A DNA stretch of 63,097 nucleotides, the filler included, from Babesia bigemina (taxonomy: Eukaryota): assembly GCF_000981445.1 (NCBI RefSeq). It is 17 parts of 17 records of this genome, joined end to end, with 100 filler letters (N's around TTAATTAATTAA, not from the genome) between each part and the next. Parts side by side here need not be neighbours in the genome. Positions count along the whole stretch, not along the records: positions 32,445 to 36,342 come from NW_012237081.1; 16 more parts are not named here. One strand, written 5' to 3'. How positions within the stretch are numbered: position 1 is the stretch's first letter; each line of letters starts with the position of its first letter. This document shows, piece after piece, positions 1 through 63,097 of the stretch. The notes under the pieces are model-generated. The model did not search any database, was not told where the DNA came from, and was given only the letters and a program-made list of their open reading frames with translations. The position numbers and the translations under genes are program-made.

Positions 1-2
1 CT

Positions 3-3000
3 CTCAGTCTTAACAACCTTGTCGATGCAATAAGAGAAAATTGTGGAAAAAACAAGTATGACACGAATGGAATACAATTTACGTTGACTAAGGTCATGAT
101 GTTGATTGACAGTGAAATTGAAGACGCGATTGGATTGAGGGGTGGAAAACAGGATGGGCTTAGGAAAATTCACAAGGACCTTAGCACTCAACAAGGTGCG
201 TTAAATAACGCGGTCAATGCTGCTGAGAATTTCTACATTTCTGTAATCGAAAAATACGCTAACTCTACCATCGACTATCTGCAGAAGTTCGTCACAAGTG
301 AGGTTGACGGAGCGACCAAAGCTATACAAAGGAAAGCACAAGATGAGTATTATTCAAAAATGTATCCCATGTTCACCAACATGAAAACTGAAGTCACCTC
401 CCAAATCTCCGCCATCGAATCCATTATCGCCACTGACCTCACATCCGGCGTCAAAGGCCTCCTGCGGAAGGTGATGGAAAAGGGTGTCGATGAAAGTAAT
501 AAGCTGACTACATTGAGGCTTGCAGATCTTATCGATGCCAACAACAAGAAGAAAGTTGAAGAATTGTCTGGTAGATTTAAAAATTACGCGGACTCCGTTT
601 TATTCTATATTGGCTACCAGGTGGCCGGCCCGCATCCGGGTGAACCCGGTAAAAAAGTGGATTCCATTAAATCCAATATCCTAGCGCTTCTGAAGCATTT
701 AAAGACGTCTAGAATATATAATTACGACCACCAATTCACCTCCCTCCTCTCCCACCTCTCCTCCTCCCTCACCGCTCTCCACCCCTCCGCCTTCGCGAAC
801 CCCCGGCACCCGGAGCTGCTCGATGCGGTCAAGAAGGGGCTGCAGGGGTTTGTCACGGAGATGGGGAGGGTGTATGTGAACGGGTATGATGGAGGGGAGG
901 GGATTGATAAATTGAGTAATTTGGTTATTTTAAAGGATGATAAAGTGGATAAATTGACGGATGATGGCAGAAAGTTGTCGAAAGTATTTTTGACGATACT
1001 GCAGATACTGAGTGATGGTTTCTATAAGATGTCTACAGAATGCCCTAAATTGTGGAAAGACAAGCAAATTAATACGTATGAAGAAAATGCATTTGGTGAA
1101 TGGTTTACGGAGCAAGGATACGAAGTAAATTCGCAGGAGGGTAAGCAGCATGGTGAGCTGCAAGACAAGAGCGGCATGACAGGAAGTAACATTTATGATG
1201 AGCTTCTCACCAAACAATTGAAAACATTACCAGGCATTGATTTTAAAACGTGGAAAACAGAGATGTTTATGAAAAGGAAATCTAGTAACCAGAAGATTAA
1301 TGAGATCAACGTCGTCGACATTCTTCAATTCCTCTACGGACAGATAGAAAAGTTCTACCTTGCCAGTCACTTAAGACATATCGAAAGACCGAAAGCACCG
1401 TGTAATATATACCGGATGCTGTGCTGGCTTAGAGGCTTGTGGTACAGTCCCATGCGTCGCCCTGTTTACATACAGATGAAAAGTCTGTTTGCTAAGCCGA
1501 CTAAAGAGGACAAGCGAGATTACGGCGATATCAAGTATCATGAATTAATACAAGAGGCATCACAAAAGTTCACCGCAGAGACTGTGGCCTACAGTCTCAA
1601 TGACGTCTGCACCCAGGCCGGCACAGTACTGACTACCATCCTCGGTCACGGCCACCAGGACGGGCGGTATGCCTGTGAATTGCTTACCAACCCGGACGAT
1701 CTAGACTATCCAAGTAATGCTGGTGCGTGCTTTGACATGTTAGTTGACATGTTGCTCAGAGTGCAACACCAGTTGTATTTCTTGTTCACTCAGTGCTCAC
1801 GCACCAATGAGTCCACTAGTTGGCGCAAGTGCTGGTACGGTAAGGACATCGGTGGGTCCGACTGGAGGTGCAACAGTATCCAATGTGCCAACCAAATATG
1901 TAACCAAAACGGTGACCAAAGAGCCAACCAAAAGGACGGCCAAACATGTGAAAAGCATCCTGACTGCGGTCTGAAATCACCCCTCCAGTCATTTTTAGAA
2001 GACGGTCTGCAGGGCTTCCTTCCACATCAGTTTAAGAAGCCGGGATGCAAATTAGAATGCACTGCGTCAAACCACAGAGGCATTCCGTGCAAAACGCCGA
2101 TGGGCTTCACCGACCTCAGCGTAACAGCTTCAGACAGAGGCACGGGTGAGCGTCTTATGAAAGTGTTGAGTAAACTGTGCGGTGACTCAAACAGCCCCCT
2201 TAACAAAGTTTGCAGTTACCTGCAGTGTCTTCTCCAACGTCCTCCGGAGACGCTTGCTGACATGTTCAGCTTCTACTATCATCTTACCGATCGCTGGGGT
2301 ATGCATGGTCAAACGCATAAACAGCAGGCATTTGAAAAGAAAGTTAACGCTGCCAATTTCGGACGCAGTTATGGTGAGTTAAAAGTCTACCACTTATTTA
2401 CCCCTAGTCACTCAGCATTGAAGAAGGGCCACTCCGATGGCAGCCTGGGCAGTCTCGTATGCTTATCAAGGGACTCCGTCGTATGCGGTCCTTATCTGCG
2501 TCCCATCAGTCACGCCATCTACGAGACGTTCTCAGCAAAACACGCCGATAAATATTTATCGTGGATCGTTTACCTGACGGCGACGTTCTACGATCTGCTG
2601 AAAAAATTGTACGATGAGTGCAATTCCAAATGCGGTGCCAGGGGATCGAATTGCCACGTAAAAGCGTGCGTCAAGGGGTGTCCAACTACAACCATAGAGC
2701 AAGATCCGCCGCGATATCACGATCGCAACTGCAAATCCATTGTAAGCTGCAATTCAACGCTGCCGACATTGGCGAAGTACGGCTTTGTTTTCGGCGATCC
2801 AGAGAGGCTGAACAGGGATGGACAATCGCATACGAAACGCACGTGCAGAGATTTCTGTGATGTATTTAAGGAGGCATTTGAAGAAGACTCACATCTTGTG
2901 AAGTTTTTCAAAACCATTGATAATTTCATGTTCACCATCCGCGCACCCTTCATCTGGCTCAATGTCGCACTCTGGTCACTATCTCTCTTTTACCTCATCT

Positions 3001-3140
3001 GCGTAATGGTTGGCAGACTGGATGTGCTCCACATCAGGTCACACCTGAGGATACCGTCGTCGCACAAGATAACGGCGCAATCATTGTTGGCGGCAGCGCA
3101 AGTCGGAAGGCTTGCCAAGATATCGTATCTACAACCGTAA
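3..3140 (+). CDS. ves1: VESA1-like variant surface antigen, 5'-partial, type-A tail (AQVGRLAKISYLQP)
   Basis: Frame open from base 3. Cys-rich C-terminal region (KSPLQSFLEDGL, CKTPMGF, YLSWIVYL), one TM helix, ves1 cytoplasmic tail RLDVLHIRSHL..PSSHKI.AQSLLAAA. Confidence 0.9.
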   Translation, partial: LSLNNLVDAIRENCGKNKYDTNGIQFTLTKVMMLIDSEIEDAIGLRGGKQDGLRKIHKDLSTQQGALNNAVNAAENFYISVIEKYANSTIDYLQKFVTSEVDGATKAIQRKAQDEYYSKMYPMFTNMKTEVTSQISAIESIIATDLTSGVKGLLRKVMEKGVDESNKLTTLRLADLIDANNKKKVEELSGRFKNYADSVLFYIGYQVAGPHPGEPGKKVDSIKSNILALLKHLKTSRIYNYDHQFTSLLSHLSSSLTALHPSAFANPRHPELLDAVKKGLQGFVTEMGRVYVNGYDGGEGIDKLSNLVILKDDKVDKLTDDGRKLSKVFLTILQILSDGFYKMSTECPKLWKDKQINTYEENAFGEWFTEQGYEVNSQEGKQHGELQDKSGMTGSNIYDELLTKQLKTLPGIDFKTWKTEMFMKRKSSNQKINEINVVDILQFLYGQIEKFYLASHLRHIERPKAPCNIYRMLCWLRGLWYSPMRRPVYIQMKSLFAKPTKEDKRDYGDIKYHELIQEASQKFTAETVAYSLNDVCTQAGTVLTTILGHGHQDGRYACELLTNPDDLDYPSNAGACFDMLVDMLLRVQHQLYFLFTQCSRTNESTSWRKCWYGKDIGGSDWRCNSIQCANQICNQNGDQRANQKDGQTCEKHPDCGLKSPLQSFLEDGLQGFLPHQFKKPGCKLECTASNHRGIPCKTPMGFTDLSVTASDRGTGERLMKVLSKLCGDSNSPLNKVCSYLQCLLQRPPETLADMFSFYYHLTDRWGMHGQTHKQQAFEKKVNAANFGRSYGELKVYHLFTPSHSALKKGHSDGSLGSLVCLSRDSVVCGPYLRPISHAIYETFSAKHADKYLSWIVYLTATFYDLLKKLYDECNSKCGARGSNCHVKACVKGCPTTTIEQDPPRYHDRNCKSIVSCNSTLPTLAKYGFVFGDPERLNRDGQSHTKRTCRDFCDVFKEAFEEDSHLVKFFKTIDNFMFTIRAPFIWLNVALWSLSLFYLICVMVGRLDVLHIRSHLRIPSSHKITAQSLLAAAQVGRLAKISYLQP

Positions 3141-3298
3141 TCATCGTCACATTTGTAATTCACTGTAACTCACGTAACTACTCACCTAGCATATCACCTA
3201 CTCACCTAACTGACAAACGTAGTCTAATGTCTCGAATTACTCAAGGGGTAACGTGTGAACTAGATAGCACCTAGATTAGGTGATGAGTGAACAGCAAA

Positions 3299-3412
3299 GC
3301 AAAGTGCTAAGCTAGCACACAGGCAACGTGGTAACCTAGCAGCCAGGCAAAGTGCTAACCTAGCACCCAGGCAAAGTGCTAACCTAGCACCCAGGCAAAG
3401 TGCTGAGCTGGC
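3299..3412 (+). repeat. 24-bp tandem repeat (~4.5 units) with internal GTGCTA-n3-TAGCAC palindrome
   Basis: Unit gcaaagtgctaacctagcacccag. Related copies near 32255-32340 and 44620-44730 on the opposite strand. Confidence 0.8.
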
Positions 3413-3925
3413 GGATGAACCGTATTTTGGTGGGTGTCGTAGCACGTTGATTTATTGTTGCGTTGAGTTACGCGTTGACTGTGAGAGGCGTCCGCGTCGC
3501 CCATTGAGTGAGTGTCACGTGAGGCTGGGTGATTGGTCGCTAACGTAGGCGGCCGTGAGGGCCGCGGCGGGTGACCTAAGTCGTGTGTTGCGAGTCACTG
3601 GCAGGGTGGCGTAATCCGCGTTGGCCTGGGTAAGTAGCGTTTATAGGCGGCAATGTAGCGATTGTTAATATCACATTTAGGCACGTAGCCGACACGCTCC
3701 GCCAGTATGGCGCCGATACCGCGGCTCGTAGCAGGGTGCTGCTGCACTGTGGGAGTTGAGCGCACGGGGCTCGCTGCAATTTCTATAGCGTTGCGAATAA
3801 TGAATAATTTAGAGTGACAGTTGGTGCTGATCACATGCGTCGCGTCAGGGCAGCTGTGGTATCCCGGGCAGCGTGGGTGTCGGTGGCCGGGGCTGGGGGG
3901 ATACAGGGGTGAGGGTACGTGTTGA

Positions 3926-4690
3926 TGAGGGGACTGGGAGCGGCAGTGGTACGTGTTGCAGTTGGTGAGTGCTTGCTAGGTGATTGATATGTTTGCAGGT
4001 TGAGGGGACTGGGAGCGGCAGTGGTAGTGTTGCAGTTGGTGAGTGCGTTGCTTGAGTGATTGATATGTTCGCAGGTTGAGGGGACTGGGAGCGGCAGTGG
4101 TAGTGTTGCAGTTGGTGAGTGCTGCTTAGGTTATTGATATGTTTGCAGGTTGAGGGGACTGGGAGCGGCAGTGGTACGTGTTGCAGTTGGTGAGTGCTGC
4201 TTAGGTGATTGATATGTTCGCAGGTTGAGGGGACTGGGAGCGGCAGTGGTAGTGTTGCAGTTGGTGAGTGCTGCTTAGGTTATTGATATGTTTGCAGGTT
4301 GAGGGGACTGGGAGCGGCAGTGGTACGTGTTGCAGTTGGTGAGTGCTGCTTAGGTGATTGATATGTTCGCAGGTTGAGAGGACTGGGCGCGGCAGCGGTA
4401 CGTGTTGCAGTTGGTGAGTGCTTGCATAGGTGATTGATATGTTTGCAGGTTGAGTGACTGGGAGCGACAGTGGTGCGTGTCGCAGTTGGTGAGTGCTTGC
4501 TTGAGTGATTGATATGTCTGCAGGTTGAGGGGACTGGGAGCGGCAGTGGTAGTGTTGCAGTTGGTGAGTGCTACTTGAGTGATTGATATGTTCGCAGGTT
4601 GAGGGGACTGGTAGCGGCAGTGGTACGTGTTGCAGTTGGTGAGTGCTACTTGAGTGATTGATATGTTCGCAGGTTGAGGGGACTGGGAGG
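3926..4690 (+). repeat. ~75-bp tandem array (~10 units)
   Basis: Unit gttgaggggactgggagcggcagtggta(c)gtgttgcagttggtgagtgc..gtgattgatatgtt(t/c)gcag. Confidence 0.95.
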
Positions 4691-4701
4691 GAGAGGGGAA
4701 G

Positions 4702-5220
4702 ATGGTTTATTACAAGTGTATATGTGGTACTGGGTGTATACAGTTTCAATCATGTAACTGTTGTCCTTGGTGTTGTAAAGAATGTGTAAAAGATTTTTTT
4801 AACAGTTGCGGTGTATGTGCAGCATATTCCCAAGTGAACCGGCTTAAGAAGCAATGCAATCGTAACGGATGCAACGCCGGAAAACAAAATTGCACTAATA
4901 TTTACAAGTGTGAATGTAACTGTTGTTTTCAGCAACGTAAACTTCAACCTCTTCCCCCAGCTCCCTCCGGTGATTTGTCTCACACCGCCAGTGAACCGCA
5001 GACGTTCGCTCTCTCCACTGAACCAAATCCCGTTGACATCTCTGATGCAGGAGACTCTCCACCTTCCCCCCCTCCCTACTCCGCCATCGCCGCCGTCATC
5101 GTTGCCATCATCGTCGCCATCATCCTGCTCGACCTGTGCATCTTCCGCTTCCCGGTGGGCCGCAACATCCGCGATTTCCTCGTACGCAAGATACCCTTCT
5201 GCATCGCGTTCTACAGCTAA
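4702..5220 (+). CDS. Small Cys-rich single-pass membrane protein (172 aa), function unknown
   Basis: ATG start, Cys-rich N-terminus, Pro-rich linker, TM helix. Tail RFPVGRNIRDFLVRKIPFCIAFYS is identical to that of the paralogue at 30373-30912. Confidence 0.8.
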   Translation: MVYYKCICGTGCIQFQSCNCCPWCCKECVKDFFNSCGVCAAYSQVNRLKKQCNRNGCNAGKQNCTNIYKCECNCCFQQRKLQPLPPAPSGDLSHTASEPQTFALSTEPNPVDISDAGDSPPSPPPYSAIAAVIVAIIVAIILLDLCIFRFPVGRNIRDFLVRKIPFCIAFYS

Positions 5221-5357
5221 ACTCAGCAATTTGTTAGCGCTGAAATCGTCATCCAAATTCCACTGATCACCTAACTGGCAACTGACATCTAATGTTGTAG
5301 ACAGCGTAATGGTTGCGTTGATGACCAATCGCATGAGCAGTGAGGTGACCTAGCACA

Positions 5358-5605
5358 TGACCAAAGTGCTGACCTATGTGCTGACCAACGTGCTGACCAA
5401 AGTGCTGACCAATGACATGACCAAAGTGGTGACCAAAGCCATGACCAAAGTGTTGACCAATACCATGACCAATGCCATGACCAAAGTGTCGACCAACGTG
5501 TTGACCAATGTGCTGACCAATGCCATGACCAGAGTGCTGACCAATGCCATGACCAAAGTGCTGACCAAAGCGCTGACCAAAGTGGTGACCAAGCACCTGA
5601 CCAAG
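5358..5605 (+). repeat. 12-bp array (GTGCTGACCAAN variants)
   Basis: TGACCAA core at 12-bp period. Confidence 0.9.
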
Positions 5606-5608
5606 TTG

Positions 5609-5668
5609 ATGGTCACGGCAGCGATGACATGGTCACGGCAGCGATGCATGGTTACGGCAGCGATGACA
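5609..5668 (+). repeat. 20-bp array (ATGGTCACGGCAGCGATGAC), ~3 units
   Basis: Direct reading of units. Confidence 0.85.
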
Positions 5669-5714
5669 GTGGTGACCAAGCAGATGACAGTGGTGAGCAG
5701 AGTGGTGATTAACA

Positions 5715-7590
5715 ATCTACTCTACATCGCCCCTTAACCCACTCTACATCGCCCATTTACCCACTCTACATCGCTCCCTAACCCACTCTACATCGCTCCC
5801 TAATCCACTCTACATCGCTCCTTTATCCACTCTACATCGCTCCCTAACCCACTCTACATCGCTCCCTAATCCACTCTACATCGCTCCTTTATCCACTCTA
5901 CATCGCTCCTAATCCACTCCACATCGCCCCTTTACCCACTCTACATCGCCCCTTTACCCACTCCACATCGCCCCTTAACCCACTCTACATCGCTCCTTTA
6001 CCCACTCTACATCGCCCCTTAACCCACTCTACATCGCTCCTTTATCCACTCCACATCGCCCCTTAACCTCTCTACATCGCTCCCTTACCCACCCTTCATC
6101 GCTCCTTTACCCACTCCACATCGCCCCTTTATCCACTCTACATCGCTCCCTTAACCCACTCTACATCGCTCCTTTATCAACTCTACATCGCCCCTTAATC
6201 CACTCTACATCGCCCCTTTATTCACTCTACATCGCCCCTTTATTCACTCTACATCGCTCCTTAACCCACTCTACATCGCTCCTTTATCCACTCTACATCG
6301 CCCCTTTGACCACTCTACATCGCTCCTTAACCCACTCTACATCGCCCTTTTATCCACTCTACATCGCCCCTTTATCCACTCTACATCGCCCCTTTATCCA
6401 CCTTACATCGCCCCTTAACCTCCTCTAATCGCCCCTTTACCCACTCTACATCGCCCCTTTATCCACTCCACATCGCTCCTTTACCCACTCCACATCGCTC
6501 CCTTACCCACTCTACATCGCTCCTCTATCCACTCTACATCGCCCCTTAACCCACTCTACATCGCCCCTTTACCCACTCTACATCGCCCCTTAATCCACTC
6601 TACATCGCTCCCTAACCCACTCCACATCGCTCCCTTACCCACTCTACATCGCCCCTTAACCCACTCCACATCGCCCCCTAATCCACTCTACATCGCCCCC
6701 TAACCCACTCCACATCGCCCCTTAACCCACTCCACATCGCTCTACATCGCCCCTTAACCCACTCTACATCGCCCCTTAACCCACTCTACATCGCCCCTTT
6801 ACCCACTCTACATCGCTCCTTAACCCACTCTACATCGCTCCTTTACCCACTCTACATCGCCCCTTTACCCACTCTACATCGCCCCTTTAATCCACTCTAC
6901 ATCGCCCCTTAACCCACTCTACATCGCCCCTTAACCCACTCTACATCGCCCCTTTATCCACTCTACATCGCCCCTTTACCCACTCTACATCGCCCCTTTA
7001 TCCACTCTACATCGCCCCTTAACCCACTCTACATCGCTCCCTAACCCACTCTACATCGCTCCCTAATCCACTCTACATCGCCCCTTTACCCACTCTACAT
7101 CGCCCCTTTACCCACTCTACATCGCTCCCTAACCCACCCTACATCGCTCCTCTATCCACTCTACATCGCTCCCTAACCCACTCTACATCGCTCCCTAACC
7201 CACTCTACATCGCTCCTTAACCCACTCTACATCGCTCCTTTATCCACTACACATCGCTCCCTCTAATCCACTCTACATCGCCCCTTTACCCACTCTACAT
7301 CGCCCCTTAATCCACTCTACATCGCTCCTTAACCCACTCCACATCGCCCCTTAATCCACTCTACATCGCTCCTTAACCCACTCTACATCGCTCCTTAATC
7401 CACCTTACATCGCTCCCTAACCCACTCCACATCGCCCCTTTATCCACTCCACATCGCTCCTTTATCCACCCTTCATCGCTCCTTTATCCACCCTTCATCG
7501 CCCCTTAACCCACTCTACATCTCCCCTAGTCCACTCCACATCGCCCCTTTATCCACCTTACATCGCCCCTTAACCCACTCTACATCGCTC
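5715..7590 (+). repeat. 22-bp array (CCACTCTACATCGCYCCYTWAY)
   Basis: About 1.9 kb of 22-bp units ending ~25 bp before the ves1 leader ATG at 7615. Confidence 0.97.
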
Positions 7591-7614
7591 GAATTACCTC
7601 GCCATACTACCGCT

Positions 7615-10600
7615 ATGACCTCTATAAACCATGATAATAACTTGTGCCTTGTCACCCATCACCTCCCCTCTTCCACTGCTTGCCACTGCCCTGACCATGT
7701 GCCGCCTGGGGAGCTTGACAATAATTTTGACAAAATTTTGAACCTTAAAATTACCTCAAATAACAACCCTACTAACATCCTTAATAACCTCTGCTCCGGC
7801 CTCGAAAAGTTTCTCGGCTTCAACTCTGACTCCAAAGGCTACGACGGCACTGGGATTGTGTACTCGGACCTGGACAGGCTGTGTGACGGGGTGATGGGAT
7901 TTTTGAGTGGTGTTCTCAGTAACATCCAAGGCCATTTAGGGCAGCATAAAGATACAATAGAGCCTGTAATTAAGGTACTTGAAGAGAAAAAACACGCCGG
8001 TAAAGAAGGTTTTAATGCTGCGATTGAAAGTGTGGTCGCAGGGGTGCGGGAGTATAATGGTAATGTAAAGTCTTCTAATGAAGCAGTGATTGAGCCCCTT
8101 CAATTACTGCTCGACTACACCAAGAAAAATGGAGGTGAGTTGATTACTAGCATTAATAATATTCAGGCTGAGAGTCATCGTCTGGATCCACAGCTGGCCG
8201 ACGCCGTAAGGTCCTGCGGGGACCGGCTGAAGGAGGCCACAGAGAGGAGCAAGAGGTGCGCGGAATTTCTGGACCCCAAGGCAAATAACAACACTAAGAT
8301 GAAAAAAAACATTTATGACCTTAATGATAAGTTGCGTGACAAAGTGTTGCATGTTCGTAAGCTTGTTGAGTACGAGAGCCAGCGGCTGGCCAGCGTGCAT
8401 AAGCGGAAAGACGCTGAGTTGAAGGAGACGACGGAGAAGATTAAGACAAGTTTTCGCAATCTCAAGAGCTGCATCAACAAGCAGGTGGGTGACGATATAG
8501 ATAAGCTTGTTAAAAGTTTAATGGTGAGGGTGCAGAAAATTTTGAAGAAGCTGAGGGAGATTAGTAGCAATTTAGAGAAGTATATCAGTGAGCTGGGAGC
8601 GTGGATAAAGGAGGCCGAGGAGTTCGCTACTGCGGCGTTGGAAAGGATTAATAAGATATTAAAACACATGGATGGGACTGCAAGTACGTATACCATGAAT
8701 ATAAAAACGGCGGCCGAGTCACTTGGTCGGGATGTTGAGGACCTTCACAGGGCTGGCAAAAACGTGAAAGATAATATTGCGGATTGGGTGACAAAGGGAA
8801 CGGAGAAAGCAAAACAGCTGGAAGGTTGGAAGACAGCGGCGCAGAGTGTTATCAGTGAAGCTGTTAAGAAGGCGAAAGAGGTGCACGAAGCGTTGGATCA
8901 TGGACAACATGATGCACTAAAACATGAACTTGGTTACAACCTCGAGGAAATACGGAAGGCAGGAGAAGCAGTTGGCGCCGCTAATAATAAGCTGCAGCAG
9001 TATGTTGGAGAGTTGGAGCATTGGAATACGGAGGCCACGGATGTAGTTGGCAAGGCGGATGCAAAATGTAGAGAATTATTTAAAAAATTGGATGACACGT
9101 ATGTAACTAATCGTATGAATGGAACAAAGATAAGGCAGGAAGCTATGGAATTAGAAAGAAAAGGCAAAGCGTTATTGAACGCTTACAATAAAGCGCATAC
9201 AGGTCTTGGGTCCTTAGTCAGAAATATTAAGGAGCAGGTAAATGGACTAAAAAAACACATTGTCAAAGATTTGGAGTTGTTGAAAGGTCAAGTCGAGAAG
9301 GGAATTGAAACGCATGTCAAAAAAATTATAAACGCAGTATTGGGAGCAACGGAAAAATCTAACATGCTAGAATACGATAGCGCATTAGGTCTTAAAGATT
9401 TGCAAAATGGTGTACAATTAACGGATGCATGGAAAAAAATTTTTGAGGGCCTCGACGTCAGCTTGAAACAAAATTCAATTGCGACACATATTGAAATGCT
9501 GTTGTTACAATTAAAAAGCAAGCTAGGTGGGCAATATAATTACGACACTTTGTCTGAAGTTTCAGGCCTTAAGAAAACGCTTACAAACATTATTGAAGAG
9601 TTCAAGAAAGCATCAAGTGAACCGTTCAAGGATCCTACAACAATGACACGCGAAAGTGATGAATTCATGACAGTTATGCATAACTATCATACAAACATAC
9701 AAGATAAGACGCTGCTGCAAAAGATGATTGGCAACGTTAATGGCGCGCTTAAAGATTTCGAGAAACTGGAGGCTTTCAGAGATAAAGAACAAACTGCCCA
9801 AAGACTCACGAATGGCGCTATTGATGATGCTGAGAAAGCTGTTAAAATGCATGTAACTACGATTATAAGTGAGCTGAAGGAGGCCGCTTGGTTCATTGAT
9901 AAGAGCAAGAACAACGGCAATACTCCTAGCGGTTACAGCGGTGACAAAAATGGTATCAAAGATTACATGGTTTTGCTAAGCAACGGTCTTGGTGATACGT
10001 CGAATTGGAGATCACACGGAACTGGTAAAGTGTCTGGCCTCCAAACGATCACTACTGCTATTCGGCAATTGCATCAAGACAGTCTGAACAGAAGCATCAC
10101 AATCACCGGTGGCATCGGCAACATTGGGATTGAGCTCACCAACCTTCGAAATAACATCTTGCTCAACAGTGACAAGAAGGACGTGATCAACAGATTGGAA
10201 GATCTGCATGACGCCGGCTTTGCCAATAATGAAACCTGGCCTGATCAAGCATCCACCAAGGGCCTCGAGACCATCAAGCAAGACATCACCAACGCTCTCA
10301 GTGACATACAAACCCAGGTTACCGATAACCTGGGAATCCTCACCACCTTTGATGAGGCAGCTCTCAAACAGTTCGAAGCGGTGAAGGAGAATCTCACACA
10401 GCTCTGCGAGGCCATCAAAACTGAAGGCACATACGGCGTGGATAATCTCAGGGCATTGCTCAATACGACGATAAAGGAGAAATTGGCGCGTATTAAGAAC
10501 AAACTTGGTGAGCTACAAACCTTTGATTTAAGCGCTGCAATCAGGGATGCTGAGAACTTCCTCACCAGCGCCGATCCAACAGCCCAGGCAACAATCACGT

Positions 10601-11279
10601 CAATCAGAGGCGTAGTAAGCTCCAACGTCGAAGAAGCCCAGAACGATCTCATCACCCAAGTCAACAAGAACTACGTCACGTCAGTGAAAGCCATTCTGCT
10701 AGAGTTCGCGGAGAAAGCCGAGAAGGAGTTGGCGCCTCTACCTAAGGAAATCACCGACGATTTGGACATCGGTTACAAGGGGTTCATGAAGAAATTTGAG
10801 AAGCACTTCGTAACGCACGAAAAGTCAATCAAGACCATCAAAGACATAAATCCTAAGCCCGTTGCGCAAGAAAAATCACCAATGAGTCAGGCGGCAGCAA
10901 AGTTCTTTGGAAGCCTAAATAGGTTTTTGCATGATCTAGAGAAGCAGCCGGACTTCAAAACGGACTATGAAAAAATTAAGCCAACACGTGACGCGCTGGC
11001 TAAGTTGTTCGGAGATCTTGTCACTTCGGAGTACTTCAATCACGAGTTTTCTCGAAATCTATCGGCGCTGAAAGTAACGCTCAGTGAATTGAAGCCTTCA
11101 TTATATGGTGAAGGGAATACCCCTTCGCTTCTCAATGCTCTGAAGAACGGTTTCACGACTTCGGCAACGGAGCTCAACAATGCGTACATCTCGACCTACG
11201 ACAGTGAGAGGTTTGGTGCTGAGCTCGTCGAAAAAGATAAACTAACAGCGTACGGAACCAAGTTAAGTAAGGTCTGCTT
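7615..11279 (+). CDS. ves1: VESA1-like antigen, N-terminal and long helical region, 3'-partial
   Basis: Leader MTSINHDNNLCLVT in frame with LNNLCSGLEKFLGF..GIVYSDLDRLCDGVMGFLSGVL. Open to the gap. Confidence 0.85.
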
Positions 11280-11379
11280 NNNNNNNNNNNNNNNNNNNNN
11301 NNNNNNNNNNNNNNNNNNNNNNNTTAATTAATTAANNNNNNNNNNNNNNNNNNNNNNNNNNNNNNNNNNNNNNNNNNNN
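11280..11379. other. Artificial contig spacer (N44-TTAATTAATTAA-N44). Identical spacers start at 16596, 18986, 23926, 28556, 32345, 36343, 38436, 40650, 42880, 45978, 48176, 51168, 54868, 57220 and 60987
   Basis: Fixed 100-bp design with stop codons in all six frames. Unrelated sequence on either side. Confidence 0.99.
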
Positions 11380-11952
11380 TGACAATTGTTGAGTAAGAGG
11401 CTTCGAGATTGGGTTATTAAATTCTGATTTGGCGGTTTTAATGCTCTCCGTAAGTTGCTTAAATGCGTTTTTAACGATTTCAACTTCTGCATCTAATCCT
11501 CTCTCATACTCCTGCAGCCCGCTCTTAACCTTCCCAATGGCATAGGCAAATCCCGAAACGCCAAGTCCCTTGCCTATCGAGGATTTTAAAGCTTCAATTA
11601 TGCTTGGCATTTCGTCATTATAATGCGTTAACAAGTCTTTACTTCCCTCAAGGCAACTAACCAAAAATCCCATCACTGCATCACACAGCCTGTCCAGGTC
11701 AGAGTACACAATCCCAGTGCCGTCGTAGCCTTTAGATTCAGAGTTGAAGCCGAGGAAAGTTTCGAGGCCAGTGCAGAAGTTATTGAGGATGTTAGTAGGG
11801 TTATTATTTGAGGTATTTTTAAGGTTTTAAATTTTATCAAATTTCTTGCCAAGCTCACTAGGCGGCACATGGTCAGGGCAGTGGCAAGAGGTGGAAGAGA
11901 GGAAGTGAAGGGTGACAAGGCACAAGTTATTAGGATGGTTTATAGAGGTCAT
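11380..11952 (-). pseudogene. ves1: ves1 5' part with in-frame TAA in leader (11827-11829)
   Basis: Leader ATG at 11952, codon 42 is TAA, then GIVYSDLDRLCDAVMGFL open to the gap. Confidence 0.75.
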
Positions 11953-11981
11953 AGCAATATAAAGGCAAGGTAATTCGAGGA

Positions 11982-12874
11982 ATGTAGAGTGGGTTAGGGA
12001 GCGATGTAGAGTGGATAAAGGGGCGATGTGGAGTGGATAAAGGAGCGATGTGGAGTGGATAAAGGGGCGATGTACAGTGGGTAAAGGGGCGATGTAGAGT
12101 CGGTTAGGGAGCGATGTAGAGTGGATTAAGGGGCGATGTAGAGTGGGTTAAGGAGCGATGTAGAGTGGATAGAGGGGCGATGTAGAGTGGGTTAGGGAGC
12201 GATGTGGAGTGGATAGAGGAGAGATGTAGAGTGGATAGAGGAGCGATGTAGAGTGGGTTAAGGGGCGATGTAGAGTGGGTTAGGGAACGATGTAGAGTGG
12301 GTTAGGGAGCGATGTGGAGTGGGTAAAGGAGCGATGTAGAGTGGGTTAGGGAGCGATGTAGAGTGGATAAAGGGGCGATGTAGAGTGGATAAAGGGGCGA
12401 TGTAGAGTGGGTAAAGGAGCGATGCGGAGTGGGTTAAGGGGCGATGTAGAGTGGGTAAAGGGGCGATGTAGAGTGGGTTAGGGAGCGATGTAGAGTGGGT
12501 TAGGGAGCGATGTGGAGTGGGTTAGGGAGCGATGTAGAGTGGGTTAAGGGGCGATGTAGAGTGGGTTAAGGGGCGATGTAGAGTGGGTTAGGGAGCGATG
12601 TAGAGTGGATAAAGGGGCGATGTAGAGTGTATAAAGGGGCGATGTAGAGTGTATAAAGGGGCGATGTAAGGTGGGTAGAGGAGCGATGTGGAGTGGGTAA
12701 AGGAGCGATGTGGAGTGGGTAAAGGAGCGATGTAGAGTGGGTAAAGGGGCGATGTAGAGTGGGTAAAGGGGCGATGTAAGGTGGATAAAGGGGCGATGTA
12801 GAGTGGGTTAAGGGGCGATGTAGAGTGGGTTTGGGAGCGATGTAGAGTGGGTTAGGGAGCGATGTGGAGTGGAT
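11982..12874 (-). repeat. 22-bp array
   Basis: Reverse complement of the 5715-7590 unit. Confidence 0.97.
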
Positions 12875-12888
12875 AATAATCACCACTT

Positions 12889-13203
12889 GTGACCATGTCA
12901 TCGCTGCCGTGACCATCTCATCGCTGCCGTAACAATAACTTGGTCAGGTGTTTGGTCACCACGTTGGTCAGCACTTTGGTCAACACTTTGGTCAACACAT
13001 TGGTCACCACATTGGTCAGCACTTTGGTCACCACGTTGGTCAGCACTTTGGTCAGCACGTTGGTCAGCACATTGGTCACCACGTTGGTCAACACGTTGGT
13101 CAGCACATTGGTCAGCACATTGGTCAGCACATTGGTCAGCACATTGGTCAGCACCTTGGTCAGCACATTGGTCAACACGTTGGTCAACACGTTGGTCAAC
13201 ACT
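12889..13203 (-). repeat. 20-bp array (12889-12933) and 12-bp array (12940-13203)
   Basis: gaccatgtcatcgctgccgt units, then ttggtcagcac units. Confidence 0.9.
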
Positions 13204-13327
13204 TCAGTTAACTATTACACAATCACATACAACGATTAATAAATTATACAACAGATTAAAGCACAATTCATAAGTTAGGTGAGTAGGTGATGCTAGGTGA
13301 GTGTAGCTAGTAAACACGTGAGTACGA

Positions 13328-16300
13328 TTATGGTTGCAGGTAAAACACTCTGTTAAGCTTGTTAACACGCGCGGCGGCGAGTAGTGATTGAGCAGCAATC
13401 CTATGACTCGAGGGACTATGTAAATGCGATTTGATGTGGAGCAGGTCTAGGCGGATGACCATTATGTGGATGAGGTAGAGGAACGAGAGGCACCAGAGGG
13501 CTAATACGGTGATTGAGAAATTTGTTCTAATATCCCACAAGAATTGATCGATTTGCTTGCGTAATTCAATAAGCAGAGATTTCTCACCAAGCATCAATTT
13601 CAACGCTTCACAGAAATCTTTGCACGTCCTCTGCGTAGCTATATTATTTGCGATGCCACTGAGACCCAATGGATTGCCGAATGTGAAACCGTATTTAAAC
13701 AGATTAGGATGTGTGTTGCGGCACTGTACTATTGACTTGCAATTTTTGTCGTGATTCTTGCCGTCGAGTTTCTTTGCATCAGTGTTATCACTCTTTGACT
13801 CTATTGCTTCATATGCCTTTTTTACTTCGCATCCTTCAGTACAGCATTTTTCATAGCACCTGCTACCAGGCTTCTTGCAGGTTCCACAGCAGTCGTCATA
13901 CAGTTTCTTCAACAGGTCGTAAAAAGTCTCCGTGATGTAAACGATCCAAGACAGGTGATTGGTCTTATGCTTGTTGGAATAATAGCTGTAGGTGTTTAAT
14001 GCCAGTGGCTGAACGTAAAGACCACACGGCTTATTCGAGCCGGTTTTACAGTCAGTGATGCTGATCAGATCACCGTTGGCATGACTGCTTTTGTGTACTT
14101 TACTACTGCACAATGTGCTGGGATCAAGAGCTTCATACTGATTGCCGAAATATGCTTCGTTGATGGCTTCTTTGAATGCCGCTTGAGTATGCGTATGCGA
14201 CTTTGTGACTTCATAAAAGCCGCCAGTGTAATACGCGAGATAACTATAATAATACGCGTATACATCACCTAGCGATTGCGGCGGTTTCTGCATAAGACAC
14301 ATGAAGTAACCACAAAGTTTCGTAAGTGGACTATCCTGCTTTCCACAAAATGCATCAAGCACCTTCCTAAGATGTTCACCGTTTTTAGTATGCGATGCCA
14401 TAACGCTGATTTCATTAAATCCCATCGGTGTCTTACACGGTATGCCGCGATGGTTGGACACCGTGCATTCCAATTTGCAACCTGGTTTCTTTAATGAATG
14501 TGGTAAGAAGCCAGGTAAACCATCCTCTAAGTATGACTGTAACGGTGACTTTACACCGCACTTAGGGTGTAACTCACACGTTTGGTTGACCTTTTGGTTA
14601 CACTTTTGGTCAGCGCATTGCTTTGAATTGCACTTCCAGTCTGACCCACCGATTGCATTGCCATACAAACAACCCCGCCAGCCGGAACAGATTTCGTCGT
14701 TGCAGCATTGGCAGTATACGAAGTAGAGCTGTTGGTAAAGACGATGCAGTATGTCTGCTAGCATATCGATGCATTGGCCGTAGCGAGAGGGGTACGAGAA
14801 GCCTTGCGAATTAGTGTTGAAGTCCACCGCGTATATTCCGTCCGCCTGTCCATGGCCAAGTATCGTCGTCAGTACGTCGTGAGCCTGATGGCATACTTCC
14901 GTCAGTATGCCTGATATTCCTCCAACGGTGATGTTCTCCGGGTAGGCAGGCAGACTATCGGCGTCGTCGGTTTCAAGCAAGATTTCGTCCCCCTCACTGT
15001 TAGCAGCGTTGTTCTCCTCCTTCTCAAACAGCTCACTGAATCCGTTAAATGACAACGGTTGGTAGACAGGATTGTATGGAAAACCGGACAACCATAGCAG
15101 CATTTCGTATACGCTCGACGGTTGCTTGGTGGCGAACATGGTACCGTAGTGGCAGACTTCGTAGTATTCGTGTAGGTGGGTGAACAGTTTCAATAGAATA
15201 CCTTTACCGTGTCTATAGTACTCTTTGTAGTCTTCCCAAGATTTAAAGTCGGTAGGCTCTCTATTGAATTCACCATGATTTCTGAACACTCTACTTAAAC
15301 GCACCGCGACATCTCGACCGGTGTTGTTTTCGTTGATGAGACTCGGAATTTGGTAACCGGATTTTAGTAAATATTTCTGTAGGTCATTCACATCATTATC
15401 AGTTTTCGTTTGTACACGAATTTTACGCCACTCTTTACCGCCGTGGTAGAACAAATGATGCGACTCATTAAAAAGCATCGTCGCGCAAGTCAAAAACACT
15501 TTCGCACCGTGTCTTCCGTCAGTCGTCAGAATCATATTTTGATCGTAGTCCTGCACTTTTTGAGCGCTTTCCTTATTAGGGTCTTTTATCAACCACTGAC
15601 CGATTGCCGGCGAGCCCTCGTACCTACTGACGTACGCCCTCCCAAGTTCACCAATCAATTTGCGAAGTCCACCTTTCATGGCATCAGGCAACTCCGGATG
15701 ATTATGACCAGCGAACGTGGATGGCTGCAGTGCGCTAAGTGTATTAGTAAAATCAGCGAGATTACGGGAGAATGTATGATCAAAGTGATTCGAGGAGGAG
15801 AGGTCGTCGAGCGAAAGGCCGAGCATGGTTTTCACGTTAGCAATTTTGGTGGATGCAACAGTGTCTTTCTTCGTTTGTTGTGCCGTTGAGATTTTAACTT
15901 GATCTTCGACGTATTGGAGCAACTCTTCTAAATACATTCTGACTTGGGTGGTGGCTGTTCGTATTTCCGTTTGTTTTTGTAGCGTGTCGAGATAGGTATC
16001 ATTCGCCTTCATTTTGCCCATCATTCCCTTCAATCCGCTTTCCAGATCTTGCTGAATAATTTCACCAATTTCTGTATATTTCTGAGTGACCAATCCTTTG
16101 AGCGCCTCCAACTCTTTCTCTTTGGTGTCCGCAAACATTCTCAGGGCCTCCTGTTTAATGCTTCTCTTGGCGGTGGCACTATCGCTGGTAACTTTTGAGG
16201 TGATTGTGGATTGGCAGAGATTAGTGGCTTTCTCTAGCGTGCCTTCTTTTAATGTTCTAACTTGTGCATCCAGGGTAGAGGTCACTTGTTGGTTTAGTTC

Positions 16301-16570
16301 GTTGGTCTTTTCATCAATCTGATTCTTCACACCGACCAGCTTTTTGTCGTGTTTATCGTTTTTATCTTTCTTGTCTTCTAGGATAGCGCTAATGTTTCTG
16401 AGCTCCATATTAACTGAGTCGATAACATAAGCAAGTCCTTGCTTTATTTTTTCGGCAGGCATTGACACATCGTTGTTAAGCTTAGTTTGAATTTTTTCGA
16501 TCAATGGTTTCTCAACTAATTTTTTAAGTTCTTCGCCTAGTGCTTTAACACCGTCGATAGCAGCTGTCAA
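13328..16570 (-). CDS. ves1: VESA1-like antigen, 5'-partial, type-B tail (ARVNKLNRVFYLQP)
   Basis: 1080-aa frame with KSPLQSYLEDGLPG, CKTPMGF, TM helix and RLDLLHIKSHLHSPSSHRIAAQSLLAAA tail. Confidence 0.9.
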   Translation of the reverse strand: MTAAIDGVKALGEELKKLVEKPLIEKIQTKLNNDVSMPAEKIKQGLAYVIDSVNMELRNISAILEDKKDKNDKHDKKLVGVKNQIDEKTNELNQQVTSTLDAQVRTLKEGTLEKATNLCQSTITSKVTSDSATAKRSIKQEALRMFADTKEKELEALKGLVTQKYTEIGEIIQQDLESGLKGMMGKMKANDTYLDTLQKQTEIRTATTQVRMYLEELLQYVEDQVKISTAQQTKKDTVASTKIANVKTMLGLSLDDLSSSNHFDHTFSRNLADFTNTLSALQPSTFAGHNHPELPDAMKGGLRKLIGELGRAYVSRYEGSPAIGQWLIKDPNKESAQKVQDYDQNMILTTDGRHGAKVFLTCATMLFNESHHLFYHGGKEWRKIRVQTKTDNDVNDLQKYLLKSGYQIPSLINENNTGRDVAVRLSRVFRNHGEFNREPTDFKSWEDYKEYYRHGKGILLKLFTHLHEYYEVCHYGTMFATKQPSSVYEMLLWLSGFPYNPVYQPLSFNGFSELFEKEENNAANSEGDEILLETDDADSLPAYPENITVGGISGILTEVCHQAHDVLTTILGHGQADGIYAVDFNTNSQGFSYPSRYGQCIDMLADILHRLYQQLYFVYCQCCNDEICSGWRGCLYGNAIGGSDWKCNSKQCADQKCNQKVNQTCELHPKCGVKSPLQSYLEDGLPGFLPHSLKKPGCKLECTVSNHRGIPCKTPMGFNEISVMASHTKNGEHLRKVLDAFCGKQDSPLTKLCGYFMCLMQKPPQSLGDVYAYYYSYLAYYTGGFYEVTKSHTHTQAAFKEAINEAYFGNQYEALDPSTLCSSKVHKSSHANGDLISITDCKTGSNKPCGLYVQPLALNTYSYYSNKHKTNHLSWIVYITETFYDLLKKLYDDCCGTCKKPGSRCYEKCCTEGCEVKKAYEAIESKSDNTDAKKLDGKNHDKNCKSIVQCRNTHPNLFKYGFTFGNPLGLSGIANNIATQRTCKDFCEALKLMLGEKSLLIELRKQIDQFLWDIRTNFSITVLALWCLSFLYLIHIMVIRLDLLHIKSHLHSPSSHRIAAQSLLAAARVNKLNRVFYLQP

Positions 16571-16699
16571 CTTCCCATATATCTTGAGGGCTCGGNNNNN
16601 NNNNNNNNNNNNNNNNNNNNNNNNNNNNNNNNNNNNNNNTTAATTAATTAANNNNNNNNNNNNNNNNNNNNNNNNNNNNNNNNNNNNNNNNNNNNACGA

Positions 16700-18895
16700 T
16701 CAGAGATTCGTTTTGAGATTAGAGAGGTGTTGTTGAATTTCTTGCAAGCTGCCTTCAGCAGCTTTCGCGCCTTTATCCTTCATGCCGATCGTATTTATTT
16801 TCAGGTTGCTTAAGGTAACTTTTATAGATTGGCCTACCTTTTCGAAAGCCCTCAACAGATCACTTAGGTTCGTGGCGATTGCTTCAGACAAGGTATTGAA
16901 AGACGTTACGTTGTTGATTATATTCTTAGCATTCTCAAAATCAGTTTTTGCAGTATCCCTAATCGCACCGATCGCCGCGGGGAGGTGGCCTGCGCTTTTG
17001 ATGGCTTCGAAGTCAGATTTGGAAAGGGAGGACACTTTGTCTTGGTCGACAAAGCCATCGTATTTGGAGAAGGCAGTCGTTGTTTCCAGCGTGACTGTAT
17101 CACCAGCGGCGGTAATCAATTTTCTCCCAAGCTCTTCCGTCACCTCCCTGATCGCGTTGTCGACGGCGAGGGCAAAGTTAATCCTACTGCTGGATGTTCC
17201 AACGGATTGGTTTCCTGTAGCTTGTTTCAATTTCTCTTCAAAATCGCTAGCCGTGGTCAATGCCTCGTTGATTTTGCCGAGATGGCAGTCAGTAGCAAGC
17301 TTCTGAATTTGCTCACCCATTTTTTCAGCAGCCATCGAAAAAACATGCAAAACTATATTTACGGCATTCTTCAGATCTGAGTTGTGTATAACATTTTGTT
17401 TGGAGGGATCCACTTGTAATTCACCTGCCTTCTCTATAGCACTGACTATATGGTCAACACCATTCTGTAGACTTTGCCCATTAAAGTGATCAAGGAATCT
17501 TTTAATCAATTTTAAATCGGTTTCCACATTTCCATTGGTGGCAAGATCCGCTTTGTGAGCTAACGCAATTTCTTTTACCTTGGCTATGACCTTGGTAATG
17601 ATTTGTTCCTTCACCTTAGGAAGCAGTTGTTCACGGTTATTTTGCAGAGTTTCTATTTCGGAAGCATACATGTCAATATGCTCATGCAGGGGACCATTAT
17701 TTGCTACCATCCTTCTCACAATCTCCCTCACCCAATCAGCGACCGTCGCATCAAAGTTCTCAAACGTCTTAACGTAGGTCGGAACCTGCTGACTGATTGC
17801 CCACAGCCCGGTTGGTTTAGTTACGAACCTTCCGCCTACCCCTTCAATGGTCTTTATCTTATTTTTTATAAGGTCGACCATCTCGACCATTGAGTTGTGC
17901 GTTGCCCCTTCCGTGTCTCCAGTCTCAACCACTTTATACAACTTCCCAATCGCCGTCTTAATCCCTTCTACCTGCCTACTAACAGCCTCCTTCACCTTAT
18001 ACAAATCCTTCTTCAGCGCCTCATCCATATCCTTCACCTGCGTAAGCGCTGTTTTAACCCATCCTCCAATCTCTTTCTTAATATGCTTCGCCGCCGCTCT
18101 GAGATTCTCAGCCTTTGTTTTCATATCGTTAGCTAACTTATAAATATCCTCCTTACCTGCACCTTTAGTCTGAACCATCTCACCAATTGCCGCACCTTGT
18201 CTCTTCGCCTTCGTAACGGCCGCGTCGCCTGCCTTCTTCCACGTAGTCAACTGCTCAACATTCTCAATTTTCGCGCTTTTTACGCCCTCCTCAACTGACC
18301 GCTTCGCACCCTCAAATTTCCAGTAGAGATCCGTAGCCTTGTCCTTGAACTCCTTTGCTTTCTCATTGATCTTATCCTGGTTTTGCCAACCCGGTCCTTT
18401 TTGCTCGATTTCTTTCGTGTCCTTAATTGCTTGAGTCACAATTCCTTCCGCATCCTTAATCCACCTCCCCAATTCATTAACATAATTCCAAAGCGTCGCG
18501 CTGATCCTCTGTAGCAATTGCAAAATTGCCGCAACTTTCTCATTCACCTTGCTAACAAGCTCATTGACATCTTGCAAAATTCGCTCATTGACACAGCTTT
18601 TAAGCGTTTTGAGCTTATTACTAATCATACTAGTCATCGCAGCCAAGTTCTCTTTCTGCTTCTTTGACAGTGTCGTAAGCCTCTCAGCCTCATGCGTGAT
18701 ATTGTTTCTTGCATGGGTGATTTTTAATCTCAGGTCAGAATTTATGTCTTTGAATTGCTGTATTGGCTCACCATTAGCACCTGTCCTCCATGCGTTTATC
18801 TCTCTTATGAAAATATTACTATCGAAATTCATACCTTTTTTTGCATACTCGTCGGCCAGCTTAGCGACCAAGGCTTCGGCCTGTGCTGACTTCAT
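16700..18895 (-). CDS. ves1: Internal helical region of a VESA1-like antigen (partial at both ends)
   Basis: LKSCVNERILQDVNELV..ILQLLQRIS..YVNELGRWIKDAE aligns with LKSCINKQVGDDIDKLV..ILKKLREIS..YISELGAWIKEAE of the ORF at 7615. Confidence 0.8.
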   Translation of the reverse strand: MKSAQAEALVAKLADEYAKKGMNFDSNIFIREINAWRTGANGEPIQQFKDINSDLRLKITHARNNITHEAERLTTLSKKQKENLAAMTSMISNKLKTLKSCVNERILQDVNELVSKVNEKVAAILQLLQRISATLWNYVNELGRWIKDAEGIVTQAIKDTKEIEQKGPGWQNQDKINEKAKEFKDKATDLYWKFEGAKRSVEEGVKSAKIENVEQLTTWKKAGDAAVTKAKRQGAAIGEMVQTKGAGKEDIYKLANDMKTKAENLRAAAKHIKKEIGGWVKTALTQVKDMDEALKKDLYKVKEAVSRQVEGIKTAIGKLYKVVETGDTEGATHNSMVEMVDLIKNKIKTIEGVGGRFVTKPTGLWAISQQVPTYVKTFENFDATVADWVREIVRRMVANNGPLHEHIDMYASEIETLQNNREQLLPKVKEQIITKVIAKVKEIALAHKADLATNGNVETDLKLIKRFLDHFNGQSLQNGVDHIVSAIEKAGELQVDPSKQNVIHNSDLKNAVNIVLHVFSMAAEKMGEQIQKLATDCHLGKINEALTTASDFEEKLKQATGNQSVGTSSSRINFALAVDNAIREVTEELGRKLITAAGDTVTLETTTAFSKYDGFVDQDKVSSLSKSDFEAIKSAGHLPAAIGAIRDTAKTDFENAKNIINNVTSFNTLSEAIATNLSDLLRAFEKVGQSIKVTLSNLKINTIGMKDKGAKAAEGSLQEIQQHLSNLKTNL

Positions 18896-19102
18896 TCAAA
18901 TTTCCTGAATCAGGATTATTCCGTAGAATGCTACCTACCACAATTTCGAAGCGTTTTCCATGCCTCTGTCCCATATGGTTTATTANNNNNNNNNNNNNNN
19001 NNNNNNNNNNNNNNNNNNNNNNNNNNNNNTTAATTAATTAANNNNNNNNNNNNNNNNNNNNNNNNNNNNNNNNNNNNNNNNNNNNCGAGACAGCTGATCG
19101 TT

Positions 19103-20810
19103 CCTTATCACTCTACATCGCCCCTTTATCCACTCTACATTGCCCCTTAACCCACTCTACATCGCCCCTTTATCCACTCTACATCGCTCCCTTATCCACC
19201 CTTCATCGCCCCTTACTACACTCTACATCGCCCCTTTACCCACTCTACATCGCTCCCTTATCCACCCTTCATCGCCCCTTACTACACTCTACATCGCCCC
19301 TTAACCCACTCTACATCGCCCCTTAATCCACTCTACATCGCTCCTCTATCCACTCTACATCGCCCCTTTACCCACTCTACATCGCTCCTCTATCCACCTT
19401 ACATCGCCCCTTTATCCACTCTACATCGCCCCTTAACCCACTCTACATCGCCCCTTAATCCACTCTACATCGCTCCTCTATCCACTCTACATCGCCCCTT
19501 TACCCACTCCAGATCGCTCCTTAACCCACTCTACATCGCTCCCTTACCCACTCTACATCGCCCCTTTACCCACTCTACATCGCTCTCTAACCCACTCTAC
19601 ATCGCCCCTTTACCCACTCTACATCGCTCCTCTATCCACCTTACATCGCCCCTTTATCCACTCTACATCGCCCCTTTACCCACTCCACATCGCCCCTTAA
19701 CCCACTCTACATCGCTCCTTAACCCACTCCACATCGCCCCTTAACCACTCTACATCGCTCCCTAATCCACTCTACATCGCCCCTTTATCTACTCCACATC
19801 GCCCCTTTATCCACTCTACATCGCGCCTTTATCCACTCTACATCGCCCCTTTACCCACTCTACATCGCTCCCTAACCCACTCCACATCACCCCTTAACCC
19901 ACTCTACATCGCCCCTTTACCCACTCTACATCGCTCCCTAACCCACTCTACATCGCTCCTTTACCCACTCTACATCGCTCCTTTATCCACTCTACATCGC
20001 TCCTTTACCCACTCTACATCGCCCCTTTACCCACTCCACATCGCCCCTTTACCCACTCCACATCGCCCCTTTACCCACTCTACATCGCTCCTTAACCCAC
20101 TCTACATCGCTCCCTAACCCACTCTACATCGCCCCTTTAACCACTCTACATCGCTCCCTAACCCACTCTACATCGCCCCTTAACCCACTCTACATCGCTC
20201 CCTAATCCACTCTACATCGCTCCTTACCCACTCCACATCGCTCCCTAATCCACTCTACATCGCTCCTTTATCCACCTTACATCGCTCCTTTATTCACTCT
20301 ACATCGCTCCCTAACCCACTCTACATCGCCCCTTAACCCACTCCACATCGCCCCTTTATCCACTCTACATCGCCCCTTTACCCACTCTACATCGCCCCTT
20401 AACCCACTCTACATCGCCCCTTTATCCACTCCACATCGCCCCTTAACACACTCTACATCGCTCCCTAACCCACTCTACATCGCCCCTTAACCCACTCCAC
20501 ATCGCCCCTTTATCCACTCTACATCGCCCCTTTATCCACTCTTCATCGCCCCTTTACCCACTCCACATCGCTCCATAACCCACTCTGCATCGCCCCTTTA
20601 TCCACTCTACATCGTCCCTTAACCCACTCTACATCGCCCCTTATCCACTCTACATCGCACCTTAACCCACTCCACATCGCCCCTTTATCCACTCTACATC
20701 GCTCCTTAACCCACTCCACATCGCTCCCTGATCCACTCTACATCGCTCCTTTATCCACTCTACATCGCTCCCTTACCCACTCTACATCGCCCCTTTATCC
20801 ACTCTACATC
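19103..20810 (+). repeat. 22-bp array
   Basis: About 1.7 kb of 22-bp units. Confidence 0.97.
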
Positions 20811-20872
20811 CCCTGAATCACCTCGCCATATTACCGCTATGACCTCTTTAAACCACAATAATAACTTGTGCC

Positions 20873-23800
20873 TTGTCACCCTTCCGTACCCTTCTGACTG
20901 AGTCCATCGACTGGTTGATCCAGGTTAGGTATGGGAATGGTGATGGTAGGGGTCTTGAGCAGTTGTCTCTAGCTTTGAAAAAGTTGATTGAGGAGGCTAT
21001 AAGTAATGCTGAAAAGTCCCTTACAACCGAAAAATCTAAACTTGAATGCCCCTTCAAATACTCTGATAAGGAGACTTACTGTCAGTACTACCAGAGACTG
21101 CATGACGAGGCTGAGAAAAAATTCAAAGAATCCAAAAAAACCGTTGAAAATATCCCAGATAATCATAGTATTAACTTCTATAAAACATGTCTAGAAGATT
21201 GTATAAAGGCTCACCAAAAACATCCTCCATCTGCTGCCTTGAAGTCTGTTGAAGAGAAGATTGTCCAGCTTGGTCACCTTGCTGGCCAACTTGGAGGATT
21301 TGTTGGTGAGAGTGAGAGTGTTAAGAAAGCCGTTGTGAAGGCTATAAACATCCTTACTGAACGGCAAAAAAAGTGTGAAAATTGTCAAAAACATCTTCCA
21401 AATTCTCATGATTGTCAAGATCCTTCGAATTGTCATGACATCACTCAGCAGATAGAGAAACTTAAGAACTGTGAAAAAGCAAATGAAAGAAACAAAAATA
21501 ATCCAAATGAATTGCTTAATAACCTTTGTTCCGGCCTCGAAAAGTTTCTCGGCTTCAACAAAGATTCCAAAGGCTACGAAGGCAGTGGGATAGTGTACTC
21601 CGACCTGGATAGGCTGTGTGACGGGGTGATGGGATTTTTGAGTGGTGTGCTTGGTGCGGTGAAGGATGAAAATGAAGTGACAACTTATGATAATTACATC
21701 ACTCCAGATGATAATAAGCTTCAAAAAGTACTAGAAGAGGTAAATAATAATATTGGCTCCGGGCGTACTGGGCTTGCGGCGTCTGTCGGCGCGGTGAAGG
21801 GGTGGTTGGAGGGGTATGAAGGTGAAATGAAAACGAGAACAAAAACAGTGACTGGGCCATTAGATACAACAATTCGTGACATATATCAATCTGCGGAATA
21901 TATCAAAACACTGCGTAGTCAAGAATATGATGCCGTCTCAGATAAGTTAGCAGACTGGGCTGACTCTGTCAATAGCTTAGTGACACAACCGAAATCTTCA
22001 TTAGATTCACTTAGAGATTTAGATCCTAACCTAAAAAATAAGTTAGAAACCAACGTCTGCGTAATTTTTAATAGTGTTAATACATTTGTAGAATCCACGA
22101 AACTTGACTATAGCGACTTGGTGGCGGTAGCCAGTAGTGTCGATAGAGACCTTACAACGCTTGAAAGTCAGATTAGTAGCACAGTTACAGAGCAGGTCAG
22201 GGTACTTAAGGAAACGGTGACTAAGGGTATTGACGGTCTTCGTATGCTAGTAAAAGAAGAACTTGAGAGGAAGGTTAAGCTTTTGACTGACACAGTCTGG
22301 AAGTTGCACACTGTTCGACAAAACATTAAGAAGTCCGTTGATGTTATTAATGGAAAATTTGATGAAAAAGATACCTCTCCAAATACGGCCTTGGGGGCTG
22401 CCAGTTTGGCGCAAAATATTGTCACTAATGCTGCGACGCTCCGAGATGATGATCTTGGCAGTTTGTGGGCGGAAATACAGTTGGCGCTTACTGGGCTTAC
22501 CGATGGGATTGCAGATAAGGAAGGTAATCAAGGTCACTTAAATGACATTGTTACTTCTGTAGGAGAGTACGCAACTAATTTCGAGGAGACATTCAAACAA
22601 TCAATCAATGATGCGGTTACGGCGATTGTTGACGGAGAGCCGGTGAAACAGTATTTGTATTCGTATGTTAGCGGGAACAACCACGCAAAAAAATTCAAGG
22701 GCCGTTTTACCGCTGCCGATAATGATGCTATTCTCAAGGTATTCCTTTCAATCGTTCAAAAAAATATTAAAGCAGCACTAACTGCTATTAAAGCCAATCC
22801 AAAGCCTGGATCTCAATCCACTGTAGATGGCCATTTACAAAACGTTCATAAGTATCTTAGCAACTACGCGGAGCAAGTAATACATAAAGTTGCAGATGTA
22901 GTAGGGAAAATTCAAAGTGATTTGCAAGATGGCTACGATTTACAGATGACCGATGTATCCGAATCAGGCTATAATCCGTATCTCAAGTGGGGGGTAGAAG
23001 CCGCCCTAACTGAGTTACAGTCGCTTGCGAAAGGCGCGGAAATAGAAATTCAACGATTCAAATCAGAGATAAATATGGGAAAGTTGACAGCTGCTATCGA
23101 CGGTGTTAAAGCACTAGGCGAAGAACTTAAAAAATTAGTTGAGAAACCATTGATCGAAAAAATTCAAACTAAGCTTAACAACGATGTGTCAATGCCTGCC
23201 GAAAAAATAAAGCAAGGACTTGCTTATGTTATCGACTCAGTTAATATGGAGCTCAGAAACATTAGCGCTATCCTAGAAGACAAGAAAGATAAAAACGATA
23301 AACACGACAAAAAGCTGGTCGGTGTGAAGAATCAGATTGATGAAAAGACCAACGAACTAAACCAACAAGTGACCTCTACCCTGGATGCACAAGTTAGAAC
23401 ATTAAAAGAAGGCACGCTAGAGAAAGCCACTAATCTCTGCCAATCCACAATCACCTCAAAAGTTACCAGCGATAGTGCCACCGCCAAGAGAAGCATTAAA
23501 CAGGAGGCCCTGAGAATGTTTGCGGACACCAAAGAGAAAGAGTTGGAGGCGCTCAAAGGATTGGTCACTCAGAAATATACAGAAATTGGTGAAATTATTC
23601 AGCAAGATCTGGAAAGCGGATTGAAGGGAATGATGGGCAAAATGAAAGACAATCAAACTTTTCTCGACACTCTGCAAACGCAAACGGAACTACGAACAGC
23701 TACCCCCCAAGTCAGAATGTTCGTAGATGTGCTGCTCCAATACGTCGAAAGTGAAGTGCAAACCTCGACTGGGCAAACGAAGAAAGACACAGTTGCGTCC

Positions 23801-23925
23801 ACCAAAATTGCTAACGTGAAAACCATGCTCGGCCTTTCGCTCGACGACCTCTCCTCCCTCGATCACTTTGATCATACATTCCTCCCGTATCTCGCTGATT
23901 TTACTATACACTTAGCGCACTGCAG
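20873..23925 (+). CDS. ves1: VESA1-like antigen with near-complete N-terminus (ESIDWLIQV) but no in-frame ATG upstream; 3'-partial
   Basis: Leader ATG at 20839 stops at TGA 20899-20901 in a different frame. The ves1 frame carries ESIDWLIQV, QLGHLAGQLGGFVG and YSDLDRLCDGVMGFL. Confidence 0.8.
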
Positions 23926-24055
23926 NNNNNNNNNNNNNNNNNNNNNNNNNNNNNNNNNNNNNNNNNNNNTTAATTAATTAANNNNNNNNNNNNNNNNNNN
24001 NNNNNNNNNNNNNNNNNNNNNNNNNTCGAGAATCAGCTTGATTCGTTCTTCAGTT

Positions 24056-25438
24056 TTAGGGAAGAACAACAACAGGACTCCAATTAGTTGTGGCAGCGTC
24101 TGCTATTCCGCCGAACGTTCCTACACTAAACTTGTTTACGAATTTATGTATACCCTGCTTAACAATCGCATCTCTGAGATTCACCACACCTTTCCTGACA
24201 GCTTCGTCCACTTTGGAAATACCGCTCAAAGCTTCGTCTACATCATTTACCACATTACTAACCACGTCTTGAATTTTTTTAGTGTACAGTTTTTCCAAGG
24301 CTATAACCGCTTCACTAATGATTCCATTCAAGCCGCGTAGCCCCTTCTTCGCTTGCTGTACAGACTTCCAAAGCGTGTCGGCACTTTGTTTCAATCTTAC
24401 TGCCGCATATTCGACCGTCTGATATTTTGTACCTGATATGTTCTTTGTATCGAATTTTCCTAAAACTTTCTCTACTGTCACCAGAGCGTCCGTCACTAGG
24501 TGCTCTGCTGTCGCAATCCATCTAATGAGAATATTGTTTATGCCATGAAGTTCCAATTTAATTTTAGAAATCGGCGTCTGAATCTCGCTTTCGAACCTAT
24601 TCTTTAAATTACTCTCCATACTCGTTATTATTTTCTTAACATTCTCGTTCACACCCTGCTTAAGCATCGATAGCTCTGTTCTAGCCGCCTTATTAAGTGC
24701 ATCCAAATCTTTATTCTCACAACTTGTTCGGAAACATTTCACAGCCTGTTGTATCAATTTCATTGGTGTTTCTAACCGTTTTCGTAGATCACAGTCCAGA
24801 TTTGGCATAGCCTCTTCCGCCTCCTCCACCTTATCAAGGTACTCCTTGGACCGCCTCGCCCAGTCCTTGAACTGCTTGTCAAGCGAATTACTTTTTTCTT
24901 TCTGAATATCATTTTGATGCTCAGCGATGCGTTGTTCAAGATTTTCTAATGGCATTTTAACCTCCTTAGTTCGTTCGTCAAAAAAGTGTTCCCACCCGGA
25001 CAGCAAGGACGAGACAAGCTTCATGACCTCAACTAAGCCTTTATGTCCGTTTCCTACGTATTTTTTTATTTTTTCTACAAATTCATCGACGTTTATTACA
25101 TACGTTTTAACCGCTTCATCATCTTTCACCGCTTCAAGCACACCACTCAAAAATCCCATCACTCCATCACACAGCCTATCCAAGTCAGAGTACACAATAC
25201 CAGTGCCGTCGTAGCCTTTGGAGTCTTTGTTGAAGCCGAGGAAGGTTTCGAGGTCAGTGCAGAGGTTATTAAGGATGTTATTAGGGTTGTTATTTGAGGT
25301 AATTTTAAGGTTCAAAATTTTGTCAAATTACTTGTCAAGCTCACTAGGCGGCACATGGTCAGGGCAGTGGCAAGAGGTGGAAGAGGGGAAGGGAAGGGTG
25401 ACAAGGCACAAGTTATTATTGTGGTCTAAAGAGGTCAC
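24056..25438 (-). pseudogene. ves1: ves1 5' part; leader begins GTG (25438) and has in-frame TAA (25328-25330)
   Basis: 419-aa frame with YSDLDRLCDGVMGFLSGVL downstream of the stop. Confidence 0.75.
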
Positions 25439-25466
25439 AGCGGTATTATGGCGAGGTAATTAAAGG

Positions 25467-26686
25467 GATGTAGAGTGGGTTAGGGAGCGATGTGGAGTGG
25501 TTTAAGGGGCGATGTAGAGTGGATAAAAGAGCGATGTAGAGTGGGTTAGGGAGCGATGTAGAGTGGGTTAGGGAGCGATGTAGAGTGGATAAAGGAGCGA
25601 TGTGGAGTGGATTAAGGAGCGATGTAGAGTGGGTTAAGGGGCGATGTAGAGTGGACAAAGCGGCGATGTAGAGTGGGTTAAGGGGCGATGTAGAGTGGAT
25701 TAGGGAGCGATGTAGAGTGAATGAAGGAGCGATGTAGAGTGGGTTAAGGGGCGATGTAGAGTGGATAAAGGAGCGATGTGGAGTGGATTAAGGAGCGATG
25801 TAGAGTGGGTTAAGGGGCGATGTAGAGTGGACAAAGGGGCGATGTAGAGTGGATAGAGGAGCGATGTAGAGTGGGTTAAGGGGCGATGTAGAGTGGATAG
25901 AGGAGCGATGTAGAGTGGGTTAAGGGGCGATGTAGAGTGGGTTAAGGGGCGATGGAGAGTGGATAAAGGGGCGATTAGAGGAGGTTAAGGGGCGATTAGA
26001 GGAGGTTAAGGGGCGATGTAGAGTGGATAAAGGAGCGATGTAGAGTGGATAAGGGAGCGATGTAGAGTGGGTAAAGGGGCGATGTGGAGTGGGTAAAGGA
26101 GCGATGTAGAGTGGGTAAAGGAGCGATGTGGAGTGGATTAGGGAGCGATGTAGAGTGGGTAAAGGGGCAATGTAGAGTGGGTAAAGGGGCGATGTAGAGT
26201 GGATAAAGGAGCGATGTAGAGTGGATAGAGGAGCGATGTAGAGTGGGTTAAGGGGCGATGTAGAGTGGGTAAAGGGGCGATGTAGAGTGGGTTAGGGAGC
26301 GATGTGGAGTGGGTTAAGGGACGATGTAGAGTGGGTTAGGGAGCGATGTGGAGTGGGTTAGGGAGCGATGTGGAGTGGGTTAGGGAGCGATGTGGAGTGG
26401 GTTAGGGAGCGATGTAGAGTGGATAAGGAGCGATGTGGAGTGGATAAGGAGCGATGTGGAGTGGGTAAAGGGGCGATGTAGAGTGGGTTAAGGGGCGATG
26501 AAGAGTGGATAAGGGAGCGATGTAGAGTGGGTTAAGGGGCGATGTAGAGTGGGTTAGGGAGCGATGTAGAGTGGGTTAGGGAGCGATGTAGAGTGGATAA
26601 AGGGGCGATGTAGAGTGGGTTAGGGAGCGATGTAGAGTGGGTTAGGGAGCGATGTAGAGTGGGTTAGGGAGCGATGTGGAGTGGAT
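25467..26686 (-). repeat. 22-bp array
   Basis: Direct reading of units. Confidence 0.97.
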
Positions 26687-26700
26687 AATAATCACCACTT

Positions 26701-27442
26701 GTAACCATGTCATCGCTGCAGTGAATATATGACCACTTGTGACCATGTCATCGTCGCCGTAACCATGTCATCGTCGCCGTAACCATGTCATCGCTGCCGT
26801 GACCATGTCATCGCTGCCGTGTCCATTTCATCGCTGCCGTGTCCATGTCATCGCTGCTGAGTCACTGTCATCGCTGCCGTGACCATGTCATCGCTGCCGT
26901 GACCATGTCATCGCTGCCGTGTCAATGTCATCGCTGCCGTGACCATGTCATCGCTGCCGTGACCATGTCATCGCTGCCGTGTCAATGTCATCGCTGCCGT
27001 GACCATGTCATCGCTGCTGAATCCCCTGTCATCGCTGCCGTGACCATGTCCTCGCTGCCGTGACCATAACAATGTCATCGCTGCCGTAACCATGTCATCG
27101 CTGCCGTGACCATAACAATGTCATCGCTGCCGTGACCATGTCATCGCTGCCGTGACCATAACAATGTCATCGCTGCCGTAACCATGTCATCGCTGCTTAA
27201 CCATTCCATCGCTGCCGTGACCATGTCATCGCTGCCGTGACCATGTAATCGCTGCCGTAACCATGTCATCGCTGCCGTGACCATGTCACCGCTGCCGTAA
27301 CCATGTCATCGCTGCCGTAACCATGTCATCGCTGCCGTAACCATGTCATCGCTGCCGTAACCATGTCATCGCTGCCGTAACCATGTCCTCGCTGCCGTGA
27401 CCATGACATCGCTGCCGTAACCATGACATCGCTGCCGTGACC
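26701..27442 (-). repeat. 20-bp array (longest copy, ~740 bp)
   Basis: gaccatgtcatcgctgccgt units, three with a 5-bp insertion. Confidence 0.95.
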
Positions 27443-27448
27443 GCTAAC

Positions 27449-27665
27449 TTGGTCAGGTGCTTGGTCATGGCATTGGTCAGGTGCTTGGTCACCGCTTTGG
27501 TCAACACGTTGGTCAGCACTTTGGTCAGCACGTTGGTCACCACCTTGGTCAGCACGTTGGTCACCACTTTGGTCATGGCATTGGTCAACACATTGGTCAA
27601 CACGTTGGTCAGCACTTTGGTCAACACTTTGGTCAGCACCTTGGTCAGCACTTTGGGCAGCACTT
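27449..27665 (-). repeat. 12-bp array
   Basis: ttggtca core at 12-bp period. Confidence 0.9.
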
Positions 27666-27790
27666 TAGTTAACTACTACACAATCACATACAACGATTAG
27701 TGAGTGATGCAACAGATTAAAGTACAATTCATGAGTTAGGTGAGTAGGTGATATGCTAGGTGAGTGTAGGTAGTAAACACGTGAGTACGA

Positions 27791-28477
27791 TTATGGCTGC
27801 AGGTAAAACACTCTGTTAAGCTTGTTAACACGTGCAGCGGCGAGTAGTGATTGAGCAGCAATCCTATGACTCGAGGGACTATGTAGATGCGATTTGATGT
27901 GGAGGAGGTCTAGGCGGATGACCATGATGTGGATGAGGTACAGGAAAGAGAGGAGCCAGAGGGTAAGGACAAGGTAGGAGAAGGGTTGTCTGATAGTCCA
28001 AATGAAGTTGTCACATTCCTCAAATAATTTGGTGAAATATTGCGATTTTAGTACGTTTTGTAATTGCGCGTACAGGTTACGGCAGTATCTTCTTTGATCA
28101 CCGGATAACAATTTTTTGACGTCGCCAAATGTGAAGCCGTAACTGTATAAAATGCTCATCACACCGCGGCATCCCACCAGCGATCGGCACTTGCAGCCGT
28201 AGCCATCGCCGTGCTTGCCCGGTTTACAAGAGCTGCCGTCGACGCATGTGCTGCATCCCCAATCTTGGCAAGAGATACTGCTGAATGAATCAAACAATGA
28301 TTTAAGATAGTCATACAGTGTCCATGGTAGATAAACGGCCCATGAGAGATACACGTTAGTATGTTTAGCTGCGATGTAGTAGTACGTGTCGCAGAATAGG
28401 GTCTGCAGGTACGGCCCGCAGTGGACGTTATCTTCGATTGCAAGCATACATGACTGACTCATCGCGAGGCTCGACAT
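27791..28477 (-). CDS. ves1: ves1 C-terminal fragment, type-B tail, 5'-partial
   Basis: CGPYL, YLSWAVYLPW, TM helix, tail NKLNRVFYLQP. Confidence 0.88.
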   Translation of the reverse strand: MSSLAMSQSCMLAIEDNVHCGPYLQTLFCDTYYYIAAKHTNVYLSWAVYLPWTLYDYLKSLFDSFSSISCQDWGCSTCVDGSSCKPGKHGDGYGCKCRSLVGCRGVMSILYSYGFTFGDVKKLLSGDQRRYCRNLYAQLQNVLKSQYFTKLFEECDNFIWTIRQPFSYLVLTLWLLSFLYLIHIMVIRLDLLHIKSHLHSPSSHRIAAQSLLAAARVNKLNRVFYLQP

Positions 28478-28655
28478 ATCAGCCGATTTGGAATATGATT
28501 ACTGCATTATGACTACTCTGACTGTGCCATAAGCGCCTAAGACGTCCGTCGCTTTNNNNNNNNNNNNNNNNNNNNNNNNNNNNNNNNNNNNNNNNNNNNT
28601 TAATTAATTAANNNNNNNNNNNNNNNNNNNNNNNNNNNNNNNNNNNNNNNNNNNN

Positions 28656-29376
28656 CCTTACCAATACAGTCATGTATTTTGCTAACTACACTATTAATAT
28701 TAGTTGAAGTTATGTAATTATCATAAGTTGTCACTTCATTTTCGTTTTTCACCGCACCAAGCACTCCACTCAAAAATCCCATCACCCCGTCACACAGCCT
28801 ATCCAAGTCGGAGTACACTATCCCAGTGCCATCGTAGCCTTTGGAAGCAGAGTTGAAGCCGAGGAAGGTTTCGAGGCCGTCACATAAATTATCTAAGAGA
28901 TTTTTTGGGTTATTATCAGAAGTTTTAAGTTTCTCATAATTTTCACAAAGCTTCTCCACTTTCTCCAAAGCCTGCAACTTGGAGTGCAATTTGTCTGACT
29001 CAGCAGAGGGAGAGGGGGAAGAAGGAGAGTTAATTACAGAAGGTTTAAGCTTCTTCATTGTCTCTTCAGTAAGCTTAATTTCAGTGGTAATTTTACTTTT
29101 TAGCTCACTAATTTTTCCGGTGTCATCAGCCTGGCCAGCAGACTTGACAGACTCAGAAAGGTTAGTAACAAGAGAAGAGTAAAGATGTTTAAGCTCTTCA
29201 TTACTGTTAATTTTAGCGATAATAGCATTCACAACGGCTTTCTTAACACTCTCACTTTGACCAACAAATCCGCCAAGCTGCCCAGCCAATTCACCAAGTT
29301 GAATACGGCTATCATTGATACCATTCAACTGCTTTTTCCTGGCATCCTCAGTAAGAGAATGGTCACCATCAACAAG
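28656..29376 (-). pseudogene. ves1: ves1 5' part, out of frame with a duplicated leader
   Basis: Frame opens after TAA 29377-29379 and carries IQLGELAGQLGGFVG and YSDLDRLCDGVMGFL. Leader ATGs at 29538 and 29402 both terminate early. Confidence 0.75.
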
Positions 29377-29566
29377 TTATTATAATGATTTATGGAGGTC
29401 ATAGCGTTAATAAGACGAAGTAATTCGAGAGATTTGGACTTAGGGTGAACATGATGGGACATGGCAGTGGCAAGAGGTGGAAGAAGGGAAGTGAAGGGTG
29501 ACAAGGCACAAGTTATTGCTATGGTTAACAGAGGTCATAGCGGTAATAAGACGAGGTGATTCAAGG

Positions 29567-30235
29567 GATGTGGAGTGGATAAAGGGGCGATGTAGAGTGG
29601 GTAAAGGGGCGATGTGGAGTGGGTTAGGGAGCGATGTAGAGTGGGTTAAAGGGCGATGTAGAGTGGATAATAATCACCACTTAGCTCACCATGTCATCGC
29701 TGCCGTGACCATGTCATCGCTGCCGTGTTGATGTCATCGCTGCCGTGACCATGTCATCGCTGCCGTAACCATGTCATCGCTGCCGTAACCATGTCATCGC
29801 TGCCGTGACCAAGACATCGCTGCCGTGACCAAGACATCGCTGCCGTAAGCATGTCATCGCTGCCGTGACCATGTCATCGCTGCCGTAACCATGTCATCGC
29901 TGCCGTGACCATGTCATCGCTGCCGTGACCATGTCATCGCTGCCGTAACCATGTCATCGCTGCCGTGACCAAGACATCGCTGCCGTAAGCATGTCATCGC
30001 TGCCGTGACCAAGACATCGCTGCCGTGACCATGTCATTGCTGCCGTGACCATGTCATCGCTGCTGTGACCATGTCATCGCTGCTGTGACCATCAACTTGG
30101 TCAGGTGCTTGGTCACCACTTTGGTCATGGCATTGGTCAGCACCTTGGTCAACACTTTGGTCAGCACCTTGGTCAGCACTTAGGTCAGTGTCTTGGTCAG
30201 CACTTAGGTCAGTGTCTTGGTCAGTTACTAAGTCA
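29567..30235 (-). repeat. Repeat cassette: short 22-bp array (29567-29667), 20-bp array (29688-30092), 12-bp array (30098-30235)
   Basis: Same units and order as the other cassettes. Confidence 0.93.
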
Positions 30236-30372
30236 GGTGGTAGGTCACCTCACTGCTCATGTGATTGATCATCAACGCAATCATTACTCTGTCTAGAACA
30301 TTAGATGTCAGTTGCCAGTTAGGTGATCAGTGGGATTTTGATTAAGAAATTTGCACCACCAAATTGTCAAGA

Positions 30373-30912
30373 TTAGCTGTAAAACGCGATGCAGAAGGGT
30401 ATCTTGCGTACGAGGAAATCGCGGATGTTGCGGCCCACCGGGAAGCGGAAGATGCACAGGTCGAGCAGGATGATGGCAACGATGACGGCGGCGATGACGG
30501 AGTAGGGAGGGGGGGAAGGTGTGGAGGCAGAATGAGATTCGTTTTCATCAATGAGAGCTTCGGTACGGGATGCATGATCTTGACCGCCGGCGTGAGGCTG
30601 AGCATCGGAGGAATCAGAGAGAGGGCGTGGAGCGGGGGGACTGCAGGTTTCAGGCTGCTCTTGACATTTCTGTATGCAACAGTTACATGGACAAGTGGGT
30701 TCAGTGCATTCTTTTTTTTTGGAACGACATCCCTTAGGATGACATTCCTTTGGACCCGAGTCCCTGTAGAAATACCAAATCAAACATACACGGCATGATT
30801 GAGTCTTACATACTTTACAACACCAGCGACAGCAGTTACACGTTTGATAAGTTATACAACTATAATCACACTCCGAACACGGAGCACCTGACCTAATCGT
30901 TATTCCCGACAT
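30373..30912 (-). CDS. Small Cys-rich single-pass membrane protein (179 aa), paralogue of 4702-5220
   Basis: CNCCRWCCKVC motif, Pro-rich linker, TM helix, identical C-terminal tail. Confidence 0.8.
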   Translation of the reverse strand: MSGITIRSGAPCSECDYSCITYQTCNCCRWCCKVCKTQSCRVCLIWYFYRDSGPKECHPKGCRSKKKECTEPTCPCNCCIQKCQEQPETCSPPAPRPLSDSSDAQPHAGGQDHASRTEALIDENESHSASTPSPPPYSVIAAVIVAIILLDLCIFRFPVGRNIRDFLVRKIPFCIAFYS

Positions 30913-30917
30913 CTTCC

Positions 30918-31739
30918 CTCAGCCTGCAGACATATCAATCACTCAAGCAGCACTCACCAACTGCAACACGTACCACTGCCGCTCCCAGTCCCCTCAACCT
31001 GCAAACTATCAATCACCTAAGCAACGCACTCACCAACTGCAACACTACCACTGCCCCTCCCAGTCCCCTCAACCTGCGAACATGTCAATCACCTAAGCAG
31101 CACTCACCAACTGCAACACTACCACTGCCGCTACCACTCCCCTCAACCTGCAAACATATCAATCACCTAGCAACGCACTCACCAACTGCAACACGTACCA
31201 CTGCCGCTCCCAGTCCCCTCAGCCTGCAAGCATATCAATCACCTAGCAAGCACTCACCAACTGCAACACTACCACTGCCACTCCCAGTCCCCTCAGCCTG
31301 CAAACATCAATCACTCAAGCAGCACTCACCAACTGCAACACTACCACTGCCACTCCCAGTCCCCTCAGCCTGCAAACATCAATCACTCAAGCAGCACTCA
31401 CCAACTGCAACACTACCACTGCCGCTACCAGTCCCCTCAACCTGCGAACATATCAATCACTCAAGCAACGCACTCACCAACTGCAACACTACCACTGCCG
31501 CTCCCAGTCCCCTCAACCTGCGAACATATCAATTACCTAAGCAGCACTCACCAACTGCAACACGTACCACTGCCGCTCCCACTCCCCTCAACCTGCGAAC
31601 ATATCAATTACCTAAGCAGCACTCACCAACTGCAACACGTACCACTGCCGCTCCCACTCCCCTCAACCTGCGAACATATCAATTACCTAAGCAGCACTCA
31701 CCAACTGCAACACTACCACTGCCACTCCCAGTCCCCTCA
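30918..31739 (-). repeat. ~75-bp tandem array (~11 units)
   Basis: Reverse complement of the 3926-4690 unit. Confidence 0.95.
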
Positions 31740-32344
31740 TGAACACGTACCCTCACCCCTGTGTCCCCCCAGCCCGGGCCACCGACACCCACGCTGCCCA
31801 GGATACCACAGCTGCGGCTGACGCGACGCATGTGACTAGCATCAACTGTCACTCTAAATTATTCACTATTCGCAACGCCATCAACATTGCGGCGACCCGT
31901 GCGCTCATCTCCCACAGTGCAGCAGCACCGTGCTACGAGCCGCGGTATCGGCGCCATGCTGGCGGAGCGCGTCGGCTACGTGCCTAAATGTGATATTAAC
32001 AATCGCTACATTGCCGCCTATAAACGCTACTTAACCAGGCCAACGCGGATTACGCCACTCTGCCAGTGACTCGCAACACACGACTTAGGTCACCCGCCGC
32101 GGCCCTCACGACCGCCTACGTTAGCGACCAATCACCCAGCCTCACGTGACACTGACTCAATGGGCAACGCGGACACCTCTCACAGTCAACGCCCAACTCA
32201 ACGCACCAGGCAATCAACGTGCTACAACACCTACCAAATCACGGTTCATCTGCCAGCTTAGAACGTTGCCTAGGTGCTTGCTTACCACTTTGCCTGGGTG
32301 CTTGCTTACCACTTTGCCTGGGTGCTGCTACCACGTCAGCCTTT
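31740..32344 (-). other. Conserved non-coding block upstream of the 75-bp array
   Basis: Highly similar to ~3320-3925 (+) and ~44104-44720 (-). Confidence 0.8.
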
Positions 32345-32444
32345 NNNNNNNNNNNNNNNNNNNNNNNNNNNNNNNNNNNNNNNNNNNNTTAATTAATTAA
32401 NNNNNNNNNNNNNNNNNNNNNNNNNNNNNNNNNNNNNNNNNNNN

Positions 32445-33692
32445 CAATGTCCTAAGCAAGAATGCCACCAAAGGCCCGGCCAAAGTGGCAACCAAAGGAA
32501 TGAGCATTTCCCCAATTGCGGCGTCAAGTCGCCACTGCAATCGTTCTTGGAGGACGGTTTGAAAGGCCACCTGCCGCATTCGGTGTCAGCTAGGGGATCC
32601 AGTCTGTCATGTGGCACGTGTGGTAGCACACTTGGTATGCCGTGCAGAACGCCAATGGGCTTCGCTGACATCAGTGCCATTGCGTCGCATACGATGATGG
32701 GCCGGAATATATGCGAGGTGCTTTACTATTTCTGTGGGAGTGCAAAATCTCCTCTTACTAAACTGTGCGGTTACTTGAACTGCCTTCTGCCTAGTGCGCC
32801 GAAAACGCTGGCGGACATGTTCAGCTTCTACTATCATCTCACCGATCGCTGGGGTATGCATGGTCAAGAGCATAAGAAAGATGCATTTGACGAGCAAGTT
32901 AAAGCTGCCAATTTCGGACGTCAGTATACTGCGTTGAACGTCTACCACTTATTTACCCCTAGTCACTCAGCATTGAAGAAAGGCCACTCCGATGGCAGCC
33001 TGGGCAGTCTCGTATGCTTATCACGGGACGCCGTCGTATGCGGTCCTTATCTGCGGCCCATCAGTCACGCCATCTACGAGACGTTCTCGTCAAAACACGC
33101 CGATAAGTATTTGTCGTGGATCGTTTACCTGACGGCATCGTTCTACGATCTGCTTAAGAAATTGTATGATGAGTGCAATTCCAAATGCGGTTCCAGGGGA
33201 TCGAATTGCCACGTGAAAGCGTGCGTCAAGGAGTGTCCTACTACATCCAAACAAGATCCGCCACGATATCACGATACCAAATGCAAATCCATTGTAAGCT
33301 GCAATGCTACGCTGCCAACATTGGCAAAATACGGATTCGTTTTCGGCAACCCAGAAAAGCTAGACGGAAGTGAACGATCGCAAACGAAACGCACGTGCAG
33401 AGATCTCTGTACAGTATTTGCGGAGGCATTTGAGGAAGACTCACATCTTGTGAAGTTTTTCAAAGCCATTGATAATTTCATATTCACCATCAGAGAGCCG
33501 TTTATATGGCTCAACGTCGCACTCTGGCTCCTCTCTTTCCTCTACCTCACCCACATCATGGTCATCCGCCTCGACCTGCTCCACATCAAATCGCACTTAC
33601 ATAGTCCCTCATCACATCGCATCGCTGCTCAATCACTACTCGCTGCCGCACGTGTTAACAAACTTAACAGAGTGTTTTACCTGCAACCATAA
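32445..33692 (+). CDS. ves1: ves1 C-terminal fragment, type-B tail, 5'-partial
   Basis: Frame open from the gap. KSPLQSFLEDGL, CRTPMGF, TM helix, NKLNRVFYLQP. Confidence 0.9.
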   Translation, partial: QCPKQECHQRPGQSGNQRNEHFPNCGVKSPLQSFLEDGLKGHLPHSVSARGSSLSCGTCGSTLGMPCRTPMGFADISAIASHTMMGRNICEVLYYFCGSAKSPLTKLCGYLNCLLPSAPKTLADMFSFYYHLTDRWGMHGQEHKKDAFDEQVKAANFGRQYTALNVYHLFTPSHSALKKGHSDGSLGSLVCLSRDAVVCGPYLRPISHAIYETFSSKHADKYLSWIVYLTASFYDLLKKLYDECNSKCGSRGSNCHVKACVKECPTTSKQDPPRYHDTKCKSIVSCNATLPTLAKYGFVFGNPEKLDGSERSQTKRTCRDLCTVFAEAFEEDSHLVKFFKAIDNFIFTIREPFIWLNVALWLLSFLYLTHIMVIRLDLLHIKSHLHSPSSHRIAAQSLLAAARVNKLNRVFYLQP

Positions 33693-33845
33693 TCGTACTC
33701 ACGTGTTTACTACCTACACTCACCTAGCATATCACCTACTCACCTAACTTATGAATTGTGCTTTAAGCTGTTGCATCACTCATTCATCGTTGTATGTTGT
33801 TGTGTAGTAGTTAACTAAAGTGATGATCAACCACCTGACCTAGTA

Positions 33846-35692
33846 GCTGACCAATGCCATGACCAATGTGCTGACCAATGCCACGACCAGAGTGCTGACC
33901 AATGCCATGACCAATGTGCTGACCAATGCCATGACCAATGTGCTGACCAAGATGCTGACCAGAGTGCTGACCAAGGTGCTGACCAAGGTGCTGACCAATG
34001 CCATGACCAACGTGCTGACCAACGTGCTGACCAATGCCATGACCAAAATGCTGCCCAAAGTGCTGCCCAATGTGGTGACCAATGCCATGACCAAAGTGGT
34101 GACCAATGTGCTGACCAACCACCTGACCAATGCCACGACCAAAGTGGTGACCAATGCCATGACCAGAGTGGTGACCAATGTGCTGACCAAGGTGGTGACC
34201 AAGTTGATGGGCACGGCAGCGATGACATGGGCACGGCAGCGATGACATGGTCACAAGTGGTGTTTATTATCCACTCTACATCGCCCGTTTATCCACTCAA
34301 CATCGCTCCCTAATCCACTCCACATCGCCCCTTTATCCACTCTACATCGCCCTTTAACCACTCTACATCGCTCCCTAACCCACTCTACATCGCCCCTTAA
34401 CCCACTCTACATCGCTCCCTAACCCACTCTACATCGCCCCTTAACCCACTCTACATCGCCCCTTAATCCACTCCACATCGCTCCTCTACCCACTCTACAT
34501 CGCCCCTTTACCCACTCTACATCGCCCCTTTACCCACTCTACATCGCCCCTTTATCCACTCTACATGGCCCCTTAACCCACTCTACATCGCTCCCTTAAC
34601 CACTCTACATCGCCCCTTTATCCACTCTACATCGCCCCTAACCCACTCCACATCGCCCCTCTATCCACTCTACATCGCCCCTTAACCCACTCTACATCGC
34701 CCCTTTATCCACTCTACATCGCTCCCTAACCCACTCTACATCGCTCCTTAACCCACTCTACATCGCCCCTTAACCCACTCTACATCGCCCCTTAACCCAC
34801 TCTACATCGCCCCTTAACCCACTCTACATCGCCCCTTTATCCACTCTACATCGCCCCTTAACCCACTCTACATCGCTCTTTAACCCACTCTTCATCGCCC
34901 CTTAACCCACTCTACATCGCTCCCTTATCCACTCTACATCGCTCCCTTATCCACTCTTCATCGCCCCTTAACCCACTCTACATCGCTCCCTTATCCACTC
35001 TACATCGCTCCCTTATCCACTCTACATCGCCCCTTAATCCACTCTACATCGCCCCTTAACCTACTCCACATCGCCCCTTTATCCACTCCACATCGCTCCT
35101 TTATCCACTCTACATCGCTCCCTAACCCACTCTACATCGCCCCTTTACCCACTCCACATCGCCCCTTTACCCACTCCACATCGCCCCTTAACTCACTCTA
35201 CATCGCTCCCTAACCCACTCTACATCGCCCCTTTACCCACTCTACATCGCTCCTTTACCCACTCCACATCGCCCCTTAACCCACTCCACATCGCTCCCTA
35301 ACCCACTCTACATCGCCCCTTATCCACTCCACATCGCTCCCTAACCCACCTTACATCGCTCCTTAACCCACCTTACATCGCTCCTTTACCCACTCTACAT
35401 CGCTCCCTTATCCACCTCACATCGCCCCTTAACCCACTCCACTCTACATCGCTCCCTAACCCACTCTACATCGCTCCTTAACCCACTCTACATCGCCCCT
35501 TTATCCACTCCACATCGCTCCCTAATCCACTCCACATCGCCCCTTAACCCACTCTACATCGCTCCCTAATCCACTCCACATCGCTCCCTAACCCACCCTA
35601 CATCGCTCCCTAACCCACTCTACATCGCCCCTTTACCCACTCCACATCGCCCCTTTATCCACTCTACATCGCCCCTTAACCCACTCTACATC
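33846..35692 (+). repeat. Repeat cassette: 12-bp (33846-34203), 20-bp (34207-34254), 22-bp (34269-35692)
   Basis: Same units and order. Confidence 0.95.
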
Positions 35693-35718
35693 CCTAATCA
35701 CCTTCCCATAATACCGCT

Positions 35719-35916
35719 ATGACCTTCATTAACCATCCTAATAACTTGTGCCTTGTCACCCTTCACTTCCCTTCTTCCACCTCTTGCCACTGCCATGTCC
35801 CATCATGTTCACCTTAACTCCAAATCTCTCGAATTACTTCGCCTTATTAACGCTATGACCTCTTTAAACCATTATAATAACTTGTTGATACTGACCATTT
35901 TCTTACTGACGATGCT
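35719..35916 (+). pseudogene. ves1: Duplicated ves1 leader, interrupted after ...actgacgatgc
   Basis: Matches the 29340-29538 region (reverse complement) up to ~35915, then similarity ends. Confidence 0.7.
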
Positions 35917-36330
35917 AACGTAATTAAATTAAGTTATCTCATCTTATAGTGTGCTATGTGGCTACGTGCCTAGGGCCGGTTTTCGTGTTTGCGGGGCTAA
36001 CGCCTCACGCTGAAACCGGTTGCGGGATCCACGCCGGTCCATTGCCGGACGTCACTGGTGCCATCCATGCGGGCATCCATCCAGTTTGGGCTTGAGGGTC
36101 TTCTACGGAATCGTAGTCTTCTTTCGGCTTCATATCCCTCATCACTATTTTATGTGTTTCTTGGATCACTACCCTTTGTATGTGGGCTTCCATGCGATCC
36201 GATATGCCCAGGTCCCGTCTATACTTGCTGTGTTCTTTCGTCACTATTCCCTCCCACGTCATAACGTAGGGGATAACCCTGATCTTGGTGTGCTGGTTAA
36301 ACTGTCGCGCCTTGAGGTCCTCAATAAACG
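35917..36330 (-). mobile_element. Putative 3' end of an RLE-type non-LTR retrotransposon (ORF stop at 36005-36007)
   Basis: Minus frame is open from the gap: FIEDLKARQFNQHTKIRVIPYVMTWEGIVTKEHSKYRRDLGISDRMEAHIQRVVIQET. From recall, this resembles the IPYVMTWDG.VTK.H..Y...L.I....EAYIQ..V segment ending restriction-like endonuclease domains. Confidence 0.6.
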
Positions 36331-36442
36331 AATCTCTGATCTNNNNNNNNNNNNNNNNNNNNNNNNNNNNNNNNNNNNNNNNNNNNTTAATTAATTAANN
36401 NNNNNNNNNNNNNNNNNNNNNNNNNNNNNNNNNNNNNNNNNN

Positions 36443-36764
36443 TACACATCTACGGATTGGCAACGCTACGCCTCTGTCTGTCGCCCCCTACCCATTTAGG
36501 TACAAGGTGTTCGACAGTGCTCGGCTTTTGACGGAGCCGATAATTTCCATTTCGCTTGACATTTTGCGGTCGTCTACTTTCTCAGGTAGACAGACCCGGC
36601 TAGTGGAACGGAAAGTCTATGCGTGGCGCGTCCACTCGCGACGTTTTGTTGGTTGGATCGGTAATAGTCGCTGGAGCTTACACCCGCGATTGATGCCGAG
36701 TATTCAGCGAAAAGGAGTGGGTAGCGGCTATCTCGTATGTTTATTCTTGTTAATGTAGTACCGT
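36443..36764. repeat. 322-bp inverted repeat, left arm (right arm 38109-38430)
   Basis: tacacatctacggattggc...gtagtaccgt is the reverse complement of acggtactac...gtagatgtgta. The same 83-aa ORF is called on both strands. Confidence 0.95.
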
Positions 36765-38299
36765 TTGATGCGCGCAATGAAGACCAGTGCAATGTTGTGG
36801 AACTAAAACAGGTTACGAGGTATTCATCTAAGGCCTCCGAGTATGCTAACAGCACAAAGCTGCATGTACCATCGATGCTTAATTTACAGGCTTTGCCGAG
36901 GCGCGATTTGGACGACGCATTCTCGATGGATGATGCCAAAACTTCTGCCTCTATCTCGGACACAGCCAGCCCATTCGGCACCGAGTGCGACAAAATGAAC
37001 TGGAACAAGAAGAAAAACGGAGAGTCGCTAGTGGTGCCTACTGCCTTCTCCACGTTTAGACGTAGTAGATGTGATCATTTCCCTGGATATGCTCCCAGCA
37101 GCACGCTGCAGTTTGCCGATGAGCCCTTCTTCACGGGGTACAATGGCTCCTTTGCCTCTGATGAGGTTTACGACATTTCGGAAACGAATTTCGATTTCAC
37201 CACGGTAACTGGCTATGGCATGGATGATGACTACACGGACAACTACGTGTCCATCATAGACATGGTCTGTGGCGTAGCTGATGAGTCGGAGGAACGCGCG
37301 ATTGGCATGCGCCGCGGCGTGCTTGTTGAGGCGCCCAAGGAGCTAGAGCCAAAGGCCTCCGAGTATGCTAACAGCACAAAGCTGCATGTACCATCGATGC
37401 TTAATTTACAGGCTTTGCCGAGGCGCGATTTGGACGACGCATTCTCGATGGATGATGCCAAAACTTCTGCCTCTATCTCGGACACAGCCAGCCCATTCGG
37501 CACCGAGTGCGACAAAATGAACTGGAACAAGAAGAAAAACGGAGAGTCGCTAGTGGTGCCTACTGCCTTCTCCACGTTTAAACGTAGTAGATGTGATCAT
37601 TTCCCTGGATATGCTCCCAGCAGCACGCTGCAGTTTGCCGATGAGCCCTTCTTCACGGGGTACAATGGCTCCTTTGCCTCTGATGAGGTTTACGACATTT
37701 CGGAAACGAATTTCGATTTCGCCACGGTAACTGGCTATGGCATGGATGATGACTACACGGACAACTACGTGTCCATCATAGACATGGTCTGTGGCGTAGC
37801 TGATGAGTCGGAGGAACGCGCGATTGGCATGCGCCGCGACGTGCTTGTTGAGGCGCCCAAGGAGCTAGAGCCCTTCCTGCTTCATTGTTACGCAACGTGC
37901 GCCATTGTATTCATCGTTCTTAGACGAGGAAAGCGGCTCCAGTACAGCGCCGCTGCCTACACGGCGGCATTGGGTAAGTCCAAGAGTACTGTTGCCCTTC
38001 ATGTTGTACCCAGAAACTGCATTAACAAGCAACCAATCAGCAAGATTCTCGACAATAACTATATATACGCTACCGTTATAAACATTAAATCGAAAATGGA
38101 CTACATTGACGGTACTACATTAACAAGAATAAACATACGAGATAGCCGCTACCCACTCCTTTTCGCTGAATACTCGGCATCAATCGCGGGTGTAAGCTCC
38201 AGCGACTATTACCGATCCAACCAACAAAACGTCGCGAGTGGACGCGCCACGCATAGACTTTCCGTTCCACTAGCCGGGTCTGTCTACCTGAGAAAGTAG
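36737..38299 (+). CDS. Hypothetical acidic protein with an in-frame 174-aa duplication
   Basis: 520-codon ORF, no recognised domain. Both ends overlap the inverted repeat arms, so the gene model is uncertain. Confidence 0.4.
   Translation: MFILVNVVPFDARNEDQCNVVELKQVTRYSSKASEYANSTKLHVPSMLNLQALPRRDLDDAFSMDDAKTSASISDTASPFGTECDKMNWNKKKNGESLVVPTAFSTFRRSRCDHFPGYAPSSTLQFADEPFFTGYNGSFASDEVYDISETNFDFTTVTGYGMDDDYTDNYVSIIDMVCGVADESEERAIGMRRGVLVEAPKELEPKASEYANSTKLHVPSMLNLQALPRRDLDDAFSMDDAKTSASISDTASPFGTECDKMNWNKKKNGESLVVPTAFSTFKRSRCDHFPGYAPSSTLQFADEPFFTGYNGSFASDEVYDISETNFDFATVTGYGMDDDYTDNYVSIIDMVCGVADESEERAIGMRRDVLVEAPKELEPFLLHCYATCAIVFIVLRRGKRLQYSAAAYTAALGKSKSTVALHVVPRNCINKQPISKILDNNYIYATVINIKSKMDYIDGTTLTRINIRDSRYPLLFAEYSASIAGVSSSDYYRSNQQNVASGRATHRLSVPLAGSVYLRK
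36830..37872 (+). repeat. 522-bp tandem duplication (2 copies)
   Basis: aaggcctccgagtatgct at 36830 and 37352. Three amino-acid differences (R/K, T/A, G/D). Confidence 0.95.
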
Positions 38300-38430
38300 A
38301 CGACCGCAAAATGTCAAGCGAAATGGAAATTATCGGCTCCGTCAAAAGCCGAGCACTGTCGAACACCTTGTACCTAAATGGGTAGGGGGCGACAGACAGA
38401 GGCGTAGCGTTGCCAATCCGTAGATGTGTA
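38109..38430. repeat. 322-bp inverted repeat, right arm
   Basis: Reverse complement of 36443-36764. Confidence 0.95.
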
Positions 38431-38535
38431 GAGGTNNNNNNNNNNNNNNNNNNNNNNNNNNNNNNNNNNNNNNNNNNNNTTAATTAATTAANNNNNNNNN
38501 NNNNNNNNNNNNNNNNNNNNNNNNNNNNNNNNNNN

Positions 38536-39890
38536 TGAGAGATTCGTCCGCCTGCTACTCGGCCGGCACTAGAATCTTTAGGGAAATTATTCCCAAGCTC
38601 CTTAATATTTGTATCAACCTTATCGACTGCTTCCTTAATGGCCTTCTTCACCTTAAACAAATCCGCTTTCAGCTCACCGTCCATCGTTATGACAGCTCTA
38701 AGCGCTGCCGTGACTTCCGTTTGAACTTTTCGTTTAGCATCATCTCCTGCGCTGTGGAGCACTAATACTGCAGCTTTCAACTGCTCCACGACGCTATGCA
38801 TTCTATACGTCTTCGTGCTGGAATCCTTCTCATTCGATTCCGCCAATACTTTATTCACCTTTTCCAGCGCCACATTCACATAGCTCTCCGCCTTCTTCAT
38901 ACACGCTTCTAGCTGCTTAACGTATTTTTCCAGATCTGTGCTTATCTCCCTCAGCTTCTTCAAAATTTTCTGCACCCTCAATTTCAAATCATTAACTAAT
39001 TTATCTATATCGTCACCCACCTGCTTGTTTATGCAGCTCTTCAAATTGCGGAAACTTGTCTTAATCTTCTCCGTCGTCTCCTTCAACTCAGCGTCTTTCC
39101 GCTTGTGCACGCTGGCCAGCCGCTGGCTCTCGTACTCAACAAGCTTACGAACATGCAACACTTTGTCACGCAACTTATCATTAAGGTCATAAATGTTTTT
39201 TTTCATCTTAGTGTTGTTATTTGCCTTGGGGTCCAGAAATTCCGCGCACCTCTTGCTCCTCTCTGTGGCCTCCTTCAGCCGGTCGCCGAAGGACCTAGCG
39301 GCGTCGGCCAGTTGTGGATCCAGATCATGTTTGTCAACCTGAATCTTATTAATGCTAGCAATCAACTCACCTCCATTTTTCTTGGTGTAGTCGAGAAGTT
39401 TTTTAAGCGGCTCAATCACTGCTTCATTAGAAGACTTTACATTAGCATTATACCCCCGCACCCCTTCGACCACACTTCCAATCGCAGCATTAAAACCTTT
39501 TTTACCGGCGTGTTTATTTTTGTTAAGTGATGCAATTGCTTCATTTAAAGTATCTTTATGCTGCCCTAAATGGCCTTGGATGTTACTGAGAACACCACTC
39601 AAAAATCCCATCAGCCCGTCACACAGCCTGTCCAGGTCGGAGTACACAATGCCCTGGCCATCGTAGCCTTTGGAGTCTTTGTTGAAGCCGAGAAAAGTTT
39701 CGAGGCCAGAGCAGAGGTTATTAAGGATGTTAGTAGGGTCATTATTTGAGGTATTTTATAGGTTCAAAATTTAGTCAAATTTCTTGTCAAGCTCCCTCGG
39801 CGGCACATGGTCAGGGCAGTGGCAAGAGGTGGAAGAGGGGAAGTGAAGGGTGACAAGGCACAAGTTATTGTTATGGTTTAAAGAGGTCAT
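38536..39890 (-). pseudogene. ves1: ves1 5' part with two in-frame TAA codons in the leader (39771-39773, 39756-39758)
   Basis: Leader ATG at 39890. Downstream frame YSDLDRLCDGLMGFLSGVL is open to the gap. Confidence 0.75.
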
Positions 39891-39918
39891 AGCGGTATTA
39901 TGGCGAGGTGATTCGAGG

Positions 39919-40363
39919 GATGTAGAGTGGATAAAGGGGCGATGTAGAGTGGGTTAAGGGGCGATGTAGAGTGAATTAGGGAGCGATGTAGAGTGGGTTA
40001 AGGGGCGATGAAGAGTGGGTTAAGGGGCGATGAAGAGTGGGTTAGGGGGCGATGTAGAGTGGATAAAGGGGCGATGAAGGGTGGATTAGGGAGCGATGTA
40101 GAGTGGATAAAGGGGCGATGTAGAGTGGATAAAGGGGCGATGTGGAGTGGGTTAGGGAGCGATGTGGAGTGGGTTAAGGGGCGATGTAGAGTGGGTTAGG
40201 GAGCGATGCAGAGTGGGTTAGGGAGCGATGTAGAGTGGATGAAGGAGCGATGTGGAGTGGGTTAAGGGGCGATGTGGAGTGGTTTAAGGGGCGATGTAGA
40301 GTGGGTTAAGGAGCGATGTAGGGTGGGTTAAGGAGCGATGTAGAGTGGGTTAGGGAGCGATGT
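39919..40363 (-). repeat. 22-bp array, truncated (no 20-bp or 12-bp arrays follow)
   Basis: Direct reading of units. Confidence 0.95.
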
Positions 40364-40380
40364 CGAGTACATCAGGGTAC

Positions 40381-40649
40381 GAAGTCGGGATGCTAATTAG
40401 AATACGTTGAGTCAATCCACAGAGGCATTCCGTGCAAAACGCCGATGGGCTTCACCGACCTCAGCGTAACAGCTTCAGACAGAGGCACGGGTGAGCGTCT
40501 TATGAAAGTGTTGAGTAAACTGTGCGGTGACTCAAACAGCCCCCTTAACAAAGTTTGCAGTTACCTGCAGTGTCTTCTCCAACGTCCTCCGGAGACGCTT
40601 GCAACGTGTTCAGCTTCTACTATCATCTTACCGATCGCTGGGGTATGCA
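40381..40649 (+). other. ves1: Internal ves1 fragment nearly identical to ~2037-2305
   Basis: HRGIPCKTPMGFTDLSVTASDRGTGERLMKVL, degraded at both ends. Confidence 0.85.
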
Positions 40650-40751
40650 NNNNNNNNNNNNNNNNNNNNNNNNNNNNNNNNNNNNNNNNNNNNTTAATTA
40701 ATTAANNNNNNNNNNNNNNNNNNNNNNNNNNNNNNNNNNNNNNNNNNNNAT

Positions 40752-41423
40752 TTAATAATGCTTCAATTGGATTTTTACATAATTGTTGGAATTTCTTACA
40801 TTACCATTATACCCCCCCACCCCTGCGACCACACTTCCAATCGCAACATTAAAACCTTTTTTACCGGCGTGTTTATTTTGCTTAAGAGTGTTAATTGCTT
40901 CAGTAATTTCTCCTTTATGCTGCCCTAAATGCTCTTTGATGTTACTGAGAACACCACTCAAAAATCCCATCACCCCGTCACACAGCCTATCCAAGTCAGA
41001 GTACACGATGCCTTTGCCAGTGTAGCCTCTGGAAGCAGAGTCGAAGCCGAGGAATGTCTCGAGGCCGGTGCAAAGGTTATGAAGAATGTTTTCATCACCT
41101 TTTTTACCAAGTGATTCAGTGAAATTTTTAAGCTTATCATTAAGTTCTTTAAGTTGTTTCTCACGCTCAGAAATTTCATCATAGGCTTTCTGCTTGGAAC
41201 CGTCACGGTAGGAAGCATTGTGATATAGCCTTTCGCAGTCTGATTTATACTGTTTAAGGTGTTCTTCAGTTACTTTTGGAGTTTTTTTTGGAGATTCAGA
41301 ATCTTTGGAATTTTTAGCATCTTCATGCTCCTTCAACAGCCTATTGGCCCACTGGCAAGTGGACTCATTTCCCCTATACTTAACAGGGCATTCAAGTTTA
41401 GATTTTTCGGCTTGGAGGGACTT
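40752..41423 (-). pseudogene. ves1: ves1 5' part fused directly to the 22-bp array (no leader, no ATG)
   Basis: Begins KSLQAEKSKLECPVK (compare KSLTTEKSKLECPFK at ~21013). Contains YSDLDRLCDGVMGFL. Confidence 0.8.
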
Positions 41424-42749
41424 AAGGGGCGATGTGGAGTGGGTTAGGGAGCGATGTAGAGTGGATAAAGGAGCGATGTGGAGTGGATAAGGGAGCGATG
41501 TGGAGTGGATTAGGGAGCGATGAAGGGTGGATTAGGGAGCGATGTAGAGTGGGTTAGGGAGCGATGAAGGGTGGGTTAAGGGGCGATGGAGAGTGGGTTA
41601 GGGAGCGATGTAGAGGAGGTTAAGGGGCGATGTAGGGTGGGTAAAGGGGCGATGTAGAGTGGTTAAGGGAGCGATGGAGAGTGGATAAAGGAGCGATGTA
41701 GAGTGGATAAAGGGGCGATGTAGAGTGGGTAAAGGGGCGATGTGGAGTGGATAGAGGAGCGATGTAGAGTGGGTACGGGAGCGATGTAGAGTGGGTTAAG
41801 GGGCGATGTAGAGTGGGTTAAAAGGCGATGTAGAGTGGGTAAAGGGGCGATGTGGAGTGGGTTAAGGAGCGATGTAGAGTGGGTTAAGGAGCGATGTGGA
41901 GTAGATTAGGGAGCGATGTGGAGTGGGTTAAGGGGCGATGTAGAGTGGTTTAAGGGGCGATATAAAGTGGATAAGGGGCGATGTAGAGTGGGTTAAGGGG
42001 CGATGTAGAGTGGGTTAAGGGGCGATGTAGAGTGGGTTAAGGGGCGATGTAGAGTGGGTTAGGGAGCGATGTAGAGTGGGTAAGGGAGCGATGTAGAGTG
42101 GATAAAGGGGCGATGTAGAGTGGGTAAAGGGGCGATGTAGAGTGGGTTAAGGAGCGATGTGGAGTGGATTAGGGAGCGATGTAGAGTGAATAATAATCAC
42201 CACTTATGTCATCGCTGCCGTGTCCATGTCATCGCTGCCGTAACCATGTCATCGCTGCCGTGACCATGTCATCGCTGCCGTGACCATGTCATCGCTGCCG
42301 TGACCATGTCATCGCTGCCGTGACCATGTCATCGCTGCCGTGACCATGTCATCGCTGCCGTAACCATGTCATCGCTGCCGTAACCATGTCATCGCTGCCG
42401 TAACCATCAACTAGGTCAGCACTTTGGTACGTGGCCTTGGTCACCACTTTGGTCAACACCTTGGTCAGCACGTTGGTCATGGCATTGGTCACCACTTTGG
42501 TCAGCACATAGGTCGTGGCATTGGTCAGCATCTTGGTCACCACATTGGTCAGCACGTTGGTCAGCACATTGGTCACCACTTTGGTCAGCACCTTGGTCAG
42601 CACTCTGGTCAGCACATGGGTCACCGCTTTGGTCATGGCATTGGTCAACACGTTGGTCATTACTCTGGTCAGCACATAGGTCAGCACATAGGTCAGCACT
42701 TTGGTCAGCACATTGGTTACCACTTTGGGCAGCATCTTGGTCAGCACTT
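41422..42749 (-). repeat. Repeat cassette: 22-bp (41422-42190), 20-bp (42206-42407), 12-bp (42413-42749)
   Basis: Same units and order. Confidence 0.95.
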
Positions 42750-42864
42750 TAGTTAAGCTATTAGCACAATACAGCGTACAAGCGAGCTAATCGAGTAGAT
42801 ACATAAGGCAGTTAAGTCAACCATTTACATAAGTCTATGGTGACGTACGGTGATGCTAGGTGAG

Positions 42865-42879
42865 GACGAATTCTCTAGA
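42865..42879 (+). other. Probable cloning-vector remnant (GACGAATTCTCTAGA, EcoRI-XbaI)
   Basis: Lies at a contig end. Degraded 'agagattcgt' or 'agc(t)tgat(t)cgt' versions occur at 16696, 19086, 24026, 36342 (reverse), 38536, 51268 and 61087. Recalled as a pSMART-type flank. Confidence 0.7.
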
Positions 42880-42979
42880 NNNNNNNNNNNNNNNNNNNNN
42901 NNNNNNNNNNNNNNNNNNNNNNNTTAATTAATTAANNNNNNNNNNNNNNNNNNNNNNNNNNNNNNNNNNNNNNNNNNNN

Positions 42980-43025
42980 TCCCTTGGACCTGCACGTAGA
43001 TACAGCCTGTATTCGTTCCTTCCAT
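42980..43025 (-). CDS. Probable start of a third small Cys-rich membrane protein (MEGTNTGCIYVQVQG...), truncated by the gap
   Basis: Same GGGAAG-ATG context just after the 75-bp array as at 4702 and 30912. TGCI matches TGCIQFQ of the 4702 protein. Confidence 0.55.
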
Positions 43026-43046
43026 CTTCCCCTTCCCCTCCCAGAT

Positions 43047-44103
43047 CCCCTCAACCTGCAAACATCAATCACCTAAGCAACGCACTCACCAACTGCAACA
43101 CGTACCACTGCCGCTACCAGTCCCTCAGCCTGCGAACATATCAGTCACTCAAGCAGCACTCACCAACTGCAACACGTACCACTGCCGCTCCCACTCCACT
43201 CAACCTGCGAACATGTCAATCACCTAGCAACGCACTCACCAACTGCAACACGTGCCACTGCCGCTCCCAGTCCTCTCAACCTGCAAACATATCAGTCACC
43301 TAGCAAGCACTCACCAACTGCAACGCTACCACTGCCGCTCCCAGTCCCCCCAGCCTGCTAGCATATCAATCACCTAGCAACGCACTCACCAATTACAACA
43401 CGTACCACTGCCGCTACCAGTCCCCTCAACCTGCAAACATATCAATCACTCAAGCAGCACTCACCAATTGCAACACGTACCACTGCCGCTCCCACTCCCC
43501 TCAACCTGCTAACATATCAATCACTCAAGCAACGCACTCACCAACTGCAACACGTGACACTGCCGCTCCACTCCCCTCAACCTGCAAACATATCAATCAC
43601 TAACCAACGCACTCACCAACTGCAACACGTACCACTGCCGCTCCCACTCCCCTCAACCTGCAACTATATCAATCACTCAAGCAGCACTCACCAACTGCAA
43701 CACGTACCACTGCCGCTCCCAGTCCCCTCAACCTGCAGACATATCAATCACCTAGCAACGCACTCACCAACTGCAACACGTAACACTGCCGCGCCCAGTC
43801 CCCTCAGCCTGCAAGCATATCAATCACCTAGCAAGCACTCACCAACTGCGACACGTAACACTGCCGTTCACACTCCCCTCAGCCTGCTAACATATCAATC
43901 ACTAAGCAACGCACTCACCAACTGCAACACGTACCACTGCCGCTCCCAGTCCCCTCAACCTGCAAACATATCAATCACCTAAGCAGCACTCACCAACAGC
44001 AACACTACCACTGCCGCTCCCAGTCCCCTCAACCAGCTAACATCAATCACTCAAGCAGCACTCACCAACTGCAACACTACCACTGCCGCTCTCACTCCCC
44101 TCA
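43047..44103 (-). repeat. ~75-bp tandem array (~14 units)
   Basis: Same unit as 3926-4690. Confidence 0.95.
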
Positions 44104-44876
44104 TCAACACCTCCCCTCACCCCTGTATCCCCCCAGCCCAGGCCGCCGACACCCACGCTGCCCGGGATACCACAGATGCCCTGACGCGACGCATGTGATC
44201 GGCACCAACTGTCACTCTAAATTATTCATTATTCGCAACGCCATTAAAATTGCAGCGAACCCCGTGCGCTCAACTCCCACAGTGCAGCAGCACCGTGCTA
44301 CGAGCCGCGGTATCGGCGCCATACTGGCGGAGCGTGTCGGCTACGTGCCTAAATGTGATATTAACAATCGCTACATCGCTGCCAATATATGCTACTTAAC
44401 CGGGCCAACTCCGATTACGCCACCGTGCCAGTGACTCGCGACACACGACTTGGGGCACCAGCCGCGGCCTTCACGACCGCCTACGTCAGCGACCAATCAC
44501 CCAGCCTCACGTGACACTCACTCAATGGGCAACGCGGACGCCTCTCACAGGCAACGCGTAACTCAACGCAACAACCAACCGAAGTCCCAACGCACCTACC
44601 AAATTACGGTTCATGTGCCAGCTTAGCACTTTGCCTGGTTGCTAGGTCAACACTTTGCCTGGTTGCTAGCTTAGCACTTTGCCTGGTTGCTAGCTTAGTA
44701 CTTTGCCTGGTTGCTAGGTTAACACTTAGCTTGGTCGTTCAGTCATCACCTAATCTAGGTGCTATTTAGTTCACAGGTTGCCGCTAGAGTAATTCGAGAC
44801 ATTAGACTACGTTTGTCGGTTAGGTGAGTAGGTGAGTAGTTACGTGAGTTGATGTGAGTTACAAACGTGAATACAA
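44104..44876 (-). other. Conserved non-coding block 3' of a type-A ves1
   Basis: Collinear with 3141-3925. Confidence 0.85.
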
Positions 44877-45935
44877 TTACGGCTGTAGATACGATATCTT
44901 GGCAAGCCTTCCGACTTGCGCTGCAGCCAACAGTGATTGCGCCGTTATCTTGTGCGATGACGGTATCCTCAGGTGTGAGCGTATGTGGAGCACATCCAGT
45001 CTGCCAACCATTACGCAGATTAGGTAGAACAGGGATAGTGACCAGAGTGCCACGTTAAGCCAGATGAACGGCTGCCTGATGGTGAAAATGAAATTATCAA
45101 TGGCTTTGAAGAGTTGCACAAGATGTGAGTCCTTCTCAAATGCCTCCGCAAATACATCACAGAAATCTCTGCACGTGCGTTTCGTTTGCGGTCGTTCACT
45201 TCCGTTCAGCTTCTCTGCATTGCCGAGAACAAAGCCGTATTTTGCCAATGTCGGCAGCGTAGCATTGCACTGTACAATGGATTTGCATTTGGGATCGTGA
45301 TATCGTGGCGGTTGATACGTGGTGGATGTAGTTCTACATTCCTTGATGCACGCCTTTTCATGGCAATTCGATCCCCTGGCACCGCATTTGGAATTGCACT
45401 CATCGTACAATTTCTTAAGCAGATCGTAGAACGTCGCCGTCAGGTAGACAATCCACGACAAATATTTATCGGCGTGTTCTGACGAGAAAGTCTCGTAGAT
45501 GGCGTGAGTGATGGGACGCAGATAAGGACCGCATACGACGGAGTCCTTTGATAAGCATACGAGACTGCCCAGGCTGCCATCGGAGTGGCCCTTCTTCAAT
45601 GCTGAGTGGCTAGGGGTAAATAAGTGGTAGACTTTCAAATCATTATACTGACGCCCGAAATTGGCAGCGGTGACTTTCTCTGTAAATGCCAGTTGTTTAT
45701 GATCATTGCCATGCATACCCCAGCGATCGGTGAGGTGATAGTAGAAGCTGAACATGTCCGCCAGCGTTTTCGGCGCACTAGGCAAAAGGCAGTTGAGGTA
45801 ACCGCACAGTCTAGTGAGAGGCGATTTCGCACTCCCACAGAAATACTCAAGCACCTCGCATATATTCCGGCCAATCATCGTATGCGACGCGATGGCACCG
45901 ATGTCAGCGAAGCCCATTGGAGTTCTGCACCGCAT
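44877..45935 (-). CDS. ves1: ves1 C-terminal fragment, type-A tail, 5'-partial
   Basis: CRTPMGF, YLSWIVYL, TM helix, AQVGRLAKISYLQP. Confidence 0.9.
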   Translation of the reverse strand: MRCRTPMGFADIGAIASHTMIGRNICEVLEYFCGSAKSPLTRLCGYLNCLLPSAPKTLADMFSFYYHLTDRWGMHGNDHKQLAFTEKVTAANFGRQYNDLKVYHLFTPSHSALKKGHSDGSLGSLVCLSKDSVVCGPYLRPITHAIYETFSSEHADKYLSWIVYLTATFYDLLKKLYDECNSKCGARGSNCHEKACIKECRTTSTTYQPPRYHDPKCKSIVQCNATLPTLAKYGFVLGNAEKLNGSERPQTKRTCRDFCDVFAEAFEKDSHLVQLFKAIDNFIFTIRQPFIWLNVALWSLSLFYLICVMVGRLDVLHIRSHLRIPSSHKITAQSLLAAAQVGRLAKISYLQP

Positions 45936-46077
45936 ACCCAGGTGAATTACCCCCAGTGCACAGGACAGACTGATCCCNNNNNNNNNNNNNNNNNNNNNNN
46001 NNNNNNNNNNNNNNNNNNNNNTTAATTAATTAANNNNNNNNNNNNNNNNNNNNNNNNNNNNNNNNNNNNNNNNNNNN

Positions 46078-48175
46078 TCTGGGATTCATGGAACAGAGAT
46101 TGTCGGAGCCCCACGAGGCCACGTCTGGAATGTCGTCGTGAGCCCGGCCTCATCCTGAGGTGCGACCAGGAAGGTCGGTGATACCCCTTCCAGACAAAGC
46201 AGGGGAGTCGACCCTCCTGTCGAGATCAGGAGGGTAGAAGGGGCTCAGAGGAAGTGGTGCCGGAAAACCTCGGTGTTCCTCTCCAGGGAGACCGGGATGC
46301 CGGGGAACTTTGTGGGGGCGCCTCAAGGGTGCCAAGTGCCCTTTCGACCTCCAATTCCTAACGTGGGACTTCTCCTGAGGCGCTGTAGCGGGAAAGGGCT
46401 TCATCTTGCGATGACGGGGGAACCACGTGGTTTTTCTCGAGTTGCGGCGGGATTCTCGAGTTACGACGGGGAATTCAGGATGCCTCTTGTGTTGGCCCAG
46501 GGAAGTCCAATCTTCCATTCGAGTTGCGAAGGAAAGCTGGGGATTGCTCTCGAGTGACTGCAGGGCCGATAGACCTCATCTAGGCTTGTGTCCAGAAGCC
46601 GAGGTTCCTCTCCAGGGGCGACCGGGATCTCGGGGTGGCATTCCAGACGCACCCGGGGAGACAGGCATTCATCTCGAGTGGAAGCAAAGAACCCCGCTCT
46701 GCTCTCGAATCGCGACGGGTATCTCTTGGAGCTCACTGGGTGGACTCAAGGGAGTCAAGCCTCCTGAGGCGTTTGGAGAGAGGTCGCGAGATTGGTCGCT
46801 AGGCCATGCAGGAGACGAAGGCCCTCATCTCTCGATGACGGGGGAATCTCGGGGTTGTTCTCGAGCGGCGGCCCCAGTGTGCGGTTTCTCACGAGGTACG
46901 ACGGCGAGGTCAGTGAGCCTCTCGTGGGGCGCCAGGGAAGTCGGGTCTCCATGCGAGTGGCGAGGGGGAGCGCGTCATTGCTCCCGAGCCATGGTAGGGG
47001 AATCTGGCCTCGAGACGTGTTGAAGAAGGTCTCTCGAGGTCTTTCCCGGGTTGAGGCAGGAAACCCTGGGTTCCCTCGACTTGTGCAGGTGACCTCAGGG
47101 GGCTTCTCATGGTGGCTCTGAGAAGCCAGGGAAACTGGAGGTGGGAGGGGCCTCTCGGGACTCCACTGGGTTTGGTGCATTGGAAGAGGGCCTCATCTCC
47201 AGTTGAGGCAGGAACCGCAGGGTACCTCTGATTTCAGACTCCGATCGCAGGGTCCCTGCAGACTGGGGACAGGAGAGTCAGGCCTCGTCTTGGGTTGAGG
47301 CATGGAACTCCGCTTGCCTCTCGAGATGTCCCCGGGGAGAGAGGCCGCTTGTCGAGCTGTATTTGGAACCTGGGGTTTTTTCCGAACGATGCACGGAAAA
47401 ACTGCCCCTTCGTGTTGACTTCATTCACAGGGTGGAGTTCGGAGAGGTGTCCGGGCATCGGGTTCTTATCAAGAGGGGACCGGGAAATCGGGGTCCTACG
47501 GAATGTGGAACCACCCACGAGGCCACGTCTGGAATGTCTTCGTGAGACCGGCCTCATCCTGAGGTGCGACCGGAAGGTCGGGAACCCCTTCCAGACAAAG
47601 CAGGGGAGTCGACCCTCCTGTCCAGATCAGGAGGGGAGAAAGGGCTCAGAGGAGGGGGTGCCGGAAAACCTCAGTGTTCCTCTCGAGGGAGACCGGGATT
47701 TCGGGGAACTTTGTGGGTCGCATCAAGGGTGCCAAGTGCCCTTTCGACCTCCAATTCCTAACGTGGGACTTTTGAGACGCTGTAGCGGGAAAGGGCTTCA
47801 TCTTGCGATGACGGGGGAACCACGTGGTTTTTCTCGAGTTGCGGCGGGATTCTCGAGTTACGACGGGGAATTCAGGATGCCTCTTGTGTTGGCCCAGGGA
47901 AGTCCAATCTTCCATTCGAGTTGCGAAGGAAAGCTGGGGATTGCTCTCGAGTGACTGCAGGGCCAATAGACCTCATCTAGGCTTGTGTCCAGAAGCCAAT
48001 GTTCCTCTCCAGGGGCGACAGGGATCTCGGGGTTGCATTCCAGACGCACCCGGGGAGACAGGCATTCATCTCGAGTGGAAGCAAAGAACCCCGCTCTGCT
48101 CTCGAGTCGCGACGGGTATCTCTTGGGGCTCACTGGGTGGACTAAAGGGAGTCAAGCCTCCTGAGGCGTTTGGAG
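46078..48175. repeat. Bovine satellite I (1.715-type, ~1.4-kb unit); host DNA
   Basis: GC-rich. ccacgaggccacgtctggaatgtc recurs at 46111 and 47515 (period 1404). Confidence 0.85.
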
Positions 48176-48289
48176 NNNNNNNNNNNNNNNNNNNNNNNNN
48201 NNNNNNNNNNNNNNNNNNNTTAATTAATTAANNNNNNNNNNNNNNNNNNNNNNNNNNNNNNNNNNNNNNNNNNNNAAGGAGACGACCTT

Positions 48290-49037
48290 GTCCTTCAGCT
48301 ATTCTTTGAACTACATTTAATTGAATGTACCTTTCCCTCTCTCCCTTGTTTTCCTCTTCTCTTTGTTCTTCCACTATTTGTAAAGCCTGCTCAAATAACC
48401 ACTTTGTCCTCTTGCTTTTCTTTTTTTTGAAATGGTTTTGTTTGCTGCCTCCTGTACAATATTACAGACCTCAGTCCATAGTTCTTCAGACACACTGTTG
48501 TCCAGATCTAGTCCCTTGAATCTATTGATTACCTCTACTGTGAATTCATGTGGGATTTGATTTAAGTCATACATGGCTGGCCTAGTGTTTTTCCTGGTTT
48601 TCTTTAGTTGAAGCCAGAGTTTTGCTATAAGAAGCTGACAATCTGAGCTATAGTCAGTTCAAGGTCTTGTTTTTGCTCACTGTATAGAGCTTCTCCATCT
48701 TCAGCTGCAAAGAATATAATCAATCTGATTTTGGCATTGACTATTTAGTGATATCCATATGTAGAGTCATCTCTTGTGTTCTTGGACAAGAGTGTTTGCT
48801 ATGACCAGTGCATTTTCTTGGCAGAATTCAGTTACCCTTTCCCATGCTTCATCTTGTTCACCAAGTCCAAACTTGCTTGTTATTCCAGGTATATATTGAC
48901 TTCCTACTTTTGAATTCCAATCCCTGATGATGAATAGAGCATCTTTTTTAGATGTTAGTTCTAGGATTTCTTCTAGGTCTTCATAGAACTGATCAACTTC
49001 AGCTTCTTTGTTATCAGTGGTAGGGGCATAGACTTGG
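48290..49037 (-). mobile_element. Degenerate BovB (RTE LINE) fragment; host DNA
   Basis: YDLNQIP.EFTVEV.NRFKGLDL..SEELWTEV.NIVQEA is BovB ORF-like and interrupted by stops. Confidence 0.75.
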
Positions 49038-50469
49038 ATTCAGTTCAGTTCAGTTGCTCAGTCGTGTCCGACTCTTTGTGACCCCATGAATTGCAGCACG
49101 CCAGGCCTCCCTGTCCATCATCAACTCCCGAAATTTACTCAAACTCACGTCCATCGAGTCAGTGATGCCATCCAGCCATCTCATCCTCTGTCATTCCCTT
49201 CTCCTCCTGCCCCAAATCCCTCCCAACATCAGGGTTTTTTCCAATGAGTCAACACTTCACATGAGGTGGCCAAAGTACTGGAGCTTCAGCTTCAGCATCA
49301 GTCCTTCCAATGAACAACCAGGTCTGATCTCCTTTAGTATGGACTGGTTGGATCTCCTTGCAGTCCAAGGGACTCTCAAGAGTCTTCTCCAGCACCACAG
49401 TTCAAAAGCATCAATTCTTCGGTGCTCAGCTTTCTTTATAGTCCAACTCTCACATCCATACATGACCACTGGAAAAACCATAGCCTTGACTAGACGGACC
49501 TTTGTTGGCAAAGTAATGTCTCTGCTTTTTAATATGCTATCTAGGTTGGTCATAACTTTCCTTCCAAGGAGTAAGCGTCTTTTAATTTCATGGCTGCAGT
49601 CACCATCTGCAGTGATTTTGGAGCCCCCAAAAATAAAGTCTGACACTGTTTCCACTGTTTCCCCATCTATTTGCCATGAAGTGATGGGACCAGATGCCAT
49701 GATCTTAGTTTTCTGAATGTTGAGCTTTAAGCCAACTTTTTCACTCTCCTCTTTCACTTTCATCAAGAGGCTCTTTAGTTCCTCTTCACTTTCTGCCATA
49801 AGGGTGGTGTCATCTGCATATCTGAGGTTATTGATATTTCTCCCGGCAATCTTGATTCCAGCTTGTGCTTCATCCAGCCCAGCATTTCTCATGATGTACT
49901 CTGCATATAAGTTAAATAAGCAGGGTGACAATATACAGCCTTGACGTACTCCTTTTCCTATTTGGAACCAGTCTGTTGTTCCATGTCCAGTTCTAACTGT
50001 TGCTTCCTGACCTGCATACAGATTTCTCAAGAGGCAGGTCAGGTGGTCTGGTATTCCCATCTCTTTCAGAATTTTCCACAGTTTATTGTGATCCACACAG
50101 TCAAAGGCTTTGGCATAGTCAATAAAGCAGAAATAGATGTTTTTCTGGAACTCTCTTGCTTTTTCCATGATCCAGCGGATGTTGGCAATTTGATCTCTGG
50201 TTCCTCTGCCTTTTCTAAAACCAGCTTGAACATCTGGAAGTTCATGGTTCACGTATTGCTGAAGCCTGGCTTGGAGAATTTTGAGCATTACTTTACTAGC
50301 ATGTGAGATGAGTGCAATTGTGCGGTAGTTTGAGCATTCTTTGGCATTGCCTTTCTTTGGGATTGGAATGAAAACTGACCTTTTCCAGTCCTGTGGCCAC
50401 TGCTGAGTTTTCCAAATTTGCTGGCATATTGAGTGCAGCACTTTCACAGCATCATCTTTCAGGATTTGA
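49038..50469 (-). mobile_element. 5'-truncated BovB LINE with reverse transcriptase domain (49257-50447); host DNA
   Basis: NYRTIALISHASK, QAGFRKGRGT, GVRQGCILSP, LRYADD motifs. (AACTG)n 3' tail at ~49038. Confidence 0.95.
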
Positions 50470-51267
50470 CACGTAGTTTATTTTTGATAGGATAAAATTT
50501 CATTATTCAGGGTACTTAAAAGTAGTTCTCAAACACAGAAATAATATGTGCTCATAATAAACATTTAAAAAGTATTAGTATAATGTAAGAAAGTTTATGC
50601 ACATACAATTTTGAATCCATTACTCAAATATGAATGTTGTAATAGTATACATTTCTAAGCCAATTGATAAAAATGAATGAACTTAGAAAAAATATTTTCC
50701 CACTGTTTAGTTTATCTTTTTTGTTAAACTGGGAGGGAATATATGTATTTGTGAATTTACTTTGTAAAGAAACAAATGGGATAATGCTAGGCACTATTCT
50801 AGAAATGTTTATTACATTCAATAATTATTCAACACATTCTAAAATTTGTACATATATGTTTGTATAACATATTTGATATTAAATATGTTCTATAATTTAT
50901 TTAACCCTAATGGCTATTGATGGAGACTTAGTTGTTCAATTTTTAATATTTGAAACAGTTTAACACTAAACATCTTAACACAATTATGTTTGTTCAGATC
51001 ATAAAGTATATATTATAAGTGTGTATATGTATTTATATATATGTGATAAATTCTAAATGTGAAATTTCTGGGTCAGAAGTTATGTACATTTAAAATTTTT
51101 ATTCACATTGTCAAATGATAGCTAACAAGATTCATAATGACTTTCCTGATGAATCTGCCTGCCGATGNNNNNNNNNNNNNNNNNNNNNNNNNNNNNNNNN
51201 NNNNNNNNNNNTTAATTAATTAANNNNNNNNNNNNNNNNNNNNNNNNNNNNNNNNNNNNNNNNNNNN

Positions 51268-53467
51268 GCAGAGATTCGTGTGAAATCATCTGAAGGTTGA
51301 CGGTCATGCCATTATTGAGAGCAGCGTCGAGCTTATCAATTTCCTGCTTCACAAAAGACAGCGCCTTTGTAATCTCATTGCCTGGGGTGGTAGTAAGTTT
51401 ATCACTAATGTCATTAATTTTCCTAATAGCTTCCTCAACGTTCCCTATTTTAATCTGATTCTCACGATCTCCAATAAGCCAATCAAGATCGGAGGCGGCC
51501 TGACTAGCTCTTCCGACCAGTCGGTGTAGTATCGCTTGTACAGCAGCTTGAAGAACGTGTTCGTGAATGGGCGGTTTATTATTTAATTTTGATTTGACTT
51601 TCTTCGTAATCTCTCCAGCAATGGTGTCTGACAGTGTATACATCGCCGTACTAGTTGTCACACCGCCTACTTGCTTCTTATATATTGCCTCAAGTCCGCT
51701 TACAAAAATACGTATACCTTCCTCGACGGCTGTCATATGATGTTGAATTTTGCCTTTGCGTTCATCATCTTCTGGATCGATCATACGTTTCACTAATTTG
51801 CCGGCGTTGTCAATGTCGGTACCAAGCTGACTTTTAATTACGTCCGCAATATTTGTGATCTTCGCACCCTCAATTTCACCACTGTCTGTTTTTATAAATG
51901 TAGTATCAAAATAATCGTTATATCCACTTTCTCCCTTAACCGTCTGAACATAGTGCTTAATTTTGAGCTTAACATATTCATCCTCCTTCAAAATGTTTTC
52001 AATCCATCCCTTAACCCTTTTTCCAAACTCTTCAGTTCCACTAAACGTCTCGGCCCACTTTTTAATGTTATCCGCTATTTGCTGCATCGTTCCAATAGGT
52101 TTCCGTGTGGGTTTACCCAGAGCGCTACCCGCGACTGGATTTGCATCTGCATTTGTCAAACCATCGACAAGATCTATAATCTCACGTTTAAGTTCACTCA
52201 TAAATTCAAACATACCTGTTTTGGCACCATTGTTATCATTACCTATCTCCTTTTTTATTCTATCGAACGGCTCCTGCACATTCTTAACATGAACCTTTAT
52301 CGCATTTTTGATATCATCTCTCAATGATTTCAGATTACTCTTTACTTTAGTTGCAAACGATGCGACATTGTCTTTAACGATAGTGAACTGTGTCTGCAGG
52401 AAAGCGCTAGAATCATACTTGACATATTTCTCAATCTCCGTTTTAATGTCATATAAGTTTCCACTTATTTTAATCTTATATTCTTCGTCAAATTTGCCAA
52501 ACAACTGCTGCACTTCGTGATACGTCGTGTCAAGATAATATTTTAATGACGCGAAATGCTCATCCTTCTTTGCCCTTAGATTCTCAATTTCAACCACGAC
52601 CTTGCTAAACACAGTATGTAAGGTATCCTGTAACGCATCACAACTTACATTTATGGCACTGCCAACATTCGTCTTCTGTGTCTCCAAGTCGCCATCCACT
52701 ACCTTCACCTGCCTCTTGAAATCCTCCTTGCCAGCGCTCTCCTTCAACAGCCACAATGCGTTTCTAACATCTTTCATTTCACGTTTAATTTGTTCTCGCA
52801 ACGACTTATTGAGCACATTGACTTTATCTTTTTCTATAGTATTCAACTGAGTCTCAATCTCTCCGACCACCGTGGTCCAGTCCTCTAATTGCTTCTGAAG
52901 TTTTTCGTGACCTTTACCTGCAACACGTTTCATGAATTCATCGCCAATTTTATTGTCTTTTAACTCACTTAATTCGCTTGTTACTGCTCCAGTTTTCCTG
53001 CCAAGATACATCTCATACCTGTCAAGCCACTGGGACACCTGCGTAATCTGAGAGGAAAATACACTAGAGCCCTTACCTATCGAATTTTGTAAATTGCTTA
53101 ATATATCATTTAATTCTTTATTAGTATCATAAGTTGTCACTTCATTTTCGTTTTTCACCGCACCAAGCACACCACTCAAAAATCCCATCACCCCGTCACA
53201 CAACCTATCCAGGTCAGAGTACACTATCCCAGAGCCGTCGTAACCTTTGGAGTCTTTGTCGAAGCCGAGAAACTTTTCGAGGCCAGTGCAGAGGTTAGTA
53301 AGGATGTTAGCAGGGTTGTTATTTGAGGTAATTTTAAGGTTTAAAATTTTGTCAAATTTCTTGTCAAGCTCCCTAGGCGGCACATGGTCAGGGCAGTGGC
53401 AAGAGGTGGAAGAAGGGAAGCGAAGGGTGACAAGGCACAAGATATTGGTATGGTTTATAGAGGTCAT
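51268..53467 (-). CDS. ves1: VESA1-like antigen N-terminal region with intact leader, 3'-partial
   Basis: MTSINHTNILCLVT leader in frame with YSDLDRLCDGVMGFLSGVL. Confidence 0.85.
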
Positions 53468-53491
53468 AGCGGTATTATGGCGAGGTAATTT

Positions 53492-54690
53492 GAGCGATGT
53501 AGAGTGGGTAAAGGAGCGATGTGGAGTGGGTTAAGGGGCGATGTAGGGTGTGTTAGGGAGCGGTGTAGAGTGGGTTAAGGGGCGATGTGGAGTGGGTAAA
53601 GGAGCGATGTGGAGTGGACAAAGGGGCGATGTAGAGTGGGTAAAGGGGCGATGTAGAGTGGGTTAAGGGGCGATGTAGAGTGGGTAAAGGAGCGATGTAG
53701 AGTGGGTTAAGGAGCGATGTAGAGTGGGTTAAGGGGCGATGTAGAGTGGATAAGGGAGCGATGTAGAGTGGGTTAAGGGGCGATGTAGAGTGGGTTAGGG
53801 AGCGGTGTAGAGTGGGTTAAGGGGCGATGTAGAGTGGGTTAAGGGGCGATGTAGAGTGGGTTAAGGGGCGATGTAGAGTGGGTAAGGGGCGATGTAGAGT
53901 GGATTAGGGAGCGATGTAGAGTGGGTAAAGGGGCGATGTAGAGTGGGTTAAGGGGCGATGTAGAGTGGATAAAGGAGCGATGTAGAGTGGATAAAGGAGC
54001 GATGTAGAGTGGGTTAAGGAGCGATGTAGAGTGGATAAAGGAGCGATGTAGAGTGGATAAAGGGGCGATGTAGAGTGGATAAAGGGGCGATGTAGAGTGG
54101 GTTAGGGAGCGATGTAGAGTGGATAAAGGGGCGATGTAGAGTGGATAAGGGGCGATGTAGAGTGGATAAAGGGGCGATGTAGAGTGGGTAAAGGGGCGAT
54201 GTGGAGTGGATAAGGGGCGATGTAGAGTGGGTTAGGGAGCGATGTAGAGTGGGTTAAGGGGCGATGTAGAGTGGGTTAGGGAGCGATGTAGAGTGGATAA
54301 AGGGGCGATTAGAGGAGGTTAAGGAGCGATGTAGAGTGGATTAGGGAGCGATGTGGAGTGGATTAGGGAGCGATGTAGAGTGGATTAGGGAGCGATTAGA
54401 GGAGGTTAAGGAGCGATGTAGAGTGGATTAGGGAGCGATGTGGAGTGGATTAGGGAGCGATGTAGAGTGGATAAAGGAGCGATGTGGAGTGGGTAATAAT
54501 CACCACTTTGGTCACCATGTCATCGCTGCCGTGACCATGTCATCGCTGCCGTGACCATATCATCGCTGCCGTGACCATGTCATCGCTGCCGTGTCCATGT
54601 CATCGCTGCTGTAACCATGTCATCGCTGCCGTGACCTTAACTTGGTCATGGCATTGGTCAACACTTTGGTCAGCACGTTGGTCACCACAT
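53492..54690 (-). repeat. Repeat cassette: 22-bp (53492-54494), 20-bp (54511-54635), 12-bp (54642-54690)
   Basis: Same units and order. Confidence 0.95.
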
Positions 54691-54813
54691 TAGTTAACTA
54701 TAACACAATCACACACAACAATTAATGAGTAAATCAACACAGTAAACAACAATTCATAAGTTAGGTGAGTAGGTGATGCTAGGTGAGTGTAGATAGTAAA
54801 CACGTGAGTACGA

Positions 54814-54867
54814 TTATGGTTGCAGGTAAAACACCCTGCCCAGTTTGTTAACACGCGCAGCAGCGAG
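54814..54867 (-). CDS. ves1: Last codons of a type-B ves1 (LAAARVNKLGRVFYLQP*)
   Basis: Manual translation. Followed by the conserved type-B 3' flank. Confidence 0.85.
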   Translation of the reverse strand, partial: LAAARVNKLGRVFYLQP

Positions 54868-54967
54868 NNNNNNNNNNNNNNNNNNNNNNNNNNNNNNNNN
54901 NNNNNNNNNNNTTAATTAATTAANNNNNNNNNNNNNNNNNNNNNNNNNNNNNNNNNNNNNNNNNNNN

Positions 54968-55562
54968 CCTAAAACCCTAAAAACCCTAAAAGCCTAAACC
55001 CTAAAACCCTAAAACCCTAAACCTAAAACCCTAAACCCTAAACCCTAAAACCTAAAACCCGTAAACCCTAGAAACCCTAAAACCCTAAACCCTAAAAACC
55101 CTAAAACCCTAAAAACCCTAAAAAACCCTAAAACCCTAAACCCTAAAAACCCTAAAACCCTAAACCCTAAACCCTAAAAACCCTAGAACCCTAAACCCTA
55201 AAACCCTAAACCCTAAACCCTAAACCCTAAACCCTAAAAACCCTAAAACCCTAAAACCCTAAAACCCTAAAACCTAAAAACCCTAAAAACCCTAAAAACC
55301 CTAAACCCTAAACCCTAAAACCCTAAACCCCTAAACCCTAAAAACCTAAACCCTAAAACCTAAAACCCTAAAACCCTAAAACCCTAAAAACCCTAAAACC
55401 CTAAAAAAACCCTAAAACCTAAAAACCTAAACCCTAAAACCCTAAAACCCTAAAACCCTAAAACCCTAAACCCTAAACCCTAAACCCTAAACCCTTAAAC
55501 CCTAAAACCCTAAAAACCTAAAACCCTAAAAACCTAAGAACCTAAGAAACCTAAAAACCTAA
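54968..55562 (+). repeat. Telomeric repeat tract, CC(C)T followed by mostly 3-5 A
   Basis: ccctaaa, ccctaaaa and ccctaaaaa units, degenerating near the inner junction. Confidence 0.95.
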
Positions 55563-55602
55563 GCCCAGTGACCTGGCCTCCTAACCCTAGAATTCTAGGA
55601 CC

Positions 55603-57186
55603 TCAGCTACTCATCTTCCTGTTTCTGGCCTTAGATAAGCCTTGATTCTAATTTGCCTTGTTATTGCTACTCATCTTATCTTATTCAGCTACTCATCTTA
55701 TCTTATTCAGCTACTCATCTTATCTTATTCAGCTACTCATCTTATCTTATTCAGCTACTCATCTTATCTTATTCAGCTACTCATCTTATCTTATTCAGCT
55801 ACTCATCTTATCTTATTCAGCTACTCATCTTATCTTATTCAGCTACTCATCTTATCTTATTCAGCTACTCATCTTATCTTATTCAGCTACTCATCTTATC
55901 TTATTCAGCTACTCATCTTATCTTATTCAGCTACTCATCTTCCTGTTTCTGGCCTTAGATAAGCCTTGATTCTAATTTGCCTTGTTATTGCTACTCATCT
56001 TATTCAGCTACTCATCTTATCTTATTCAGCTACTCATCTTATTCAGCTACTCATCTTATCTTATTCAGCTACTCATCTTATCTTATTCAGCTACTCATCT
56101 TCCTGTTTCTGGCCTTAGATAAGCCTTGATTCTAATTTGCCTTGTTATTGCTACTCATCTTATCTTATTCAGCTACTCATCTTATCTTATTCAGCTACTC
56201 ATCTTATCTTATTCAGCTACTCATCTTATCTTATTCAGCTACTCATCTTATCTTATTCAGCTACTCATCTTCCTGTTTCTGGCCTTAGATAAGCCTTGAT
56301 TCTAATTTGCCTTGTTATTGCTACTCATCTTATTCAGCTACTCATCTTATCTTATTCAGCTACTCATCTTATCTTATTCAGCTACTCATCTTCCTGTTTC
56401 TGGCCTTAGATAAGCCTTGATTCTAATTTGCCTTGTTATTGCTACTCATCTTATCTTATTCAGCTACTCATCTTATCTTATTCAGCTACTCATCTTATCT
56501 TATTCAGCTACTCATCTTCCTGTTTCTGGCCTTAGATAAGCCTTGATTCTAATTTGCCTTGTTATTGCTACTCATCTTATCTTATTCAGCTACTCATCTT
56601 ATCTTATTCAGCTACTCATCTTATCTTATTCAGCTACTCATCTTATCTTATTCAGCTACTCATCTTATCTTATTCAGCTACTCATCTTATCTTATTCAGC
56701 TACTCATCTTATCTTATTCAGCTACTCATCTTATCTTATTCAGCTACTCATCTTATCTTATTCAGCTACTCATCTTCCTGTTTCTGGCCTTAGATAAGCC
56801 TTGATTCTAATTTGCCTTGTTATTGCTACTCATCTTATCTTATTCAGCTACTCATCTTATCTTATTCAGCTACTCATCTTATCTTATTCAGCTACTCATC
56901 TTATCTTATTCAGCTACTCATCTTATCTTATTCAGCTACTCATCTTATCTTATTCAGCTACTCATCTTATCTTATTCAGCTACTCATCTTATCTTATTCA
57001 GCTACTCATCTTATTTTATTCAGCTACTCATCTTCCTGTTTCTGGCCTTAGATAAGCCTTGATTCTAATTTGACTTGTTATTGCTACTCATCTTATCTTA
57101 TTCAGCTACTCATCTTATCTTATTCAGCTACTCATCTTCCTGTTTCTGGCCTTAGATAAGCCTTGATCTATTTGCCTTGTTATTGT
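55603..57186 (+). repeat. Subtelomeric higher-order satellite: 22-bp CAGCTACTCATCTTATCTTATT runs separated by a constant ~50-bp linker
   Basis: Linker cctgtttctggccttagataagccttgattctaatttgccttgttattg occurs 9 times. Confidence 0.95.
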
Positions 57187-57319
57187 AATCTACTAAGCAC
57201 TACAATCTCTATGTGCCGCNNNNNNNNNNNNNNNNNNNNNNNNNNNNNNNNNNNNNNNNNNNNTTAATTAATTAANNNNNNNNNNNNNNNNNNNNNNNNN
57301 NNNNNNNNNNNNNNNNNNN

Positions 57320-57646
57320 AAAAATTGTCTATCCGGTGATCAAAGAAGATACTGCCGTAACCTGTACGCGCAATTACAAAACGTACTAAAATCGCAATAT
57401 TTCACCAAATTATTTGAGGAATGTGACAACTTCATTTGGACTATCAGACAACCCTTCTCCTACCTTGTCCTTACCCTCTGGCTCCTCTCTTTCCTGTACC
57501 TCATCCACATCATGGTCATCCGCCTAGACCTCCTCCACATCAAATCGCATCTACATAGTCCCTCGAGTCATAGGATTGCTGCTCAATCACTACTCGCCGC
57601 TGCACGTGTTAACAAGCTTAACAGAGTGTTTTACCTGCAGCCATAA
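57320..57646 (+). CDS. ves1: ves1 C-terminal fragment, type-B tail; near-identical to 27791-28116 (reverse complement)
   Basis: SGDQRRYCRNLYAQLQNVLKSQYF...NKLNRVFYLQP*. Confidence 0.88.
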   Translation, partial: KNCLSGDQRRYCRNLYAQLQNVLKSQYFTKLFEECDNFIWTIRQPFSYLVLTLWLLSFLYLIHIMVIRLDLLHIKSHLHSPSSHRIAAQSLLAAARVNKLNRVFYLQP

Positions 57647-57773
57647 TCGTACTCACGTGTTTACTACCTACACTCACCTAGCATATCACCTACTCACCTA
57701 ACTCATGAATTGTACTTTAATCTGTTGCATCACTCACTAATCGTTGTATGTGATTGTGTAGTAGTTAACTAAA

Positions 57774-60202
57774 GTGCTGACCAAGATGCTGACCAAGATG
57801 CTGACCAAGATGCTGACCAAAGTGTTGACCAACGTGTTGACCAATGTGCTGACCAAGGTGCTGACCAATGCCATGACCAACGTGGTGACCAATGCCACGA
57901 CCTACCACCTGACCAAGTTGATGGTCACGGCAGCGATGACATGGTCACGGCAGCGGTGACATAATTACGGCAGCGACGTCATGGTCACGGCATGGATGAC
58001 ATGGACACGGCAGCGATGACATGGTCACGGCAGCGGTGACATAATTACGGCAGCGACGTCATGGTCACGGCATGGATGACATGGACACGGCAGCGATGAC
58101 ATGGTCACGGCAGCGATGACATGGTCACGGCAGCGATGACATGGTGACCAAGCAGATGACCTAAGTAATGATTATTATCCACTCTACATCGCCCCTTATC
58201 CACTCTACATCGCTCCCTAATCCACTCCACATCGCCCCTTTATCCACTCTACATCGCTCCCTAACCCACTCTACATCGCCCCTTTACCCACTCTACATCG
58301 CCCCTTTAACCACTATACATCGCTCCCTAACCCACTCTACATCGCTCCCTAACCCACTCTACATCGCCCCTTATCCACTCTACATCGCTCCCTAATCCAC
58401 TCTACATCGCTCCCTAACCCACTCTACATCGCTCCCTAATCCACTCTACATCGCCCCTTAACCCACTCTACATCGCTCCCTAACCCACTCTACATCGCCC
58501 CTTTGTCCACTCTACATCGCCCCTTTATCCACTCTACATCGCCCCTTAACCCACTCTACATCGCTGCCTAACCCACTCCACATCGCCCCTTATCCACTCT
58601 ACATCGCTCCCTAACCCACTCTACATCGCTCCCTTACCCACTCTACATCGCCCCTTTACCTACTCCACATCGCTCCCTAACCCACTCTTCATCGCTCCTT
58701 TATCCACTCTACATCGCTCCTTTATCCACTCTACATCGCTCCTTAACCCACTCTACATCGCCCCTTTACACACTCTACATCGCCCCTTTACCCACTCTAC
58801 ATCGCCCCTTTATCCACTCTACATCGCTCCCTAACCCACTCTACATCGCCCCTTTATCCACTCTACATCGCCCCTTATCCACTCTACATCGCTCCCTAAC
58901 CCACTCTACATCGCTCCTTTACCCACTCCACATCGCTCCCTAACCCACTCTACATCGCCCCTAATCCACTCCACATCGCCCCTTTATCCACTCCACATCG
59001 CTCCTCAATCCACTCTACATCGCCCCTTAACCCACTCTACGTCGCCCCTTTATGCACTCTACATCGCCCTTTTATCCACTCTACATCGCTCCCTAATCCA
59101 CTCTACATCGCTCCCTAACCCACTCTACATCGCCCCTTTATCCACTCCACATCGCCCCTTTATCCACTCTACATCGCCCCTTTATCCACTCTACATCGCC
59201 CCTTTATCCACTCTACATCGCTCCTTTATCCACTCTACATCGCCCCTTAACCCACTCTACATCGCCCCTTATCCACTCTACATCGCTCCTTATCCACTCT
59301 ACATCGCTCCTTAACCCACTCTACATCGCCCCTTTATCCACTCTACATCGCCCCTTAATCCACTCTACATCGCCCCTTAACCCACTCTACATCGCTCCTT
59401 AACCCACTCTACATCGCCCCTTAATCCACTCCACATCGCCCCTTTACCCACTCTACATCGCTCCTTAACCCACTCTACATCGCCCCTTTACCCACTCTAC
59501 ATCGCCCCTTTATCCACTCTACATCGCCCCTTACCCACTCTACATCGCCCCTTTATCCACTCTACATCGCTCCTTTATCCACTCTACATCGCTCCTTAAT
59601 CCACTCTACATCGCCCCTTTACCCACTCTACATCGCCCCTTTATCCACTCTACATCGCTCCTTTATCCACTCTACATCGCCCCTTAACCCACTCTACATC
59701 GCCCCTTAACCCACTCTACATCGCTCCTTTATCCACTCTACATCGCTCCTTAACCCACTCTACATCGCTCCTTAACCCACTCTACATCGCCCCTTTACCC
59801 ACTCTACATCGCCCCTTAATCCACTCTACATCGCTCCTTAACCCACTCTACATCGCTCCCTTATCCACTCCACATCGCTCCTTAACCCACTCTACATCGC
59901 TCCCTTATCCACTCCACATCGCCCCTTTATCCACTCTACATCGCTCCTTAACCCACTCTACATCGCCCCTTATCCACTCCACATCGCCCCTTTCTCCACT
60001 CTACATCGCCCCTTTCTCCACTCTACATCGCCCCTTAACCCACTCTACATCGCCCCTTTGTCCACTCTACATCGCCCCTTTACCCACTCTACATCGCCCC
60101 TTATCCACTCTACATCGCCCCTTTACCCACTCTACGTCGCTCCTTTATCCACTCTACATCGCCCCTTAACCCACTCTACATCGCCCCTTAACCCACTCCA
60201 CA
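57774..60202 (+). repeat. Repeat cassette: 12-bp (57774-57916), 20-bp (57921-58145), 22-bp (58177-60202)
   Basis: Same units and order. Longest 22-bp array (~2 kb). Confidence 0.95.
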
Positions 60203-60232
60203 ACCCTCCAATCACCTTGCCATATTACCGCT

Positions 60233-60933
60233 ATGACCTCTTTAAACCATCCTAATAACTTGTGCCTTGTCACCCTTCCCTTCCCCTCTTCCACCTCTTG
60301 CCACTGCCCAGACCATGTGCCGCCTAGGGAGCTTGACAGGAAATTTGACAAAATTAAAACCCTGAAAATACCTCAAATAACAATGCTACTAACATCCTTA
60401 ATAACCTCTGTTCCGGCCTCGAAAAATTCCTCGGCTTCAACTCTGACTCCAAAGGCTACACTGGCCAGGGGATTGTGTACTCTGACCTGGATAGGCTGTG
60501 TGACGGGGTGATGGCGTTTTTGAGTGGTGTGCTTAGTGCGGTGAAAAACGAAAATGAAGTGACAACTTATGATAAAAATGATAAAAACAACATTAATACA
60601 GTTATTACCACTTTGACTAAACAAATTGGCTCCGGGCGTACTGGGCTTGTGGAGTCTGTCGCCGCGGTGAAGGGGTGGTTGGAGGGGTATAATAAGAATG
60701 TTAATGATAAAACAAAAAAAGTAACTGATGAATTAAACAAATTAAACAGCGAAACTATTGCCAATAAAATCAATGAAACGAATGCAAATGACCCCCTTCA
60801 AAATCAGCTGTCCACTTGGACAAATACAGTGTCCAGCCTTTATAGTGAGATTGTTAAGATAAAAAGTGAACACATTAGCAAGCTAGATAAGGCGTTGAAA
60901 ACGAAGATAAACGGTGAAAATGAGGTTTGTTGA
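60233..60933 (+). pseudogene. ves1: ves1 5' part with a 1-nt deletion frameshift in the leader (~60356-60370)
   Basis: Leader ORF 60233-60511 and body frame 60475-60933 (YSDLDRLCDGVMAFL) are out of frame. Confidence 0.75.
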
Positions 60934-61829
60934 AAAGCTGTGATGATGCTATGCAGTCGGCGAATAAAAGGAAACTTGAGGGGCAANNNNNNNNNNNNNN
61001 NNNNNNNNNNNNNNNNNNNNNNNNNNNNNNTTAATTAATTAANNNNNNNNNNNNNNNNNNNNNNNNNNNNNNNNNNNNNNNNNNNNCGAGATAGCTGATT
61101 CGTTTGGGTAGTTTATATTGAAATATACTTTTCAAAAGATTCATATGTTTTAATCAAGAGATTAAGAAAACAGATATTCTAAAAGCCACTCCTATAACCC
61201 AGCTTCCCCAGTGACCCCAGTAATGATGATGCCAATCTATATTCATTTATCAGCTGTCCCTCACACACCCCACCTCCTGGGGGATTCAAAATATATCACT
61301 AATCTGCAAGGGAACTTAACTATCATTCAAATTTTGGAAAATAAAGTCAGAAAAACTTGGATTTAAAAATATATATATAGATTCTAGAATGATACAGAAA
61401 CTAGACTCTCCTACCCCTCAAGCTGTAGAGTAGGCAGGTCAGAGTTCCCTGAATATAACATGAAAAAAGTAGAGATTTGAGCAAAGATGAAATACCATGG
61501 GCGTTAAGGAGACTTTGGTTGATATCTGAATTTGAGTAGCTGAAGTTCAAACTGGCATTTTTACAATTTAAACTGCATGTTTATGGAGAAAAAAGATTTA
61601 AAAGCCAAGTGCTGAAAACTGAAATCTTCTCTTGAATAGTCGTTCTGTTTGAAGAATTACAGACTTGTCAAGGAACAGCCATAACATTTACAAAAACATG
61701 GGGACAGAGCAAATCAAATGACAAAACATGTAAAGTTTTTTATTTTTTTGGTCCTTTCTGATAAGTAGAATAGACATACACATGCACTGTCCTGTACTTC
61801 TCAAATTTAAGATTTGCTTAAAAAGCTAT

Positions 61830-62651
61830 AATGCATTAGTATACTGTATTGGTGTTTTTCCTTCTGGCTTACTTCACTCTGTATAATAGGCTCCAGTTTC
61901 ATCCACCTCATTAGAACTGATTCAAATGTATTCTTTTTAATGGCTGAGTAATACTCCATTGTGTATATGTACCACAGCTTTCTTATCCATTCATCTGCTG
62001 ATGGACATCTAGGTTGCTTCCATGTCCTGGCTATTATAAACAGTGCTGCGATGAACATTGGGGTACACGTGTCTCTTTCAATTCTGGTTTCCTCAGTGTG
62101 TATGCCCAGCAGTGGGATTGCTGGATCATAAGGCAGTTCTATTTCCAGTTTTTTAAGGAATCTCCACACTGTTCTCCATAGTGGCTGTACTAGTTTGCAT
62201 TCCCACCAACAGTGTAAGAGGGTTCCCTTTTCTCCACACCCTCTCCAGCATTTATTACTTGTAGACTTTTGGATCGCAGCCATTCTGACTGGTGTGAAAT
62301 GGTACCTCATAGTGGTTTTGATTTGCATTTCTCTGATAATGAGTGATGTTGAGCATCTTTTCATGTGTTTGTTAGCCATCTGTATGTCTTCTTTGGAGAA
62401 ATGTCTATTTAGTTCTTTGGCCCATTTTTTGATTGGGTCATTTATTTTTCTGGAGTTGAGCTGTAGGAGTTGCTTGTATATTTTTGAGATTAGTTGTTTG
62501 TCGGTTGCTTCATTTGCTATTATTTTCTCCCATTCTGAAGGCTGTCTTTTCACCTTGCTAATAGTTTCCTTTGTTGTGCAGAAGCTTTTAAGTTTAATTA
62601 GGTCCCATTTGTTTATTTTTGCTTTTATTTCCAATATTCTGGGAGGTGGGT
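61830..62651 (-). mobile_element. Bovine LINE-1 ORF2 C-terminal fragment; host DNA
   Basis: [29 protein letters not shown] zinc knuckle, [12 protein letters not shown]. Confidence 0.95.
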
Positions 62652-62659
62652 CGTGCTGA

Positions 62660-62890
62660 TACAAACATAGGGATGTGTATAATTAAAAAAAAATTTTTTT
62701 TTCCAAATACAGGCCCAGGAGTGGTATTGCTGATTCATATGGAAACTCTATTTTTAGTTTTTTGAGGCCCCTCCATACTGTTATCCATAGTGGCTGTACC
62801 AGTTCACTTCCCATTTCTTTTTCTCCACAGTCTCTCCAGCATTTGATATGTGTAGACTTTTTAATGATGATCATTCTGACCTGTGTGATA
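62660..62890 (-). mobile_element. Second, more degenerate L1 ORF2 fragment
   Basis: [10 protein letters not shown]...LVQPLW.TVWR.LKKLKIE.PY..AIPLLG. Confidence 0.8.
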
Positions 62891-62891
62891 T

Positions 62892-63097
62892 AGTTGTTTT
62901 TCAGTCACTAGGTTTTGTCTGACTCTTTGTGACCCTATGGAGTGCAGCACGTCAGGCTCCCCTGTTCTTCACTATCTCCTGGAGTTTGCTCAAACTCATG
63001 TCCATTGAGTCGGTGATACCATCCAACCATCTCAATCTCTGTCACCCGCTTCTCCGCCTGCCCTCAAACTTGCCCAGCATCAGAGTCTTTTCCAGTG
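62892..63097. mobile_element. Bovine BovA/ART2A-type element (BovB 3'-end derived)
   Basis: tctgactctttgtgaccctatgg..gcagcacg.caggc..ccctgt resembles 49060-49250. Confidence 0.8.

What the first reader, a model, noticed from the sequence alone, without database searches (positions are those of the whole stretch)
5715..60400. Candidate silent ves1 archive: nested 5'-truncated cassettes capped by a 22-bp array
Seen: all ten ves1 5' ends lie directly downstream of a 22-bp array and enter the protein at four nested points. These are ESIDWLIQV (20900), KSL..EKSKLECP (41423), upstream of IQLG.LAGQLGGF (29376, and by leader homology the interrupted copy at ~35890), and N.P.NIL.NLC (about 7760, 11810, 25290, 39740, 53320, 60380). 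Only two (7615, 53467) have an in-frame ATG, yet the bodies stay open for hundreds of codons. Known: B. bovis varies VESA1 by segmental gene conversion, and Trypanosoma brucei silent VSGs are flanked upstream by 70-bp repeats. Inference: these are start-less donor cassettes whose upstream homology is supplied by the 22-bp array. The head-to-tail layout differs from the divergent ves1alpha/beta pairs of B. bovis.
Basis: partly seen in the sequence, partly recalled or inferred. Interest (0 to 1): 0.85.

Follow-up and report, generated by a model that had tools for sequence, protein, structure and literature searches.

The report
Start-less Babesia surface-antigen gene archive
In a cattle blood parasite, many copies of the ves1b surface-antigen gene lack their normal front end and sit in rows behind a stack of short DNA repeats; they likely form a mostly silent spare-parts archive whose inner segments would be copied into an intact active gene to change the parasite's coat.

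Summary
Observation largely confirmed, mechanism corrected. The window is 17 separate contigs joined by artificial spacers, so it is not one locus. All ten 22-bp arrays precede a ves1b 5' end that lacks the family N-terminus (KKLTDCPENLRE) and enters at four nested conserved motifs. Nine share a leader. It is broken in 4 of 6 class-1 copies, while about 4,400 body codons stay open.

Among Babesia bigemina homologs, the full N-terminus occurs in 24 of 31 chromosome-scale models and 2 of 72 small-contig models. B. ovata gives 23 of 42 versus 1 of 95. In published B. ovata RNA-seq, 17 of 17 matched start-less models are under 1 RPKM. The highest ves1b seen (487 RPKM) is full-length and shares identical 308- and 369-residue tracts with a silent tandem unit.

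Those tracts begin inside the coding region. Copying from the array would delete the recipient's start, so the 70-bp-repeat analogy is unlikely. The best reading is a subtelomeric donor archive used by intragenic segmental conversion, like vlhA, pilS or msg. Silence of these particular loci, direction of copying and the array's role are untested. New variant of a known kind.

The parts
5719..7590 (+). 22-bp array A (~85 units), C-rich on the ves sense strand
7591..7773 (+). Shared leader A; ATG 7615 open into the body
   Evidence: junction with the array bridged by contigs of runs X2 and X3
7774..11279 (+). ves1b body A, class 1 (enters at NILNNLC), open to the contig end
11380..11981 (-). Cassette B: leader (ATG 11952, stop at 11829) and class-1 body from 11793
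11982..13202 (-). 22-bp array B (11982-12872) with 20-bp and 12-bp arrays upstream
13328..16594 (-). 3' part of the upstream ves1b (ends VFYLQP), head-to-tail with B
19109..20810 (+). 22-bp array C
20811..23925 (+). Cassette C: short leader (ATG 20839 out of frame) and body from ESIDWLIQV 20900, the longest class
24059..25466 (-). Cassette D: leader (GTG 25438, stop 25330) and class-1 body from 25279
25467..27666 (-). 22-bp array D (25467-26684) with 20-bp and 12-bp arrays
27791..28498 (-). 3' end of the upstream ves1b (VFYLQP), head-to-tail with D
28656..29566 (-). Cassette E: partly duplicated leader (ATGs 29538 and 29402, both closed by stops) and body from 29376; clusters with proteins labelled ves1b
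29567..30229 (-). Short 22-bp array E (4.7 units) with 20-bp and 12-bp arrays
32445..33692 (+). 3' part of the upstream ves1b (VFYLQP), head-to-tail with F
33846..35692 (+). 12-bp, 20-bp and 22-bp (34271-35692) arrays before F
35693..35920 (+). Cassette F: class-E leader and a few ves codons, then interrupted
36008..36342 (-). End of a Babesia retroelement ORF joined antisense to F
   Evidence: 91% to a B. bigemina hypothetical protein, 54% to B. caballi reverse transcriptases
38536..39918 (-). Cassette G: leader (ATG 39890, first stop 39773) and class-1 body from 39731
39919..40368 (-). 22-bp array G; its far end is joined to an inverted internal ves1b fragment (40370-40649, + strand)
40755..41423 (-). 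Cassette H: body fused directly to the array at KSL..EKSKLECP, no leader
41422..42747 (-). 22-bp array H (41422-42188) with 20-bp and 12-bp arrays
51268..53491 (-). Cassette I: leader ATG 53467 open into the class-1 body (53308)
53492..54867 (-). 22-bp array I (53492-54494), 20-bp and 12-bp modules, and the last codons of the upstream ves1b
57320..57646 (+). 3' end of the upstream ves1b (VFYLQP), head-to-tail with J
57774..60202 (+). 12-bp, 20-bp and 22-bp (58175-60202) arrays before J
60203..60930 (+). Cassette J: leader (ATG 60233, frameshifted) and class-1 body from 60391
3..3140 (+). 3' part of the upstream ves1b (ends KISYLQP), co-oriented with A
3292..5673 (+). Long spacer type: 24-bp array, 75-bp array (3926-4689), 172-codon Cys-rich membrane ORF (4702-5217), 12-bp and 20-bp arrays
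30376..32334 (-). Second long spacer: 24-bp and 75-bp arrays and a 179-codon Cys-rich membrane ORF (30912-30376)
43038..45977 (-). ves1b 3' part (KISYLQP, 45977-44877) followed by 24-bp and 75-bp arrays

Best explanation
These ten loci are Babesia ves1b copies that lack the family's N-terminus and follow a 12/20/22-bp repeat stack; they likely lie near chromosome ends and likely act as a mostly silent donor archive whose internal segments would be copied into an intact, transcribed ves1b gene by segmental gene conversion. Shown here: the anatomy, the broken leader, the open bodies, the split between intact and start-less models in two species, and mosaic tracts with ends inside coding sequence. 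Inferred: crossovers use coding homology at or downstream of the conserved motifs where the cassettes begin (SIDWLIQV, KL.CP, IxLG.LAG.LGGF, NILNNLC..SDLDRLCD), so the recipient keeps its own promoter, start and N-terminus. The bodies would stay open because stops are selected against once copied, while the leader is never copied and decays. The array is most likely a telomere-side spacer that helps silence, duplicate or shuffle whole cassettes between chromosome ends rather than priming the switch; this last step is the weakest. Candidate recipients in B. bigemina are the two MRHVPKKLTDCPENLRE loci (P0001, P0125).
For: Leader versus body: 4 of 6 class-1 leaders carry stops or a frameshift within 53 codons, against no internal stop in 4,442 body codons; pN/pS is 0.72 versus 0.27. 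Census: full N-terminus in 24 of 31 B. bigemina models on contigs >500 kb versus 2 of 72 on small contigs, and 23 of 42 versus 1 of 95 in B. ovata. Chromosome ends: published coordinates place ~150-210 kDa models in co-oriented rows pointing inward at seven chromosome ends (PMC4066756 supplement rows), and body E clusters with BBBOND_0200070/80 in one of them. Expression: all 18 proteomic rows labelled BbigVes1b are led by chromosome-3 genes, and the 12 whose sequence I held are all full-length. In B. ovata RNA-seq matched by protein length, 17 of 17 start-less models are under 1 RPKM, while 5 of 16 full-length ones exceed 1 (486.6, 35.4, 10.7, 2.8, 1.0; Fisher p 0.018). Conversion signature: the 487-RPKM gene P0030 is identical over residues 355-662 and 686-1054 to the second unit of tandem model P0041 (0.30 RPKM), with 26-64% identity before the tract and mostly 6-56% after it; no other of the 24 full-length B. 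ovata genes has such a tract longer than 118 residues. Window mosaics: C and contig 2 share 564 bp exactly and then fall to 79-92%; P0121 matches C over 90 residues and then E over 162. P0001 and P0125 have 185 and 202 residues in exact tracts shared with start-less proteins, against 0-61 for the 24 chromosome-scale full-length genes.
Against: Peptides were also assigned to chromosome-end models that lack the canonical N-terminus, for example BBBOND_0314000 (12 peptides, 7 used for quantitation), 0314010, 0212360 and the 0200070 group. This fits direct translation as well as donation. Four ves-like B. ovata small-contig rows whose N-termini I did not see have 1.7-34.9 RPKM, and 11 of 16 full-length genes are also under 1 RPKM. 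Two window cassettes and about 18 database models have an open leader frame, and in-frame GT-AG pairs with non-consensus donors exist for 7 of the 8 leader-bearing cassettes tested. The codon-position contrast alone is not significant (p 0.24). Direction of copying is unknown. Mixed parasite populations, haplotigs or chimeric assembly could mimic mosaics. Start calls in the databases are automated, small-contig models can be cut by contig ends, and both homolog lists stop at 120 hits. The B. bigemina records may share an assembly with the window, so they are not independent. Recent long tracts between cassettes and the chromosome-internal B. bigemina genes are rare (longest 36 residues).
Confidence: 0.65

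Rival explanations
1. The 22-bp array supplies upstream homology as the T. brucei 70-bp repeats do: an expression site carries the same array downstream of its own start exon, and whole cassettes are copied in from the array onward.
For: One-to-one pairing of array and 5' end. Entries C, E and H each fall at an AG in phase 0 after a pyrimidine-rich stretch. Rearrangement junctions lie at the array in G and H. The array is abundant in four public runs.
Against: No common-phase acceptor lies downstream of the leader stops in class 1. Full-length models run unbroken through LTDCPENLRESIDW. Observed tracts end inside coding sequence. B. bovis conversion needs only 2-35 bp patches.
Confidence: 0.1
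2. The loci are expressed genes that make N-terminally shortened VESA1b, started from the leader ATG (directly or through a 12-codon first exon) or from the conserved Met after SDLDRLCD.
For: ATG at the same place in 8 of 9 leaders. Open in A and I and in about 18 database models. In-frame Met 41 codons into all six class-1 bodies. Peptides assigned to start-less chromosome-end models.
Against: The leader is disrupted in 4 of 6 class-1 copies and absent in H. DNA upstream of the ATG is about as conserved as the leader itself. 17 of 17 matched start-less B. ovata models are under 1 RPKM. The N-terminal motif kept by every full-length member is missing.
Confidence: 0.12
3. They are non-adaptive by-products: recent subtelomeric duplicates that have lost their starts and have not yet decayed.
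For: The retroelement junction in F, the inverted fragment at G and the fusion at H show an unstable region. Most long exact tracts in B. bigemina are between cassettes.
Against: Bodies diverge to about 20-40% protein identity yet stay open while the adjacent leader breaks. The same split occurs in B. ovata. The top-expressed B. ovata gene seen carries cassette-identical tracts.
Confidence: 0.1
4. The array-to-gene junctions are misassemblies of short repetitive contigs.
For: Small unplaced contigs, host-like contigs and artificial spacers in the window.
Against: The array-leader junction is bridged by contigs in runs X2 and X3. The same leader-derived starts occur in dozens of database models, including chromosome-scale ones. 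A long-read B. ovata assembly shows the same split.
Confidence: 0.03

Closest known systems
BbigVes1b family (Jackson et al. 2014, PMC4066756)
   Same: Same protein family: the cluster partners of body E (CDR94850, CDR94851) are labelled ves1b. Transposition, mosaicism and only 35% LAT-like pairs are already reported.
   Different: In the sections and supplements read, no split into intact and start-less copies, no nested 5' ends and no repeat stack is described.
B. bovis truncated ves1 'functional pseudogenes' and segmental gene conversion into the LAT (PMC2034396, PMC7485966)
   Same: Truncated copies were proposed as donors; conversion tracts have intragenic ends.
   Different: B. bovis ves1 are 75% interstitial, and over half are divergent pairs. 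Here start-less copies are the majority of small-contig models, in tandem rows with a fixed repeat spacer. The B. ovata tract seen (~700 codons) is far longer than the ~100-bp mean in B. bovis.
Mycoplasma synoviae vlhA, Neisseria pilS, Anaplasma msp2 pseudogenes (PMC4534519 passages)
   Same: Tandem silent partial copies recombine into an intact gene at conserved sites; vlhA has five such sites.
   Different: These are bacterial, with a single expression locus. Here at least 26 full-length models exist, and each cassette has a long satellite spacer.
Pneumocystis msg-I / UCS / CRJE (PMC5676039 passages)
   Same: Subtelomeric tandem antigen genes lacking promoter and start, beginning at a conserved junction.
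   Different: msg-I has one 33-bp junction and one UCS, and its genes presumably point toward the telomere. Here there are at least four entry motifs and the related rows point inward.
T. brucei silent VSG arrays with 70-bp repeats (PMC8612549 passages)
   Same: Subtelomeric archive with an upstream repeat before each silent gene.
   Different: 70-bp repeats are shared with the expression site and guide pairing; intact VSG donors carry their own start (recalled). These cassettes do not, and sharing of the array with an active locus is unknown.
P. falciparum rep20 upstream of subtelomeric var genes (recalled, no call)
   Same: Degenerate ~21-bp repeat on the telomere side of inward-pointing antigen genes.
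   Different: var genes are complete and switch in situ, and rep20 is not repeated before every gene.

Membership tests
BbigVes1b | Homology to annotated ves1b proteins | tested here: met
BbigVes1b | Conserved C-terminal domain with hydrophobic segment ending YLQP | tested here: met
   Seven 3' ends in the window. None is on the same reading frame as a studied 5' end, because contigs end first; database members of the same leader classes carry it.
BbigVes1b (intact gene) | N-terminus M..KKLTDCPENLRE | tested here: not met
   Absent in all ten loci and in the whole window
B. bovis LAT | Divergent ves1alpha/beta pair | tested here: not met
   Co-oriented in six contigs; no divergent pair of intact genes
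Silent donor archive (vlhA/pilS/msg type) | Donors lack a usable start | tested here: met
   8 of 10 have no open ATG frame into the body without splicing; splicing is not excluded
Silent donor archive (vlhA/pilS/msg type) | Donors are not transcribed | tested here: inconclusive
   17 of 17 matched B. ovata models under 1 RPKM, but four unmatched rows higher and peptides assigned to start-less B. bigemina models; the window's own loci were not measured
Silent donor archive (vlhA/pilS/msg type) | Donor segments appear in the expressed gene | tested here: inconclusive
   308- and 369-residue identical tracts between P0030 and P0041 in B. ovata; direction and clonality unknown
Silent donor archive (vlhA/pilS/msg type) | Unidirectional transfer over time | not testable with these tools
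   Needs clonal time series
VSG / 70-bp repeat system | Repeat upstream of every silent gene | tested here: met
   10 of 10
VSG / 70-bp repeat system | Same repeat at the expression site | not testable with these tools
   No DNA of an intact locus was obtained
VSG / 70-bp repeat system | 5' conversion ends in the repeat | tested here: not met
   Shared tracts seen have ends inside coding sequence; these are genomic mosaics, not observed switches

The most novel reading that the evidence does not exclude
B. bigemina and B. ovata run a two-tier antigenic-variation system not yet described in Apicomplexa. A few dozen intact ves1b loci can be switched on in situ, and they are fed by a larger telomere-side library of start-less cassettes cut at fixed conserved junction motifs. 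Each cassette is packaged with a 12/20/22-bp satellite stack that silences and shuffles it, and the MRHVPKK loci are dedicated recipients for the long cassette classes.
Probability: 0.4. Interest if true: 0.8.

Novelty: new variant of a known kind. Interest (0 to 1): 0.62.

Why it matters
How B. bigemina and B. ovata vary their surface antigen is unknown, and databases list these loci as ordinary hypothetical or 'ebh' genes, often with spurious starts or as fused pairs. If they are donors, the expressed repertoire is much smaller and the combinatorial archive much larger than annotated. The reading names testable recipients (P0001, P0125 and BOVATA_004360) and predicts where conversion tracts should end. 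It would also place a piroplasm alongside trypanosomes, Pneumocystis and bacteria as a convergent cassette system.

Tried and rejected
No genome is held for the window. No RNA holder was listed, so expression of these loci was not measured. Contig depth was not used as copy number or expression. DNA upstream of a full-length gene was not obtained: metagenome scans with P0125 and with the array pattern found nothing. A hidden upstream exon with the canonical N-terminus was rejected. Special G-quadruplex potential of the array was rejected: G4Hunter means of 0.97-1.07 are below base-shuffled means of 1.10-1.17. Rfam gave no match. Pfam gave no VESA1_N hit for any of 16 window proteins, only coiled-coil noise below cut-off; one B. 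ovata homolog of 9 proteins scanned had a short hit. The small Cys-rich ORFs had no longer homolog, no exact record and only sub-0.9 atlas hits. A separate origin of cassettes and intact genes was not supported: in a quick, unfinished tree of the last 330 residues of 83 proteins the two classes are intermixed (13 changes, at least 8 forced), though more clustered than shuffles. Retrotransposition as the cause of the 5' truncations was considered because of the retroelement at F; no support was seen, since entry points are shared by many copies and the spacer is stereotyped. Earlier scan findings: none returned.


Full report
Nature of the window. The 63-kb window is 17 contigs of 2.0-11.3 kb joined by 16 identical N44-TTAATTAATTAA-N44 spacers. 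It is not a locus, and only relations inside a contig count. Three contigs look like cattle repeats (one has RVT_1 at E 4.6e-41; the BovB, L1 and satellite names are recalled) and one begins with telomere repeats. All 240 listed homologs of cassette C, apart from the window's own two proteins (shown without names), are named Babesia bigemina or B. ovata (120 of 148 and 120 of 137 hits shown). Body E clusters at 90% with CDR94850 and CDR94851, which are labelled ves1b in a published table. The genes are therefore BbigVes1b. Four window proteins are themselves on record, so the B. bigemina records may share the window's assembly and are not independent of it.

Observation. There are ten clusters of the 22-bp unit (104-2,028 bp), each C-rich on the ves sense strand and each followed by a ves1b 5' end. 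The canonical N-terminus (M..KKLTDCPENLRE) is absent from the window. The array is the last module of a fixed spacer: stop codon of the previous ves1b, ~130 bp, 12-bp array, 20-bp array, 22-bp array, leader. Six contigs show the previous gene head-to-tail. Nine loci share a leader, with ATG in eight and GTG in D; H is fused straight to the array. Only A and I read through. In class 1, B, D and G have stops and J has a frameshift within 53 codons, while the nine bodies hold 4,442 codons with stops only within about 60 nt of contig ends. Leader pN/pS is 0.72 against 0.27 for the next 42 codons; the codon-position contrast alone is not significant (p 0.24). The last ~30 leader codons weakly resemble coding sequence that precedes LLNNLC in B. 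ovata proteins, so they are probably decayed gene. The array-leader junction is bridged by contigs from two other runs.

Genome-wide pattern. Among 103 B. bigemina hits, the full N-terminus is in 24 of 31 models on contigs over 500 kb and 2 of 72 on small contigs; at least 35 of those 72 start in the same leader. In B. ovata, a long-read assembly, the figures are 23 of 42 and 1 of 95. Many B. ovata models of 3,000-4,600 residues look like two tandem units fused. Coordinates in the Jackson 2014 proteomics supplement show ~150-210 kDa models in co-oriented rows directed inward at seven chromosome ends, and E belongs with one of these rows. Subtelomeric position of the window's contigs is thus inferred, not shown. 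These counts rest on automated start calls and capped hit lists.

Expression. All 18 proteomic rows labelled BbigVes1b are led by chromosome-3 genes; the 12 I could inspect are full-length. Against this, peptides were also assigned to chromosome-end models without the canonical N-terminus, for example 0314000 with 12 peptides; no unplaced-contig identifier occurs in that table. In the B. ovata RNA-seq table (parts 189-190 of 194 and 24 length look-ups; genes matched by length; two ambiguous lengths dropped), 17 of 17 start-less models are under 1 RPKM. Five of 16 full-length models exceed 1, led by BOVATA_004360 at 486.6. Four ves-like small-contig rows not in my protein set reach 1.7-34.9 RPKM. 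The window's own loci were not measured.

Recombination. P0030 (BOVATA_004360) is identical over residues 355-662 and 686-1054 to the second unit of P0041 (0.30 RPKM), with 26-64% identity before the tract and mostly 6-56% after it. That unit begins at the same ISLG.LAG motif as cassette E in the fused model. No other of 24 full-length B. ovata genes has a tract over 118 residues from a start-less model, and the 118-residue one belongs to the second most expressed gene seen. In the window, C and contig 2 share 564 bp exactly and then diverge. P0121 matches C and then E, with the switch around the IxLG.LAG block. The IxLG.LAG.LGGF/SPSPS module is in 0 of 24 chromosome-scale full-length B. bigemina genes but is in P0001. 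P0001 and P0125 have the most exact tracts shared with start-less proteins, which makes them candidate recipients. A quick tree of C-terminal regions intermixes intact and start-less genes. Direction of transfer is unknown, and mixed populations or chimeric contigs could produce some of these patterns.

Mechanism. The best reading (0.65) is a mostly silent archive feeding intact loci by segmental conversion that starts and ends in coding sequence. This explains open bodies beside a decaying leader, entry points at conserved motifs and the P0030 tract. It also matches B. bovis, where tract ends need only 2-35 bp of homology. Expressed shortened proteins (0.12) remain possible, because A and I are open and weak-donor splice options exist for 7 of 8 cassettes tested. 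Passive decay gets 0.10 and misassembly 0.03. The array's own role is the least certain step. Junctions at G and H suggest it is a breakage or exchange point, and it shows no G-quadruplex excess.

Comparison and novelty. Truncated ves1 donors were proposed for B. bovis in 2007, and cassette archives are known from vlhA, pilS, msp2, msg and VSG. Five literature searches and the texts read showed no description of the intact/start-less split, the nested ends or the repeat stack in B. bigemina or B. ovata. The library lacks most subscription papers. What I read: PMC4066756 abstract, passages, sections 13, 22 (part 1 of 2), 23, 24 and 26, supplement legends and searched rows of the proteomics table (figures, including gene models and the RNA-seq plot, not seen and may bear on this); PMC5660447 passages, parts of supplement 1 and 30 of 81 ves1b rows of supplement 2 (GFF not readable); passages only of PMC10463595, PMC6630957, PMC2034396, PMC5676039, PMC4534519, PMC8612549, PMC12025327 and PMC7485966. 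Verdict: a new variant of a known kind, interest 0.62.

Noticed in passing
window 35920-36342 (-): The end of a Babesia retroelement ORF is joined antisense to cassette F. It is 91% identical to BBBOND_0305640 and ~54% to B. caballi reverse transcriptases. B. ovata RT homologs show 319-740 RPKM in the published table.
   Followed up: partly
window 4702-5217 (+) and 30376-30912 (-): Small Cys-rich, Pro-rich, membrane-anchored ORFs with variable N-halves and an identical C-terminus (..FLVRKIPFCIAFYS), each behind a 75-bp array. They are unannotated and have no homolog found; possibly a second small variant family or ves 3' remnants.
   Followed up: partly
window 3140, 44877 versus 13328, 27791, 33692, ~54815, 57646: C-terminal type tracks spacer type: KISYLQP ends are followed by the 24/75-bp spacer (2 of 2) and VFYLQP ends directly by the 12/20/22-bp stack (5 of 5).
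   Followed up: no
window 7812-7888 and the equivalent block in all nine bodies: Two primers of the widely used SpeI-AvaI diagnostic PCR match the conserved FLGFN..SDLDRLCD block: BiIBN 9 sites and BiIB 4 sites at up to 3 mismatches, none expected by chance; BiIAN had no site. The assay's target is likely ves1b.
   Followed up: partly
window 54968-57219: A telomere-like CCCTAAA(A) tract followed by a different 22-bp satellite (GCTACTCATCTTATCTTATTCA) interrupted by a ~50-bp unit; not linked to the ves contigs.
   Followed up: no
window 36443-38435: A contig with a terminal inverted repeat of about 300 bp and an internal ~520-bp direct repeat inside a 524-codon ORF without a Pfam hit; possible assembly artefact.
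   Followed up: no
window 46078-51167 and 61087-63097: Cattle-like repeat contigs (satellite, BovB-like RT, L1-like; names recalled), likely host contamination in the assembly.
   Followed up: partly
window 16696-18985 (-): An internal ves1b piece of 731 codons preceded by stops within 90 nt of the contig end; no array is visible, so it is uninformative for the count.
   Followed up: partly
B. ovata proteins P0003-P0017, P0041 and similar: Models of 3,000-4,600 residues named 'extracellular matrix-binding ebh' or hypothetical appear to be two tandem ves1b units fused by the gene predictor.
   Followed up: partly

What the first reader, a model, noticed from the sequence alone, without database searches (positions are those of the whole stretch)
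35917..36330. Putative RLE-type non-LTR retrotransposon interrupting a ves1 leader
Seen: the duplicated leader matches its sibling at 29340-29538 until ...actgacgatgc (~35915), then switches to unrelated DNA. On the minus strand this is an ORF end (RVIPYVMTWEGIVTKEHSKYRRDLGISDRMEAHIQRVV...*), a ~85-nt 3' UTR and a TTAATTTAATTA end at the junction. Recall: the peptide resembles the C-terminus of the restriction-like endonuclease of R4/Dong-like elements, which are often target-site specific. It is unlike the bovine BovB and L1 in this window. Piroplasm genomes are generally regarded as poor in retrotransposons. Inference: a parasite-resident element, possibly targeting ves1 leaders.
Basis: partly seen in the sequence, partly recalled or inferred. 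Interest (0 to 1): 0.8.

Follow-up and report, generated by a model that had tools for sequence, protein, structure and literature searches.

The report
Retrotransposon nesting in Babesia antigen loci
This is the tail end of a jumping gene of the cattle parasite Babesia bigemina, likely inserted here into a 5'-truncated surface-antigen (ves1b) gene copy; intact, near-identical copies exist, and in two Babesia species the copies checked sit almost only beside such antigen genes, likely because insertions are tolerated there.

Summary
Window 36005-36327 (-) encodes 106 residues identical to the C-terminus of a 1347-aa B. bigemina protein. That protein has a reverse transcriptase, a CCHC knuckle and a restriction-like endonuclease; the fold of its C-terminal domain matches R2 retrotransposons (Z 15). 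Eight intact gene records differ by 0-4 residues, so the family is likely young. It is parasite-resident: relatives occur in B. ovata and B. caballi, and none of the listed hits is bovine. The junction lies at the element's natural 3' end, which argues against a chimera, though no independent contig bridges it.

Two corrections. The site is degenerate ves1b coding sequence in a 5'-truncated copy, not a leader. Other copies have different flanks, so there is no single target sequence.

The regional association is strong. 13 of 14 chromosomal B. bigemina loci and 20 of 22 B. caballi loci lie within two genes of a ves gene. Selection filtering is my best explanation; true targeting is the main rival.

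LINE-like elements in B. bigemina were already reported (PMC9141347). I found no report of the architecture, the ves association, or the nesting among microsporidian elements.

The parts
36005..36327 (-). 3' end of the retrotransposon ORF: the post-catalytic part of the restriction-like endonuclease plus C-terminal tail, ending in TGA
   Evidence: 106 aa identical to 7 of 13 B. bigemina copies compared, including intact 1347-aa ones; tblastn to P0003 residues 1239-1347; a 4608-nt public contig matches 35924-36327 with 0 differences
35922..36004 (-). 3' UTR (81-83 nt), no stable predicted fold
   Evidence: fold z = -0.55
35922..35932 (-). AT-rich pentamer-repeat tail at the element's natural 3' end; its length varies between copies
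   Evidence: public contigs begin or diverge at 35924; one other copy has extra repeat units
35917..35921 (.). five junction bases not assignable to target or element
   Evidence: whether they are target-derived or untemplated is not known
35693..35916 (+). conserved spacer found 5' of truncated ves1b copies, ending in degenerate ves1b coding sequence (H.LT.DA at 35896-35916): the insertion target
34271..35692 (+). 22-bp C-rich minisatellite (64.5 copies) upstream of ves1b copies; one public contig joins such an array to the element's 3' end (another copy)
   Evidence: joint 35677->35924 in run X1
33846..34202 (+). 12/72-bp tandem repeat between ves1b copies
32445..33692 (+). 3' coding end of the upstream ves1b gene
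   Evidence: 38% identity over 421 columns to P0218 = CDR96508, labelled ves1b in PMC5660447 Table S2
36328..36342 (.). vector/adaptor-like remnant at the contig end; not part of the element
   Evidence: same word at 16698, 38538 and 51270, each near a piece end; the public contig continues differently from 36327
28657..29568 (-). uninterrupted sibling locus: the same spacer followed by a ves1b-type reading frame
   Evidence: the best 120 of 163 homologs are B. bigemina/B. ovata ves1b-type proteins or unnamed

Best explanation
The segment is the 3' end of a single-ORF non-LTR retrotransposon of Babesia bigemina (reverse transcriptase, CCHC knuckle, restriction-like endonuclease), likely inserted antisense by target-primed reverse transcription into a 5'-truncated ves1b copy, and its copies likely collect in ves islands because insertions elsewhere in this compact genome are purged. 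Shown: the domains and intact catalytic motifs; eight intact 1347-aa gene records differing by 0-4 residues; a junction at the natural 3' end; different flanks in other copies; adjacency to ves genes in two species. Inferred from the R2 paradigm: the endonuclease nicks DNA and the RT primes cDNA from the nick on the RNA's AT-rich 3' end. Also inferred: site choice is loose (perhaps short TTAA-like matches), the family moved recently, and selection in a haploid, 66%-coding genome leaves survivors mainly in redundant ves archives. Identity as an RLE retroelement is about 0.95 likely; the selection-filter step is the uncertain part.
For: Identity. Architecture: PF00078 at 640-881; CCHC 1119-1135, RHN 1146, NRPD 1200, IVEI 1216, KKQKY 1234, YIDD 818, and no N-terminal C2H2 finger. 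The family profile matches R2Tg from RT through RLE (E 2e-67) but L1 only over the RT region. The C-terminal domain model (pLDDT 87) has R2 chains as its top 7 Foldseek hits and VIA Z 15.2 (rmsd 2.8, 175 aligned; next unrelated row Z 8.9). Natural 3' end and varied flanks. B. bigemina: 10 of 10 chromosomal loci from the RT cluster and 3 of 4 additional 3' fragments lie within 2 accessions of a ves-cluster gene. With the complete ves1a-cluster list alone, 7 of 14 lie within 2 against a 6% background (p 7e-6). B. caballi: 20 of 22 loci against 20%. For tolerance: the target here lacks the canonical ves1b start (0 hits in the window); neighbours span ves1a, ves1b, ves1ba and ves2; the genome is 66.3% coding (PMC4066756 Table 1).
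Against: All four intact chromosomal copies (CDR94844, 96052, 96093, 96959) lie within 2 genes of a ves gene, which fits targeting as well as fast purging. Non-coding DNA between housekeeping genes exists, yet only 1 of 14 and 2 of 22 loci fall outside. Adjacency rests on accession or locus-tag order, not DNA. Loci in one ves island are not independent, so the p-values overstate the case. No listed public contig bridges this exact junction. No target-site duplication can be read because the 5' junction lies beyond the contig end. Activity is inferred from sequence youth only.
Confidence: 0.52

Rival explanations
1. True regional targeting: the protein is steered to ves islands, through its N-terminal helical (Myb-like) domain reading ves-associated repeats, through ves chromatin, or by using DNA breaks made during ves gene conversion.
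For: 13 of 14 and 20 of 22 loci lie beside ves genes in two species whose elements are only about 47% identical. Gene models fuse the element with ves sequence: P0030 carries VESA1_N, P0026 has ves1b-like flanks, CDR96979 is labelled ves1ba. One copy joins the ves-upstream minisatellite. Most RLE elements are target-specific for multicopy sequences (PMC4640811 passages). The N-terminal part gives Myb leads at 0.82 and 0.78 (leads only).
Against: The flanks differ and no shared target motif is evident. The ves families of the two species are divergent. Peptide motifs read from two flanks gave no exact match in 120 ves1b-type proteins.
Confidence: 0.33
2. Hitch-hiking: a few insertions were multiplied by the segmental duplication and gene conversion that shuffle ves loci, so the copy number reflects ves recombination rather than retrotransposition.
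For: ves1 genes move between loci often (PMC4066756 passages). Copies are near-identical, and many lie on unplaced contigs.
Against: Different flanks begin right at the 3' end. Neighbours belong to different ves subfamilies. Short 3'-only gene models resemble 5'-truncated retrocopies.
Confidence: 0.09
3. The family is real, but this junction is a chimeric clone or a mis-assembly.
For: It sits on a 3.9-kb contig that ends in vector-like bases, and no listed contig bridges it.
Against: The break falls within a few bases of the natural 3' end of a roughly 4.6-kb element. A random break would do so about 0.4% of the time (my estimate, 20/4600). The context matches that of the other copies.
Confidence: 0.05
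4. The element is cattle or tick DNA contaminating the assembly.
For: The window does hold bovine BovB RT sequence at 49602-50363 (BovB identity recalled).
Against: Copies lie on 2.5-3.5-Mb B. bigemina chromosomes among parasite genes. Babesia copies form one clade, 100/100, across three species from cattle and horse. No bovine hit is among the best 120 of 177 listed.
Confidence: 0.01

Closest known systems
LINE-like elements of Babesia and Theileria equi (Rodriguez & Makalowski 2022, PMC9141347; models Bova_19, Bdiv_22, Tequ_3)
   Same: Very likely the same family in B. bigemina (133,787 nt, 0.97% of the genome) and B. ovata; the Bova_19 model carries PF00078. I did not align the model sequences.
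   Different: In the parts I read (1-3 of 5, passages, supplement rows) it is called only LINE-like: no RLE, no intact copies, no insertion-site analysis, no ves association, no phylogeny against other eukaryotes. Whether the T. equi and B. divergens elements belong to this lineage was not tested.
RT-motif gene cluster 03 of B. caballi (141 genes) and module 12 of B. ovata/B. bigemina (37 genes) (PMC10463595; PMC5660447 Table S2)
   Same: Module 12 holds the same proteins. Cluster 03 is taken to be the B. caballi family; IDs were not mapped one by one.
   Different: They are treated as an expanded gene family; the word stems 'transpos' and 'retro(transpos)' occur 0 times in either main text.
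Dong/R4 clade non-LTR retrotransposons (Bombyx Dong, nematode R4, Entamoeba EhLINE)
   Same: One ORF with RT and a C-terminal RLE, no N-terminal zinc finger, and a possible divergent Myb (definition from PMC7998251 passages). The nearest animal-type relatives (about 25-31% identity) often end in TAA arrays (11 of 25). EhLINEs likewise lack targeted insertion (PMC1635306, search listing only).
   Different: It is separated from the TAA-tailed elements by a long, fully supported branch (0.9-1.07). It has no rDNA or (TAA)n target, and the tail is a short pentamer repeat.
R2 (R2Bm, R2Tg, PlaMe; solved structures)
   Same: RT-linker-CCHC-RLE fold; the TPRT mechanism is inferred from them.
   Different: 13-17% structural identity; no N-terminal C2H2 fingers; not in 28S rDNA.
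Microsporidian RT elements (Hamiltosporidium, Enteropsectra) and unnamed environmental relatives
   Same: Closest non-Babesia sequences, about 33-45% identity; Babesia nests among them.
   Different: They lack the long low-complexity N-terminus of the Babesia ORF. Their targets are unknown. Hits filed under Octopus, Polistes and a bacterial MAG may be contaminants (not tested).

Membership tests
RLE-encoding non-LTR retrotransposons | non-LTR RT domain with YxDD | tested here: met
   PF00078 E 5e-30 at 640-881; YIDD 818; best solved relatives are L1 and R2
RLE-encoding non-LTR retrotransposons | CCHC knuckle followed by a PD-(D/E)xK restriction-like endonuclease at the C-terminus | tested here: met
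   Motifs; PD present in 73-74 of 76 aligned rows; fold match to the R2 C-terminus, Z 15.2; top 7 Foldseek hits are R2
RLE-encoding non-LTR retrotransposons | single long ORF, no apurinic endonuclease | tested here: met
   1347-aa ORF with RT as the only Pfam hit; a 4608-nt public contig carries the 3' end; the profile matches L1 only over the RT region
RLE-encoding non-LTR retrotransposons | defined 3' end with a simple-repeat tail and varied flanks | tested here: met
RLE-encoding non-LTR retrotransposons | target-site duplication and 5' junction structure | not testable with these tools
   The 5' junction lies beyond the contig end, and no genome is held
RLE-encoding non-LTR retrotransposons | variably 5'-truncated copies | tested here: inconclusive
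   Short 3'-only gene models of 60-372 aa, seen as proteins only
R4/Dong clade | RT phylogeny grouping with named R4/Dong references against R2, NeSL, CRE and HERO | not testable with these tools
   No named reference sequences were available; the trees show only a divergent sister position to TAA-tailed elements
R4/Dong clade | no N-terminal zinc finger; divergent SANT/Myb domain | tested here: inconclusive
   No C2H2 pattern; helical bundle at model residues 59-139; Myb leads below 0.9
R4/Dong clade | insertion into rDNA or (TAA)n microsatellites | tested here: not met
   The target here is ves1b sequence; the other listed flanks are not TAA arrays
R2 clade | N-terminal C2H2 fingers and a 28S rDNA target | tested here: not met
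Bovine BovB (RTE) / L1 | sequence identity to host elements | tested here: not met
   Only 22% identity to the BovB-type RT in this window; no bovine hit among those listed

The most novel reading that the evidence does not exclude
A still-active RLE retrotransposon, acquired horizontally from a microsporidian-type donor by the ancestor of B. bigemina, B. ovata and B. caballi, has evolved to target the variant-antigen (ves) islands. It thereby supplies breaks, portable homology and reverse transcriptase to the antigenic-variation system, including the RT needed for the proposed retro-origin of intron-poor ves genes.
Probability: 0.15. Interest if true: 0.88.

Novelty: new member of a known kind. 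Interest (0 to 1): 0.6.

Why it matters
Apicomplexan transposable elements are few, and the reported ones are mostly fragments. An intact, near-identical multicopy RLE element is therefore a candidate for current mobility in a piroplasm. Its concentration at ves islands in two species links it to the loci that drive antigenic variation, whether as passenger or participant. It offers an RT source for the hypothesis that ves1-alpha arose by reverse transcription (PMC4066756). B. bovis itself lacks such elements today (PMC9141347), so that would require an ancestral copy. The nesting among microsporidian elements suggests a horizontal transfer between unrelated intracellular parasites. In practice, these 'RT genes' should be annotated and masked as a transposon, and their insertion polymorphisms could serve as strain markers.

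Tried and rejected
No genome is held for the window, so copies could not be tabulated at DNA level; gene-order tables from supplements were used instead.

Pfam on the window fragment gave only a sub-threshold Cas9_C hit. Pfam found no VESA family in the three window ves1b frames, so ves identity rests on homologs labelled in PMC5660447.

The 3' UTR shows no stable fold.

A metagenome scan with the single protein found no relative among 59 candidates. The alignment scan gave mostly distant relatives, with no rDNA in the 17 of 80 loci searched.

No RNA holder was listed for the stretch; this is no evidence on expression.

Two flanks were read as possible ves coding sequence, with no exact match in 120 proteins.

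B. ovata RT genes have RPKM of about 2-740, but multi-mapping limits this. Two RT-like B. bigemina genes are up 128- and 1931-fold in blood stages (PMC9806345). I could not map those IDs to this family and the assembly may hold bovine RT contigs, so they are not used as evidence.

PMC6537212 and PMC10975891 held nothing relevant. Four look-ups of earlier findings returned nothing. The VIA second look at the full-length model was not obtained.

Rejected readings: the TTAA end is the scaffolding linker (it differs from it and lies inside the contig); the 5' end is a natural truncation (it is a contig end).

Full report
WINDOW AND OBSERVATION. The window is 17 small contigs joined by N44-TTAATTAATTAA-N44 linkers; the finding lies in piece 32445-36342. 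That piece holds, in order: the 3' end of a ves1b gene (38% identity to CDR96508, labelled ves1b), tandem repeats including 64.5 copies of a 22-bp unit, a conserved spacer, and then the foreign DNA. The spacer matches its sibling at 29342-29538 at 181 of 197 bases and the next 75 bases at only 24. The minus-strand frame, TGA at 36005-36007, 81-83-nt UTR and AT-rich end are as described. The last 15 bases are a vector-like word seen near three other piece ends, so the element is cut by the assembly.

WHAT THE FOREIGN DNA IS. A search of longer proteins gave 4 hits among 40 candidates, all Babesia. The best long one, P0003 (B. bigemina, 1347 aa), has PF00078 at 640-881, YIDD, a CX2CX7HX4C knuckle, RHN, NRPD, IVEI and KKQKY, and no N-terminal C2H2 finger. 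The window's 106 residues are identical to 7 of 13 copies compared. Eight gene records encode an intact 1347-aa ORF as four distinct sequences differing by 1-4 residues; four of the records are on chromosomes. That implies recent spread (inference). A profile of 76 relatives matches R2Tg from RT to the C-terminus (E 2e-67) but L1 only over the RT region. The predicted C-terminal domain (pLDDT 87) has R2 chains as its first 7 Foldseek hits and VIA Z 15.2 and 14.4 against 8.9 for the next row. The 1165-aa model also ranks R2 first. The element is thus an RLE-type non-LTR retrotransposon. Relatives occur in B. ovata (75-81%) and B. caballi; no bovine protein is among the best 120 of 177 hits listed.

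THE JUNCTION. A 4608-nt contig of run X1 starts at 35924 and matches to 36327 without a difference; X1 may be this DNA's own source. Copies in runs X3 and X4 diverge into other flanks at 35924, and more distant copies in X2, X4 and X5 at 35928-35944. One copy has extra tail units, and one X1 contig joins the element end to the ves-upstream minisatellite. So the window's junction is at the natural 3' end, which a random chimera would rarely hit, and there is no single target sequence. Against: no listed contig bridges this junction, these tables were cut (74 and 10 loose ends not shown), and a target duplication cannot be read.

THE TARGET IS NOT A LEADER. The last target codons read H.LT.DA. 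This motif occurs in 10 of 120 ves1b-type homologs, and at residues 108-125 in the 7 that have the canonical start. The canonical start motif occurs nowhere in the window, and the spacer is fused to ves1b coding sequence at different depths in different copies. The target is therefore likely a 5'-truncated, silent copy (inference; an unrecognised long intron is not excluded).

ASSOCIATION WITH VES LOCI. I used accession order as gene order (an assumption). In B. bigemina the RT cluster has 11 chromosomal genes at 10 loci; 14 genes on unplaced contigs were left out. All 10 lie within 2 accessions of a gene in a ves cluster, and 9 of 10 within 3 of a gene labelled ves. Of 4 further 3' fragments, 3 do. 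With only the complete 80-gene ves1a cluster, 7 of 14 lie within 2 against a 6.1% background (p 7e-6). Restricted to ves-rich ranges it is 7 of 13 against 14% (p 8e-4). Two control families gave 0 of 21 and 3 of 17. A worst-case bound for 13 of 14 gives p 1e-6 to 5e-5. In B. caballi I tested the 31 of 141 RT-cluster genes for which the ves1c list was complete in the parts read. These form 22 loci, of which 20 lie within 2 IDs of a ves1c gene against 20%; control clusters gave 3 of 27 and 3 of 8. Loci within one island are not independent, but 12 of 21 islands carry an element. Fused gene models agree: P0030 has VESA1_N, P0026 has ves1b-like sequence, and CDR96979 is labelled ves1ba; 0 of 27 further B. 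ovata/B. caballi RT proteins had a VESA domain.

MECHANISM. By the R2 paradigm (established knowledge), the RLE would nick DNA and the RT would copy the RNA from its 3' end. I commit to loose site choice plus a selection filter (0.52), because the flanks vary, the neighbours span four ves subfamilies, the target here looks already silent, and the genome is 66% coding. True regional targeting is close behind (0.33), since even the four intact chromosomal copies sit by ves genes. Hitch-hiking (0.09), chimera (0.05) and contamination (0.01) follow.

RELATIVES AND ORIGIN. In three trees the Babesia elements form one clade nested with Hamiltosporidium, Polistes-filed and unnamed sequences (99/99 and 100/99). 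Enteropsectra, Octopus-filed and mite sequences lie outside, and animal-type elements lie across a long branch. Of 25 distant metagenome relatives examined, 11 end in TAA-type arrays, the Dong hallmark. A tree holding the four microsporidian rows together against Babesia and the outgroup is rejected (p-AU 0.008). However, that grouping was chosen after seeing the first tree, the model was LG+G4 without a mixture, rows were subsampled (47 and 21), the Babesia stem is long, and element paralogy or contaminated assemblies could give the same picture. Horizontal transfer from a microsporidian-type donor is a lead, about 0.4. I file the family as an RLE non-LTR element related to Dong/R4, not as a member of that clade: no named references were testable, and the rDNA/TAA target is not met.

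WHAT IS IN PRINT. PMC9141347 (parts 1-3 of 5, passages and supplement rows read) reports LINE-like elements in B. bigemina, B. ovata, B. divergens and T. equi, and none in B. bovis. PMC10463595 (passages, supplement parts 1-3 of 18) notes an RT-motif gene cluster. PMC5660447 (passages, supplement rows and parts 4 and 8 of 61 of file 2) lists the genes. PMC4066756 (passages) recalls the retro-origin hypothesis for ves1-alpha. PMC4202319, PMC4640811, PMC7998251, PMC9806345, PMC6537212 and PMC10975891 were seen as passages; PMC1635306 as a listing only. Ten library searches showed no paper on the RLE architecture, the ves association or the microsporidian affinity. Repbase, Dfam and subscription journals could not be searched, and unread supplement parts may bear on this. 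The BovB label for 49602-50363 is recalled, not from a call.

VERDICT. The family's existence is known at a cursory level. Its intactness, architecture and concentration at antigen loci appear undescribed. New member of a known kind; interest 0.6.

Noticed in passing
window 7615(+), 20839(+), 29538(-), 35719(+), 39890(-), 60233(+): These six ves1b 5' ends lack the canonical start. A C-rich minisatellite plus a conserved spacer is fused to ves1b coding sequence at three different depths. 23 of 120 ves1b-type database proteins are annotated from the spacer's ATG. This may be a silent, 5'-truncated donor archive, or an unrecognised long intron.
   Followed up: partly
window 16698, 36330, 38538, 51270: A vector/adaptor-like word at contig ends; related words start other pieces.
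   Followed up: partly
window 36443-38435: A 2-kb piece with a 524-codon frame containing a long internal direct repeat; its end repeats its start in reverse complement. It may be a mis-assembly; there was no Pfam hit.
   Followed up: no
window 49602-50363 (-): An open RT frame of host-retroelement type (BovB-like, recalled), 22% identical to the Babesia element; host DNA in the assembly.
   Followed up: partly
window 54968 onward: Telomere-like CCTAAA repeats start this piece.
   Followed up: no
protein P0266 (B. ovata GBE59174): A second, divergent B. ovata lineage of the element (47% to P0003), implying at least two families in that genome.
   Followed up: partly
proteins P0051, P0066, P0081, P0084, P0269: Relatives filed under a bacterial MAG, Octopus and Polistes group with microsporidian elements and may be parasite contamination of those assemblies.
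   Followed up: no
run X5 laid on window 35933-36033: A run guessed to be RNA holds deep contigs with a diverged copy of the element's 3' end and other flanks; not shown to be transcription.
   Followed up: no
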